Program-made: the position numbers and the translations under genes
Source of the DNA: a virus
Taxonomy: Duplodnaviria; Caudoviricetes
DNA length: 40,728 nucleotides
Virus record (IMG/VR): IMGVR_UViG_3300034100_000027
Coordinates: 1 to 40,728 of that record
Reading direction: 5' to 3' (one strand)
In this document: positions 1 to 40,728 of the stretch, piece by piece
Position numbering within the stretch: position 1 is the first letter of the stretch
Layout: the number at the start of each line of letters is the position of its first letter
Notes under the pieces: model-generated
Told to the model about the DNA's origin: nothing
Database searches by the model: none
Seen by the model: only the letters and a program-made list of their open reading frames with translations

Positions 1-126
1 CGTCACCCATGGAGTCGTGCGTGTTGTCGAAGTAGGACAGTGTGGCGTAGTGGTCACGCCGGATCGCATCGTGGTCACGCCGGATCGCATCGTGGTCACG
101 CCGGATCGCATCGTGGTCACGCCGGA
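1..126. repeat. Terminal direct repeat (circular assembly overlap), copy 1
   Basis: 1-126 identical to 40599-40724. Confidence 0.95.
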
Positions 127-1246
127 AGGCTCCGTAGCTGCGCGCGGCCTGCTGAATTTTTTCGTAGTGTTCGGCGGTGATCAGGCCCCATTGAGATTTC
201 GTCACCCAATGACTTGCCATCTGCGTTCCAGTAATGCGGTTGATGTCGGAAGTTGTCCACCCGCATCGCTTCATTTCTGAATCAAGATAAGCGCGAATAG
301 GTTCCCAGCCTTCCCAGTAGTTGTCGGCGTTGTTGTTGAAGCCTTGCTCTCCGAGCATGAAAAACAGACAACGCTCAGAATCGGGGTATGACCTTGCCGT
401 CCCGTCTCGCATGCTCTGGCTGCTTCCCTTGTCCCACGCGATCTCGTTGCGAAGCGTCAGTCGCTCAGAATCTGCTAAACCCCCCGCATACCAAAGCCTC
501 CACAGGTCCGGCGCATTGCCCCAGACATACGCACTCCCGTTGTCTTCGACATGCGGACGAAACGCAGCCCACCACCGCATCTGGAAGGCGTCTAGCTTTT
601 CTCGATACAGGTTGTCGTTGGCTACGCCGTCGCTTTCCTTGCCCATACCGTAGGGAGGATCTGCGTGCACCAGCGCCGCACGCTTGCCGTCCATCAACAC
701 GGAGACATCCGCGGCGCTGGTGGAGTCGCCACACATGACGCGGTGCCGGCCCAGCTGCCAGACATCGCCGGTGCGGCTTATCGCCTCAGCTCGCGGCGCG
801 GGCGTGGCGTCTTTTTCTGTCTTCCCAGGCACCACCGGGTCGGCCAGCAGCTCGGCCAATTCATCGGGCCCGAATCCGAGGAGGCTCATGTCGAAGTTGA
901 GCGCGTGCAGGTCGTGCAGCTCGTCGGCCAGTACGGCGTCGTCCCATCCGGCCTGCAGGGCGAGCTGGTTATCCGCGATCACGTAGGCCTTTTTCTGGGA
1001 TTCGGTGAGCCAATCGACGCGCAGGCAAGGCACCTTCCCCATGCCGATGCTTTGCGCGGCCATGACGCGGCCGTGGCCGGCGACGATGCCGCCCTGGCCG
1101 TCGATGAGCACGGGGTTGGTAAAGCCGAACTCGCGGATGGAGCGGCCGATCTGCGCGATTTGCTCTTTGCTGTGGGTGCGGCTGTTGCGTGCGTAGGGCA
1201 CCAGCGAGCCGACGGGCAGCATCTCGATCTTGTCCTGGACCTTCAC
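1..1246 (-). CDS. ParB-N-terminal-domain DNA methyltransferase (N4/N6 type), 5' part; continues across the contig junction to 40306
   Basis: Own translation from GTG 1246 (RBS GAAAGGTGG): ParB-like N-terminus (PYARNSRTHS..IREFGFTNPVLID..AGHGR), then CGDST and HADPPY; stays in frame into ORF 40306-40608. About 512 aa; absent from the ORF track because it wraps. Confidence 0.9.
   Translation of the reverse strand, partial: MKVQDKIEMLPVGSLVPYARNSRTHSKEQIAQIGRSIREFGFTNPVLIDGQGGIVAGHGRVMAAQSIGMGKVPCLRVDWLTESQKKAYVIADNQLALQAGWDDAVLADELHDLHALNFDMSLLGFGPDELAELLADPVVPGKTEKDATPAPRAEAISRTGDVWQLGRHRVMCGDSTSAADVSVLMDGKRAALVHADPPYGMGKESDGVANDNLYREKLDAFQMRWWAAFRPHVEDNGSAYVWGNAPDLWRLWYAGGLADSERLTLRNEIAWDKGSSQSMRDGTARSYPDSERCLFFMLGEQGFNNNADNYWEGWEPIRAYLDSEMKRCGWTTSDINRITGTQMASHWVTKSQWGLITAEHYEKIQQAARSYGAFRRDHDAIRRDHDAIRRDHDAIRRDHYATLSYFDNTHDSMGD
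51..126. repeat. 21-bp in-frame tandem repeat TGGTCACGCCGGATCGCATCG (RRDHDAI heptads)
   Basis: 3 full copies plus a partial copy, inside the methyltransferase gene. Confidence 0.95.
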
Positions 1247-1272
1247 AAAACCACCTTTCCGATGAAATTCGA

Positions 1273-1517
1273 ACCACTACGCCTGCCACTACGGCAAATT
1301 TGTAACAAACTACGCCTCGAACCCGCATCACTACTGACACTACGGGTACTACGGGGAGGAATTCGCGTGGGCGCGTGCGCGCGCGCATGTGCGCACGCAC
1401 GCACACATACACGTGAGAAAACAGGCGTAGTGCCGTAGTAAGTCAATGAAATCAACGACTTAGCCCGTAGTGGCTGGCGTAGTGGCGCGTGCTTTTGGCG
1501 TAGTGGGCGTAGTGGCG
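1273..1517. promoter_or_regulatory. Putative replication origin with convergent CACTACG/CGTAGTG iteron arrays
   Basis: About 5 ACTACG repeats on the left and 6 inverted CGTAGT repeats on the right, flanking a largely alternating purine-pyrimidine tract; directly downstream of the primase-helicase gene. Confidence 0.65.
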
Positions 1518-3836
1518 TCATTCGAGTTCCTGCGCCTGGGCGAATTTGAAAAAACACGCGGTGAGCCATTCGGCCTGAGTTTTGCCGTCTTTTGACACCG
1601 GTTCAGCGTAAGTTGCCAGCAGATCGTCTGGCGGTATGACCATTTTGCGGCTCTTGATGGTTTTGTCGATGAGGCTGACGTAGGTCTGCAGCGGCTGGCC
1701 AGCCCGCCAGCGCGGGAGCATCTTGACGCTGCCGATGAACTGGGCCTGGCTGCGCGGGGAGCGCTCGCCGGAGGCGTCGCACCATTTGCGGTAAGCGGCG
1801 TAGAGGTGGGAGCCCAGGCAGGGGACAAAGGGGGCCTTGGGCACCTCACCGGCCTGCCATTCGCTGAGGAAGCGCTGGACGCTGTCGAGGCTGACCTCGA
1901 TGAGGTCTTGCTTGGCGTGGGTCATGGGCGGCTTGGTGTGTTCGTCGAAGTCGCCCAGATCGAGGTGGAGCAGGTAGTGGTGCAGCGCGGCGATGCCGCC
2001 GGCGTTGATTTCGTCGCGCACGTCCTGGTAGAACACGGGCAGGAGTTTTTCCGGGGTGTGGATGACGGCGTAGCGCCGGTCGTCTTTCTCCAGTACCAGC
2101 GGCTGGGTTTCGTTGCTGAGGAAGACGAGGTTGACGTGGTTGCGCTCGTCATGGGCGGCGACGTTCTTGGGGTTGATGCGGATCCACTCGCCGGTGACGA
2201 AGCCTTTGAGCTTGTTTTTGACGTGGAAGAGTTCTTGCCGGGCGACGACTTCGTCGGCGATCATGAAGAGTTTTTTGCTGGCCCAGTCGTTGAATTTGTC
2301 TTCTACGGCGGCCTGGTCGACGATGCGTCCGTATTCGCCGTAGATGGCCATGACGGCTTCAAAGAACAGGTTCTTGCCGGTGCCCTGCGGGCCATGGAAG
2401 ACGATGGCGGTGCGCATCTTGGCGCCGGGGTGCTGAATGGGATAGGCCAGCCATTTGACGACCCAGTAGAAGGCTTTGCGGTCTTCACCCTCTTCTGAGC
2501 ACAGGTAGTCCAGCAGCTCGAGCAGTTTGTCGCAGGTGCCCTCTTCCGGCCTGGTGGGCCAGCCGCCCCAGAGGTTGCAGGTGATGCGCTTGTCGGTGCC
2601 GGCCGGGTCGAAGCCCACCTCATCCATGCGCACGACGCGCTTGATGCTGCGCATGTCGCGCCAGCCGTGCTCGGGCAGGATGTCGAGCACGTCATTCTTG
2701 GGGACCAGGATGTGCTCTTGATAGTCGAACAAGGTGCCCTTGCCGCCGAAGATGAGGGCGAAGCGTTTGACGGCTTCGTCGATGGTGAGCATGGACTTGA
2801 GCGCGGCGCGCTCCCCGTCCCCCTGGGGTGGGGCGCCCGCGGGCGGCTGCGCCGCGCCGGGGCGCCACCGCAAGGCGGCGAGGCGGTCTTCGAGCTGGGC
2901 GCGTACCGTGTGCAGGCCCTCGGCGAGGTGCAGGTCGTTGAAGTCGGTCAGGCCTTTCTTGCCGGCCTCGCGGCTGACGGTGAAGATGGGCGCGGCCACC
3001 TCGCCGCCCACGGCCAGGGCGGCGGTGCTGGCGGCGGTCATGCCGGGGTTGCCGTCGCTCTTGAAGTCGTCGTCGGCGCAGATGAGGATGCGGGCGCCTC
3101 GGTGGCGCCGGCGCAGGGCTTCGGCCACGGGCAGCAGGTTGCCGGCGTCGAAGGCCACGGAGACGGGCAGGCCGGTGGCCTGGTGGATGCTGGCGGCGGT
3201 GGCGTAGCCCTCAGCCACGAGCACCAGGTCGACCACGCTGCCGATCTGGAACCAGTGGCCCTTCTTGGCCAAGCCGGCGGGCCAGAAATCCTTGTTGCGG
3301 CCGGTGGCGGCCACGCGCTTGTGGCCCTTGGGCAGCAGTATCTGCAGGCCGTGCAGGTTGCCTGCGGCGTCGAGCATGGGGACGTAGGCGCAGCCGCTTT
3401 CCGAGAACCGCAGGCCGTGCGCTTGGACGCCCTTGGCCTCCAGGTACTGGCAGGTTCCGACCGGGAGCAGCTTGTCCCACACGTTCTTGGCCCGGCGCGC
3501 GGCGGTGGCCGCCTCGGCGGCGCGGTAGGCGTCGACGCGCTTGCGGTCCTCAAGCATGCGCTTCTTCAGCGCGGCGCGCTGGTCGTCGGTGAGCTTGCGC
3601 AGCTTGCCCAGCTCGACCTTCTGCGCGTTGTTCTCGTTGCCCTGCCAGCGGCCAAAACTGCCCACGAGCACGGTGTCGCCGTCGTCCAGGCGCAGCTCGT
3701 GCAGCATGTACCAGCCGCGGCGCTCGCGGTCGCCTTCGACCTTGCAGCGGCGCATCTTGCCGACGTCGAGCGAGTCGACCTGCAGGCCGATGCCGCGCAG
3801 CTGGTTGAGCACGTCGTCGTAGTTGGCCCAGCTCAT
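1518..3836 (-). CDS. DNA primase-helicase (TOPRIM plus SF3/D5-like ATPase)
   Basis: AEGYATA and ICADDD TOPRIM motifs, DFNDLH, Walker A GPQGTGKN; start MSWANY overlaps the upstream stop (ATGA). Confidence 0.9.
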   Translation of the reverse strand: MSWANYDDVLNQLRGIGLQVDSLDVGKMRRCKVEGDRERRGWYMLHELRLDDGDTVLVGSFGRWQGNENNAQKVELGKLRKLTDDQRAALKKRMLEDRKRVDAYRAAEAATAARRAKNVWDKLLPVGTCQYLEAKGVQAHGLRFSESGCAYVPMLDAAGNLHGLQILLPKGHKRVAATGRNKDFWPAGLAKKGHWFQIGSVVDLVLVAEGYATAASIHQATGLPVSVAFDAGNLLPVAEALRRRHRGARILICADDDFKSDGNPGMTAASTAALAVGGEVAAPIFTVSREAGKKGLTDFNDLHLAEGLHTVRAQLEDRLAALRWRPGAAQPPAGAPPQGDGERAALKSMLTIDEAVKRFALIFGGKGTLFDYQEHILVPKNDVLDILPEHGWRDMRSIKRVVRMDEVGFDPAGTDKRITCNLWGGWPTRPEEGTCDKLLELLDYLCSEEGEDRKAFYWVVKWLAYPIQHPGAKMRTAIVFHGPQGTGKNLFFEAVMAIYGEYGRIVDQAAVEDKFNDWASKKLFMIADEVVARQELFHVKNKLKGFVTGEWIRINPKNVAAHDERNHVNLVFLSNETQPLVLEKDDRRYAVIHTPEKLLPVFYQDVRDEINAGGIAALHHYLLHLDLGDFDEHTKPPMTHAKQDLIEVSLDSVQRFLSEWQAGEVPKAPFVPCLGSHLYAAYRKWCDASGERSPRSQAQFIGSVKMLPRWRAGQPLQTYVSLIDKTIKSRKMVIPPDDLLATYAEPVSKDGKTQAEWLTACFFKFAQAQELE

Positions 3837-4576
3837 CGCGCGGTCCTCACGGCGTCGGCGTAGGCCTGGCCGAACTGGCCGGCGAAGGTGTCCCGCACAT
3901 GCTGCTGGGCCACCCTCTCGAAGTTGAAGCGCTGCTTGTAGACCGGCGGCTTGATGAACATCAGGATGGGCTTGATGGACCCGGCCCCGTCGCGCTGCCA
4001 GACCCCCGGCGCCAGCGTGGTCTTGCGCCCGGCGGGCGAGACGACGAAATAGGCGCCGATCTTCTTGACCTTGGCCGCCTTCGCGGCCGTCATGTTCATG
4101 CGCGGCGAGTTCAGGGTGGTGATGCCGAAGGTCTGGAAGTAACTCAGCATCTGGGCCAGCTGCCCGCGCGCCAGGTTGCCGTAGGCATCGAGCTTTGCGC
4201 CCTTCCCCGGTGCAGTCTGCATGCCCGCCGGCAGGATGCCAGCCGCCTGCAGCATGATCTCTGACCGCTTCATGGGCCGCGCCCCGCCCTGCACCCCCGG
4301 CATCAGGTATTCGTCCGCCGGCAGGCCTTGGTCCCGCTCCTTCATGGCCACCACAGCGGTGAGGCTCTCCTTCGTCGCCTTGTCCACCGCGAAGGCCTTG
4401 AGCGTCTGCGGCGTCGGCCGGTCGAACACCTTGCCCTCTTCGGCCGTCTCGGCGCCGGCAACACCCCACGCCGTGCGCGTCAGCGCCAGCGCCGTGGCAA
4501 ACCGCACCTGCTTGGCCTGGTTCGCCACATCCTCACGCACCGCGCTGAGGTCCGCCTCAACCCTGATCTCAAACAC
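3833..4576 (-). CDS. Conserved phage protein (gpZ/neck-like family)
   Basis: GTG start with GGAGGT RBS; KQVRFATALALTRTA..FDRPTP pattern typical of this phage protein family. Confidence 0.6.
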   Translation of the reverse strand: MFEIRVEADLSAVREDVANQAKQVRFATALALTRTAWGVAGAETAEEGKVFDRPTPQTLKAFAVDKATKESLTAVVAMKERDQGLPADEYLMPGVQGGARPMKRSEIMLQAAGILPAGMQTAPGKGAKLDAYGNLARGQLAQMLSYFQTFGITTLNSPRMNMTAAKAAKVKKIGAYFVVSPAGRKTTLAPGVWQRDGAGSIKPILMFIKPPVYKQRFNFERVAQQHVRDTFAGQFGQAYADAVRTAR

Positions 4577-4644
4577 CGGCGGACCTCCCAGCCCAGCCCG
4601 GGCCACCCAGTTGACTAAGCCCCAACCCCACACATTCCAGATAT

Positions 4645-4692
4645 TTCACGCTCGAATTAACCCGCGCGGCTCTATGCGGGGAAGGACCCAAT
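4645..4692 (-). other. Putative cos packaging site
   Basis: GGGTCCT (identical to lambda cosQ) at 4689-4683 followed by CGCGGGTTAATTCG, in an intergenic region; the phage has a GpA-type terminase. Confidence 0.45.
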
Positions 4693-4798
4693 GACGGGGG
4701 GGGCGTAGGCTGTTGCATCTTTTGTGCAACGCTGCAACTGTGCGCGCGCATGGGCCGCACTGCCTCAAGTGGGGGACGGGGAGCCGGTGGCATGGCGG

Positions 4799-5284
4799 TC
4801 ATGCAGCGCGGCGGATGTTGGAAGGCTTGCCGGCCTCGTGGCGGGAATGGACCGAGGCGAGTAGGGACTGGAGCGCTGATATGACCTCGCCGCCCTTGCC
4901 CTCGATGCGCTTGAGTTCGTTGCCGCTGACGTGGCCGTCAGACAGATCACCGGACACCTCGGCCACCAGGTCGGAGAACTCGCGGGCCAGCGCGGCGAGG
5001 CGCACCATGCACTCATCCTGCTGCTGGGGAGAGCCGGGCAATGGCATGAGCATCTGGCCACAGTTGGCAGCGAACGCAGAGAGCAGCACCAGGGCGTTGG
5101 TCTGGGCCACCTCGCGTGCGAACTGAGTCATCTCTTCCGCATCCTCGAGACCGAGCTTGAATCCCGGCGATGCGTTCACCTCGCGGCGCAGGGTGTCGGG
5201 GTGTTTGCCAAGACGCTGCGCCATGGCGCCGTAGCTGCCGGGGTAGTTCTTGGCCAGATCGCGTGCGGCTTCAAGGATGTTCAT
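4799..5284 (-). CDS. Phage regulatory CII-family protein
   Basis: N-terminal HTH (AMAQRLGKHPDTLRREVN), C-terminal DGHVSGNELKRI; lies downstream of cro. Confidence 0.75.
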   Translation of the reverse strand: MNILEAARDLAKNYPGSYGAMAQRLGKHPDTLRREVNASPGFKLGLEDAEEMTQFAREVAQTNALVLLSAFAANCGQMLMPLPGSPQQQDECMVRLAALAREFSDLVAEVSGDLSDGHVSGNELKRIEGKGGEVISALQSLLASVHSRHEAGKPSNIRRAA

Positions 5285-5602
5285 GTCGGTCTTCCTTGGT
5301 TTGGGATATGGGTACTAGGCATCGCGCCGTCACCACGTGACACTAGGCGCATGGATAAAAAACCCACCCGCAACCCCGACGCACCCAAAGCCGCGCACCT
5401 GCCCGCGCGCGACATGGACCACAGGGGGGAGTCGCCCCGCACGGATGTGCCGGACTTGATGGTTGCGGGTGGGGAAAAACGGGCGCCGGCGGCGTGGGTG
5501 CTGCGCGTGTGCGGCGTGCCTGCGTGGGGCAAGCGGGCATGAGCGCCCCGCGTGACTACACTGTGGGCTCCTACACCGATCAACTTCACCAGGGGGTCAC
5601 TC

Positions 5603-5977
5603 ATGAAACTGAACCGAGAAAAAACTGTTGCATCACTACAGATCGATGCAGCATTCAGCGCCGGAGAGCTGGAAGAACTCATCAGCAAACTGGCGGTCTT
5701 GAGGTCAGACATGACGCCTCCAGTGCCTCAGGACAGACCCAATCCGGCGAGCGACGGAGAAAAGCACATCACCATCGAGGACGAGCCAGCGGCGATTGCG
5801 GCACGGCTGCGCGACGGTCGCATCCGGCTGTGGCTGCGCAACCGTGGCACGGGGTGGATGGCCTACAACATGTCCATCGACAACGCCTGCGCCCTGCGGG
5901 ACTACCTGGTGGCACACCTTACCGGCGAGACAGGACGGCCAGACCTCTTCGGCGATGGCATCGGCCAGGCGCACTGA
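5603..5977 (+). CDS. Hypothetical protein (antisense moron between cro and cII)
   Basis: 124 aa ORF with AGGGGG RBS and upstream -10 TACACT. Confidence 0.7.
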   Translation: MKLNREKTVASLQIDAAFSAGELEELISKLAVLRSDMTPPVPQDRPNPASDGEKHITIEDEPAAIAARLRDGRIRLWLRNRGTGWMAYNMSIDNACALRDYLVAHLTGETGRPDLFGDGIGQAH

Positions 5978-5985
5978 GCGAGTCA

Positions 5986-6243
5986 TCAAACCGCCTCCGT
6001 GGTGGTTGTTTGGGCGGCAGCGGCTTGGGCCAGCTCGGGCCAGATGGCGGCCCAGTCATCGGGGCGCAGGTCTTTGCGGGTGACGGCGCCGGCGGTGGCA
6101 CGCTCGATGGGGACGCAGCGTTCGATGGGCACCCGCTTATCGCCGCCAACCATCTTCGACACGAATGACGGAGGGACATCAATGGCCCTAGCCAACGCGA
6201 GCGCCCTACCGCGCTCTGCTTCAACCCATGATTTGAGATCCAT
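5986..6243 (-). CDS. cro: Cro/YdaS-like repressor
   Basis: HTH and CVPIERATAGAVTRKDLRPDDW signature; divergent from cI. Confidence 0.85.
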   Translation of the reverse strand: MDLKSWVEAERGRALALARAIDVPPSFVSKMVGGDKRVPIERCVPIERATAGAVTRKDLRPDDWAAIWPELAQAAAAQTTTTEAV

Positions 6244-6250
6244 AGACCGC

Positions 6251-6311
6251 ATTGTATTGCCCAATGGATACTATTTGTCAATACCCAACGGAAAATTTAT
6301 CAAACGGGCAT
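6251..6311. promoter_or_regulatory. OR-like region: cro promoter and three operators
   Basis: Minus strand TTGACA (6281-6276) and TACAAT (6256-6251), with a long 19-bp spacer, 7 nt before the cro ATG; three TATCCANNGGG(C/T)A-like imperfect palindromes. Confidence 0.7.
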
Positions 6312-6331
6312 CTTCAGGCAGCATCCACGCC

Positions 6332-6721
6332 ATGCAAACCGTGTATGAAACACGCCGGGCCCGACTAGAAATGCTGATAGCAAGCCACGGCGGGAAGTTG
6401 GCCAATTTGAACGAGGCACTTGGATATGAGCGCAATCACACCCAATTAGCCAGAATACGAAATAACAACGCCAGAAGTGACCGACCAGGGAAGACATTCG
6501 TCATGGGAGACCCGCAGGCCCGCGAAATCGAAGAGAAACTGGGCTTGCCGCTCGGCTGGATGGACACGCCGCCGTTGTACGACGAAATCCACGGCAAAGA
6601 TAACCCGAAGGCGAAAGCCTTTGCCTTGCTTGAGAAGGCCACCGACGAGCAAGCCGTCTATGTCACGCGGCTCCTTACTGCGGCTGATGAACCACGAGGA
6701 AAACAGGGCAACGGCGACTAG
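6332..6721 (+). CDS. CI-like repressor (no S24 peptidase domain visible)
   Basis: RRARLEMLI..MGDPQAREIEEKLGLPLGWMD signature; divergent from cro; 129 aa. Confidence 0.8.
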   Translation: MQTVYETRRARLEMLIASHGGKLANLNEALGYERNHTQLARIRNNNARSDRPGKTFVMGDPQAREIEEKLGLPLGWMDTPPLYDEIHGKDNPKAKAFALLEKATDEQAVYVTRLLTAADEPRGKQGNGD

Positions 6722-6784
6722 TATCCAAAAAACCGCCATCGTGCTGCCATTCCGGCGGCCTGGCCGGTGACACAGGAGACGACG

Positions 6785-7333
6785 ATGCTTAGATTTGCAC
6801 TCAAGACAATGGTGGCCGTTGCGGTGACGGCAATGGCCGCCTACTCATTTGCCGAAATGCCGCCGCTTGAGTTCAAGGGCCTGCATCCGGCCGGCGATGG
6901 CACCCCACTGCTGACGCACGGCGCATGGACCTGCGCTGCCGACCAACTCAACGGCTCTGACACGGTTTGCTCTCGCAAGCACGAAACCATCGCCGGGGCC
7001 GACACAAACCTTGTGATGGTCGGGCTCAAGGACGGGAAGATTCTCAGCATCTATGTCTTTTTCTCGCAAAATGACTTCACGCGCGTGCATGAAGCGCTCG
7101 TATTGAAGTACGGGCCACCCCAAAAAGGGCGCGTTGACACCAAGACCAACCGGATGGGCGCGGAGTTCGCCAGCCGGGTTTCCGAGTGGAGGAAGCAGTC
7201 GAAACACATGCGACTAGAAGAACGCTCCGGCAGGCTTGACCAATCAACCTTGCACATAAGCTCCGACGAAGCCACACGAGCGGCTGCCGATCATCAAAAG
7301 AACCGGGCCGGGAAGAACAAGAGCGACCTGTGA
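6785..7333 (+). CDS. Exported hypothetical protein
   Basis: Signal peptide (..AMAAYSFA); GGAGA RBS; co-oriented with cI. Confidence 0.7.
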   Translation: MLRFALKTMVAVAVTAMAAYSFAEMPPLEFKGLHPAGDGTPLLTHGAWTCAADQLNGSDTVCSRKHETIAGADTNLVMVGLKDGKILSIYVFFSQNDFTRVHEALVLKYGPPQKGRVDTKTNRMGAEFASRVSEWRKQSKHMRLEERSGRLDQSTLHISSDEATRAAADHQKNRAGKNKSDL

Positions 7334-7342
7334 GGCAGCAAA

Positions 7343-7795
7343 CTATGCACCACTACCGCCTGCGCTATCTTGCCGACAATGATGATATGGACCCGAAAAA
7401 GCTTGTCTCCACTCGGCAATATTCGCCGGGGGATGTACTACACCTTCAAGAGTCTTCGGGTTTCTTTCATCTGGTAGTTCAGCGTCAACCGCTGAAGACA
7501 GGTATTCAGCTTGTTCTGTCCAAATCTGCTCAATCCGAGGCTGAGGCACGCCTGCTAGCAGCTCAGTACAAACACTGGCCAGCACCTTAGCGGCCTGGCG
7601 GCGCACGTCGTCGGGCTCTCTTATCCACGGCCCGCGCACATTGGGCGACTCTGGCATGGTGTGCATCGGCGGCGCCTGGTAGGGCCACATCAGGGTGTTG
7701 ATGGTTCCCACCCCCGGCAGCTCCGGCCACATCGACATCACGTAAATCGCCGCGCCGGCCTTCTGGGCCAGCGTGGGTTGTTGCACATTTCCCAT
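7343..7795 (-). CDS. Hypothetical protein
   Basis: 150 aa ORF with AAGGAGA RBS and upstream TATAGT -10. Confidence 0.55.
   Translation of the reverse strand: MGNVQQPTLAQKAGAAIYVMSMWPELPGVGTINTLMWPYQAPPMHTMPESPNVRGPWIREPDDVRRQAAKVLASVCTELLAGVPQPRIEQIWTEQAEYLSSAVDAELPDERNPKTLEGVVHPPANIAEWRQAFSGPYHHCRQDSAGGSGA
7345..7590 (+). CDS. Hypothetical protein
   Basis: 81 aa ORF 11 bp after the previous stop; lower GC; fully overlapped by an antisense ORF. Confidence 0.5.
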   Translation: MHHYRLRYLADNDDMDPKKLVSTRQYSPGDVLHLQESSGFFHLVVQRQPLKTGIQLVLSKSAQSEAEARLLAAQYKHWPAP

Positions 7796-7890
7796 AGGTA
7801 TCTCCTTGCCCGCACCATGCGGGTTGCGCCACTATAGCAAAATAAATATCCATTGGGTATTGACAAACAATATCCAACGGGCAAATAATT
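7788..7890 (+). promoter_or_regulatory. OL-like region: early promoter and operators
   Basis: TTGACA 7860-7865 and AATAAT 7884-7889; operators TATCCATTGGGTA and TATCCAACGGGCA match those at 6251-6311. Confidence 0.75.
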
Positions 7891-7948
7891 CACTCCAACC
7901 CGCCAAATCACGGCGGGCAAGGAGTGAAAAGTGCAGACACCCCACACC

Positions 7949-8419
7949 TCAAGCCAGCGCCGCAATCACCCGCTCAGCGCGCGTCAATGGCTGCGCATGG
8001 CCTGGCTGGCCGATGGCGCGCACCACATCGTTGTAGACCACATTGCGCAGTGGCTCAATCTCGGGTGCGCACGACTGGCGCGCCACGTTGAGGGCCTGCT
8101 CCAGATCGTCCGCGCCCATGTGCTGGCTGCTGACCAGCAGCGCGGTGAAGCGGCGCATGTCGGCCTCGTTGGCGGCCGCCTTGTCGGCGGGGCGCACAGC
8201 CACCAGCGCCGCACCGACCACGGCCAACAACACACCGCCCGCAATGGGCAGCCAGGGCGGCGCCCAGTGCGTCAAGGCGCTCAGCGTGCCGCTGCCGCCC
8301 AGCACCGCCAAGAAGGTGCCAGCGGTCTGCACGCGCCGGTACAAGCGCGCCGCGCGCTGAGACAGGCGCTCGGCGTACTGCACCTCGGCGCGCAAGATGT
8401 CAACAGATTTATCGGTCAT
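7949..8419 (-). CDS. Two-TM membrane protein, SLATT-like
   Basis: Basic N-terminal helix, two adjacent hydrophobic segments, helical C-terminal tail; AGGAG RBS. Confidence 0.65.
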   Translation of the reverse strand: MTDKSVDILRAEVQYAERLSQRAARLYRRVQTAGTFLAVLGGSGTLSALTHWAPPWLPIAGGVLLAVVGAALVAVRPADKAAANEADMRRFTALLVSSQHMGADDLEQALNVARQSCAPEIEPLRNVVYNDVVRAIGQPGHAQPLTRAERVIAALA

Positions 8420-8423
8420 GGTG

Positions 8424-8522
8424 TCAGGCTCCTGATGATCCCCGCCACTGCGGCGGCGGAGGCGCCGGCGGTGGCAAGGGGCGCGGCGGCCGGTGTGACC
8501 GCTGCTCCAAAAAAGGTTTCAT
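8424..8522 (-). CDS. Proline-rich 32-aa peptide
   Basis: GAGGAGG RBS then MKPFLEQRSHRPPRPLPPPAPPPPQWRGSSGA; stop 4 bp before the 2TM gene. Confidence 0.55.
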   Translation of the reverse strand: MKPFLEQRSHRPPRPLPPPAPPPPQWRGSSGA

Positions 8523-8610
8523 GGGCCTCCTCGTTGGGCGACGATTGCGGTGTCGGAGCTTGCAATATACCCCTTCTGCGGAGGCCCGCCAACACCACCG
8601 GGGTGCCCGC

Positions 8611-9213
8611 ATGACCACCCGCATCCTCTGCACCCCGCAGGCCTGGCCCCTGCCGCCCGAGGGCGAGCTGCTCACCTGCCTGGACGGCCGCTACACCAGC
8701 GTCGTCTACAACTGGCACCCGTGCCAGGGCCTCACGCCCGGCGCGCTGCACGTCACGCACCTGCACCCGATTGACCTGGAGTACTTCGGCCACCTGGCCG
8801 ACGCCGCCGTGCGCGGCTGGCGTGGCGAGCCCGGCTGGAGCGAGACCGCGCCAACCCCGGCGCACACCCCCACCATGCGCGCGCCCACGGTGCGCCCGCT
8901 GCCGCGGCCCGCGTTGCGCAGCGTGGGGCATGCAGACAGCGGCCTGCTGATCTGGATCGGCGCCATCATGGTGTGCCTGCTCGTCGGCGCCGCCGGCCTG
9001 CTCGATGGCGCGCCAGACGGCGCAGACGACGCGCAGCACGCCCGCGCACTTGAGTCTGCGCAGTGGATCGAGCAGCGCCAGGCCGCGCACGCCAGCGCCA
9101 TGCAAGAGCGCTGCGGCCCCAATGCGGCGTGGGTGCAAGCGTCTCACGGTCGCACCTGGTGCGCAGACAAGCGCGGCCGCGTGCCCCGCCCGGCGCTGGA
9201 GGCTGCCCCATGA
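8611..9213 (+). CDS. Hypothetical protein (1 TM)
   Basis: 200 aa; first of a chain of ATGA-coupled early genes. Confidence 0.6.
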   Translation: MTTRILCTPQAWPLPPEGELLTCLDGRYTSVVYNWHPCQGLTPGALHVTHLHPIDLEYFGHLADAAVRGWRGEPGWSETAPTPAHTPTMRAPTVRPLPRPALRSVGHADSGLLIWIGAIMVCLLVGAAGLLDGAPDGADDAQHARALESAQWIEQRQAAHASAMQERCGPNAAWVQASHGRTWCADKRGRVPRPALEAAP

Positions 9214-9560
9214 TCGCCCGCCACCTGCGCACCTGCCAAGAGATGGGTGTCTGCCTCGCCCGCACGCCGCCCTGCCAGGGCGACTGCCAGCAGCAGCACA
9301 CCGCGCGCGAGACGCTGCCGCGCATTAGCCTTGACGCAGACGACATCCCCACCCAATGGCCAGACGCCAGCGCCGACACCGGGCTGGAGCCGCCGCTCAG
9401 CCCGCTCGCCTTCGGGCGCCTGTGCGTGCAAATCGCCATCGGCGCTGCCTTCGCCGCCGCCGCCCTCATCATCGGCGCAGCGGCCATCCTGCCCGAGGGC
9501 AGCGCCACCGCGCGCGCCCTGGACGCACTCTACACCGCGCTCATGGGCGCCTGGTACTGA
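9210..9560 (+). CDS. Hypothetical membrane protein
   Basis: ATGA overlap, GGAGG RBS; Cys-rich N-terminus and C-terminal TM. Confidence 0.6.
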   Translation: MIARHLRTCQEMGVCLARTPPCQGDCQQQHTARETLPRISLDADDIPTQWPDASADTGLEPPLSPLAFGRLCVQIAIGAAFAAAALIIGAAAILPEGSATARALDALYTALMGAWY

Positions 9561-9562
9561 TC

Positions 9563-9826
9563 ATGTCCACCCGATCAGACCTCAACCGCTACTGGCTCTG
9601 CCTCCTCAAGGCAGGCGGCTGGTGGACGCTTGACGAGCTCGCGACGCACCTGCGCATCAAGCCCGGCAGCCAAGAGCGCCGAGACTTATCGGACTGGGCG
9701 CGCAAAGACATCCTCGCGGGCAACCTCTGCGAGCGAACCAACGGCGCGACTGGCGACAAAGAGCTGGCAGTGTTACCAGCCTGCCGCATCCCGCGCGGCA
9801 TCACCATCGGCGAGGTGGTGCTGTGA
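9563..9826 (+). CDS. Hypothetical protein, possible winged HTH
   Basis: GGWWTLDELATHL; tightly coupled to its neighbours. Confidence 0.6.
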   Translation: MSTRSDLNRYWLCLLKAGGWWTLDELATHLRIKPGSQERRDLSDWARKDILAGNLCERTNGATGDKELAVLPACRIPRGITIGEVVL

Positions 9827-10455
9827 TCACCGCCAATACTGGCGCAAAAGACCGCCCCATCCTCTTCAGCGCCCCAATGGTGCGCGCCCTGCTGGATGGC
9901 AGCAAGACGCAGACGCGGCGCGTTGCCAAGCTGACCGACGCCGCGCACGTTAAGGAGCCACGCGGCCACCGCCGCTGGCACCCGGCAGACCCCGACGCAA
10001 CGAAGGCCAGCCCATACGGTCAACCCGGAGACAAGCTATGGGTGCGTGAGACTTGGGCGCACGGAGTCCATGCGCTTGCCGCAAAGCGCGACGAGGATGG
10101 CCCATTTGTGTATGCGGCGACGGACAGCGTGCAGCACCGACTTGGAAACAAGTGGACGCCAGGAATCCATATGTTTCGGTATGCCAGTCGCATCACCCTG
10201 AAGATCACGGGCGTGCGCGTGGAGCGGCTGCAGGACATCAGCGAAGTGGATGCACTGGCCGAGGGCGTCTATGACGGCACCGCCTGCAAATGTGCCGAGC
10301 CGCTGGATTTCGTGCGTTCTTGCGGCAACTGCGGCGGACGTTTGATTGATTCAATCGGTCTGTACCGCGCCCTGTGGGAGCATCTCAACGGCCCCGGCTC
10401 ATGGGATGCAAACCCGTGGGTATGGGTGATCGAATTCCACCGAATGACAGCATGA
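9823..10455 (+). CDS. ASCH/PUA-like phage protein
   Basis: RPILFSAPMVRALLDGSKTQTRR, PYGQPGDKLWVRETW, VERLQDISE, WDANPWVWVIEF. Confidence 0.85.
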   Translation: MITANTGAKDRPILFSAPMVRALLDGSKTQTRRVAKLTDAAHVKEPRGHRRWHPADPDATKASPYGQPGDKLWVRETWAHGVHALAAKRDEDGPFVYAATDSVQHRLGNKWTPGIHMFRYASRITLKITGVRVERLQDISEVDALAEGVYDGTACKCAEPLDFVRSCGNCGGRLIDSIGLYRALWEHLNGPGSWDANPWVWVIEFHRMTA

Positions 10456-10802
10456 GCGCCACCACCCCCGTCACGTCCGCGCCGCAAGACACCATGCGCA
10501 TCATCTGCATCCTCAACCGCCCGGCCTACTCCTGCGCCAGCACAGGAGGCCAGCGCGGCATGGAGATGACATTTGCCAAAGACGCTCGCGGCCTCTTCCC
10601 CGAGGGGCTTCGCGTGCGCTGGATAGGCGAGGCCGGCGCCCGCTTTCTCGACGCCAACATCGACCAACTGCGCCCTGGCCGCGGCGTGCAGCTCGCCATC
10701 TACCACTTGCGCGCCCGCGACGGCGAGCTGCGCGCCCACGTGGCCAACGCCCAGTTAGCCCCACTGCCGCCGAGCTGGCGCAAGCACCAGCAAGACTTTT
10801 AG
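10452..10802 (+). CDS. Hypothetical protein
   Basis: 116 aa; ATGA-coupled. Confidence 0.65.
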   Translation: MSATTPVTSAPQDTMRIICILNRPAYSCASTGGQRGMEMTFAKDARGLFPEGLRVRWIGEAGARFLDANIDQLRPGRGVQLAIYHLRARDGELRAHVANAQLAPLPPSWRKHQQDF

Positions 10803-10813
10803 GAGAAGTAAAG

Positions 10814-11146
10814 ATGAACAACCTTACAGAGTTTCAGCAACGCGCCGCCGCGTTGACCGTGGTGAAGATGTTGCAAGGGAAACACTTCGACATTTGCACT
10901 CTCGACGCCCTGGCTAAAACGCTGGGCCGCACAGCATCGCTGGCTGGCGTGGACTATGCAGCGCTGCGCGGGCTGCACTGCGTCGACTATGCCGACATGG
11001 GGCCTGACCTGGCGCGACTGACGCGCGAGAAAGCGCTGGAACTTCTGGGCCTTCCGCCTCAGACGCTGGATGATGTTGCTCCCGAAAATCACAAAGAGCG
11101 TCCAAGTGAACCCGTGAAGCGGCTACGGCTGGCGTTCTGGAAATGA
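10814..11146 (+). CDS. Hypothetical protein
   Basis: AGGAG RBS; 110 aa. Confidence 0.7.
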   Translation: MNNLTEFQQRAAALTVVKMLQGKHFDICTLDALAKTLGRTASLAGVDYAALRGLHCVDYADMGPDLARLTREKALELLGLPPQTLDDVAPENHKERPSEPVKRLRLAFWK

Positions 11147-11193
11147 TGCAGAACACACCAGCACAAAAAAACAATCAACCACGAACACCAAGC

Positions 11194-11385
11194 ATGAGCA
11201 ACCACATCAACAACATCGAGCGCGCAGAACGAATCAAACAAGAAGCCCGCGAAGCCGCCAAGCGCTACCCCGACATCTATGATGCTTGCCCATACCCGTT
11301 TGGGAGCGAAGACGGACGTATTTTCGTGGCCGAGTTCCTGTCTTGTCTCTCCGTGATGGATGCCACACAGGAGCAGAAGTCATGA
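11194..11385 (+). CDS. Hypothetical protein
   Basis: 63 aa with ACPYPFGS motif; coupled to the next gene; start uncertain (11143 possible). Confidence 0.6.
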   Translation: MSNHINNIERAERIKQEAREAAKRYPDIYDACPYPFGSEDGRIFVAEFLSCLSVMDATQEQKS

Positions 11386-12011
11386 GCCAATGGAGCCTCA
11401 CCGTCGGCGGCGCCGAGTATGAACTCACCGGCGCCCACGCCCTCATGCCCAGCAACGCGCCGCGCATCGAAGACATCGCCCACGCACTGGCGCAGACCAA
11501 CCGCTTCAACGGCCACGCCAAGCGCCCCTATAGCGTCGCCGAGCACTCCCTCCTGGTGGCCGACATCGCCGCTGGCAGGGGCGCCACCGCAGTCGTGCAA
11601 CTGGCCTGCCTCATGCACGACGCGCATGAGGCCTACACCGGTGACCAGACCAGCCCCATCAAATGGGCGCTCGGTGCGCCCTGGGCCGCCTTTGAGGCCC
11701 CGCACATCGCCAACCTGCGCCACACCTTCGGCCTCAAAACCGTCTTCTCAGGGGCACGCTACGAGATCAAACAATGCGACCTCATCGCCCTGGCCACCGA
11801 GCGCCGAGACCTTACCTCCTATGACCCCGCGATCCATCGCCCCTGGCAGATCATCGACGGCCCGCCCGCCGTGCAGCCATGCGGCGTCCAGCTTGACGCA
11901 CATTGGCGCAACGTCATGTCGTGGGATGAGTGGCGCGACCGCTTTTTGGAGCGCTTTGCCGATCTGCGCGAAGCGCTCGACAACACCTCACAGAAAGGAC
12001 AACGAGCATGA
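11382..12011 (+). CDS. HD-domain phosphohydrolase (YfbR/YfdR-like 5'-deoxynucleotidase)
   Basis: IEDIAHALAQTNRFNGH, YSVAEHS, LMHDAHEAYTGD, DLIALATERRDL. Confidence 0.9.
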   Translation: MSQWSLTVGGAEYELTGAHALMPSNAPRIEDIAHALAQTNRFNGHAKRPYSVAEHSLLVADIAAGRGATAVVQLACLMHDAHEAYTGDQTSPIKWALGAPWAAFEAPHIANLRHTFGLKTVFSGARYEIKQCDLIALATERRDLTSYDPAIHRPWQIIDGPPAVQPCGVQLDAHWRNVMSWDEWRDRFLERFADLREALDNTSQKGQRA

Positions 12012-12616
12012 CCCCCCGCGAAACCCTGGCGCTCTTCTGTGCCCATCCGCTGCACAGGAGAGACTACCTGCACAACCCCTGGCGCGCGCCCGGCCACGGC
12101 ATGGTGGCCACCAATGGGCATGTCATGGTCGTACTGCCCGATGACGGCGGCGAACTGGCGCCCGAGCCCAACAAAGAGCACCTGATTGGCGTCGTCGGCA
12201 GGTTCTTGGCTCAATGGCCCGGCGGCCCGGTGTGGTACAGGCTTGCTGATGTGCAGCTTCCGCCAAGCCAGGCCTGCCCAGACTGCAACGGCAGCGGCAT
12301 CTACCACTACATCACCTGTCCCGCCTGTCGTGGCGACGGAAGGTCGAACGATGATAGCTACTGCACATCGTGCAATGGCGAAGGTGCCATCCCCGTCGAC
12401 AGCGGACATCCTGAAGCCCAACCGATGGAGTGCGTCAGTTGCAGCGGCAGTGGTGTTGAATTTCAAAGAGTCAAGGTCGGCACCGGTTGCTATTCACTGA
12501 ACTACCTGCAAATCCTGGCCAGCCTGCCCAATTGAGAGGTGTCTCCCCACGAGACAGAGGGCGCCGCCTTCCGCTTCAGCGGCGGGCACGGCTGGCTGAT
12601 GCCTGTGAGGATGTGA
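12008..12616 (+). pseudogene. CxxCxGxG zinc-finger protein with an in-frame TGA at 12533-12535
   Basis: Four CxxCxGxG motifs and VATNGH; the frame continues 26 sense codons past the TGA to a plausible C-terminus (AAFRFSGGHGWLMPVRM). Confidence 0.55.
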
Positions 12617-12654
12617 GCGTAGACCAAACAGCAACACACACAAGGACCAACCCC

Positions 12655-14736
12655 ATGACCAACCAATTCGCCCAAATCGCCCTGACCCTGATCGCCCCCA
12701 GCCTCAGCAACCCGCGCAAAACCTTCAACCAGGCCAAGCTGGCCGAGCTGGCCGAGAGCATCAAGGCCAGCGGCGTGCACCAGCCCGTGCTGGTGCGCAT
12801 GCTGCCCGGCAGCCGCGCGCCTGACACCGACCGCCAAGTCATCTACGAGCTGGTCTGCGGCGAGCGCCGCCTGCGTGCCAGCCTGATGGCCGGCGTGGAC
12901 ACCATCCCCACCATGATCCGCGACCTCAGCGACGCCCAGGTGCTGGAGATCCAGATCGTCGAGAACCTGCAACGCGACGACCTCAGCCCGCTCGAAGAGG
13001 CCGAGGGCTACGAGCAGCTCATGCGGCACAGCAACCTGAGCGCCGAGCAGGTGGCCCAGAAGATCGGCAAGAGCCGCACCTACGTCTTCAACCGCCTCAA
13101 GCTGCTGGACCTTGGCACCGACGGCCGCGCCGCCCTGCGCGACGGCAAGATCGAAGCCAGCGTCGCCATGCTCGTCGCGCGCATCCCAGACGGCAAGCAG
13201 CAGGCCAAGTTCCTCAAAGACGTGCTGCGCGGCGACGGCTACTACGGCGAGCTCGACCCCCTCAGCTACCGCGCCGCCCAGCAACTCGCCCAAGACAGCT
13301 ACATGCTCAAGCTGTCCGACGCCCGCTTCAAGTCCACCGCAGCAGACCTGCTGCCCGGCGTCGGAAGCTGTAAAGACTGCGCCAAGCGCACCGGCGCCAA
13401 CCCCGACCTCTTCGCCGACGTCAAGAGTGCCGACGTCTGCACAGATCCATCTTGCTACCACAAAAAGGAAGAGGCCGCCACCGAGCTGTTGGTGAAAGAG
13501 GCCGAGGCCAAGGGCCAGACCGTCATCGCCGGCGACGAAGCCCGCGAGCTGATCACCAACCACTACACCGGCGCGTACAAGGGATACAAACGCCTCGACA
13601 ACAAGGAAGACAGCCCCACGGACGAGCCCCTGCGCAAGATCATCGGCAAGCTCATGGAAGAGCGGGGCATCAAGCCCACCATGCTGGAGAACCCCAAGAA
13701 GAAGGGCCAACTGGAGGCCTGCCTACCCAATGACGTGGCCAACAGCCTGCTCAAGACCGTGCAGGAGCAGGCCAAGGCCAACCAGAAATCCGCGCCCAAG
13801 GAAATCAAGGACCTGCTCGACGAGAAGGCCAGCCAGGACAAGGCCCGCCTGGACGCCAAGTTCGAGCGCGAGGTGCGCGCGCAAATCATCGCCGAGACCT
13901 GGGCCGAGATTCTGGCCACCGACCACATGGACGACGCCGAACGCATCGGCACGAGCTACTTCAACCTGGACGTCCACCGCATGCTTGCCAGCCAGGCGGC
14001 CTGGAGCCTCGACGCCGACGGCGCAGCCGCCGCCAGCAAGCTGCTGGCCACCGGCAGCGTAGGCGCCCAGCACGGCCTCAAGGAGCTGGCCAAGACCCAC
14101 CCGCGCCCTGACCAGTTGCACCTGCTCTTCCTGCTGCACGCCCGCAGCGGCGAGGGCTTCGGCCTGGTCACCAAGGCCGTATGGGGCGACAAGCTCAAAG
14201 CCGCCACCACGCGCATCGAGGCCGAAGTCAAGGCCCGCATCTACCCCAAGTCAACCGCCAAAAAAGCACCCACCACCCCCGCCCCTGCTGCGCAAGCGCG
14301 CGGGGCGCGGGGGAAGACGAGCGCGGCGACGATCTCGGCCGCCGAAGCAAAGCAAGGCATCGCTACCGCGATGCAGGGCCTTGAAGGGCCGGCTTCTGCG
14401 CCCAAGGGCGCAGTGGCGCCGACCACCGGGCCAGCAGGTGGCAAGCAGGCGGCCGCCTGGCCCTTCCAGCCCACCGCCAAACGCGACCGCGGCACCCCTG
14501 CCGCCCAGCGCCAGGCCACAGCAGCAGACGCCGCCCAGGCCGATCCCATTGATCCCCTCTACACCAAAGCCCTCCAGACCATCACCAAGGCCCAAAAGGC
14601 CAGCGTGCGCCTCCTGAAGGAAAAGTTGAGCATCGGCACCGACAGGGCCATGGACCTCATGGAGCAGCTCGAAGCCGCAGGCAAGGTCAGCGCTGCCGAA
14701 GAGCGCGGGGCCAGAAAGGTGTTGGTGGCAGCATGA
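12655..14736 (+). CDS. ParB/RepB/Spo0J-family protein with C-terminal FtsK-gamma-like domain
   Basis: [30 protein letters not shown]; C-terminal [42 protein letters not shown]; AAGGA RBS. Confidence 0.85.
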
Positions 14737-15281
14737 CCAAAAACAAAAAGCCCCGCAAGCCCTACCGCCCTCGCCGGATCGCCTGCAACACGCTGGACAT
14801 CGCCCTGCACCACGCCGCCAAGCCCACCCCCGAAGACCTGCAAGACGTGCTGCAACCCATCGCCCAATGCATCAAGGCCCTGCGCGAGGGCGTAGCCACC
14901 GAAGGCCAATGGGCCATCGCCGCCGGCGCCGTGCAAATGGCCATGGCCATCGAGCGCCAGGGCATCGTGCGCGGCCTGGCAGAGGATCTGGCCGACGCAG
15001 AGCGCGCCCTGCAAAGCATCTACCGCCGCGCCACGGCCACCGGCGAATGGAAGAGCACCGCCCTCTACCACCAGGAAATCAATGATCTGCACACCTTCCT
15101 GAATCTCCACACCTTCCAGCTCCGCCAACTCGGCCGCCGCGAATTCCTGCGCGCCGTCGACGGCGCCGAGCGCCAGGTGCGCCGGGACGGCCACGTGCCG
15201 AGCAGAAGTAAATTATTGGCTAACGCCGAGGTAAATGGCGGGCGGCTTGCCGCCCGTCCAAGCGCCGAAGGCGCGGTTTGA
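14733..15281 (+). CDS. Hypothetical phage protein; C-terminus runs into attC
   Basis: ATGA-coupled; KKPRKPYRPR N-terminus. Confidence 0.75.
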   Translation: MTKNKKPRKPYRPRRIACNTLDIALHHAAKPTPEDLQDVLQPIAQCIKALREGVATEGQWAIAAGAVQMAMAIERQGIVRGLAEDLADAERALQSIYRRATATGEWKSTALYHQEINDLHTFLNLHTFQLRQLGRREFLRAVDGAERQVRRDGHVPSRSKLLANAEVNGGRLAARPSAEGAV

Positions 15282-15295
15282 CCGCGATGTTATGT
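15218..15295 (-). mobile_element. attC-like site A1 (78 bp)
   Basis: Minus strand: ACATAAC-atcgc-GGTCAAAC..hairpins..ATTTACC-tcggc-GTTAGCC; the L'' box has one extra C. Confidence 0.8.
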
Positions 15296-15308
15296 GTGGG
15301 AGATTGAA

Positions 15309-15587
15309 ATGCTGAAATACGTTGTTTGCCCCGGAATCGTGACCAGCAAGACAGACGGGCAGCGGCATTACGTCGGCCCTATGCAGCTAATGAAACTGTA
15401 CGGGGTTGATCCGCGAGAGTGCGAGATTTACGAGCCTGCTCCATGGTGGCCGAGCGCAATTTATAAGCAAGAGCAGGAACGGCACGCCGCATTGAGACTG
15501 GTTCGACTTGAGCCTCGCTATGACGGCAACTACACCATACCGACACATAACGCCAAATTAAGCGGGCGCGAAGCGATCCGCTCTTGA
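15309..15587 (+). CDS. Cassette-borne hypothetical protein
   Basis: GGAGATTGAAATG start; lower GC; lies between two attC sites. Confidence 0.75.
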   Translation: MLKYVVCPGIVTSKTDGQRHYVGPMQLMKLYGVDPRECEIYEPAPWWPSAIYKQEQERHAALRLVRLEPRYDGNYTIPTHNAKLSGREAIRS

Positions 15588-15601
15588 ATGACAAGTTATG
15601 C
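15545..15601 (-). mobile_element. attC-like site A2 (57 bp)
   Basis: Minus strand: GCATAAC-ttgtc-ATTCAAGA-GCGG..CCGC-TTAAT-ttggc-GTTATGT. Confidence 0.8.
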
Positions 15602-15626
15602 CGGGAACGGCGAAAGGAGAACTGAA

Positions 15627-15836
15627 ATGCTGATGAATCCACCCGTACTGCAAGCCGATTATGTGCCCGCCGTACCTGCCAATGATCTGGTGCTGGCGCT
15701 TCAACTGATACAGCACGCTACTGCACCGACCCCGGACGACGGCGGGCACCACGAGGCTGCGCATGACATTGCCAGCGAAGTGCTATTGCGTGTTGATGCG
15801 CGCAGGAAGTACGAGGCACGGCATAACAAGATATAG
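15627..15836 (+). CDS. Cassette-borne hypothetical protein
   Basis: AAGGAGAACTGAAATG start; 69 aa. Confidence 0.7.
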   Translation: MLMNPPVLQADYVPAVPANDLVLALQLIQHATAPTPDDGGHHEAAHDIASEVLLRVDARRKYEARHNKI

Positions 15837-15839
15837 GCA
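15821..15839 (-). mobile_element. attI-like simple site heading array A
   Basis: Minus strand TGCCTAT-ATCTT-GTTATGC; the R box is complementary to R'' of attC A2. Confidence 0.5.
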
Positions 15840-15872
15840 TCTCGTTAACGCTCTTTGCCCACGAATTAAGCA

Positions 15873-16169
15873 ATGTCCTACGCAAAAAAACGCTACCGCC
15901 TAGACCAGCTCGACGCCATGCGTGAGGCGCGGGCGGCGCGGCGGCTTGCGCGTGAGGTTGACTATCCAGCCCCGCGCCAACCTGGCCTCTTGGTGCTTGA
16001 CATCAATGGCCAGCGCATCGAGCTTGACCTCCATCCAGACGCGCGCGACTGTCGGCGCTGGCGCGCTTACCGCGACGGCCAGCCCTACACATGCGGCGGC
16101 CTCGAGCGCATTTGGCGCAAAGTGAAAGCCGACATGGCCCCGCTGATCGGGGCCAGGAATCTACTATGA
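15873..16169 (+). CDS. Hypothetical protein
   Basis: 98 aa ORF on the operon strand. Confidence 0.65.
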   Translation: MSYAKKRYRLDQLDAMREARAARRLAREVDYPAPRQPGLLVLDINGQRIELDLHPDARDCRRWRAYRDGQPYTCGGLERIWRKVKADMAPLIGARNLL

Positions 16170-16209
16170 ACGAACTCACCCGCCAGCACGCCGGCCACAG
16201 GAGCATGAT

Positions 16210-16491
16210 ATGAACACCGCTTTTTTGCTCATGGCTCAATACGACGCGGCCGCCATCATCCCAGTCGATAAGGTGGTCAAGGATTACTTTCCCCACCTCA
16301 GCACGGAAAAGTTCCTGCGCAAAGTTGCGATCGGCGACATCGACATTCCGCTCACCCGCATCGAAAGTGGATCGCAGAAAGCGGCCAGGGGCGTGCACTT
16401 GACAGACCTGGCCACCTACATCGATGCGCGACGTGCGGCAGCAGTAAAAGAGGCCCGCCAGATATCTGGCCTCTCCGCCAGTGCTACATGA
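16210..16491 (+). CDS. Pyocin activator PrtN-family protein (likely recombination directionality factor)
   Basis: MNTAFLLMAQY..SQKAARGVHLTDLATYID signature; adjacent to attP and int. Confidence 0.85.
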   Translation: MNTAFLLMAQYDAAAIIPVDKVVKDYFPHLSTEKFLRKVAIGDIDIPLTRIESGSQKAARGVHLTDLATYIDARRAAAVKEARQISGLSASAT

Positions 16492-16727
16492 GTGCTACAT
16501 GCACCTGGGCCAGATCGGTTAGCATGTTGATCTGCTTGGGTTTTCTCTTTTTAATCCGTCCAATCCAGCATCGGCGCGACACTTAACCGCGATCCCCTCT
16601 GACGATCGTTTTCCCCTCTGTCGTCACCATGCTGTCGGGCTGTCTGATTCACTCTTATTTGCCGCAGTTCTAGGCTTTTCCGTTCTGTCGGTGCTACATT
16701 TGGTGCTACAAAAACTCCATGTAGCAC
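16481..16727. mobile_element. attP with dusA-like core and integrase arm sites
   Basis: Minus strand 16589-16554 encodes RLSVAPMLDWTD (DusA N-terminal motif) followed by a stop; GTGCTACA repeats at 16481, 16492, 16691, 16703 and inverted at 16720-16727. Confidence 0.85.
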
Positions 16728-16731
16728 TGCA

Positions 16732-17799
16732 ATGGGAACGATTATCTCACGCAAGCGAAAAGACGGCACCATCGGGCACACCGCGCAGATCCGGCTCAAG
16801 GACGGCGGCAAGACCATTTTCACCGAATCGCAGACCTTTGATCGTAAGCCCGCAGCACAGGCCTGGCTGAAGAAGCGCGAGACCGAGCTGGCGGTGCCAG
16901 GTGCGCTGATCAAGCCCAGCGACCCCACCCTGGCCGCCGTAATCGACAAGTACAACGCGGACAAGCTGCGCCCGCATGGCAAGACCAAAGACCAGGTGCT
17001 GCGCACCATCAAGGCATCTGCCCTGGGCGAGCTGCGCTGCTCAGAGATCAAGAGCCACACGCTGGTGGAGTACATCCAGTCCATGACGTCACAGCCGCAG
17101 ACCCGCGGCAACTACCTGTCGCACTTGGCAGCCGTCTTCAGCGTGGCCAGGCCGGCATGGGGTTACCCGCTGGACAAAGGGGCGATCGACGACGCGCGGG
17201 TGGTGGCCGACAAGCTGGGGCTGATCAGCCGATCCAGACAGCGCACCAGGCGCCCCACGCTGCAAGAGCTGGACAAGCTGCTGACCTACTACGCTGCCTA
17301 CGAAAAGAAACGCAGCAACGCCATTCCCATGACGCGGCTGATCCTTTTCAGCATCTTTTCCACCCGCCGCCAAGAAGAGACCTGCCGCATGGTGGCTGAG
17401 GACCTGAACGCCGACCAGGCCGAGATCATCGTGCGCGACATGAAGAACCCCGGCGAGAAGATCGGCAACGACGTCACGACCCTGCTGACGCCCGAGGCCC
17501 TGCAGCTCATCCAGCAGCGCCACGTGGCCAATGGCCGCATCTGGCCATACAACGCCGAGTCGGTCAGCGCATCGTTCACCCGTGCCTGCGTGCTGCTGGG
17601 CATCGAGGATCTGCATTTCCACGACCTGCGGCATGAGGGCATCAGCCGCCTGTTCGAGCTGGGCTGGAACATCCCGCGCGTGGCCTGTGTCTCTGGCCAC
17701 CGCTCCTGGAAAAGCCTGCAACGCTACACCCACCTCAAACAGACGGGCGACAAGTACAAGGATTGGGAGTGGAAGAGCAAGCTGCTTGCGGGGGATTAG
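16732..17799 (+). CDS. int: Tyrosine integrase (dusA-associated type)
   Basis: Catalytic R (TRRQEE), K, HDLRH, SGH and RY motifs; adjacent dusA-like att core. Confidence 0.92.
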   Translation: MGTIISRKRKDGTIGHTAQIRLKDGGKTIFTESQTFDRKPAAQAWLKKRETELAVPGALIKPSDPTLAAVIDKYNADKLRPHGKTKDQVLRTIKASALGELRCSEIKSHTLVEYIQSMTSQPQTRGNYLSHLAAVFSVARPAWGYPLDKGAIDDARVVADKLGLISRSRQRTRRPTLQELDKLLTYYAAYEKKRSNAIPMTRLILFSIFSTRRQEETCRMVAEDLNADQAEIIVRDMKNPGEKIGNDVTTLLTPEALQLIQQRHVANGRIWPYNAESVSASFTRACVLLGIEDLHFHDLRHEGISRLFELGWNIPRVACVSGHRSWKSLQRYTHLKQTGDKYKDWEWKSKLLAGD

Positions 17800-18218
17800 C
17801 GAGGCTCACCCCACGCCCGCAGCCCTTGCCTGAGCGCTGCGCAGGCCAGCGCGGTGCGGTGATCGATCTTGCACACGCCGCCGACCAGCTTTTTGTAGCC
17901 GGACAGCGACATGCCCAGCGCCTCGGCGGCGGCCTCTTGGGTGTAGCCCATCAGCGCCTGCCAGGCGCGCAGGTCGGCGGGGGTCATGTGATCCGGCTGG
18001 CCAACGGGCGCAGCGGCGCACATATTGTCTTCTGTGCGTCGGATAGGTTGCACCACCCATCCTGCAGCCAGATCACCGGCTTGCTCGATGGCGCGCTGGG
18101 CCGCCGATGGCGAGGTGTAGATTTTTGCCGAGCCGGCGCTCTCGACCAGCTTGCCGCGCCAGAGATAACCGATGGTGTGGCCATGCGCGTCAAGCGCGCG
18201 GATGATATGCAGACTCAT
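17796..18218 (-). CDS. XRE-type HTH protein
   Basis: C-terminal MTPADLRAWQALMGYTQEAAAEALGMSLSGY. Confidence 0.75.
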   Translation of the reverse strand: MSLHIIRALDAHGHTIGYLWRGKLVESAGSAKIYTSPSAAQRAIEQAGDLAAGWVVQPIRRTEDNMCAAAPVGQPDHMTPADLRAWQALMGYTQEAAAEALGMSLSGYKKLVGGVCKIDHRTALACAALRQGLRAWGEPR

Positions 18219-18439
18219 GATTGCGACTTTATGGCCGTTGCGATTTTGTTTTGGTTAAGCGCCCGGACTGCACCAGCGTTGACTTGTGTATACACGCCAC
18301 ACTGAGACAGCGCAAGAGCACCAATCTCCATGTTTCGCTGGATGGTGCCGAGCATCCGCCAGCCCGGCAACGCATGGGTATACAGCCGCCACGGTCCGCC
18401 GAGCTGGACCGTGTAGCGGCCTCGGTTGAGGCCACCCAT
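18215..18439 (-). CDS. Hypothetical protein
   Basis: 74 aa; ATGA-coupled to the HTH gene. Confidence 0.65.
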   Translation of the reverse strand: MGGLNRGRYTVQLGGPWRLYTHALPGWRMLGTIQRNMEIGALALSQCGVYTQVNAGAVRALNQNKIATAIKSQS

Positions 18440-18441
18440 GA

Positions 18442-18669
18442 TCAGGCAGACCGCAAGGCCGTGGAGACCTTATCAATCAGATCAGCGGCGCGGCTGCGGA
18501 CCAGCGTGATCTGGCCAGCGACGCTTTCAGCGGTCTCCGTCGCCCCAAAGATGTTGACCGAGCCGATCTCTCGATTGATCTCAAGCATCTCAGCGGCGCT
18601 GCGCAGGAGACTGGCGGCGCTGCCAGCGGCGTTGCCGAGGTTGTCAAAAAACTTGATGTTTGCGTCCAT
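18442..18669 (-). CDS. Hypothetical protein
   Basis: AAGGA RBS; 75 aa. Confidence 0.7.
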   Translation of the reverse strand: MDANIKFFDNLGNAAGSAASLLRSAAEMLEINREIGSVNIFGATETAESVAGQITLVRSRAADLIDKVSTALRSA

Positions 18670-18736
18670 TTGATTTCCTTTGCCCCTCAAGCCGGGAGGC
18701 GCCGGGGACCTGCTTTATTGCCTGTCCATGTGTCAA

Positions 18737-18765
18737 ATTATAGTACCTTTACGGTACTATACAAG
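18737..18765 (-). promoter_or_regulatory. Sigma70 promoter overlapped by a palindromic operator
   Basis: TTGTAT-17 bp-TATAAT; inverted repeat TATAGTACC-tttac-GGTACTATA at 18739-18761. Confidence 0.75.
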
Positions 18766-18817
18766 CCCATCAACTACCGTTCGTCGGAAAGTTTTGAAAT
18801 AATTTCCCGCAAAATGC

Positions 18818-18850
18818 AAAAAAAACCCTCCAGCCCGAAGGCCAGAGGGG
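18818..18850 (-). terminator. Rho-independent terminator of the late/lysis operon
   Basis: CCCTCTGGCC-TTCG-GGCTGGAGGG hairpin followed by a T8 run. Confidence 0.75.
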
Positions 18851-18905
18851 AAAAAACCAGGCGGCCTGTGAGCGCCTGGGTGCAACTGCTTGGGGCAACG
18901 GGGCG

Positions 18906-19448
18906 CTACGGCGGCCTGGCCGCGCGGCGCAACAAATCTGCGCGGCAGCTCGCGTAGGCCAGGTTGATCTGGTCCGCCTGGCTCAGTCGCTCGCGAAGTA
19001 GTGCAGAAAGCTCTGCTGAAAGTAGCCCGCCGGCATCGGCTCGGTCTGCTGCACGATCTGGGGGGCCGGCTGGGGCTGCGTCTGGGGCGCCAGCACCACC
19101 GCGCCCACATCCGGGGCTGGTGGCGTTGGGGTCGCGCAGCCGCCCAGCAGGGCCGCCAAGGCGGCGCAGGCGATCAGCAAGGGCATTGGTAGTCTGTTGG
19201 TGTTGCGCATCTTGTAGCTCCTGTTTTTGGCGTATGTCTTGCAGCTCGCTCTCGCGCGCGAGCACCTTGGCGGTCTCGGCGGCCAGCAGTTCGGCGGCCT
19301 GCGCTTTTTGGCGCGCGATGGCGGCCTCGTAGTGATCGGTGGTGGTGGCCACGCCAGCGGCGTATTGGTGGCGCCCGTATTGCAGCGCGGCGATCAGCGC
19401 GAGCAGGATGGCCAGCAGGGCGGCGGCGGCTTTGGTGGATAGGCTCAT
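18906..19448 (-). CDS. Rz: i-spanin (Rz-like)
   Basis: N-terminal TM, coiled coil, end of lysis module, embedded lipoprotein gene. Confidence 0.8.
   Translation of the reverse strand: MSLSTKAAAALLAILLALIAALQYGRHQYAAGVATTTDHYEAAIARQKAQAAELLAAETAKVLARESELQDIRQKQELQDAQHQQTTNALADRLRRLGGPAGRLRDPNATSPGCGRGGAGAPDAAPAGPPDRAADRADAGGLLSAELSALLRERLSQADQINLAYASCRADLLRRAARPP
18983..19210 (-). CDS. Rz1: o-spanin lipoprotein (Rz1-like), nested in Rz
   Basis: Lipobox LLGG-C, Pro-rich, in an alternate frame inside Rz. Confidence 0.75.
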   Translation of the reverse strand: MRNTNRLPMPLLIACAALAALLGGCATPTPPAPDVGAVVLAPQTQPQPAPQIVQQTEPMPAGYFQQSFLHYFASD

Positions 19449-19603
19449 GGTTTGTACACCCCCATATCGCGCACCGGCACGTCGGCGCGGCGCTCGTAGC
19501 GCTCAAGCAGCTCGCGCTGCTGGCGGCGTTGGTCCCGCGCGCGCAGTGCGTCGATCTCGCGCGGGCGGCGTTTGCGGGGGGTGGCGCGGTGGGGTTTGCT
19601 CAC
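19445..19603 (-). CDS. Small basic hypothetical protein
   Basis: Start/stop overlaps on both sides. Confidence 0.5.
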   Translation of the reverse strand: MSKPHRATPRKRRPREIDALRARDQRRQQRELLERYERRADVPVRDMGVYKP

Positions 19604-19920
19604 GTCCCCACCTTCTCGCTCGTGCCGGCCCAAACGAATTCACCGTGCGCGCCAACCGGAAAGTGCTTGCGACAGGCGCAGCAGAATGTGCCGCTGTAAA
19701 AATCTGGCTGCCTTGCATAGGTCTCTGCCAGCGCGCGGCCCATGGTCGTCACAGTGCCGCATGGCTCGTGCACGTATGACGCGCGCACCGGGCGCACAAA
19801 GCCCAGCGCCCGCTCTTCGGCGCTGAGCACCACATAGGCCTTCTGTTGTCCTGTATTTGGGTCGATCTCACGGTGGTCGGGCGTAACGGGTGATCCGTCT
19901 GTCAAGGTGGTCTTGCTCAT
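19600..19920 (-). CDS. Hypothetical protein, possible Zn-binding
   Basis: HEPC..CCAC motifs; AGGAG RBS. Confidence 0.7.
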   Translation of the reverse strand: MSKTTLTDGSPVTPDHREIDPNTGQQKAYVVLSAEERALGFVRPVRASYVHEPCGTVTTMGRALAETYARQPDFYSGTFCCACRKHFPVGAHGEFVWAGTSEKVGT

Positions 19921-20132
19921 CGTGGTGCTCCTGTTTGTGCGGCCTCGGCGTTTGCGGCCTTCACCACTTCGCCGAGTGCCACGATATTGGTGGTGTCAAC
20001 GCGCAGAACGAGCGCGGCTTCGGTCATATAGCCGGCGTTCTGGAACGTGTAGCCAGACTGTTTCAGGTGTCGCTCGAATATCGACAACTTCCAGTCGTCG
20101 ATCACGATGCCTGCTTTTTTTTGATCGCTCAC
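19917..20132 (-). CDS. Hypothetical protein
   Basis: GTGA overlap with the endolysin stop; 71 aa. Confidence 0.65.
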   Translation of the reverse strand: MSDQKKAGIVIDDWKLSIFERHLKQSGYTFQNAGYMTEAALVLRVDTTNIVALGEVVKAANAEAAQTGAPR

Positions 20133-20587
20133 GCCAACCCCACAATCCCCGGCACCGTGCCGGCGTCGGTGATGGTGATCACCCGGTTGATCTGGCGCTC
20201 TGGCGTGTGGGTGGAGACGTGCACCCATTGCTTGCCTGCCACGCCCTCAAGGATGAGCTGGCCGATGCCCAGCACATCGACCCGTGGGGCCAGCAGGCGG
20301 GCCACCTCGGTGGGCTCGCCAAACGCGGGCGCCACGATGTCGGCGGCGTGGCCGCCGGTGTGGTCGCTGCTGGTGCGGCCGCCGACGGCCGCATTGAGCA
20401 CGGGGCACCGGTAGCCACTGGTCACGATGACCGGTGCGCCCAGCGTGGATCTGATGCGCTCCAGCATCTCGGCCAGCAGCACCAGGCGCGGCACGATCTC
20501 TGGCGGCGCGGTGTTGTCGATGCCGAGTGCTTGGGCCTTGTTGCTGCGGGTCAGCTCGGCCAGGGTGAAGTGTGGCGAGAGTTGCAT
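20129..20587 (-). CDS. Endolysin, peptidase M15A family
   Basis: LSPHFTLAEL, VTSGYRC..LN..VGG..SDHTGGHAADI, WVHVS. Confidence 0.9.
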   Translation of the reverse strand: MQLSPHFTLAELTRSNKAQALGIDNTAPPEIVPRLVLLAEMLERIRSTLGAPVIVTSGYRCPVLNAAVGGRTSSDHTGGHAADIVAPAFGEPTEVARLLAPRVDVLGIGQLILEGVAGKQWVHVSTHTPERQINRVITITDAGTVPGIVGLA

Positions 20588-20590
20588 GGC

Positions 20591-20911
20591 TCAGCCCTCC
20601 TTGATGCGTGTGCGCACAATTAATACCGCCAGCCCGGCCAGCGCCGCCACATGCCCAGGCGTGGGCTGCTCGCCGATGGTGATGAGCGTTGTGCTCAGCG
20701 GCCCGGAGCCGGCGGCGATCAGCGCCGTGCCGATCAGCGCGTCGATGGCGGCCAGCGCCAGCAAATACCAGGCCAGCGCCTTGAGCGCGTCCACCGTGCG
20801 CGTGTGCGCGCACATGCCGCGCGCCAGTGGGTCGCAGCGCAAGAGTTTGTTGATGGCCTCGGCCAGCACCACCAAGGCGGCGAGCGCGTGCAAGATGTGC
20901 AGCGTGCTCAT
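20591..20911 (-). CDS. Holin/antiholin-like membrane protein
   Basis: 3 hydrophobic segments; upstream of the endolysin. Confidence 0.65.
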   Translation of the reverse strand: MSTLHILHALAALVVLAEAINKLLRCDPLARGMCAHTRTVDALKALAWYLLALAAIDALIGTALIAAGSGPLSTTLITIGEQPTPGHVAALAGLAVLIVRTRIKEG

Positions 20912-21339
20912 GGCGCGCCCCCCTGCTCTGCTGGCGCCGCCTGCGCGGCCACGCGCATGACGTAGCGCGCCAGAATCTTCTGCGCGCCCGCGCCCACCAC
21001 AAAGGCAAACGCGAGCATGAGCGAGGGCGGCACGCTGCCCAGCAGCAGCACTAGCGGGACAAGGTAGCCAGCCGTCAGGCTGCTGGCGATGGTCACGCCC
21101 ATGCGCTTGAGCGTGGAGCGCAGCAGATCGCGCCAGGTGTCGTCCGTGGCGGGCACGGTGTTGAGCAATATCACCCCGGCGAGCGCGCCGCCGAAGCCCG
21201 CCATGAGCACGTCGATGCGCAACTCCAGCGGGACGCCAAAAAGCACCAGCGATGAAGACGCCGCCAGCGACAGCACCGGCACGCTTGCCGCCGCGGCCAC
21301 CAGCGTGGCGCCGGCTGCGGTAGAGGTTGGTTCAGCCAT
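20908..21339 (-). CDS. Putative holin
   Basis: MAEPTST start, about 4 TM segments; first gene of the lysis module. Confidence 0.7.
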   Translation of the reverse strand: MAEPTSTAAGATLVAAAASVPVLSLAASSSLVLFGVPLELRIDVLMAGFGGALAGVILLNTVPATDDTWRDLLRSTLKRMGVTIASSLTAGYLVPLVLLLGSVPPSLMLAFAFVVGAGAQKILARYVMRVAAQAAPAEQGGAP

Positions 21340-21373
21340 TATTTGTATCTCCTATCCATGTTGTCTTTGACCA

Positions 21374-21946
21374 TCAGCATGCCGCCAGCACCACCACCGC
21401 CGCATCGCACGCCGCCTGCGCGCTGGCAGCATCAGCCGCCGCCGTCACCGCGCGCTTGCCCGTGATGCGCTGCTGCTCGATCTGCGCACCCTTGGCCAGC
21501 CAGGCGTCGGCCTGATTGATGATGGCGTCGGCCGCGGCCTGCGTCTGCGCGGCGGTGGGTGTGGCGCCGTTGATGGCCATGGCCTCGGCCTGCACGTAGG
21601 CATAGCTTGCGAGCGTGGCAAATGGGTAGCCCGCGGCCTTGTAAGCGCGCGCCTGCTGGTCTTTGAGCAGGTAGGTGGCCTCTTGCCCAGCCGCCACGGT
21701 GATGTAGCGCGCACGCGCCGCTCCGGCGGCGGCGTCTATGGTGGCGTGCAGTTGCGCCGGCGTTGCGGGCGCGATCGGTGCGCGCACCACCGCGCCGCCA
21801 ATGTAGCGCCAGGCCGCAAAGCCGCCCTCGGCCAGGGCCTGGCCCTCTGCGTCTGATATGGGCACGGCCGTGGCCGGCGGCGCCAGGTAGTCGTCATTAA
21901 ACAGCTCAACGATGCGGTCGCCGGCGGTCACAATTTTGTAAGCCAT
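21374..21946 (-). CDS. Tail fibre assembly/chaperone-like protein
   Basis: IDAAAGAARARYIT..GQEATYLLK; follows the fibre gene. Confidence 0.6.
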   Translation of the reverse strand: MAYKIVTAGDRIVELFNDDYLAPPATAVPISDAEGQALAEGGFAAWRYIGGAVVRAPIAPATPAQLHATIDAAAGAARARYITVAAGQEATYLLKDQQARAYKAAGYPFATLASYAYVQAEAMAINGATPTAAQTQAAADAIINQADAWLAKGAQIEQQRITGKRAVTAAADAASAQAACDAAVVVLAAC

Positions 21947-21947
21947 G

Positions 21948-23006
21948 TCAGCGCACCCCGATTGAGTAATTGACCGCGACAAGATCAGCCACGGCCGTGC
22001 CGATGCGGAAGTTTCCGAGCCCGACGAGCGCGCCCGAACTCAAATCATTGGCGTACACCTGCACGGTGTCGCCGGCGACAAAATCAAGATCATCAGCAAA
22101 CGAATTGGCGGCGCTGTTGTTGAAGTTGTGCACCGGACCATAGGCAACGCCGTTTTTATAAACGCGCGCGGCGTGGCTTGGATTGCCGCCGATAAAAGTC
22201 GTGTCGAATGCGATGCGCAGCGTGCCTGACTTGATGATTTTGGCGTTGAAGAATTCCACGTACACATTGCCCGTGGCCGCTGACATGTACGTCGGCGCGC
22301 CGGCGGGATAGAGGTACGCCGTGCCGGCCCCGTGCCGCGCGGCCAATGCGCCGAGCACGCACCCATCAAAATACACCGTGCCGACCGCGGTGCCGGTGTT
22401 GGGGATGCCACCTGTCAAACGCACGCGCATGTAGCGTGCGTTTGTAGGCGCCGAGACAATAGCGCCAACCTGCGTCGCCGTCAGCGGGACGGATGCGGAA
22501 AAGTATGCCGACGTCGTCGATATCAGCCCTTTTGCAGCGTTGTACCAATACACGTCGATTTGCGCCGACACGCCCGCCACGCTGGCCTTGGCGAGGGCGC
22601 TGAGCCCATAGGCGCGGCCCTCGGCGCAGGTGATGTACTCGCTGCTGATCAGCTCTCCACCGCCGTTGGCCAGCACCGTGCTGGTGATGGCCGCGCAGGC
22701 GGCGCCGTCCATGTTGGCGGCGTTGGGCGCGGCGGTGCCGCCGGCGTAGGCGGTGGCCGTCCAGCTTGTCAGGCCCTGCTCAAAGCTGCCGTTGCGCAGC
22801 GCGTTGGGCCCCACCTCCACGATGGCCGAGTTGACGCCGTCGTGGTTGTGGTCTTGCGCCGCGCCGGCGGTGTAGCTCGCGCCCAGCCACTCGCGCAGGT
22901 GCACGGTGTCGTCGCGCAGGCCCTGCACCAGAGCCTGGTCCACGGGGCTGTCGACGTCGGTGGCGGCGTCTGTGAGGGTGACCCACGCTTTGCTGACGGC
23001 GGTCAT
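21948..23006 (-). CDS. Tail fibre/receptor-binding protein with CBM-like domain
   Basis: HNHDG, NALRNGSFE..W, APTNARYMRVRL..VYFDG. Confidence 0.7.
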   Translation of the reverse strand: MTAVSKAWVTLTDAATDVDSPVDQALVQGLRDDTVHLREWLGASYTAGAAQDHNHDGVNSAIVEVGPNALRNGSFEQGLTSWTATAYAGGTAAPNAANMDGAACAAITSTVLANGGGELISSEYITCAEGRAYGLSALAKASVAGVSAQIDVYWYNAAKGLISTTSAYFSASVPLTATQVGAIVSAPTNARYMRVRLTGGIPNTGTAVGTVYFDGCVLGALAARHGAGTAYLYPAGAPTYMSAATGNVYVEFFNAKIIKSGTLRIAFDTTFIGGNPSHAARVYKNGVAYGPVHNFNNSAANSFADDLDFVAGDTVQVYANDLSSGALVGLGNFRIGTAVADLVAVNYSIGVR

Positions 23007-23239
23007 GGCTCAAGCTCCACCAGACCCAGGTTGCGCGGGTGCGCGCATTGCAGCAGATAGCGCACCGCGAAGGGGTGCGCGCTGCCGTCGCCAAAGCGGT
23101 CGCCCAGCCCGCGCCAGTTGGGGCAGGCGGTGCACTTCTCCAGCCGCACCAGGCGGCCGTTGGCCATGGGGCAGCCCACCAGCACGTTGGGCGGGATCTC
23201 AATTGTCTGCTCGGATTCTTGTATTGCGGTAGTCGTCAT
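23003..23239 (-). CDS. Small Cys-rich tail-region protein
   Basis: CP..CTAC..C; coupled to the fibre gene. Confidence 0.6.
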   Translation of the reverse strand: MTTTAIQESEQTIEIPPNVLVGCPMANGRLVRLEKCTACPNWRGLGDRFGDGSAHPFAVRYLLQCAHPRNLGLVELEP

Positions 23240-23246
23240 GGTGTTC

Positions 23247-25220
23247 TCACGGGATGTAATAACCGTCGTCCCCATTGCTCATGCGCCCCGTGGCGCTGGA
23301 GCAGATGTAGGCGTATTTGCGTTGCGCGGCGCTGGCGGCCAGGTAGTCAGGTTGGCCGTTGGGGGCGATGAACGCGTACCGTGCGCGCCGGTAGCCCAGG
23401 GTGAGCGCGGTGGCCTCAAAGTGCGACCCCCTGTCTTGCAGGCGCACGATGCGGCAGGTGACCTGCTTGGGCGCGCCGGCGGCGTCCACCAGGCGCCGGG
23501 TGGTGATGTTGAGCTGCTCGCCCATGGCCACTTCGTCGCGCGGGTCGAGCTTGATGGTGATCTTTTTTGGCGCGTCGCGCAGGCGCGCCAGGCGCCGGGC
23601 CACCACGGCGGCGGCGAAGACGGTGTTGGCCGTGCCCAGCCAGCGGCTGTAGCTGGTGGTTTGGCGGGTGTCGCCGTACTCGGCGGCGCTTTGCGCGTCG
23701 GCGTCTACATACTGCGCGCCGGCCAGGTAGTTGCGCGGCTCGGTCTTGTTGGCGGTGGCGTTGCGCAGGCCGTAGAACAGCGCGGCCGCGGTGATGCGCT
23801 CGCCGTCTTGCGACTCCACGCGGGTGGTGGCGGCCACCAGGTTGTCGGCGGTGAGCACGCGCGGCGCGGCGGTCAGCAGCGGCTGGTTGGCAAGCAGCTT
23901 GACGAGCTGCTCCACTGGAGACCACCAGGCGACGGCGCCGATGTCGCGCAGGAGCTCGCCCGCCAAATCACTGGATCGCTCGGGCGCGGTGATGATGGTG
24001 GTGATTTCGGCGCCGTTGAACCAATCGGTGTCCTGCGCTTGCCAGCCCGCGAGGTCAAGGTACCCGGCGCTGATGCCAGACTCCACAAAGATGTCGCGCA
24101 GCACCTCCCAGACGCGCTTGGCCGCCCAGGCGCGGCACAGTTGCGCGCCGTCTTTGGCCTTGTGGTCGCTGGCGCTGGTGCCCCATTGCGCGCGGTAGGT
24201 GGCGTCTGGCCAGCTCAGCACGTCGCCGGCGCGGGCGGTGTAGCGGATGACCTCATCGCCGATGCGCATGTATTCGGCCTTGCCGCTGGTGGCCGGGTCT
24301 GCGTACTGCGCGCCGCGCCCGGCGCCCACATTGATCGACAGCGCGCCGATCTGGTAGACGCTTTGGGCGACGGGCTGCACCTCCCACGCGCTGGCCAGGG
24401 TGGCGGTGCGGGTGGCGCCGGTGTAGGCGCTGATCACGCGGCGCTGGCCCGAGCCCGTGCCATGCTCGATGTAGACCTCCATGCCGGTGTAGGCGCCGTC
24501 AAGCGCCGATGCGTCTGGCGCCAGCACCACGCTGGCGCTGGTGGCGCTTTGCACGTAGCCACGCGCCTCGATGGCCTTGAGGTCTTGCGCCAGCGCGCCC
24601 GAGGTGGGCGCGGGCAGCGTGTTGCGGTCTGCGAGCTTGAGCACGTCTGACAGCACCAGGGTGACGCCGCCGTCAGCGTCGGGCCCAGACACGGCGTCGA
24701 TGATGTAGGCCGATGTCTGGAAGGTGGTCCAGTCCCACGGGCTGGTGACGTAGCCTTGGCGCACGCGCGCGGGGCGCCCGACCAGGTTGTGGTTGCGCGC
24801 CAGAAAACGCCCCCACCAGGTGCCCTGCGCGGGCGCGCTGCGCGTGGCGGCGTAGGGGTCTTCCAGGTGGTCAGGCGCGGGCTCGTCAAGCAGCTTGATG
24901 CTGGTCTGGCTGCGCATGGCCAAGCCCTTGCTGGGCACGATCTCGGTGGGGGTGACCGCGGCGCTGCCCGATATGTACGGGCGCACCGTCTCGCCCGGCA
25001 CCAGGGTGCCGCGCGAGCAGAATTTTTTGGTCACGCTGCCGCGCACAAACGCGGTCTTGGCCTGGCAGGTGGCCCAGGTGTTGTAGCACTCCGTGCCCAC
25101 GGCGCCCGTGGCGGTGCAGGGGGCGACGCGGTAGGTGTTGGTGCACCGATCGACATCGACCTCAAGCACGAGGGAGATCACCCGCTCGTGCTTGCCCTGT
25201 ACGGCGCTGCGGGTGGTCAT
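23247..25220 (-). CDS. Tail tip/central tail protein
   Basis: 657 aa; N-terminal Cys cluster (CTNTY..PC..CYNTWATC); position in the tail module. Confidence 0.7.
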   Translation of the reverse strand: MTTRSAVQGKHERVISLVLEVDVDRCTNTYRVAPCTATGAVGTECYNTWATCQAKTAFVRGSVTKKFCSRGTLVPGETVRPYISGSAAVTPTEIVPSKGLAMRSQTSIKLLDEPAPDHLEDPYAATRSAPAQGTWWGRFLARNHNLVGRPARVRQGYVTSPWDWTTFQTSAYIIDAVSGPDADGGVTLVLSDVLKLADRNTLPAPTSGALAQDLKAIEARGYVQSATSASVVLAPDASALDGAYTGMEVYIEHGTGSGQRRVISAYTGATRTATLASAWEVQPVAQSVYQIGALSINVGAGRGAQYADPATSGKAEYMRIGDEVIRYTARAGDVLSWPDATYRAQWGTSASDHKAKDGAQLCRAWAAKRVWEVLRDIFVESGISAGYLDLAGWQAQDTDWFNGAEITTIITAPERSSDLAGELLRDIGAVAWWSPVEQLVKLLANQPLLTAAPRVLTADNLVAATTRVESQDGERITAAALFYGLRNATANKTEPRNYLAGAQYVDADAQSAAEYGDTRQTTSYSRWLGTANTVFAAAVVARRLARLRDAPKKITIKLDPRDEVAMGEQLNITTRRLVDAAGAPKQVTCRIVRLQDRGSHFEATALTLGYRRARYAFIAPNGQPDYLAASAAQRKYAYICSSATGRMSNGDDGYYIP

Positions 25221-27061
25221 GTCACCACCCCGCTGACGGTGACGTTGAGGTCCGCCGTTTTGCCGCTGTAGTGGGGCGCGGTGTACTGGTCTGCGGCGGT
25301 GACAAGCACCACATCCTCCACCGCTTGTTCGTAATCCCACACAAACCCAAACGGCTCGCTGCGCAGGCCACGGCGCCAGGCTTGCTCCCACACGCCGCGC
25401 AGCCACTGCCATGTCACGCGCTCGAATTTGAGCGAGATGGCGCGGGTCTCAAAATTGATGGTGCGCCCCAGGGGCTGCCCGTTCTCATTGGCGTTGCGCT
25501 GGCCGTCCACCTTGCGCGTGAGCAGGTCTGTGCCCTGCGTCACGCCGGTGGGGATGGTGAGCGCCTTGCCCAGCACCAGCTCGCCGATGGCGGGGAGAGC
25601 GGCGCCTGTTTTGCGATTGAGGCGGATGAGCCAGTAGCGCTTGGTGGTGGTGGGGAAGGGCAGGTATAGGGGGGCGTCTTCGCGGAAAGGGGCGGGGCGG
25701 CCCTGGGTTTTTTCCAGCTTGCCGCCCCAAATTACTTTGCTTCCGGTGGTGGATATAGATACCGCTGACGCGCCGTCATAATTCCAGGCTGGGTAAAATG
25801 AGGCATCACAATGCAAATTTCCAGCGCCACTATTCGCGCTCCCTTGAATCCACGCCCACCAGTAATCTCCACAGTCTTCTATACCTTTATCCAACGGGCT
25901 TCCGAATACTGCCGATAATGCTCCTGTGTTGGTATTTATTACAATATACTGCTCTACCGGCGTCGCGCCGTAGCGGGCTAAATACAAGCACGCATAATGT
26001 GCATCATCTTTTGATTTTTTTACAAAAACGCCGGCGGTTTGGTACCCTTCACCTTCATGCAATTCCGCCATACTGCCGAGTGTTGCTCCGTTAAGACTTG
26101 ACAATGATTGATCATCTACAATCGATGCCTCCTTCATGCCGTTTGGCGCCATGGCGGAATTCGGTGTAATGATGGCGCTTCCTGTAATAATATTTTTTGG
26201 CGACATCACACGGTTACTGTATGCAAGTGCCGTCGATCCGATCCAGCGCCCAGATCCCTGTGGAATGTATGGTGCCGGGGAAGATCCTGTATGTAACATC
26301 GCCCCCCACGCGGCAACTCCGCTTGCGCCGTCTCCGGTGTAGGTCGAGTTGCCGGCCGCGTCCAATAAAGCGATAGCCATAAGCAGCACCGACCCGGAAC
26401 CCGGAATACCAGTGACCGAGACCCGAAAGAAGCCATTGCTGTCTCTATATATTGACGCGGCCACTCCAGTCCAACTGCCGCTTGACTGGGTTGAAACAGT
26501 ACCGGCGACCAAATCATAAACGGCGACCGCTGATCCGGTAACTCCATCAGAGATATCTATATACCCGCGATGACGACCAGACGGTTTTAGAAATATAGAG
26601 CCAGTATATTTTGATCCGACAATAGAAGCCACGGAGGCGTGCTGAACAAAATGAATCACTCCAACCGCAGTCGTCTCTTTGATCAAATCAGCCGTTGAAC
26701 TTGCGTCGGGCGCCGTGATGGTGTTTGTAACAATGGTGACGTTCGTCTTTGCCCAATCGGCGCTGCCAAAATCCTCAGGCGCAGTAAGCATCTGCATCCC
26801 GCTAAACGGCAGATCCGCCGCATACACCGACACATCACAAAACGTGCTGTCCAGCGTGTGCGCGGGGATGTACAGGCCGTCGGCCTCCACGGCCACGCCG
26901 GCGTCCACCTCGATGCTGGCGTTCATGGCCGCCGGGCTCCACCAGGTGTAGGGGCGGCCGTCGCTGAGGTTGGCAACGGCAGCGCCCGCGGCGGTGCTGC
27001 TCGCCACCACGCTGGCGGCTTGGGCGATGATGTTTTGGTGCAGGATGCGGGGCAAGGCCAT
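25217..27061 (-). CDS. Distal tail-like protein with inserted low-GC domains
   Basis: Follows the tape measure gene; central ~25730-26800 is AT-richer with two related repeats. Confidence 0.65.
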   Translation of the reverse strand: MALPRILHQNIIAQAASVVASSTAAGAAVANLSDGRPYTWWSPAAMNASIEVDAGVAVEADGLYIPAHTLDSTFCDVSVYAADLPFSGMQMLTAPEDFGSADWAKTNVTIVTNTITAPDASSTADLIKETTAVGVIHFVQHASVASIVGSKYTGSIFLKPSGRHRGYIDISDGVTGSAVAVYDLVAGTVSTQSSGSWTGVAASIYRDSNGFFRVSVTGIPGSGSVLLMAIALLDAAGNSTYTGDGASGVAAWGAMLHTGSSPAPYIPQGSGRWIGSTALAYSNRVMSPKNIITGSAIITPNSAMAPNGMKEASIVDDQSLSSLNGATLGSMAELHEGEGYQTAGVFVKKSKDDAHYACLYLARYGATPVEQYIVINTNTGALSAVFGSPLDKGIEDCGDYWWAWIQGSANSGAGNLHCDASFYPAWNYDGASAVSISTTGSKVIWGGKLEKTQGRPAPFREDAPLYLPFPTTTKRYWLIRLNRKTGAALPAIGELVLGKALTIPTGVTQGTDLLTRKVDGQRNANENGQPLGRTINFETRAISLKFERVTWQWLRGVWEQAWRRGLRSEPFGFVWDYEQAVEDVVLVTAADQYTAPHYSGKTADLNVTVSGVVT

Positions 27062-27068
27062 GGTGTGC

Positions 27069-29387
27069 TCAGACGCTGGTGACGCGGATATCGGCGCCGT
27101 TGCCGGCGGCCTCGTTGATTAACGGGATGATCTGATCCACAACTTGTGAATAGCTGAACTGGCTGCCTTGCAGCACAAGGCTGACCTGGGTCTTGGGCGC
27201 CGCTATCTGCGCGTTGGGCGCCGCAATGGGTTGCACGGGGATGCCCGGCGTGGTGCTGAAACTGGGCACGCCGCCGCCGGGGGCGCTGATGCCGCCGCCC
27301 CCACCACCGCCGAACTGCGTGCTGTTGATGGCGTCGATTTGCGCGGCGGTGAAGGCCAAGGCAATGCCGGCCTCCAGGGCGCCGCCGGCGACGCCGCCCC
27401 AAGTAGAGCCATGCGCGTATGCCGCTTGCACGGCCTGGTAGCCCTTGATGCCGGCGTTGGCCAGGCTGGCGACTTTGTTGACCTCGAACGCGGCGCGGCT
27501 GTGGCCCGCCAGGCCGGCGCTGAGTTGCTGCGCCAAAGACATGGCGTTGCCATACTCGCCCTTGCGCAGGTTTTCTGAAATATTGGCGACAGAGACTTCG
27601 CTCTTTAGACGACGCTGGTCGGCCTCGTTGCGCACGGCCGCGATGCGGGCTGCATATTCTTCCTCGATCAGACTTTTGCGCGACTGATAGGCAATTTCAG
27701 CCTCAAGCGACCACGCGTGTTTTTCCGTCTCAATTTGGCGCTCGCGGTCGAGCGCCTCGCGTTTTTGCTGGACCTGGCGGTCGAGTTGGTCTTGCGCCAT
27801 CTGCACCTGTAGGTCGACCACCTCGCGCTCGCCAAGAATGCCGGCACGCATGCTTGCGGCGCGAATCTGCTCCTGCATTCCCAGGTCCGCGAGCACGCCG
27901 AGCGAGGCGGCGCGGGCCTGGCTCAGCTCATAGGTGGCTTTGGCGGCGTACTTGAGCGCCTCTTCTTCTTCCTTTTGTTGCTTGATCCGGGCGTCGGCCG
28001 CCATGACGTTGTTGGCAGCCGCCTGGGCCTGCTCAATATCAGCTTGCGTCGCGCCCTTCTTGGCCAGTTCGTAGACCTTGATTTGCGCGGGCAGCACGCC
28101 CAAGGCTTCCATCTGCTTTTTGAAGGTGTCGGATTCCATCGACGATACGGCGCCCTGCACTTCAAGAGCGACCTTGAGGGATTCCACCATCTTGGCTGCG
28201 GCCTGGGCCTTCTGGAGCTGCGCATCGGTGGCGCCCATCATGGCGAGCTGGTAGACCTTGACTTGCTCAGGCAGCACGCCGAGCAACTGCATCTGCTTTT
28301 GGAACTGCTCGTTTTGCAGCGCGGTGATGGCAAGATCGGCAGGGTCCGCCTTGGCCTCTGGCCCCAAGGCTTTGAGCAAAGAGGCCCCCGCATTGGCCGA
28401 CTGACCGCGTGTCATGCCGAGGCGGCGCGTCTCTGCCGGGGATTGATTGTTTTCAGAGTCTTGGAGCGCAATGCTGCGCTGCATCTCCTTCAAGTAGCGC
28501 AGCTTTTTTTGAAGGTCTTCAATGTCTGCGTCATACGCTGCGGTGCTGAACCCTTTTGCGAGATAGTCCGCCCGTGATTTCTTCAGACTCTCCAGCTCCG
28601 CTGTATAGGATCTGATGTTCTCTGTTTGACTGAGAAACGGATTGATGGTGCCAAAGGTCACGATGGAGTCCAACAAGCCATCGGCATTTTTTTGTCCGAT
28701 TGCGAACTGCTCAAGCGCATTGTTGAGCGTTGGCAAAAGCTTGTTGGCAAGAATGACAGCGGTGTCACTGGAGCGCAGCTTCAGCTCGGCCAGGCTGTCA
28801 TTGAAGCGGTCCGCCTGTTTGGCCATTTCGGCAGTGATGGGCACAAGCTGGTGCCCTCGCTCTATCATGCGTCTGATGCCATCCGAGCCCTCCATGAGCA
28901 GCGGGATCATTTCATCGCCTGACTTGCCGAAAATCTTGACCGCCAGGGCGCTGCGCTTTACCGGGTCTTCCATGGCGGCGAAGACGTCGCCCAACTGGAT
29001 CAGTGCCTCTGTCTGGTTGGTGGTGCTGATGCCGAGCTTGTGATAGATATCACGGTTCTCATGGAGCGATACCGAGAGCTTCTTGGTCCCGTTGGCCACG
29101 GCCTCCAAGCTGGTGCCTGACTGCTCTGCGGCCAAGCGCAGACCAGACAGAGTTTCAACGCTGGCGCCGGTGCGCTTTGACAGGTCGTTGAGCGAGTCGG
29201 CAAGATCGATGCTTTTCTTGATCGCCACCGCCAATACACCCGCTGACATGGCCGCGCTGAATTCGGTGAGGCTGCCCCTCAGGCCCAAGAACTTTTCGTC
29301 AACCTCTTTGACCCTGCCGCCGAGGTTTTGGAGAGCTTGCTCGGCCTGCGTGGTCTCGGCGGTGATCTTGATTTTGGATTCAGCCAT
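27069..29387 (-). CDS. Tail tape measure protein
   Basis: 772 aa, helical, Ala/Gln-rich; LNDLSKRTGASVETLS..IFGKSG; follows the chaperone genes. Confidence 0.9.
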   Translation of the reverse strand: MAESKIKITAETTQAEQALQNLGGRVKEVDEKFLGLRGSLTEFSAAMSAGVLAVAIKKSIDLADSLNDLSKRTGASVETLSGLRLAAEQSGTSLEAVANGTKKLSVSLHENRDIYHKLGISTTNQTEALIQLGDVFAAMEDPVKRSALAVKIFGKSGDEMIPLLMEGSDGIRRMIERGHQLVPITAEMAKQADRFNDSLAELKLRSSDTAVILANKLLPTLNNALEQFAIGQKNADGLLDSIVTFGTINPFLSQTENIRSYTAELESLKKSRADYLAKGFSTAAYDADIEDLQKKLRYLKEMQRSIALQDSENNQSPAETRRLGMTRGQSANAGASLLKALGPEAKADPADLAITALQNEQFQKQMQLLGVLPEQVKVYQLAMMGATDAQLQKAQAAAKMVESLKVALEVQGAVSSMESDTFKKQMEALGVLPAQIKVYELAKKGATQADIEQAQAAANNVMAADARIKQQKEEEEALKYAAKATYELSQARAASLGVLADLGMQEQIRAASMRAGILGEREVVDLQVQMAQDQLDRQVQQKREALDRERQIETEKHAWSLEAEIAYQSRKSLIEEEYAARIAAVRNEADQRRLKSEVSVANISENLRKGEYGNAMSLAQQLSAGLAGHSRAAFEVNKVASLANAGIKGYQAVQAAYAHGSTWGGVAGGALEAGIALAFTAAQIDAINSTQFGGGGGGGISAPGGGVPSFSTTPGIPVQPIAAPNAQIAAPKTQVSLVLQGSQFSYSQVVDQIIPLINEAAGNGADIRVTSV

Positions 29388-29745
29388 TTCGCTTCCGATT
29401 GAAAATCTGTAGCACCTCTTGCTCCATCACCTGCAGCGCATCGAGCGCCTCCCTGTAGTCTTTTTTCTTCACTCCTAGCGCCTCGAAGACCAGGCCCAGC
29501 GCCTCGTAGCGCATGCCGAGCACCACGCCCTGCGCGCCGACGGACCACTGCGTGGACATGAGCCTCAGAGCCGATAGGCTCTGTGCGTGATCGGGCCAAC
29601 ACGCGTTGACCGCCTCGGCGTCGATTCCAAGCGCCACGGCGCGTTTGCGCACTTCGCTCTCTGGCACGCCTGAGCGGCGCATCATCTGCAGCTCGTCCGC
29701 GTCGCTGCTGCCGTAGAGGGCGGCAGCGACGCTTTTCAGTTTTTT
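29380..29745 (-). CDS. Tail assembly chaperone gpT part (DUF1799-like), reached by -1 frameshift
   Basis: WPDH..MSTQWSVG..GMRYEAL..LQVMEQEVL. Confidence 0.75.
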   Translation of the reverse strand, partial: KKLKSVAAALYGSSDADELQMMRRSGVPESEVRKRAVALGIDAEAVNACWPDHAQSLSALRLMSTQWSVGAQGVVLGMRYEALGLVFEALGVKKKDYREALDALQVMEQEVLQIFNRKRNG

Positions 29746-30113
29746 CGCCTGCCCTCCTCCAGACCGCTGAAGAAGGCGGCGAGCACGCTGATGTAGGAGC
29801 CCGGGATCTGCGTGAACAGGGTGCGCAGCGCGGCGCGGCTGTACGGGAGGTCGAACCCCTCCCATGACTCGATGAGCTCGGCCGCCAGGTCAAGGAGGCC
29901 GGCGCGGCGGCGTGCGCGCCAGCACAGCTTGAGGTAGACCCAGGCGCGCATCAGCGCGTTGGCGTTGACGACCTTCGCCAGGATGCCGATCTCGCGCAAG
30001 CGCGCGCGGCTGATGACGCGGTAGGTGATGCGCGCCTCTTGCGGTTGCTCCACGCCGGGCACGGCCAGGGCGACGGGCACGGTGAAGGTGGCGTTTTCGG
30101 TGAGCTTGATCAT
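29736..30113 (-). CDS. Tail assembly chaperone gpG
   Basis: Lies between tail tube and tape measure genes; ends GRRKN on slippery AAAAAAC. Confidence 0.8.
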   Translation of the reverse strand: MIKLTENATFTVPVALAVPGVEQPQEARITYRVISRARLREIGILAKVVNANALMRAWVYLKLCWRARRRAGLLDLAAELIESWEGFDLPYSRAALRTLFTQIPGSYISVLAAFFSGLEEGRRKN

Positions 30114-30132
30114 GTGCGTGCTTGCCCGCTTG

Positions 30133-31107
30133 TCATTGGGTGACGATGCGCCAGTCGTCATTGCCCGCCAGGGGGTGCACGGTGAAGCCGAAGCCGTGCA
30201 TGCGCACGCCGTTGACGTCTTGTTGGCTGGGCGGCGGCAGGGTGATGGCGGGGCAGTAGAAGATGAGCTTGTTGCCCGCCGTCAGGCCCAGGGTGAAGCC
30301 CAGCGACTGCTGCGCGGCGGTCTTGATGGACGTGAGCATGGAGACGTACTGCGCGGCGGTCAGCTCCATGGTGACGCTGCCCGAGGCGGTGCGGCCAGAG
30401 CTGTCGGTGCGCTGGGCGCTCAGGGTGTCGACGAAGTCGGTTTTGACGCCCAGGTCCAGCTCCAGGCCCTGGCTGGGGTAGACGACGCCGCCGCTGAGCG
30501 CGCCGGCGCTGTAGCTGCAGCCCAGGGTGATGTCAACCACGTTGGCCTTGGTGGCGACGGGCGGCGTCTTCCATGCGGTAAAGGTCTGCGCGGGGTTGGC
30601 GACTGCGGTGTCGCCGCCGTCAAGGCCAATGAAGTCAAACGCGGCGGTGGCGCGGTCTCCGATCTTGGCGCTGATCTTGGCGCTGCCGATGCAGCCCAGG
30701 AGCTTGTGCAGGACGCCGTCGTCCCAGACGTAGATGGTGAGCGTCTTGAGCGCGACCGTGCTGCTGGGGGTGTAGGGTGTGTACTCCACGCGGCTGGGCG
30801 TGGAGAGCAGCGCCTCGGAGCCCAGGCAGCCGATGAAGAGGTCGCCATACTGGGGCGCGGTGGCGGCGGCGCCGCTGCCGGCGAGCTCAACGGTGAAGCT
30901 GACCTTTTTGAACATGCTGCCCGCGAGTTTGTCGGGCGAGCCGAAGTAGCCGCGCAGGAGGTTGCGGTCGACGAAGCGGCCCTCGATGGGGGTCACTTTG
31001 CAGTCCGTCACCAGCACCGCGTCTGCGATGTTGGTGGGCGCGGCGTCGGTGCCGGCGGTGGTCTCGGCCTTGGCCTGGACGAAGGTGTTGCCGATGTAGC
31101 GGGTCAT
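30133..31107 (-). CDS. Major tail tube protein
   Basis: AKAETTAGTDAAPT, FTVELAGSG..TAP; position in the tail module. Confidence 0.8.
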   Translation of the reverse strand: MTRYIGNTFVQAKAETTAGTDAAPTNIADAVLVTDCKVTPIEGRFVDRNLLRGYFGSPDKLAGSMFKKVSFTVELAGSGAAATAPQYGDLFIGCLGSEALLSTPSRVEYTPYTPSSTVALKTLTIYVWDDGVLHKLLGCIGSAKISAKIGDRATAAFDFIGLDGGDTAVANPAQTFTAWKTPPVATKANVVDITLGCSYSAGALSGGVVYPSQGLELDLGVKTDFVDTLSAQRTDSSGRTASGSVTMELTAAQYVSMLTSIKTAAQQSLGFTLGLTAGNKLIFYCPAITLPPPSQQDVNGVRMHGFGFTVHPLAGNDDWRIVTQ

Positions 31108-31113
31108 GGTGTG

Positions 31114-31350
31114 TTACTCCTGCGGCGCGGGGGCGGCGCTTGGGTCAAGGGGTTGCTGCTGGCGCTTGCCGCGCGGCGCATTGGGCGCGGCGGCCGACTG
31201 CTCGGCGGCTGCGGCTGCGGCTTCATCGGCGGCGTTTTGGCGTGCGCTGTGCTCGGCGGCTTCGTCGGCGGTGAGCGAGACCCATAGGTCTTGCGCTTCG
31301 TCCCAGCGCCAGGTGCCGCCGCCGGGGGGGGTGGATGTGGGTTGGCCCAT
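31114..31350 (-). CDS. Hypothetical protein
   Basis: GAGGAG RBS; PPGGGTWRWD motif. Confidence 0.65.
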   Translation of the reverse strand: MGQPTSTPPGGGTWRWDEAQDLWVSLTADEAAEHSARQNAADEAAAAAAEQSAAAPNAPRGKRQQQPLDPSAAPAPQE

Positions 31351-31372
31351 GGTGTGTGTCTCCTCGGGGGTG

Positions 31373-31813
31373 TCAGGTCAGGTTGGTGTTGGTGGTGCGG
31401 TGGATGACGGTCATGTGCATCTCGCACGCAGCCATGCGGTGCGCCTTGCGCGCAGCGGCCCAGTTGAGCTGTAGCTCGGGGTGCAGGTGCGCGCCGTTGC
31501 CCAGACCCAGATCGGGCGTGGCCATGAGGCGCGCATAGACGGCGGCCACCAGCGCGTTGGCGGCCTGGCGCGCAGTAGCGCCCGTGGTGGCCTTGGCGTG
31601 GCAGGTGATGCGCACCGGCGTTTGCCAGTCGAGCGGGTTGCCGGTGAGGCCGCCCAGCGTGGCGGCGGCGCTGTTGCCAAGGTCTATCTCGACGGCCTGG
31701 GAGATTTCCTCGGGAAATTCGTCCACCTCATCGGTGCGGATGGTGGTGCACACGGCGGGCGCGCCGGCCAGCAGCGCGGCGACGCTGTCGATGATTTGGT
31801 CAAACGCTGTCAT
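31373..31813 (-). CDS. Tail terminator-like protein
   Basis: Position and size; VYARLMATPDLGL. Confidence 0.6.
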   Translation of the reverse strand: MTAFDQIIDSVAALLAGAPAVCTTIRTDEVDEFPEEISQAVEIDLGNSAAATLGGLTGNPLDWQTPVRITCHAKATTGATARQAANALVAAVYARLMATPDLGLGNGAHLHPELQLNWAAARKAHRMAACEMHMTVIHRTTNTNLT

Positions 31814-32121
31814 GGCACGCTCACGCGCTCAAGACCGAGCACGCTCACGCCGGCGCCGTCGGGCTCGTGCGTGGCGATGATGTAGCTCACGCCACCCACC
31901 ACCACGGGCTTGCCCTTGGGCGAGGCAGGCACGCTGGCGGTGGGCAGAGTGATGGTGGGCTCGGTGCTGGCCATGCCGATGGCGCCGACGTTGCCCAGGG
32001 CGTAGCCGTTGTCGAAGATGACGTCCGTCTGCGCGCCGTTGATGGTGGCGAGCGCGTTCGCAAGCCGCCTGAAAACAGCCGCGTTGATGCGCGTCTGCAA
32101 CGCAGCGAACGGTGCGGGCAT
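31810..32121 (-). CDS. Head-tail joining protein (gpFII-like)
   Basis: VIFD..EPDGAGVSVLGL; position. Confidence 0.7.
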   Translation of the reverse strand: MPAPFAALQTRINAAVFRRLANALATINGAQTDVIFDNGYALGNVGAIGMASTEPTITLPTASVPASPKGKPVVVGGVSYIIATHEPDGAGVSVLGLERVSVP

Positions 32122-32150
32122 GGACCTGGCTCCCTGGGTGTTGCGTCAGG

Positions 32151-32495
32151 TCAGGTGGCGACCGGCAGCAGCTGCACCAGCTTCATGTTGACGGTGGCGG
32201 ACGGGTTGGCCGCGGCCGCCACGGCCACGCCGACGCACTGCTGCGCGGTGGCGGTCTTATTGACGACCTTGTTGACCGAGTCCCAGTAGAGACGGTCGCC
32301 GACAGAGATTGCCAGGGCGCTGGTCTTGGCGATGTCAACCACGCCATCGGTCTGGAATTCGCCGGGCGTGTTGATGGCGACATCGCCCCTGGCGACACCG
32401 AAGAGGGCTTGGCCGAACAGGTAGCCGACGCCGGATGCAACGGCGGCGGCGGGGGTCAGGGTGAGGGTTTCACCGTCCTGCACATAGTTTTTCAT
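32151..32495 (-). CDS. Capsid cement/DUF2190 protein
   Basis: MKNYVQDG..GDRLYWD signature. Confidence 0.85.
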   Translation of the reverse strand: MKNYVQDGETLTLTPAAAVASGVGYLFGQALFGVARGDVAINTPGEFQTDGVVDIAKTSALAISVGDRLYWDSVNKVVNKTATAQQCVGVAVAAAANPSATVNMKLVQLLPVAT

Positions 32496-32562
32496 GAGGT
32501 TGCTCCGAAAATTGAATGGTTGGCTTGGCTCCCCAGGCCATCAGGCCCGGGGCTGTGCGTTA

Positions 32563-34605
32563 TCAGACGCCGGCTGCCTTGTAGAGGCCGCGGTAGTCGA
32601 TGTCGTTGGCGGCGAAGTCGAGGCGGCACTTGTAGTTGACGCCGTCGGTCTCGAAGCCGACTTCGCTTTCGATGACAGGGCCCTCGGCGCCGTCGAGGTA
32701 GCAGTATTCGACGGTGTCGATCTGCGAGCTGGCGGCAGCCAGGTACCAGGCGGTGGCGCTGGTGGCGTCGAGCACGGGCTCCACCACCGGCGTGAGGGCC
32801 GTGCGCCCGCCGGTGCGGAACTCGTTGACCTCGGCCTTGGTGCTGGGCACGTAGTTGCTGCTGGTGAGCTGGTAGGCCGTTTGCTCCAGCGCGGCGGGCA
32901 CGATGAGGTAGCTCGGCGCGAGGTTGAGCTCTTCGCTGGCCAGGCCTTTTTGCAGGCGCATTTTGGTGCGGCCGCTGGTCAGGGCGCTGATCTGCAGCGC
33001 GGTGCCGGCGCCTGTGTCGTAGTTGGCGTGCGTGGCATTGAACAGGGCCACGCCGTCGGCCATGTTGGCGTTGGCCGTCAGGATGCTGTAGACGGTGCGG
33101 TTTTCCAGGCGGCGCGCAGCGAAGCCGAAGGCGGACACCATGCGCTCGAAGGCGCGCAGGTCGTCGTTGACGATGGCCTGGCGGGTGAGCGAGACGATGC
33201 GCCCGTAGGTCAGCATCGAATAGGTCTCGGCGCCGTCGGTCATCTTGCCGTACTTGAACTCGCCGTGTTCGTTGACCTGCAGCAGATCGGGCGCGCCGGA
33301 GAGCTGCACGACGGACATGTTCTTGAAGTCCGGTGCGTTGGGGGCGCGGCGCGCCCACAGGCTGTAGGTGCCGGGGTTTTCGTCGTAGGCGTTGCGCAAG
33401 CGCTTGTTGGCGACGTTGGCAAACAGGCTGGTGAAGTCGCTGGTGCCCATGGAGCCGCCGGCACGGAAGTGCAGCATGCGCTGCGCCAGGGCCATGCGGT
33501 CCATGCCGCGGGTGTTGACGCCGTTGGCTTCCAGGAAGTCGCGCCCGATTTCAAGCAGGCTCATGCCGCGGTACTGGCGGCCGTTGTCGTCGAGCTGGGT
33601 GGCCGGTGCAATGCGGTGCAGGATGGCCTGCTCGATGCCGGCCATGCGCACCTGCATCTGGTCGGTGACGGTCTCGATCCGGCCGCCGACGTTGCGGTGG
33701 CCGCCGGCTGCGGCGTCACGGTGCGCCAGGGTGTCGAGGATTTTGCTGCGCGCGACGGCCACGTCAGCGCCGGAGCGGATGAGCTCGGGCGCGAGGTGGG
33801 CGACGTTGTGGCGGGAGCACAGTTCGCTGATTTCGGCGGTGCGCGCCAGGATGTCGGCGCTGTGGTCCACTGCCGCAGTGGGCGCGGAAGCTTGTGCAGC
33901 AGGCGCGGCGGCGGTGGGCTGGGCGCGGGTGTTGTCGGGGGTGGCGGGCGATGCTGCTGCGGCGCCGCCGGGCTGGTCTTTCGGATCCATGCGGGTTTCC
34001 TCTTGGGGTTGTTGGGCGGCTGCCCGGGTGGGGTCGGTGATGAACTCGCACGGCCAATCGCCTTGCGAGGGTTTCGCGCGGGTGCCGCTGCCGGCATCTG
34101 AGGGAACTGGTACGAAGCTGATCTCGGCCGGCGTCCAGCGCTCGGCGCGGTACAGGGGCACGGTGCCGCCGTCGGTGCGGCTTTCGGCGGGGACGATGAC
34201 GTAGCGCTGCACGGTGTAGCCGGCGCTGATGTGGCGGATGACGCCGCTTTGAATGTCGGCCACGATGCCGGCGAGCTCGGGGCGCTCGCTCAGGCGCACG
34301 GTGGCGCGGCCCTGCACGCCGTCGATCCAGGCGCGCTCGACCACGCCGATGATCTGGTTGAGGTCGTACTGGCCGTGGGTGTTGAGCACGCTGGCGCCGG
34401 CGTTCATGCGGGCGAGGTCCACCGCGTCGGCGCTGACGACGAGTTCTTCGTCGTAGTAGCGTTCGTTCCACCAGTCATAGCGGCGCACGATGGCGCCGGT
34501 GGTCCATACCACCTCCACCGTGCGCTTTTCAGCGTCGAACGTGGAGGGCTCGATCTGCGCGGCCCGCAACAGGGCGGGCAGCAGGTGGGTGGTGTTCATG
34601 TCCAT
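32563..34605 (-). CDS. Prohead protease-major capsid fusion protein
   Basis: N-terminal protease (VLNTH, ISAGY, EISFVPVPSD), scaffold-like linker, C-terminal capsid (TSDF..DFK..YGR..DYRGLYK); start uncertain (34599-34614). Confidence 0.9.
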   Translation of the reverse strand: MDMNTTHLLPALLRAAQIEPSTFDAEKRTVEVVWTTGAIVRRYDWWNERYYDEELVVSADAVDLARMNAGASVLNTHGQYDLNQIIGVVERAWIDGVQGRATVRLSERPELAGIVADIQSGVIRHISAGYTVQRYVIVPAESRTDGGTVPLYRAERWTPAEISFVPVPSDAGSGTRAKPSQGDWPCEFITDPTRAAAQQPQEETRMDPKDQPGGAAAASPATPDNTRAQPTAAAPAAQASAPTAAVDHSADILARTAEISELCSRHNVAHLAPELIRSGADVAVARSKILDTLAHRDAAAGGHRNVGGRIETVTDQMQVRMAGIEQAILHRIAPATQLDDNGRQYRGMSLLEIGRDFLEANGVNTRGMDRMALAQRMLHFRAGGSMGTSDFTSLFANVANKRLRNAYDENPGTYSLWARRAPNAPDFKNMSVVQLSGAPDLLQVNEHGEFKYGKMTDGAETYSMLTYGRIVSLTRQAIVNDDLRAFERMVSAFGFAARRLENRTVYSILTANANMADGVALFNATHANYDTGAGTALQISALTSGRTKMRLQKGLASEELNLAPSYLIVPAALEQTAYQLTSSNYVPSTKAEVNEFRTGGRTALTPVVEPVLDATSATAWYLAAASSQIDTVEYCYLDGAEGPVIESEVGFETDGVNYKCRLDFAANDIDYRGLYKAAGV

Positions 34606-34627
34606 GGGCATCACTGTGCCGATGGCG

Positions 34628-34654
34628 CTTTCTCATTTCCCGGAAAACTGAGAA
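34628..34654. promoter_or_regulatory. Late-activator binding site, copy 1
   Basis: CTTTCTCATTTCCCGGAAAACTGAGAA, imperfect palindrome, identical to 36523-36549. Confidence 0.75.
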
Positions 34655-34668
34655 TATTTAACAGCCGC

Positions 34669-36258
34669 TCAAAGGCCGAGGCCGAGCTGCGGTGAGGATG
34701 CGGCGTCTGCGGGTTCGGCAGTGGTGCGGGCTGGCTGCTTTTTCCTGGCCGATGTTGCGCTGGCCTGCGCGATGGCGCGGCTCGATGCGCCCATGGTGGC
34801 GCCCGTCTGTTGCTGGCCGGTCTGCAGTTGCAGGATGAGGTCGAGCGTGCCGTCGGCGCGCAGGCGCTCCATGTCGCTCTTGATTTCCTTGAACACCAGG
34901 TCTGGCTTGTAGCCGCGGCGGCGCAGTTTTTCACTGATGGAAGACAGGCCGCCGGAGATCTCCGCCAGGTCGGCCTTGACGTCCTGCTCGGGGTTGACGT
35001 AGTCCCACTTCGGGGTGGACCAGTCGCAGGTGTAGTCTGCCCGGCGCACTTTGCCGGCGAGGACGGCGGCGTCTATGAAGGCGCGCCAGATGGGGGCGCA
35101 CATCTTGGGGATGAGGGTGACCCATTGCGTGTGCTCTGCGCCACGGCGGAACTCCAGCAGGGCCACGCGGGCGCTGCTGAAGCTGGTGTCCTTCACGTCG
35201 CCGGTGAGCATTTCATAGGTGACGCCCATGCCGGCGGCGATAAGGTGCAGCTGGTGCTTGACGTAGTCCACATACCCGGGCGCGGCCTTGGGCTCGACGA
35301 GGGTGAGGTTCATGCCCGCCGGGGTGTTGACGATGCCGCCGCTGGGGAGTTGACCGAGCTCGCCGGTGGTTTTGACTTCGTCCGGGTTGGGTGCATCGGG
35401 CCCGTTGGCCATGAGAGATGCGTCGCCGCTGGCGAGCACGCCCAGGCGGGTTTCGAGGTTTTTGCGCTGTAGCTCCGCGTCTTCGTACAACTGCAGGTCA
35501 CGCACACGGGAGATGATGGGCGCCAGGCGGGTGAAGCCACGGCCCTGCCCCGGGCGCTTGGGGTTGTAGAGGTGGATGATCCGGTCTGCCGGCACGGGAC
35601 GGCTGGTGCGCAGGCTTCTGAATGTCTGCGCATCGCCGGGGTGCTGGTCGTAGAGCCAGTAGAAGACTTTGCGGCCCAGCGGGTCGTATTCGATACCGCC
35701 GATGATGGTGTTGGGGCCGTTGGTGCCGCTTTTGGTGCTGTCGATCCAGTCGATCTCCAGCAGCTGCAACTGCAGCGGCACGGGCAGGCCGTCGTCTGGC
35801 CGGCGTGCACGCAGGCGGATGAGCACCTCGCCATCCTGCTCCATGGCGTGGTAGGCGGCGGCCTGCAGGCCGTAGATGTCGCGCTCGCCGTCGGCGTCTG
35901 CCACGGCGCCCCACTCTTCCCACAGTTTGTCGATGGCGTCAGAGGCCGGCGCCAGGCTGCGCGGCGTGATGCCGGTGCCGATGACGTTGAAGACCAGCGA
36001 CTCCATGCCGTGGGCGATATAGGGCACGTTCTGCACCAGGGAGCGCGCACGCACGCGCAGCGTGCCGGCGTCTGCCAGGTGGTCTGCGTTGGCGCTGGCG
36101 CCGGGCCGGCGCGGGTGCCAGCCGTCTTTGGTGCTGGCGCCTTCGTAGGCGCGCTGCAGCAGCTCACGCGCACGCAGGCGGCGCAGGCCGGCGTTGGGGT
36201 CAATGGCGCCTATCAGCCGGTCGAGCAGGCTGGGGCTTGGCTTGCTGGGTACTGCCAT
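34669..36258 (-). CDS. Portal protein, lambda family
   Basis: RAYEGA, LRVRARSLVQN, GQGRG, YEMLTGD..SFSSAR, WDYVNPEQD. Confidence 0.93.
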   Translation of the reverse strand: MAVPSKPSPSLLDRLIGAIDPNAGLRRLRARELLQRAYEGASTKDGWHPRRPGASANADHLADAGTLRVRARSLVQNVPYIAHGMESLVFNVIGTGITPRSLAPASDAIDKLWEEWGAVADADGERDIYGLQAAAYHAMEQDGEVLIRLRARRPDDGLPVPLQLQLLEIDWIDSTKSGTNGPNTIIGGIEYDPLGRKVFYWLYDQHPGDAQTFRSLRTSRPVPADRIIHLYNPKRPGQGRGFTRLAPIISRVRDLQLYEDAELQRKNLETRLGVLASGDASLMANGPDAPNPDEVKTTGELGQLPSGGIVNTPAGMNLTLVEPKAAPGYVDYVKHQLHLIAAGMGVTYEMLTGDVKDTSFSSARVALLEFRRGAEHTQWVTLIPKMCAPIWRAFIDAAVLAGKVRRADYTCDWSTPKWDYVNPEQDVKADLAEISGGLSSISEKLRRRGYKPDLVFKEIKSDMERLRADGTLDLILQLQTGQQQTGATMGASSRAIAQASATSARKKQPARTTAEPADAASSPQLGLGL

Positions 36259-36261
36259 TGG

Positions 36262-36480
36262 TCAGTCTCCCCGGGCCGTGGTGAAGCGGAAGCTGTAGGC
36301 GGTGCGCGGTTTGTTGCCGACGCTGGCAGACGCCAGGTCGGCCTGGATGATGGCGCGTGCGCGCTCGAGGTCGGCCATGCTGCGATAGGTGACCTGCGAG
36401 CCGTTGGAGGCGCGCACGGTGAGTTCACCGGCGGCAATGGCGGCGTTGATGTTGTCGAGGTCGGTCTGGGTGAATGCCAT
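36262..36480 (-). CDS. Head-tail joining protein (gpW-like)
   Basis: MAFTQTDLD..AIAAGELTV..VTYRSMADL. Confidence 0.85.
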   Translation of the reverse strand: MAFTQTDLDNINAAIAAGELTVRASNGSQVTYRSMADLERARAIIQADLASASVGNKPRTAYSFRFTTARGD

Positions 36481-36522
36481 GGTGTCAGCGCCCTGGTTAC
36501 GGGGCTGACGTTATTCCTGTGC

Positions 36523-36549
36523 CTTTCTCATTTCCCGGAAAACTGAGAA
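36523..36549. promoter_or_regulatory. Late-activator binding site, copy 2
   Basis: 27-bp exact repeat of 34628-34654, upstream of gpW/portal. Confidence 0.75.
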
Positions 36550-36890
36550 AGTTTCTTGCGCCCGCCAGGCTGCTTGATGTGCCGGTACACGCTGGCGAGG
36601 CTGATGTTGAGCTTGCGCGCCACTTCCCTGGCGTTGCGTCCGTTGAATAGCGCCAGCACCTGCGTCACGGTTTCTTGTCGCGCTGTGGCGGGGCGTCCTG
36701 CGATGTAGCATTCCTCGCCCTTGAACTCTGCCCGCACGGAGGCCTTGAGCGCGTCGAGCTTTTTGCCCTGGGCTTCCGGCATGCGCTGCATGGCAAGGGA
36801 CAGCGCCGGGTCTTGAAAGATGTAGTCGAAGATGCGGTCGACCAGATCGGGCTCGGCCTCGATCATCTGCGGCAGGGTCTGTTTTGGCAT
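36528..36890 (-). CDS. Mor/C-family transcription activator
   Basis: EFKGEECYI..LFNGRNAREVARKLNISLASVYRHIK. Confidence 0.8.
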   Translation of the reverse strand: MPKQTLPQMIEAEPDLVDRIFDYIFQDPALSLAMQRMPEAQGKKLDALKASVRAEFKGEECYIAGRPATARQETVTQVLALFNGRNAREVARKLNISLASVYRHIKQPGGRKKLSQFSGK

Positions 36891-36892
36891 GG

Positions 36893-38842
36893 CTACCAGT
36901 TCCTTCCAAAATTCGGGGGCTTCGGTGTTTTTCTGGGCGGCTCTGGGGTACGTTTCGTCGCGCCGATCGGCACCGCCACGGCCTGTGCAGACGTGTGCAC
37001 GGCGGGCGCGTCTTCGGGCTCCACCATGGCGGCGCGCCTGTCCCAGTCCCCCGCCTTCCACTTGTGGAGGTACAGCTCTGGGTGGTGGCTGGCGGCCAGG
37101 GCGAGGACCCAGGTGTCCAGGGCCTCGTTGCGCTTGCCTTTCTTGATCTCCCACCGGTTTTTGCGGGGGTTGAAGGTTTCGCTCACCAGCTGGTCGTAGT
37201 AGCCGCTGTCGAGCTGGTTGCTGAAGTGCACTTGCCGGTCTTCGGCGGGTTTTTCGGCGTCGCCGGTGAGGCGGTTGTAGAGCAGGTGCTTGGCGGTGTC
37301 GGCGCCGATGAGGTAGAGCATGACGCCGCGCTTTTGGGTGACGCCGCGCCAGTTGACGTCTTGCGCGCTGGGTTTGCCGAGGATGGCTTTGCCGGGGGTG
37401 CTGGCGCCTTTGCAGGCCAGGGCGCGGCGCACGCGGTTGCTGCGCACGAAGGCGTAGACGGCGTGGGTGTGGTGGCCGCCTGTGTCTATGGCGCAGGCTT
37501 CGCTGGTGAGTTCGCGGCCGTGGGCGTTGGCAAATCGGACGTTGTTGACGTAGTCTGCCAGGGAGCCCCACAGGGCGTCTTCGGCGGGGTTGCCGGGCAG
37601 GACGTGGTAGTCGAGCGTCCAGTTGCGGCCGCCCTTGCCGTGGCCGAGCACCTGCACTTCAAGGCGGTTGTCTTGCGTGTCCACACCGACGGTGATGACC
37701 AGGCAGCCGGCGGGTACGGTGCGCAGCTGGTAGGGCTCGGCGCGCGCTTCCAGGGCGTTGGCCTTGATGTCTTTGCTGCGGTCGGCCCAGGTCTCGCCCA
37801 TGCGGGTGTTCATGAAGCGCATGAGCTTGGCGGGGTCGTCCTGCGCGGTGATCCACTCAGCGGCCAGCTCGCGCCAGCTCAGGCCCAGGCCGATGGGTGA
37901 GTACAGGGCGTTGATGTGGTAGCTGGGGTGTGGGGCGTCTGGCGCCTCGGCCACCCAGCGGGCGCGGCCGCCGTGGCCCAGCTCGGCGAGCATGGCGGGC
38001 TTGTGGTGTTCGGCGATCTCGCCGCCGCATTCTTTGCAGACGTACCAGGCGTCCAGGATGCGGCGCGGGTTGTCGGGGTGTTTGCGCCACTTGAGGTTGC
38101 CCCACACCAGGTGCTGCAGCTCGCCGCAGTGGGGGCATGGCACGTGGTAGCGGCGGCGGTCGCCGGCCTCGAACAGCTCTTCGATCCGGCTGGCGTCTTT
38201 CATCGTGGGGCTGCTGGGCACGAAGAGCTTGTGGTCGTGGAAGGTGGTGAGGCGCACCTCCACGAGGCCCAGGGGGTCGCCCTGGGTGGTGGACCAGTCC
38301 CACTCGTCCACTTCGTCGGCCAGGGCGTAGCGCAGGCTGGAGCTTTTGAGCTCGGCGGTGCTGCCGGCGGTTTTGAAGTAGAGGATGCCGCCGGTGAACT
38401 TTTTGCGCTGGGCGTTGTTGTCTGAAGAGTTGTTGTTGCGCTTGGCCAGCACGGCGGCGACGGCTGGGGTTTCGGTGGCCATGGGGTCGAACTTTTGCGA
38501 CACCCAGTCGTTGAGCGACTTCTCGGTGGGCATGAGCACGGCGGCCGGGCCCTTGGCGTGGGCCATGATGTAGCCAAGCCAGTTGCTGCCTACCTCGGTG
38601 CCGCCCACCTGGCTGGACTTCATGAAGGGCACCAGCTTGGCGGGCGAGTGCTCGGACAGTTGGTCCATGATCTCGCGCAGGAAGGGTGTGCGCGAGGTGC
38701 GCCACGGCCCTGGCGCGGCGCTGCCCACCTCTGACAACATGCGGTTGGCGTCGGCCCATTCGGACACCGTCAACCGCTGCTTGGGCCGCCAGCCGCGCTC
38801 GAATGCGCGCAGGGCCAGGTGGTGGATGTGGGAGGCGCCCAT
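36893..38842 (-). CDS. terL: Terminase large subunit, GpA family
   Basis: LTVSEWAD, MKSSQVGGTE, ADEVD, SSPT, VPCPHCG, GVDTQDNRLE, RNEALD. Confidence 0.95.
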   Translation of the reverse strand: MGASHIHHLALRAFERGWRPKQRLTVSEWADANRMLSEVGSAAPGPWRTSRTPFLREIMDQLSEHSPAKLVPFMKSSQVGGTEVGSNWLGYIMAHAKGPAAVLMPTEKSLNDWVSQKFDPMATETPAVAAVLAKRNNNSSDNNAQRKKFTGGILYFKTAGSTAELKSSSLRYALADEVDEWDWSTTQGDPLGLVEVRLTTFHDHKLFVPSSPTMKDASRIEELFEAGDRRRYHVPCPHCGELQHLVWGNLKWRKHPDNPRRILDAWYVCKECGGEIAEHHKPAMLAELGHGGRARWVAEAPDAPHPSYHINALYSPIGLGLSWRELAAEWITAQDDPAKLMRFMNTRMGETWADRSKDIKANALEARAEPYQLRTVPAGCLVITVGVDTQDNRLEVQVLGHGKGGRNWTLDYHVLPGNPAEDALWGSLADYVNNVRFANAHGRELTSEACAIDTGGHHTHAVYAFVRSNRVRRALACKGASTPGKAILGKPSAQDVNWRGVTQKRGVMLYLIGADTAKHLLYNRLTGDAEKPAEDRQVHFSNQLDSGYYDQLVSETFNPRKNRWEIKKGKRNEALDTWVLALAASHHPELYLHKWKAGDWDRRAAMVEPEDAPAVHTSAQAVAVPIGATKRTPEPPRKTPKPPNFGRNW

Positions 38843-38860
38843 TTGTAAGCTTGCGAGGTT

Positions 38861-38879
38861 GGCTTATTTGGCGTTGGGC
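38861..38879 (+). mobile_element. attI-like simple site heading array B
   Basis: GGCTTAT-TTGGC-GTTGGGC; the R box is complementary to R'' of attC B1. Confidence 0.5.
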
Positions 38880-39148
38880 GCCATGATTCTGGCGTGGCTT
38901 AATGCCTCAATCTGATCGTCATTTAGATTCGCGGCGTGGTCGATCACGATCCCGCTAAATTCGCAAGCCCGGATATTTCTCCTATCCAGCCACGATGGTG
39001 GCTTTATTTCCAGATCATCGCGCCCGAGGCCAGCCGCCAGCATTTCCGGGTAGGCCAGATGCTGGTTCACCCAAACGTACACGGCGCACTCTGGCGCTGC
39101 CAGCATTTGTTTTGTGGTTCTTCCGGTTTGCCTGTCATCCATTTCCAT
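38864..39148 (-). CDS. Cassette-borne hypothetical protein
   Basis: 94 aa, GGAGAGG RBS; RQTGRTT..IVIDHA resembles a degenerate P-loop. Confidence 0.7.
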   Translation of the reverse strand: MEMDDRQTGRTTKQMLAAPECAVYVWVNQHLAYPEMLAAGLGRDDLEIKPPSWLDRRNIRACEFSGIVIDHAANLNDDQIEALSHARIMAPNAK

Positions 39149-39164
39149 TCCTCTCCGGGCCTGT

Positions 39165-39227
39165 GCCCAACCTTACGGTGCAGCCGAGCCGCCGCAAGCG
39201 GCGTCCTGCTGACCTTTTACGTTCGGC
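39165..39227 (+). mobile_element. attC-like site B1 (63 bp)
   Basis: GCCCAAC-cttac-GGTGCAGC..GCCGC-AA-GCGGC..GCTGACC-ttttac-GTTCGGC. Confidence 0.8.
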
Positions 39228-39466
39228 GTCTTCGTGAAATCGACAGCCTCGCCGTTAAGCATGTCCACGCGGCGCGGTGAGTAGTCATTGATGCCTGACT
39301 TCGAGACGATCCAGTGGCCATCCCACCCCGCAAAAGTGATCCAGCGCTTTGTGCCTGGGCACTTTGTCACGCGCAGCCGGTCTCCGGTTTTCAGCACCTT
39401 CTTGGCGTTCTCCTCGGCAATGAGGCGCAGCCTCCTGTTCTCTGCTCGCTGTTCTTCAGTCAACAT
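39173..39466 (-). CDS. Cassette-borne hypothetical protein
   Basis: GGAGACTGAAATG start; 97 aa. Confidence 0.7.
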   Translation of the reverse strand: MLTEEQRAENRRLRLIAEENAKKVLKTGDRLRVTKCPGTKRWITFAGWDGHWIVSKSGINDYSPRRVDMLNGEAVDFTKTPNVKGQQDAACGGSAAP

Positions 39467-39750
39467 TTCAGTCTCCATTGTTCTGGCCGGCAGCCGCCGA
39501 ACTCTACGTTCTGCCCTTGTGCCGTGCGGACAAACTCTGCCGCCTCCGCTGCGGGCACCCACCGGTCGCCGAGGAATTTCCGGTCTTTCACCGGCATCAC
39601 GCGCAGCTGCTCGTTTTTGTACGGGTGCCGCGCTGCCAAGGCCGCGAGATCGTCCGCAAACTCGAAGGCGTATTGCCGGCACCCCTTGCCAAAGCGGTAC
39701 ACCAGCGCCGCCAGTGGCGGAATGCCGGGTTGCTGTTTCTCCGTGTTCAT
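39460..39750 (-). CDS. Hypothetical protein
   Basis: ATGA-coupled to terS; AAGGGG RBS. Confidence 0.65.
   Translation of the reverse strand: MNTEKQQPGIPPLAALVYRFGKGCRQYAFEFADDLAALAARHPYKNEQLRVMPVKDRKFLGDRWVPAAEAAEFVRTAQGQNVEFGGCRPEQWRLKC
39496..39514 (+). mobile_element. Collapsed attC remnant B2
   Basis: GCCGAAC-TCTAC-GTTCTGC: R'' and R' present, L boxes and stem missing. Confidence 0.6.
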
Positions 39751-40298
39751 GATTCCCCTTTCGTCAACTCCGCCAGCCGCTTGCCGGCTTCTTTGTGGGT
39801 GTCGCCCATCATGGAGACGACTTCCTGCCGCAGGGTGGCCATGATCTGGTCGAAGTCTTTGCCGACGAGCTGCGCGGCCACGCGGTGGGGCAGGTTTTCT
39901 ACGCTCTGGCGGGCGAAGCTGACGACGTCATCGAGCGCCGCATGCACGTCGTCGCGGTCGATGAGCTTGCCGATGGTGCGCTCGTACTCGGCCTTGGCGG
40001 AGAGAGCTTTGTATTTCTCGTTGACGGCGCGCGCGGTCTGGTAGCTGTTTCCGATGGCGTCGGCACCGCCGGTATTGGCCTGGGTGCGTTGGCTGCCGGA
40101 GGCGCGCTCATCGGCGTGACGGCGCGCGACGTGGTCTTTCCCAGGGTCGGCTGTTTCAGCGATGCGGCGCTGGCTCGCCTCGACGTCCACCTTGCCGTCA
40201 GCGGTCATGACCAGGCGCCCCGCATCGCCCAGGCGGGTGACGTAGCTTTTGTGCTTGCCCAGGATGCGCGCGAATTCGGTTTTTGAGACGCTGGCCAT
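39747..40298 (-). CDS. terS: Terminase small subunit (Nu1-like)
   Basis: N-terminal wHTH SKTEFARILGKHKSYVT, then YQTARA..AEYERTIGKLIDR; upstream of terL. Confidence 0.8.
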   Translation of the reverse strand: MASVSKTEFARILGKHKSYVTRLGDAGRLVMTADGKVDVEASQRRIAETADPGKDHVARRHADERASGSQRTQANTGGADAIGNSYQTARAVNEKYKALSAKAEYERTIGKLIDRDDVHAALDDVVSFARQSVENLPHRVAAQLVGKDFDQIMATLRQEVVSMMGDTHKEAGKRLAELTKGES

Positions 40299-40305
40299 GG
40301 TCAGC

Positions 40306-40728
40306 TCACTGGGTCGAATGGAATGGCTGGCCGGTGGTGGCGTGCACGGCACGCTGGCCGGTGTAGTCTTGCCAGCGGCGGACGATGACGTCGACGTAGA
40401 TGGCCTGCATTTCCATCGTGTAGCAGACCCGCCCGCTCGCCTCGGCACCCATCAGCGTGGATCCGCTGCCGCCGAAGGGCTCGGCGCACAGGCCGCCCAC
40501 CGGCAAGCTGGAGCGCATGACGCGCTCCATCATGGCGACTGGCTTCGGTGTTGCGTGACTGTGGCGTTCGTCTCCATGAACTCTGTCAAATTTCCACACG
40601 TCACCCATGGAGTCGTGCGTGTTGTCGAAGTAGGACAGTGTGGCGTAGTGGTCACGCCGGATCGCATCGTGGTCACGCCGGATCGCATCGTGGTCACGCC
40701 GGATCGCATCGTGGTCACGCCGGATCGC
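40306..40728 (-). CDS. DNA methyltransferase, 3' part
   Basis: HATPKPV and EPFGGSGST (SAM-binding motif I); in frame with 1-1246 through the terminal overlap. Confidence 0.9.
   Translation of the reverse strand, partial: AIRRDHDAIRRDHDAIRRDHDAIRRDHYATLSYFDNTHDSMGDVWKFDRVHGDERHSHATPKPVAMMERVMRSSLPVGGLCAEPFGGSGSTLMGAEASGRVCYTMEMQAIYVDVIVRRWQDYTGQRAVHATTGQPFHSTQ
40599..40724. repeat. Terminal direct repeat (circular assembly overlap), copy 2
   Basis: Identical to 1-126. Confidence 0.95.

What the first reader, a model, noticed from the sequence alone, without database searches (positions are those of the whole stretch)
15218..15839. Integrase-less integron-like cassette array A in the phage early operon
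Seen, reading the minus strand: simple site ..GTTATGC (15827-15821), then a 276-bp unit ending in an attC that starts GCATAAC and ends GTTATGT, then a 327-bp unit ending in an attC that starts ACATAAC and ends GTTAGCC. Each R'' box is the exact reverse complement of the R' at the start of its own unit. The L boxes pair with one extra base. Established: this is the signature of integron cassettes that excise as circles; integrons are regarded as rare in phages. No IntI gene is present in this genome. Inference: the phage captures or shuffles small genes using a host integron integrase in trans.
Basis: partly seen in the sequence, partly recalled or inferred. Interest (0 to 1): 0.9.

Follow-up and report, generated by a model that had tools for sequence, protein, structure and literature searches.

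The report
Backward integron cassettes in temperate phage
This temperate phage carries two small genes boxed by integron-type recombination sites, with the genes facing the opposite way from those in bacterial integrons and no integron enzyme in its record, so the array was likely built, and could likely still be reshuffled, by an integron integrase supplied from outside.

Summary
Observation confirmed to the base. A model built only from bacterial attC sites hits both sites (and a third at 39165-39227). The R''/R' chain arose in 0 of 300 simulations. This layout holds in 58 of 74 units from similar arrays (1 forward); the longest ORF is forward in 37 of 38 bacterial cassettes. The 327-bp cassette occurs elsewhere with other neighbours, switching at the crossover boxes; sister phages differ at such sites. 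No IntI in this record (90% complete). IntI occurs in 79 of 201 genomes of the likely host family, but also in a related phage and in a phage-specific IntI group with the same reversed arrays. So the enzyme's source is open. One attC folds poorly; present activity is untested. The cargo are ordinary phage genes also found without attC. Phage CALINs and IntI1 activity on phage attCs are published (PMC9892861); three of its four figured CALINs are reversed by my check, unremarked in the text I read. This scan found such arrays before on other DNA. New variant of a known kind.

The parts
15821..15839 (-). Terminal simple site: R box G|TTATGC (crossover 15827/15826) with a CTA box 6 nt upstream; attI-like or a worn attC half; the CTA is also the TAG stop of cas1
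15551..15826 (-). Cassette 1, 276 bp, from G|TT of the simple site to G|TT of attC1
15627..15836 (+). cas1, 69 aa, two-helix phage protein of unknown function; AGGAG at 15615; reads through the crossover and stops in the simple site
15545..15601 (-). attC1, 57 bp, top strand minus (recombinogenic bottom strand = coding strand); 2-nt extra bulge, predicted fold probability 1.7e-3
15224..15550 (-). Cassette 2, 327 bp
15309..15587 (+). cas2, 92 aa, phrog_7644, unknown function; GGGAG at 15298; last 12 codons and stop lie in attC1
15218..15295 (-). attC2, 78 bp, branched terminal loop; predicted fold probability 0.11 (bottom) vs 0.026 (top)
15201..15223 (+). 23-nt AT-rich stretch replacing the normal end of orfU; likely the stub of a deleted third cassette (inferred)
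   Evidence: no match in viral contigs
14733..15281 (+). orfU (phrog_20828), conserved upstream phage gene, here reading on through attC2
15873..16169 (+). 98-aa ORF downstream of the simple site, no family match
16210..16491 (+). Excisionase
16732..17799 (+). Ordinary phage tyrosine integrase, not an IntI
7860..7889 (+). Best sigma-70-like promoter (11 of 12), facing the operon that contains the array; function inferred
38867..39227 (+). Second reversed unit (array B): simple site G|TTGGGC at 38873, 348-bp cassette, attC 39165-39227; genes on minus strand

Best explanation
The region is a two-cassette integron-type array whose genes run opposite to the attC sites and along the phage early operon, and it was likely assembled by an integron integrase acting in trans, most likely the host's. 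Shown by sequence: each unit is [gene 3' end | gene | attC], so on the coding strand the attC stands in front of its gene, and the gene ends at, or reads through, the AAC of the next site. Inferred: IntI binds the folded coding strand of an attC and cuts at AA|C; recombination of attC1 with attC2 would release cassette 2 as a circle; circles would enter at the terminal simple site, which is the promoter-distal end. Inferred: because the phage's own early transcript crosses the array from the far side, only reversed cassettes are expressed and kept, each with its own ribosome site. Inferred: ordinary phage genes become cassettes once they lie between two like-oriented attCs. This copy is likely slow or partly worn (attC1 folds poorly, a third cassette is a stub).
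For: Boxes, chain and model hits. Same cas2 cassette in L081 with different genes on both sides, identity falling off at the AAC boxes; several homologues diverge right after the Asn codon of that box. Sister phages L127/L102 (main blocks 94-98% identical) share flank up to the terminal G|TT and then differ; L111 has the same terminal site followed by a cassette that sits fourth in L127; L120/L130 share a 0.95-kb unit with different neighbours. R'' matches the preceding R' in 30 of 45 informative units and its own R' in 6; bacterial control 19 and 1 of 29. Orientation: RBS+ORF reverse-only 58, forward-only 1, both 2, none 13 of 74; longest ORF reverse 42 of 74 vs 1 of 38 in bacteria, p 2e-9. 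Array B is reversed too, on the other strand. L013 has reversed attCs and a similar terminal site at the same place, between orfU and xis; L001 is empty there. IntI in 79 of 201 genomes of the family of a prophage host, and in 1 of 5 genomes holding an orfU prophage. The simple site scores like cellular attI (only one other of 432 GTTR sites as high) and unlike phage-IntI attI or attC. Two reversed-type attCs of phage PH101 were recombined by IntI1, bottom strand preferred (PMC9892861; orientation).
Against: No direct sign of activity here: no joints in two laid runs, contigs only. attC1 fold probability 1.7e-3 lies below the 10th percentile of the scanned sets, which were themselves filtered for folding; in PMC5371416 a pair with 3e-3 and 8e-6 gave no detected excision. 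The attI likeness rests on 10 cellular sites (9 flagged by an R'' match, 1 picked by eye) and a motif noticed after the fact, and its CTA doubles as the in-frame stop of cas1 (also in L013), so selection for a stop could explain it. The host is inferred from orfU relatives only. A phage IntI source exists in the same phage group. The unit missing in L102 lies between two similar attCs, so homologous recombination or slippage fits it as well. By AT skew the bacterial control is less clean (24 of 38 negative vs 68 of 74), and the RBS test calls few bacterial cassettes (8 forward, 4 reverse, 26 uncalled).
Confidence: 0.6

Rival explanations
1. The cassettes were assembled by a phage-encoded IntI (an ancestor of this phage or a co-resident phage) and inherited by recombination; the array is now largely frozen or is served only by such a helper phage.
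For: Complete relative G263/L024 has orfU, two reversed attCs, an attI-like site and IntI (461.7 bits, cut-off 265) besides its phage integrase. 28 viral loci with related IntI; 55 of 67 units reverse-only, 1 forward-only (L205 left out). 21 of 23 viral IntIs form one side of a 99/98 branch. Several of these phages share ParB or integrase homologues with this one. Worn features: attC1 bulge, stub at 15201-15223, half site near 39480.
Against: The phage-IntI attI consensus is well conserved and the window's simple site does not fit it (score -12.1). IntI in only 1 of 39 orfU phage records and 1 of 34 array-bearing records, 0 of 5 of those at least 90% complete, yet IntI-less sister records differ by whole cassettes (L042 29%, L102 99%, L111 28% complete). 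cas1 and cas2 were not found in the IntI-bearing loci.
Confidence: 0.28
2. The attCs came from integrons but now act as short shared repeats for homologous recombination or slippage by phage recombinases, with no IntI step.
For: Identical 48-nt attC cores sit next to 4-5 different genes on their own (R'') side (the search pattern fixed part of the core). A second element in the source run shares attC1 with other flanks on both sides. The L102 deletion lies between similar attCs.
Against: R'' tracks the preceding R' (30 of 45 vs 6 of 45), which crossing over inside a repeat would not maintain. Changes at terminal simple sites need no repeat. Structure and extra base are kept while loops differ.
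Confidence: 0.1
3. Chance palindromes or terminators between phage genes.
For: One weak terminator-like stem lies inside attC2; attC1 folds no better than shuffles at z -1.6.
Against: 0 of 300 simulations; hits from an independent bacterial model; same cassette with other neighbours.
Confidence: 0.01

Closest known systems
CALINs in phage genomes (Qi et al. 2023, PMC9892861; main text read to the start of the reference list, supplement part 1 of 2; figures and Dryad files not seen)
   Same: Two or more attC sites, no intI, in a phage; 17 CALINs in 10,705 phage genomes; 5 of 6 tested attCs recombined with attI1 by IntI1, bottom strand preferred.
   Different: The text I read does not remark on genes opposing the attCs and proposes illegitimate or off-target homologous recombination for their arrival. 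By my check TJE1 is forward while PH101, P12002L and MW202573 are reversed. Here there is also comparative evidence of site-precise exchange, a terminal entry site and a phage IntI group.
Bacterial integrons (intI, attI, Pc, attC array), e.g. those of the likely host family (L158-L178)
   Same: attC anatomy, R''/R' chaining, short single-gene units, intI-attI-attC geometry in the IntI-bearing phages.
   Different: Genes reversed relative to attC; expression would come from the far end, not from a Pc beside attI; cargo are phage families; no intI in this record.
SALINs and cassette insertion at attG/GWT sites (bioRxiv 10.1101/2022.09.11.507474; passages read)
   Same: Small arrays without integrase explained by IntI acting in trans on any GWT site.
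   Different: Those are ordinary cassettes without strand bias of insertion; here orientation is strongly biased and the genes are phage genes.
Top-strand (R'') recombination giving inverted cassettes (PMC5027507; passages read)
   Same: A known route by which a gene ends up facing the wrong way.
   Different: It inverts gene and attC together relative to the array; here the attCs keep one orientation and only the genes are reversed.
Inverted-integrase integrons (as defined in PMC13323075; passages read)
   Same: A described departure from the usual layout.
   Different: There intI is flipped relative to attC; in the IntI-bearing phages here intI and attC keep the regular relation and the ORFs are flipped.

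Membership tests
attC site | R''(..AAC) and R'(GTT..) ends with 5-6 nt spacers to L boxes | tested here: met
attC site | L''/L' pairing with one extrahelical base | tested here: met
   attC1 has an added 2-nt bulge
attC site | Hit by an attC covariance model | tested here: met
   own model from 36 bacterial attCs: 26.8 and 18.4 bits; IntegronFinder's model not available
attC site | Bottom strand folds readily into the recombinogenic form | tested here: inconclusive
   pfold 0.11 for attC2, 1.7e-3 for attC1
attC site | Recombined by IntI | not testable with these tools
   needs an assay; reversed-type PH101 sites were positive in PMC9892861
CALIN | Two or more nearby attCs on one strand | tested here: met
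CALIN | No integron integrase nearby | tested here: met
   record 90% complete
Canonical gene cassette | R'' complementary to the R' at the unit's own start | tested here: met
Canonical gene cassette | ORF on the top strand, ending before its attC | tested here: not met
   ORFs on the bottom strand, attC in front of the gene
Canonical gene cassette | Same unit found in other contexts with junctions at G|TT | tested here: met
   cassette 2 in L081; cassette 1 not found elsewhere as a cassette
Complete integron | intI gene | tested here: not met
   met in relative G263
Complete integron | attI site | tested here: inconclusive
   scores like cellular attI, but small post-hoc set and CTA doubles as a stop codon
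Complete integron | Pc promoter next to attI reading into the array | tested here: not met
   no consensus promoter near the simple site; genes face the other way (consensus scan only)

The most novel reading that the evidence does not exclude
Phages run their own mirror-image integron system: a phage lineage of IntI with its own attI, arrays read from the far end by the phage operon, attCs that can carry the ribosome site and start codon of their gene, and IntI-less phages like this one that keep a docking site and borrow the enzyme. Ordinary phage genes become cassettes when bracketed by attCs, so phages are a place where new cassettes are made and where cassette genesis can be watched.
Probability: 0.45. 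Interest if true: 0.87.

Novelty: new variant of a known kind. Interest (0 to 1): 0.7.

Why it matters
Integrons are held to be rare in phages (17 CALINs in 10,705 genomes, PMC9892861), and correct gene orientation is treated as essential to how they work (PMC5027507). One narrow pattern found 36 viral loci with such sites, most with several, nearly all reversed where callable, and a phage-specific IntI group has the same layout. If IntI drives these arrays, phages have a site-specific tool for swapping accessory genes, a mechanism for part of phage mosaicism. Both cargo families exist with and without attC, and identical attCs sit on different genes, which gives a direct handle on the open question of how cassettes are made (that it is open is from my own knowledge).

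Tried and rejected
Rfam: nothing. attC1 against plasmids: only chance matches. Single-protein locus search with orfU found none; an alignment found 39 viral and 19 cellular loci. Most orfU relatives have no attC: 2 of 39 viral records by model; 2 of 58 loci. cas2 family: 0 of 401 genomes of the host family, with no positive control; flanked by model-detected attCs in 1 of 41 viral loci and in several metagenome loci. The two clear cas1 homologues among 4 viral loci have no adjacent attC. The 23-nt stub had no exact match; a guessed terminal-site pattern matched 0 of 209 loci. Reads: no RNA holder listed; no joints in contigs of two runs, which cannot show absence. Chimeric assembly at attC1 was considered: the contig breaks there, but depths pair 15.4 with 17.7 (window) and 28.1 with 31.1 (another element), and each R''/R' pair lies within one contig. 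Cargo function: no Pfam hit, no Atlas hit, confident cas2 model (pLDDT 92) with no PDB match and only unnamed viral matches; the cas1 model was not searched. Reading the sites on the plus strand as ordinary forward cassettes was rejected: the extra base and the model place the top strand on minus. Literature: nine answered searches listed no paper on reversed phage cassettes or a phage IntI lineage; the library lacks most subscription papers, and bioRxiv supplements, the figures and Dryad annotations of PMC9892861 were not seen and may show the orientation. PMC13366799 and PMC13492144 (passages) add nothing beyond citing PMC9892861.

Full report
The observation. The window is a whole virus record, linear and 90% complete. 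On the minus strand the boxes are exactly as described: GTTATGC at 15827-15821, attC1 at 15601-15545, attC2 at 15295-15218, giving units of 276 and 327 bp, each with R'' complementary to the R' that opens it. The chain occurs once in the window and in 0 of 300 order-1 Markov simulations. For an independent test I fetched 21 intI-linked stretches from bacterial genomes, aligned 36 of their attCs and built a covariance model. It finds attC1 (26.8 bits), attC2 (18.4 bits) and a third site at 39165-39227 (31.9 bits); the next hit has E 2.6. No IntI is in the record; the integrase at 16732-17799 is an ordinary phage one.

The genes are on the plus strand: cas2 (15309-15587, phrog_7644, 35 homologues) and cas1 (15627-15836, 40 hits including itself), each with a ribosome site just after an attC. 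They run with orfU, xis and int, downstream of a near-consensus promoter at 7860-7889. The extra base fixes the attC top strand on minus, so the genes are reversed: the attC stands before its gene and the recombinogenic bottom strand is the coding strand. The second unit near the terminase gene is reversed as well, on the other strand, so the rule follows local gene direction, not one absolute strand.

It is a general layout. One attC pattern gave 36 viral loci. Across 74 distinct units between neighbouring sites (these loci plus L042, two metagenome loci and window cassette 2; only exact duplicates removed, a few near-copies remain), a ribosome site with an ORF of 40 aa or more was reverse-only in 58, forward-only in 1, both in 2, neither in 13. 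In 38 bacterial units the longest ORF was forward in 37, against 32 of 74 in the viral set (p 2e-9). The ribosome-site test calls few bacterial units (8 forward, 4 reverse), and AT skew separates the sets less well. In 16 of 102 viral attCs a ribosome site and start codon lie inside the attC loop on the coding strand, against 4 of 54 bacterial ones (example L042).

Signs of site-specific exchange. R'' matches the preceding R' in 30 of 45 informative viral units and its own R' in 6; bacteria give 19 and 1 of 29. L081 holds the cas2 cassette at about 79% identity with different genes on both sides, the identity falling off at the AAC boxes. L127 and L102 are sister phages whose shared flank stops at the terminal G|TT and whose first cassettes differ; L111 has the same terminal site followed by a cassette that is fourth in L127; L120 and L130 share a 0.95-kb unit between different neighbours. 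The unit missing from L102 lies between similar attCs and does not discriminate between IntI and homologous recombination. Among orfU relatives most have nothing at this place (L001; attC in 2 of 39 records), while L013 has reversed attCs and a similar terminal site between orfU and xis. In the window, orfU has lost its usual end 23 nt before the last crossover, likely the stub of a third cassette.

Who supplies the enzyme. orfU relatives lie in Curvibacter, Limnohabitans, Rhodoferax, Aquabacterium, Variovorax and related genomes, so the host is probably of that family (inference). IntI passes the cut-off in 79 of 201 genomes of the family of the Curvibacter genome and in 1 of 5 genomes with an orfU prophage. 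The simple site has CTA-N6-G|TT, seen in 7 of 10 cellular attI sites, 0 of 15 phage attI rows, 0 of 131 attCs and 6 of 432 background sites. Caveats: small set, motif seen after the fact, and the CTA is the in-frame stop of cas1. On the other side, following a lead from earlier notes of this scan, I found that a complete relative, G263/L024, encodes IntI next to reversed attCs as well as a phage integrase. Its protein retrieved 28 viral loci with attCs on the strand opposite intI; 55 of 67 units were reverse-only and 1 forward-only, leaving out L205, which looks cellular. In a tree of 44 proteins, 21 of 23 viral IntIs form one side of a 99/98 branch (sampling biased by the query, midpoint root only, two short rows and two duplicates dropped... 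four rows in all were exact duplicates, no clade test). They share a conserved attI that the window's site does not fit. IntI was found in 1 of 34 array-bearing records and 0 of the 5 at least 90% complete. Host supply is my first choice, phage supply a strong second.

Is this copy active. Predicted probability of the recombinogenic fold is 0.11 for attC2, 0.86 for the array-B site and 1.7e-3 for attC1. PMC5371416 (passages) reports lower excision with one low-fold site and none detected with two. Contigs of two runs showed no joints but cannot show absence; they did show a second element sharing attC1 with other flanks. I take the array to be slow or partly worn.

The cargo. cas2 relatives occur in 23 records of named phages of varied hosts and in 0 of 401 host-family genomes (no positive control). 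Most viral copies have no attC, and neither do the two clear cas1 homologues. Identical 48-nt attC cores sit beside 4-5 different genes. These fit phage genes being turned into cassettes, not host cassettes being captured (inference). Function of both proteins remains unassigned.

Against what is known. Qi et al. 2023 (PMC9892861) describe phage CALINs and show IntI1 activity on five of six phage attCs. Using their listed bottom strands and my model, TJE1 is forward, and PH101, P12002L and MW202573 are reversed; both PH101 sites were active, and the one P12002L site I located was the one not verified. The text I read does not remark on this; figures were not seen. Nine literature searches listed no paper on the reversed layout or a phage IntI group. 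This scan has noted reversed arrays in at least six other genomes; those notes are unchecked and are not counted as support. The element passes as attC sites and as a CALIN, fails as a canonical cassette array on gene orientation, and fails as a complete integron. Verdict: real, a new variant of a known kind; interest 0.7.

Noticed in passing
window 38867-39520: Second reversed array just upstream of the terminase large-subunit gene: simple site at 38873, 348-bp cassette, attC 39165-39227 (best fold of the three), then a unit whose attC is only a half site near 39480.
   Followed up: partly
L024 6019-8172 (G263): Complete related phage with two reversed attCs, an attI-like site and an IntI gene converging on its ordinary phage integrase; a small separately promoted gene pair sits between attI and the first attC.
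   Followed up: partly
L182-L209, about 85 nt upstream of intI: Conserved attI-like motif (GTCG..GAATT.AAG|TT) shared by most viral IntI loci and unlike the cellular attI sites sampled.
   Followed up: partly
L187 7610-9038: attC hits downstream of intI as well as upstream, same strand.
   Followed up: no
L042 1978-2080 and 3894-3995: Long attC sites that contain the ribosome site and start codon of their own gene, so the protein begins inside the recombination site.
   Followed up: partly
window 15547-15611, run X1 records 4 and 6: A second element at about twice the depth shares a near-identical attC1 with different flanks on both sides.
   Followed up: no
L218, L219, L220 (PH101, P12002L, MW202573): Three of the four phage CALINs figured in PMC9892861 have genes opposite to the attC top strand; TJE1 does not.
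   Followed up: yes
window 15821-15850: The simple site can also fold as a weak 30-nt hairpin closing on a GTTAAC palindrome (-1.3 kcal/mol, not beyond shuffles); it might be a collapsed attC.
   Followed up: partly
L179/L180 (G218): IntI of the viral group matched in two pieces in different frames, possibly broken.
   Followed up: no
window 40649-40728: Short tandem repeat (about 21 nt, four copies) at the record's end, inside what reads like a methyltransferase gene fragment (recalled motif).
   Followed up: no
window 7949-8675: Two small minus-strand ORFs inside the plus-strand early region, just after the main promoter.
   Followed up: no
window 12487-14736: Large ParB-like protein with a C-terminal FtsK-like match, shared with several IntI-bearing phages.
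   Followed up: no

Follow-up and report, generated by a model that had tools for sequence, protein, structure and literature searches.

The window, by which we mean the whole stretch of DNA analysed (40,728 nucleotides), carries two arrays of integron-type gene cassettes, which are probably bottom-strand attC cassettes whose asparagine-frame genes are finished by the neighbouring cassette or site through an integron integrase (IntI) acting in trans, the asparagine rule itself being most likely a by-product. In the usual picture an integron cassette is a gene followed by its attC and read from the Pc promoter, and shuffling of such cassettes is taken to alter expression, never protein sequence. 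In phage DNA we found this polarity reversed in 184 of the 190 callable cassettes among the matches listed, and nearly half of the phage cassettes are completed by the neighbour, which means that recombination rewrites C-termini.

Phage genome and location of the arrays

The record is a whole virus genome of 40.7 kb with overlapping ends. It encodes a lambda-like terminase, portal and head proteins, a primase, a ParB-like protein, an excisionase and a tyrosine integrase; the phage is temperate, its nearest GenBank matches are Burkholderia and Ralstonia phages, and in the GenBank phage search no record covered array 1 or array 2. The rightward early block ends with array 1, whereas array 2 separates the gene of the small terminase from that of the large one. 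The phage's own integrase was considered as the cassette recombinase and rejected, as it is not IntI-like:

16732..17799, + strand, phage tyrosine integrase, 15.7 bits with the TIGR02249 profile against a cut-off of 265, not an integron integrase

The same profile detected no integron integrase in the whole genome, which therefore lacks the intI gene of a complete integron. Array 1, with two attC sites (S1 and S2) within 330 nt and no integron integrase nearby, has the composition of a CALIN, an attC cluster without integron integrase; array 2 comprises one intact attC and one collapsed site. Scanning of positions 15100-16300 in array 1 gave no sigma-70-like site (0.5 expected) and hence nothing resembling expression by a Pc from attI, and a promoter in the Pc position would run antisense to the ORFs. 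Nor do the arrays have the layout of canonical cassettes, a top-strand ORF ending before or in R'', since every cassette ORF is on the bottom strand. Contigs from two sequencing runs, one of them perhaps made from the source sample, were compared with array 1 only, and no joint skipping a cassette was seen there.

attC sites and core sequences

The six sites have the following features.

15218-15295, + strand (the attC bottom strand), S1, intact attC; AAC at 15222-15224, unpaired G at 15280
15545-15601, + strand, S2, intact attC; AAC at 15549-15551, unpaired G, stop supplied by the TTGA of L''
15821..15840, + strand, S3, hairpin-less terminal site; AAC-N6-TAG
38860..38879, - strand, S4, hairpin-less terminal site; AAC-N6-TAA, immediately upstream of the terminase large subunit gene
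39165-39227, - strand (the attC bottom strand), S5, intact attC; AAC at 39223-39221, unpaired C
39496..39514, - strand, S6, collapsed attC; spacing of only 5 nt from AAC to GTTCGGC

Of the anatomy given in a preliminary description of this DNA, the intact sites S1, S2 and S5 stood, while S3 and S4 proved to be without hairpin, S6 to be collapsed and ORF 14733 not to be a cassette. Paired L boxes and the unpaired base opposite AAC are found in the three intact sites alone. The inverted core boxes conform to RYYYAAC/GTTRRRY and are complementary within a cassette, the core pairs being ACATAAC/GTTATGT, GCATAAC/GTTATGC, GCCCAAC/GTTGGGC and GCCGAAC/GTTCGGC; the end core of every cassette is the exact complement of the core following its upstream attC. 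On its coding strand S2 is laid out like the bottom strand of attC-aadA7 as given in the supplement of Qi et al. 2023 (PMC9892861), and since this comparison and the strand definition in the relevant part of Nivina 2016 (PMC5027507) both fit, the coding strand is the attC bottom strand. The position of the L'' base in S1, S2 and S5 thus bears out the earlier claim that the ORFs of both arrays are inverted relative to attC, as does the survey below.

S1 moves together with cassette 15309, S2 with cassette 15627 and S5 with cassette 39148. The arrays are partly decayed, three cassettes having an intact attC of their own; S6 likely arose by internal deletion, to judge from its spacing, and is predicted to be non-recombinogenic, and decay appears to have affected S6 and the distal cassettes.

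Cassette ORFs and their junctions

All six ORFs meet the crossover AAC in frame as Asn, with no stop codon before it and with stop and tail beyond, exactly as had been described. The ORFs and one start signal are as follows.

14733..15281, + strand, ORF 14733, resident early-operon gene (phrog_20828); Asn164 at 15222, tail NAEVNGGRLAARPSAEGAV and stop
15299..15311, + strand, start signal GGAGA-T-TGAAATG, preceding ORF 15309
15309..15587, + strand, ORF 15309, cassette (phrog_7644); Asn81 at 15549 crosses S2, tail NAKLSGREAIRS and stop
15627..15836, + strand, ORF 15627, cassette, 69 aa; Asn67 at 15825 crosses S3, tail NKI and stop
39460..39750, - strand, ORF 39750, cassette; Asn81 at 39510 crosses S6, tail NVEFGGCRPEQWRLKC and stop
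39173..39466, - strand, ORF 39466, cassette, 97 aa; Asn82 at 39223 crosses S5, tail NVKGQQDAACGGSAAP and stop
38864..39148, - strand, ORF 39148, cassette, 94 aa; Asn92 at 38875 crosses S4, tail NAK and stop

To judge from its homologues, ORF 14733 combines a resident phage gene with the remnant of a cassette and is not itself a cassette. Its natural end is lost after DGHVP (about nt 15200), where seven foreign residues, the Asn and read-through of S1 follow; 55 homologues stop shortly past DGHVP and have no Asn or attC tail. The seven foreign residues are likely the leftover end of a deleted cassette, and the TGA terminating the ORF includes the unpaired G of S1. The phrog_7644 match of ORF 15309 reaches residue 77, and the homologues of this ORF, ordinary genes of phage operons, finish close to where it crosses S2. 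ORF 15627 has no match in PHROG, Pfam or NCBIfam, and for its homologue check its own cluster alone was looked up. ORF 39750 overlaps the small terminase stop with its start (ATGA) and the next start with its stop; as a cassette it has no attC of its own here, and locus L389 carries the intact form with attC and a matching core. Homologues of ORF 39466 are plain operon genes at four of six loci and inverted cassettes stopping at the core TAA at the other two (L007 and L009), and two close relatives of ORF 39148 likewise finish in P-N, with different tails. Since non-cassette homologues end at about the position of the Asn, the domain is complete before the crossover. Cargo having plain phage-operon homologues with the same end point offers a handle on how cassettes are made.

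The motif GGAGA-N1-2-TGAAATG has exactly three copies in the genome (15299, 15616 and 39476), each before a cassette ORF. The shared start signal is therefore real and exclusive to cassettes in this phage; as a wider format it did not survive the survey, where it was present in one of 184 cassettes among the matches listed, which marks it as local.

Survey of viral and bacterial loci

The survey was seeded with four frame-neutral GC-rich attC patterns and yielded at least 252 viral loci, 46 of them with short flanks; the bacterial control, for which one pattern was used, comprised 126 loci, about one fifth of the matches. Sites were called by a heuristic attC detector. It finds S1 and S5 but misses S2, and over 862 kb of Markov control sequence it made 9 false calls. 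Among the matches listed, 378 viral intervals were reduced to 303 clusters of distinct intervals, of which 184 were inverted, 6 canonical, 7 ambiguous and 82 uncalled, with 24 excluded for mismatched cores. The bacterial loci with intervals (n = 38, several of them overlapping) were 29 canonical, 4 inverted and 5 ties; 28 of the 29 canonical loci served as controls in later comparisons.

As core complementarity is symmetric, pairs of loci sharing a neighbour were used as the polarity test. In 17 pairs with the same cassette the upstream attC alone was shared in six, the downstream attC alone in none, neither in eight and both in three (p = 0.03); because of this six to none, the attC upstream of an ORF is taken to travel with it, with the crossover at the ORF 3' end. 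L007 and L009 add one more pair in which the upstream attC is kept while the downstream attC differs. Five of the 252 viral loci listed carry a true IntI, whose gene lies downstream of the attC sites and is encoded on their bottom strand. A metagenome scan gave two confirmed loci in 598 stretches. An extended inverted repeat of about 9 nt is present at cassette ends; it was considered as a phage-specific feature and rejected, as bacterial cassettes have it too.

Among the longer, validated cassette ORFs (n = 107), 21 had a Pfam match, the cargo including 11 DNA methylases, Tad3, MazG, a dATP/dGTP pyrophosphohydrolase, RtcB, an RNA ligase and NinX among others. For the six ORFs of the window neither Pfam nor NCBIfam gave a match above cut-off, and the ESM Atlas, with best scores of 0.78 and 0.81, gave no usable lead.

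It is extremely improbable that the ORFs are due to chance or mis-calling, with the hairpins being terminators or repeats and the true genes lying on the opposite strand. Rfam returned no family match and the two strands are close in unconstrained folding energy, but the detector's false sites were few, as given above, and in relatives the neighbour changes exactly at AAC. Long opposite-strand ORFs do occur in this GC-rich DNA; however, none of the seven tested has a PHROG match, five of the six ORFs have homologues, for which the ORF strand is the coding strand, and in a codon model the called frame was the best of six in 168 of the 184 inverted cassettes. Real coding on the opposite strand, which the preliminary description had itself held out as fatal to its interpretation, was thus not seen, and this reading is already largely refuted.

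Frame of the crossing

Relative to AAC, and among the matches listed, the 184 inverted ORFs were in the Asn frame in 85 cases, in the frame of the core TAA in 62 and in the third frame in 37, with an even split in the first set (29:32:23, p = 0.47) and a skewed one in the second (56:30:14). As to their fate, 82 (45%) read through at Asn and one outside that frame; the core TAA ends 55, and the remaining 46 have their stop earlier. A frame-standardised format with no stop before the site, as had been proposed, is contradicted by the three frames in use and by the 101 of 184 ORFs which stop at or before the site. What holds is narrower: although only 82 of 184 read through, 82 of the 83 ORFs crossing the site do so at Asn (73 of 73 after the codon-model check). 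At this surveyed rate of 82 in 184, six read-throughs in six ORFs have p = 0.008, a value not corrected for the fact that the window was chosen because it shows them.

Off-frame read-through, at 1 of 62 and 0 of 37, is far below the 39% and 65% open expected from other-frame cassettes (p = 1e-12 and 2e-17). Codon usage fails to explain the rule, because AAC triplets inside the same ORFs are distributed over the frames as 429:305:205. The core TAA is kept in 56 of the 62 ORFs of its frame against 67 of 122 others, and a TGA at -8 in 25 of the 37 ORFs of its frame against 32 of 147 others (p about 5e-7 for both). The TGA motif occurs in canonical cassettes of bacteria too (15 of 71) and is therefore a feature at the level of DNA. 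Overrun or fusion with the next gene would concern 10 of 184 modules in the Asn frame against 44 and 44 in the other two.

We suggest the following course of events. Cassette genes would be read on the attC bottom strand, so that the 3' end of the gene meets the crossover AAC, and Asn-frame genes would owe their stop codon and tail to the neighbouring site. That site is likely exchanged by an integron integrase provided in trans by the host or a co-infecting element. The mobile unit, as seen in relatives, is attC, ribosome-binding site and ORF, and co-orientation suggests that the arrays are expressed from the surrounding phage operons. The Asn rule most likely arises as a by-product. With its TGA at -8 and its core TAA, the cassette-end consensus would shut the other two frames, an ORF in a closed frame would retain its own stop with stop-loss being purged, and the AAC frame alone would stay open over the crossover. 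The downstream module would then usually shut the Asn frame fast, the stop lying in the spacer, in the TTGA of L'' or in the N6-TAG of a terminal site.

Two observations run counter to a pure by-product model. Among the matches listed the Asn frame is over-represented (85 of 184, p = 3e-4), and just before the site of other-frame ORFs start codons are somewhat enriched in the Asn frame (71/93 vs 48/85, p = 0.007), which is a weak hint of re-initiation. Both would fit a selected, frame-standardised format, in which ribosomes, either reading through or re-initiating at an overlapping start, come into the attC hairpin in the Asn frame and so keep up downstream translation, a reading that we consider unlikely. 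It would account for the near-exclusive crossing at Asn, but 31 of the 82 read-throughs end two residues in, ahead of the hairpin, and a ribosome-binding site is present at just 12 of the 93 candidate re-initiation codons. Stops of the third frame near the site form [AGT]TGA overlaps in 30 of 34 cases, and of the 99 other-frame cassettes 95 have an open Asn frame across their final 17 nt, against 84 and 81 of 99 further upstream; yet canonical bacterial attC share both the motif and the length-mod-3 bias (37/64). In class 1 integrons short attC ORFs help downstream translation according to the portion of PMC8876359 dealing with them, whereas in the corresponding part of PMC11511950 attC removal had little downstream effect in most class 1 cassettes tested. 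The maintained translational coupling claimed earlier found no backing either, with overlap at one of the six junctions here (gaps of 27, 39, 36, -7, 24 and 21 nt) and the Asn-frame stop overlapping the next start in 33 of 184 surveyed cassettes and lying more than 40 nt off in 80.

The pattern AAC-N6-stop, to which S3 and S4 belong, was found at 16 of 45 viral terminal sites, a tally from which 10 more candidates were set aside as missed attC, against 0-7 of 45 for stops at other offsets. That these sites place their stop precisely in the Asn frame could be an adaptation. The class of S3 and S4 may be an attI-like or secondary site; the three terminal sites called beside IntI (L282, L297 and L376) are outside it.

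Two further features were examined as phage-specific. An attC length of 1 mod 3 as an adaptation framing the TGA of L'' was rejected (103/225 viral, 37/64 canonical bacterial sites), and early closure of the Asn frame gave no significant difference, the frame being open past the site in 12/182 viral and 8/68 canonical cassettes (p = 0.19).

Exchange of C-terminal tails

In the family of ORF 39750, 32 proteins were examined and 31 could be anchored; 29 of these have Asn at the junction, and there are 29 distinct tails of 2-39 aa, with a mean identity of 92% in the core and 17% in the tail. In the pairs L335/L347 and L318/L327 the same cassette is followed by a different next attC and has a different tail. 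That reordering swaps C-terminal tails, as had been proposed, is upheld by these pairs and by the 29 tails in 31 relatives, and on comparative grounds the swapping is real across relatives, although it is probably incidental and not a means of coupling. The form of the tails and the DNA of other families suggest that the tails of the ORF 39750 family are attC translations. For annotation this means that swapped tails do not belong to protein families.

The new C-terminus might be functional, tuning stability by protease tags or changing partners, with the array serving as a combinatorial tail library; we regard this as very unlikely. One core bears 29 distinct tails, but these have neither motif nor length in common, and non-cassette homologues do without a tail. 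The tails of the Asn frame are rich in Gly/Ala/Ser/Pro/Thr (48%) and poor in Arg+Lys (11%), vs 29% and 20% in other frames, but attC folding constrains their sequence. Part of the cargo, such as the DNA methylases (11 of the 107 ORFs scanned) and the anti-Thoeris protein Tad3, could have a dose effect. We prefer the reading of the tails as likely mostly neutral additions to complete domains.

A broader proposal can be put forward tentatively, and is itself doubtful: phages would run a mirror-image integron, in which attC and the AAC-N6-TAG site license the Asn frame so that ribosomes pass each recombination point at Asn, and shuffles reorder accessory and anti-defence genes, rewrite C-termini and tune dose; site-specific recombination would then act to diversify protein tails. 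Apart from this proposal, integration of an inverted cassette at the attI of a host would leave it facing Pc, where it would likely remain silent, and the phage and bacterial pools would in this way stay separate.

Comparison with known systems

Phage CALINs have been described by Qi et al. 2023 (PMC9892861), where, in the parts covering recombination and cargo, five of six attC tested recombined with attI1 via IntI1 and orphan DNA methylases are reported as cargo. The arrays described here resemble them in being attC clusters without integron integrase in phage, and DNA methylase cassettes are common to both. The text and supplement of that paper, to which the check was confined, do not mention bottom-strand ORFs, ORFs crossing the site, an Asn rule or tail exchange. 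In a search of titles and abstracts, with most subscription journals and bioRxiv supplements outside its reach, neither inverted phage cassettes nor the Asn rule came up as the subject of a paper. While phage CALINs are already known, the inversion and the Asn rule, found in no paper searched, may be new.

With canonical cassettes, as defined in the pertinent sections of PMC5027507, the phage cassettes share R and L boxes, the unpaired base opposite AAC, the crossover at AAC and complementary ends. The canonical ORF described there is on the top strand, starts past the crossover and ends at R'', so that reordering leaves the protein unchanged. Here the ORF ends at the crossover, and the neighbour completes 45% of the surveyed ORFs.

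Jacquier 2009 is reportedly the work cited on ORF-11 and on short ORFs within attC. In ORF-11 of attI1, as presented in the portion of PMC8876359 on this ORF, the frame likewise crosses the recombination point and the incoming cassette supplies the stop, and an aid to downstream translation has been proposed. ORF-11, however, is a fixed top-strand leader peptide in that account, whereas here it is cargo genes that cross, on the bottom strand and at every junction.

Finally, attG sites (Loot et al., bioRxiv 10.1101/2022.09.11.507474) are hairpin-less GWT sequences which, in the part of the preprint concerned with them, accept cassettes and offer a route into phage operons. S3 and S4 are also hairpin-less, but their longer pattern, AAC-N6-TAG/TAA, is more like a degenerate attI simple site than the bare GWT described there.

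Attachment sites of shared cassettes

Copies of a given cassette ORF were found with differing attC sites of their own among the viral contig loci of the attC-pattern survey (L070 versus L318 and L327, L012 versus L269, and L367 versus L368), and these sequence differences suggest that attC replacement occurs besides the reordering of cassettes. Both flanking sides differ in eight of the 17 same-cassette pairs. The attC sequence of S2, an intact attC of array 1, is also present (as window 15547-15611) in two other deep contigs of sequencing run X1, one of which has a different upstream end joined at the S2 core; the run represents a single sample, which may be the source of the window.

Terminal sites and integron integrases

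Many phage arrays are closed by a recurrent terminal site, AAC-N6-TAG(AC/GG), which has no hairpin:

L054, L077, L137, L140, L270, L278, L284, L303, L311, L337, L356, L362, L367: AAC-N6-TAG(AC/GG) terminal site
Window 15825-15840 and 38875-38860: terminal sites of the AAC-N6-TAG(AC/GG) type

These sites possibly represent an orphan class of attI; a motif scan found no IntI in the survey loci ending in them. A true integron integrase, scoring 415-473 bits with TIGR02249, is encoded on five other viral contigs (L282, L297, L298, L359 and L376), where intI lies downstream of the attC sites on the bottom strand. As the cassette ORFs, where called, are on the same strand as intI, array and integrase gene could form one operon in these loci.

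Cassette cargo and other features of the window

Domains of Tad3 (anti-Thoeris), MazG, dATP/dGTP pyrophosphohydrolase and RtcB, likely counter-defence cargo, are carried by inverted cassettes:

L137:3792-4229 (-)
L137:2568-2882 (-)
L270:3449-3766
L066:2590-3699 (-)

The window further contains:

50-126 and 40648-40728: tandem repeat of a 21-nt unit in 3-4 copies, part of the terminal overlap; it lies in an apparent gene of DNA methylase/ParB type, on the upstream side of the small terminase
6257-6297 and 7844-7884: two probable operator sites, a 41-nt inverted repeat pair (83%) with the repressor region between its halves
17796-18690: small minus-strand ORFs in a short module that follows the integrase and is richer in AT
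~18735-18765: putative operator region, inverted-repeat-like, associated with these ORFs

Cassette ends

Some long attC sites (L009, L012, L026, L040, L055 and L079) enclose in their hairpin the start codon of the cassette gene to which they belong, together with its ribosome-binding site, and for 27 of the 184 cassettes in the survey the called start precedes the end of the attC site. Across the survey, the inverted repeat at the cassette ends reaches about 9 nt past AAC/GTT and attC lengths concentrate at 1 mod 3, both in phage and in bacterial cassettes alike.
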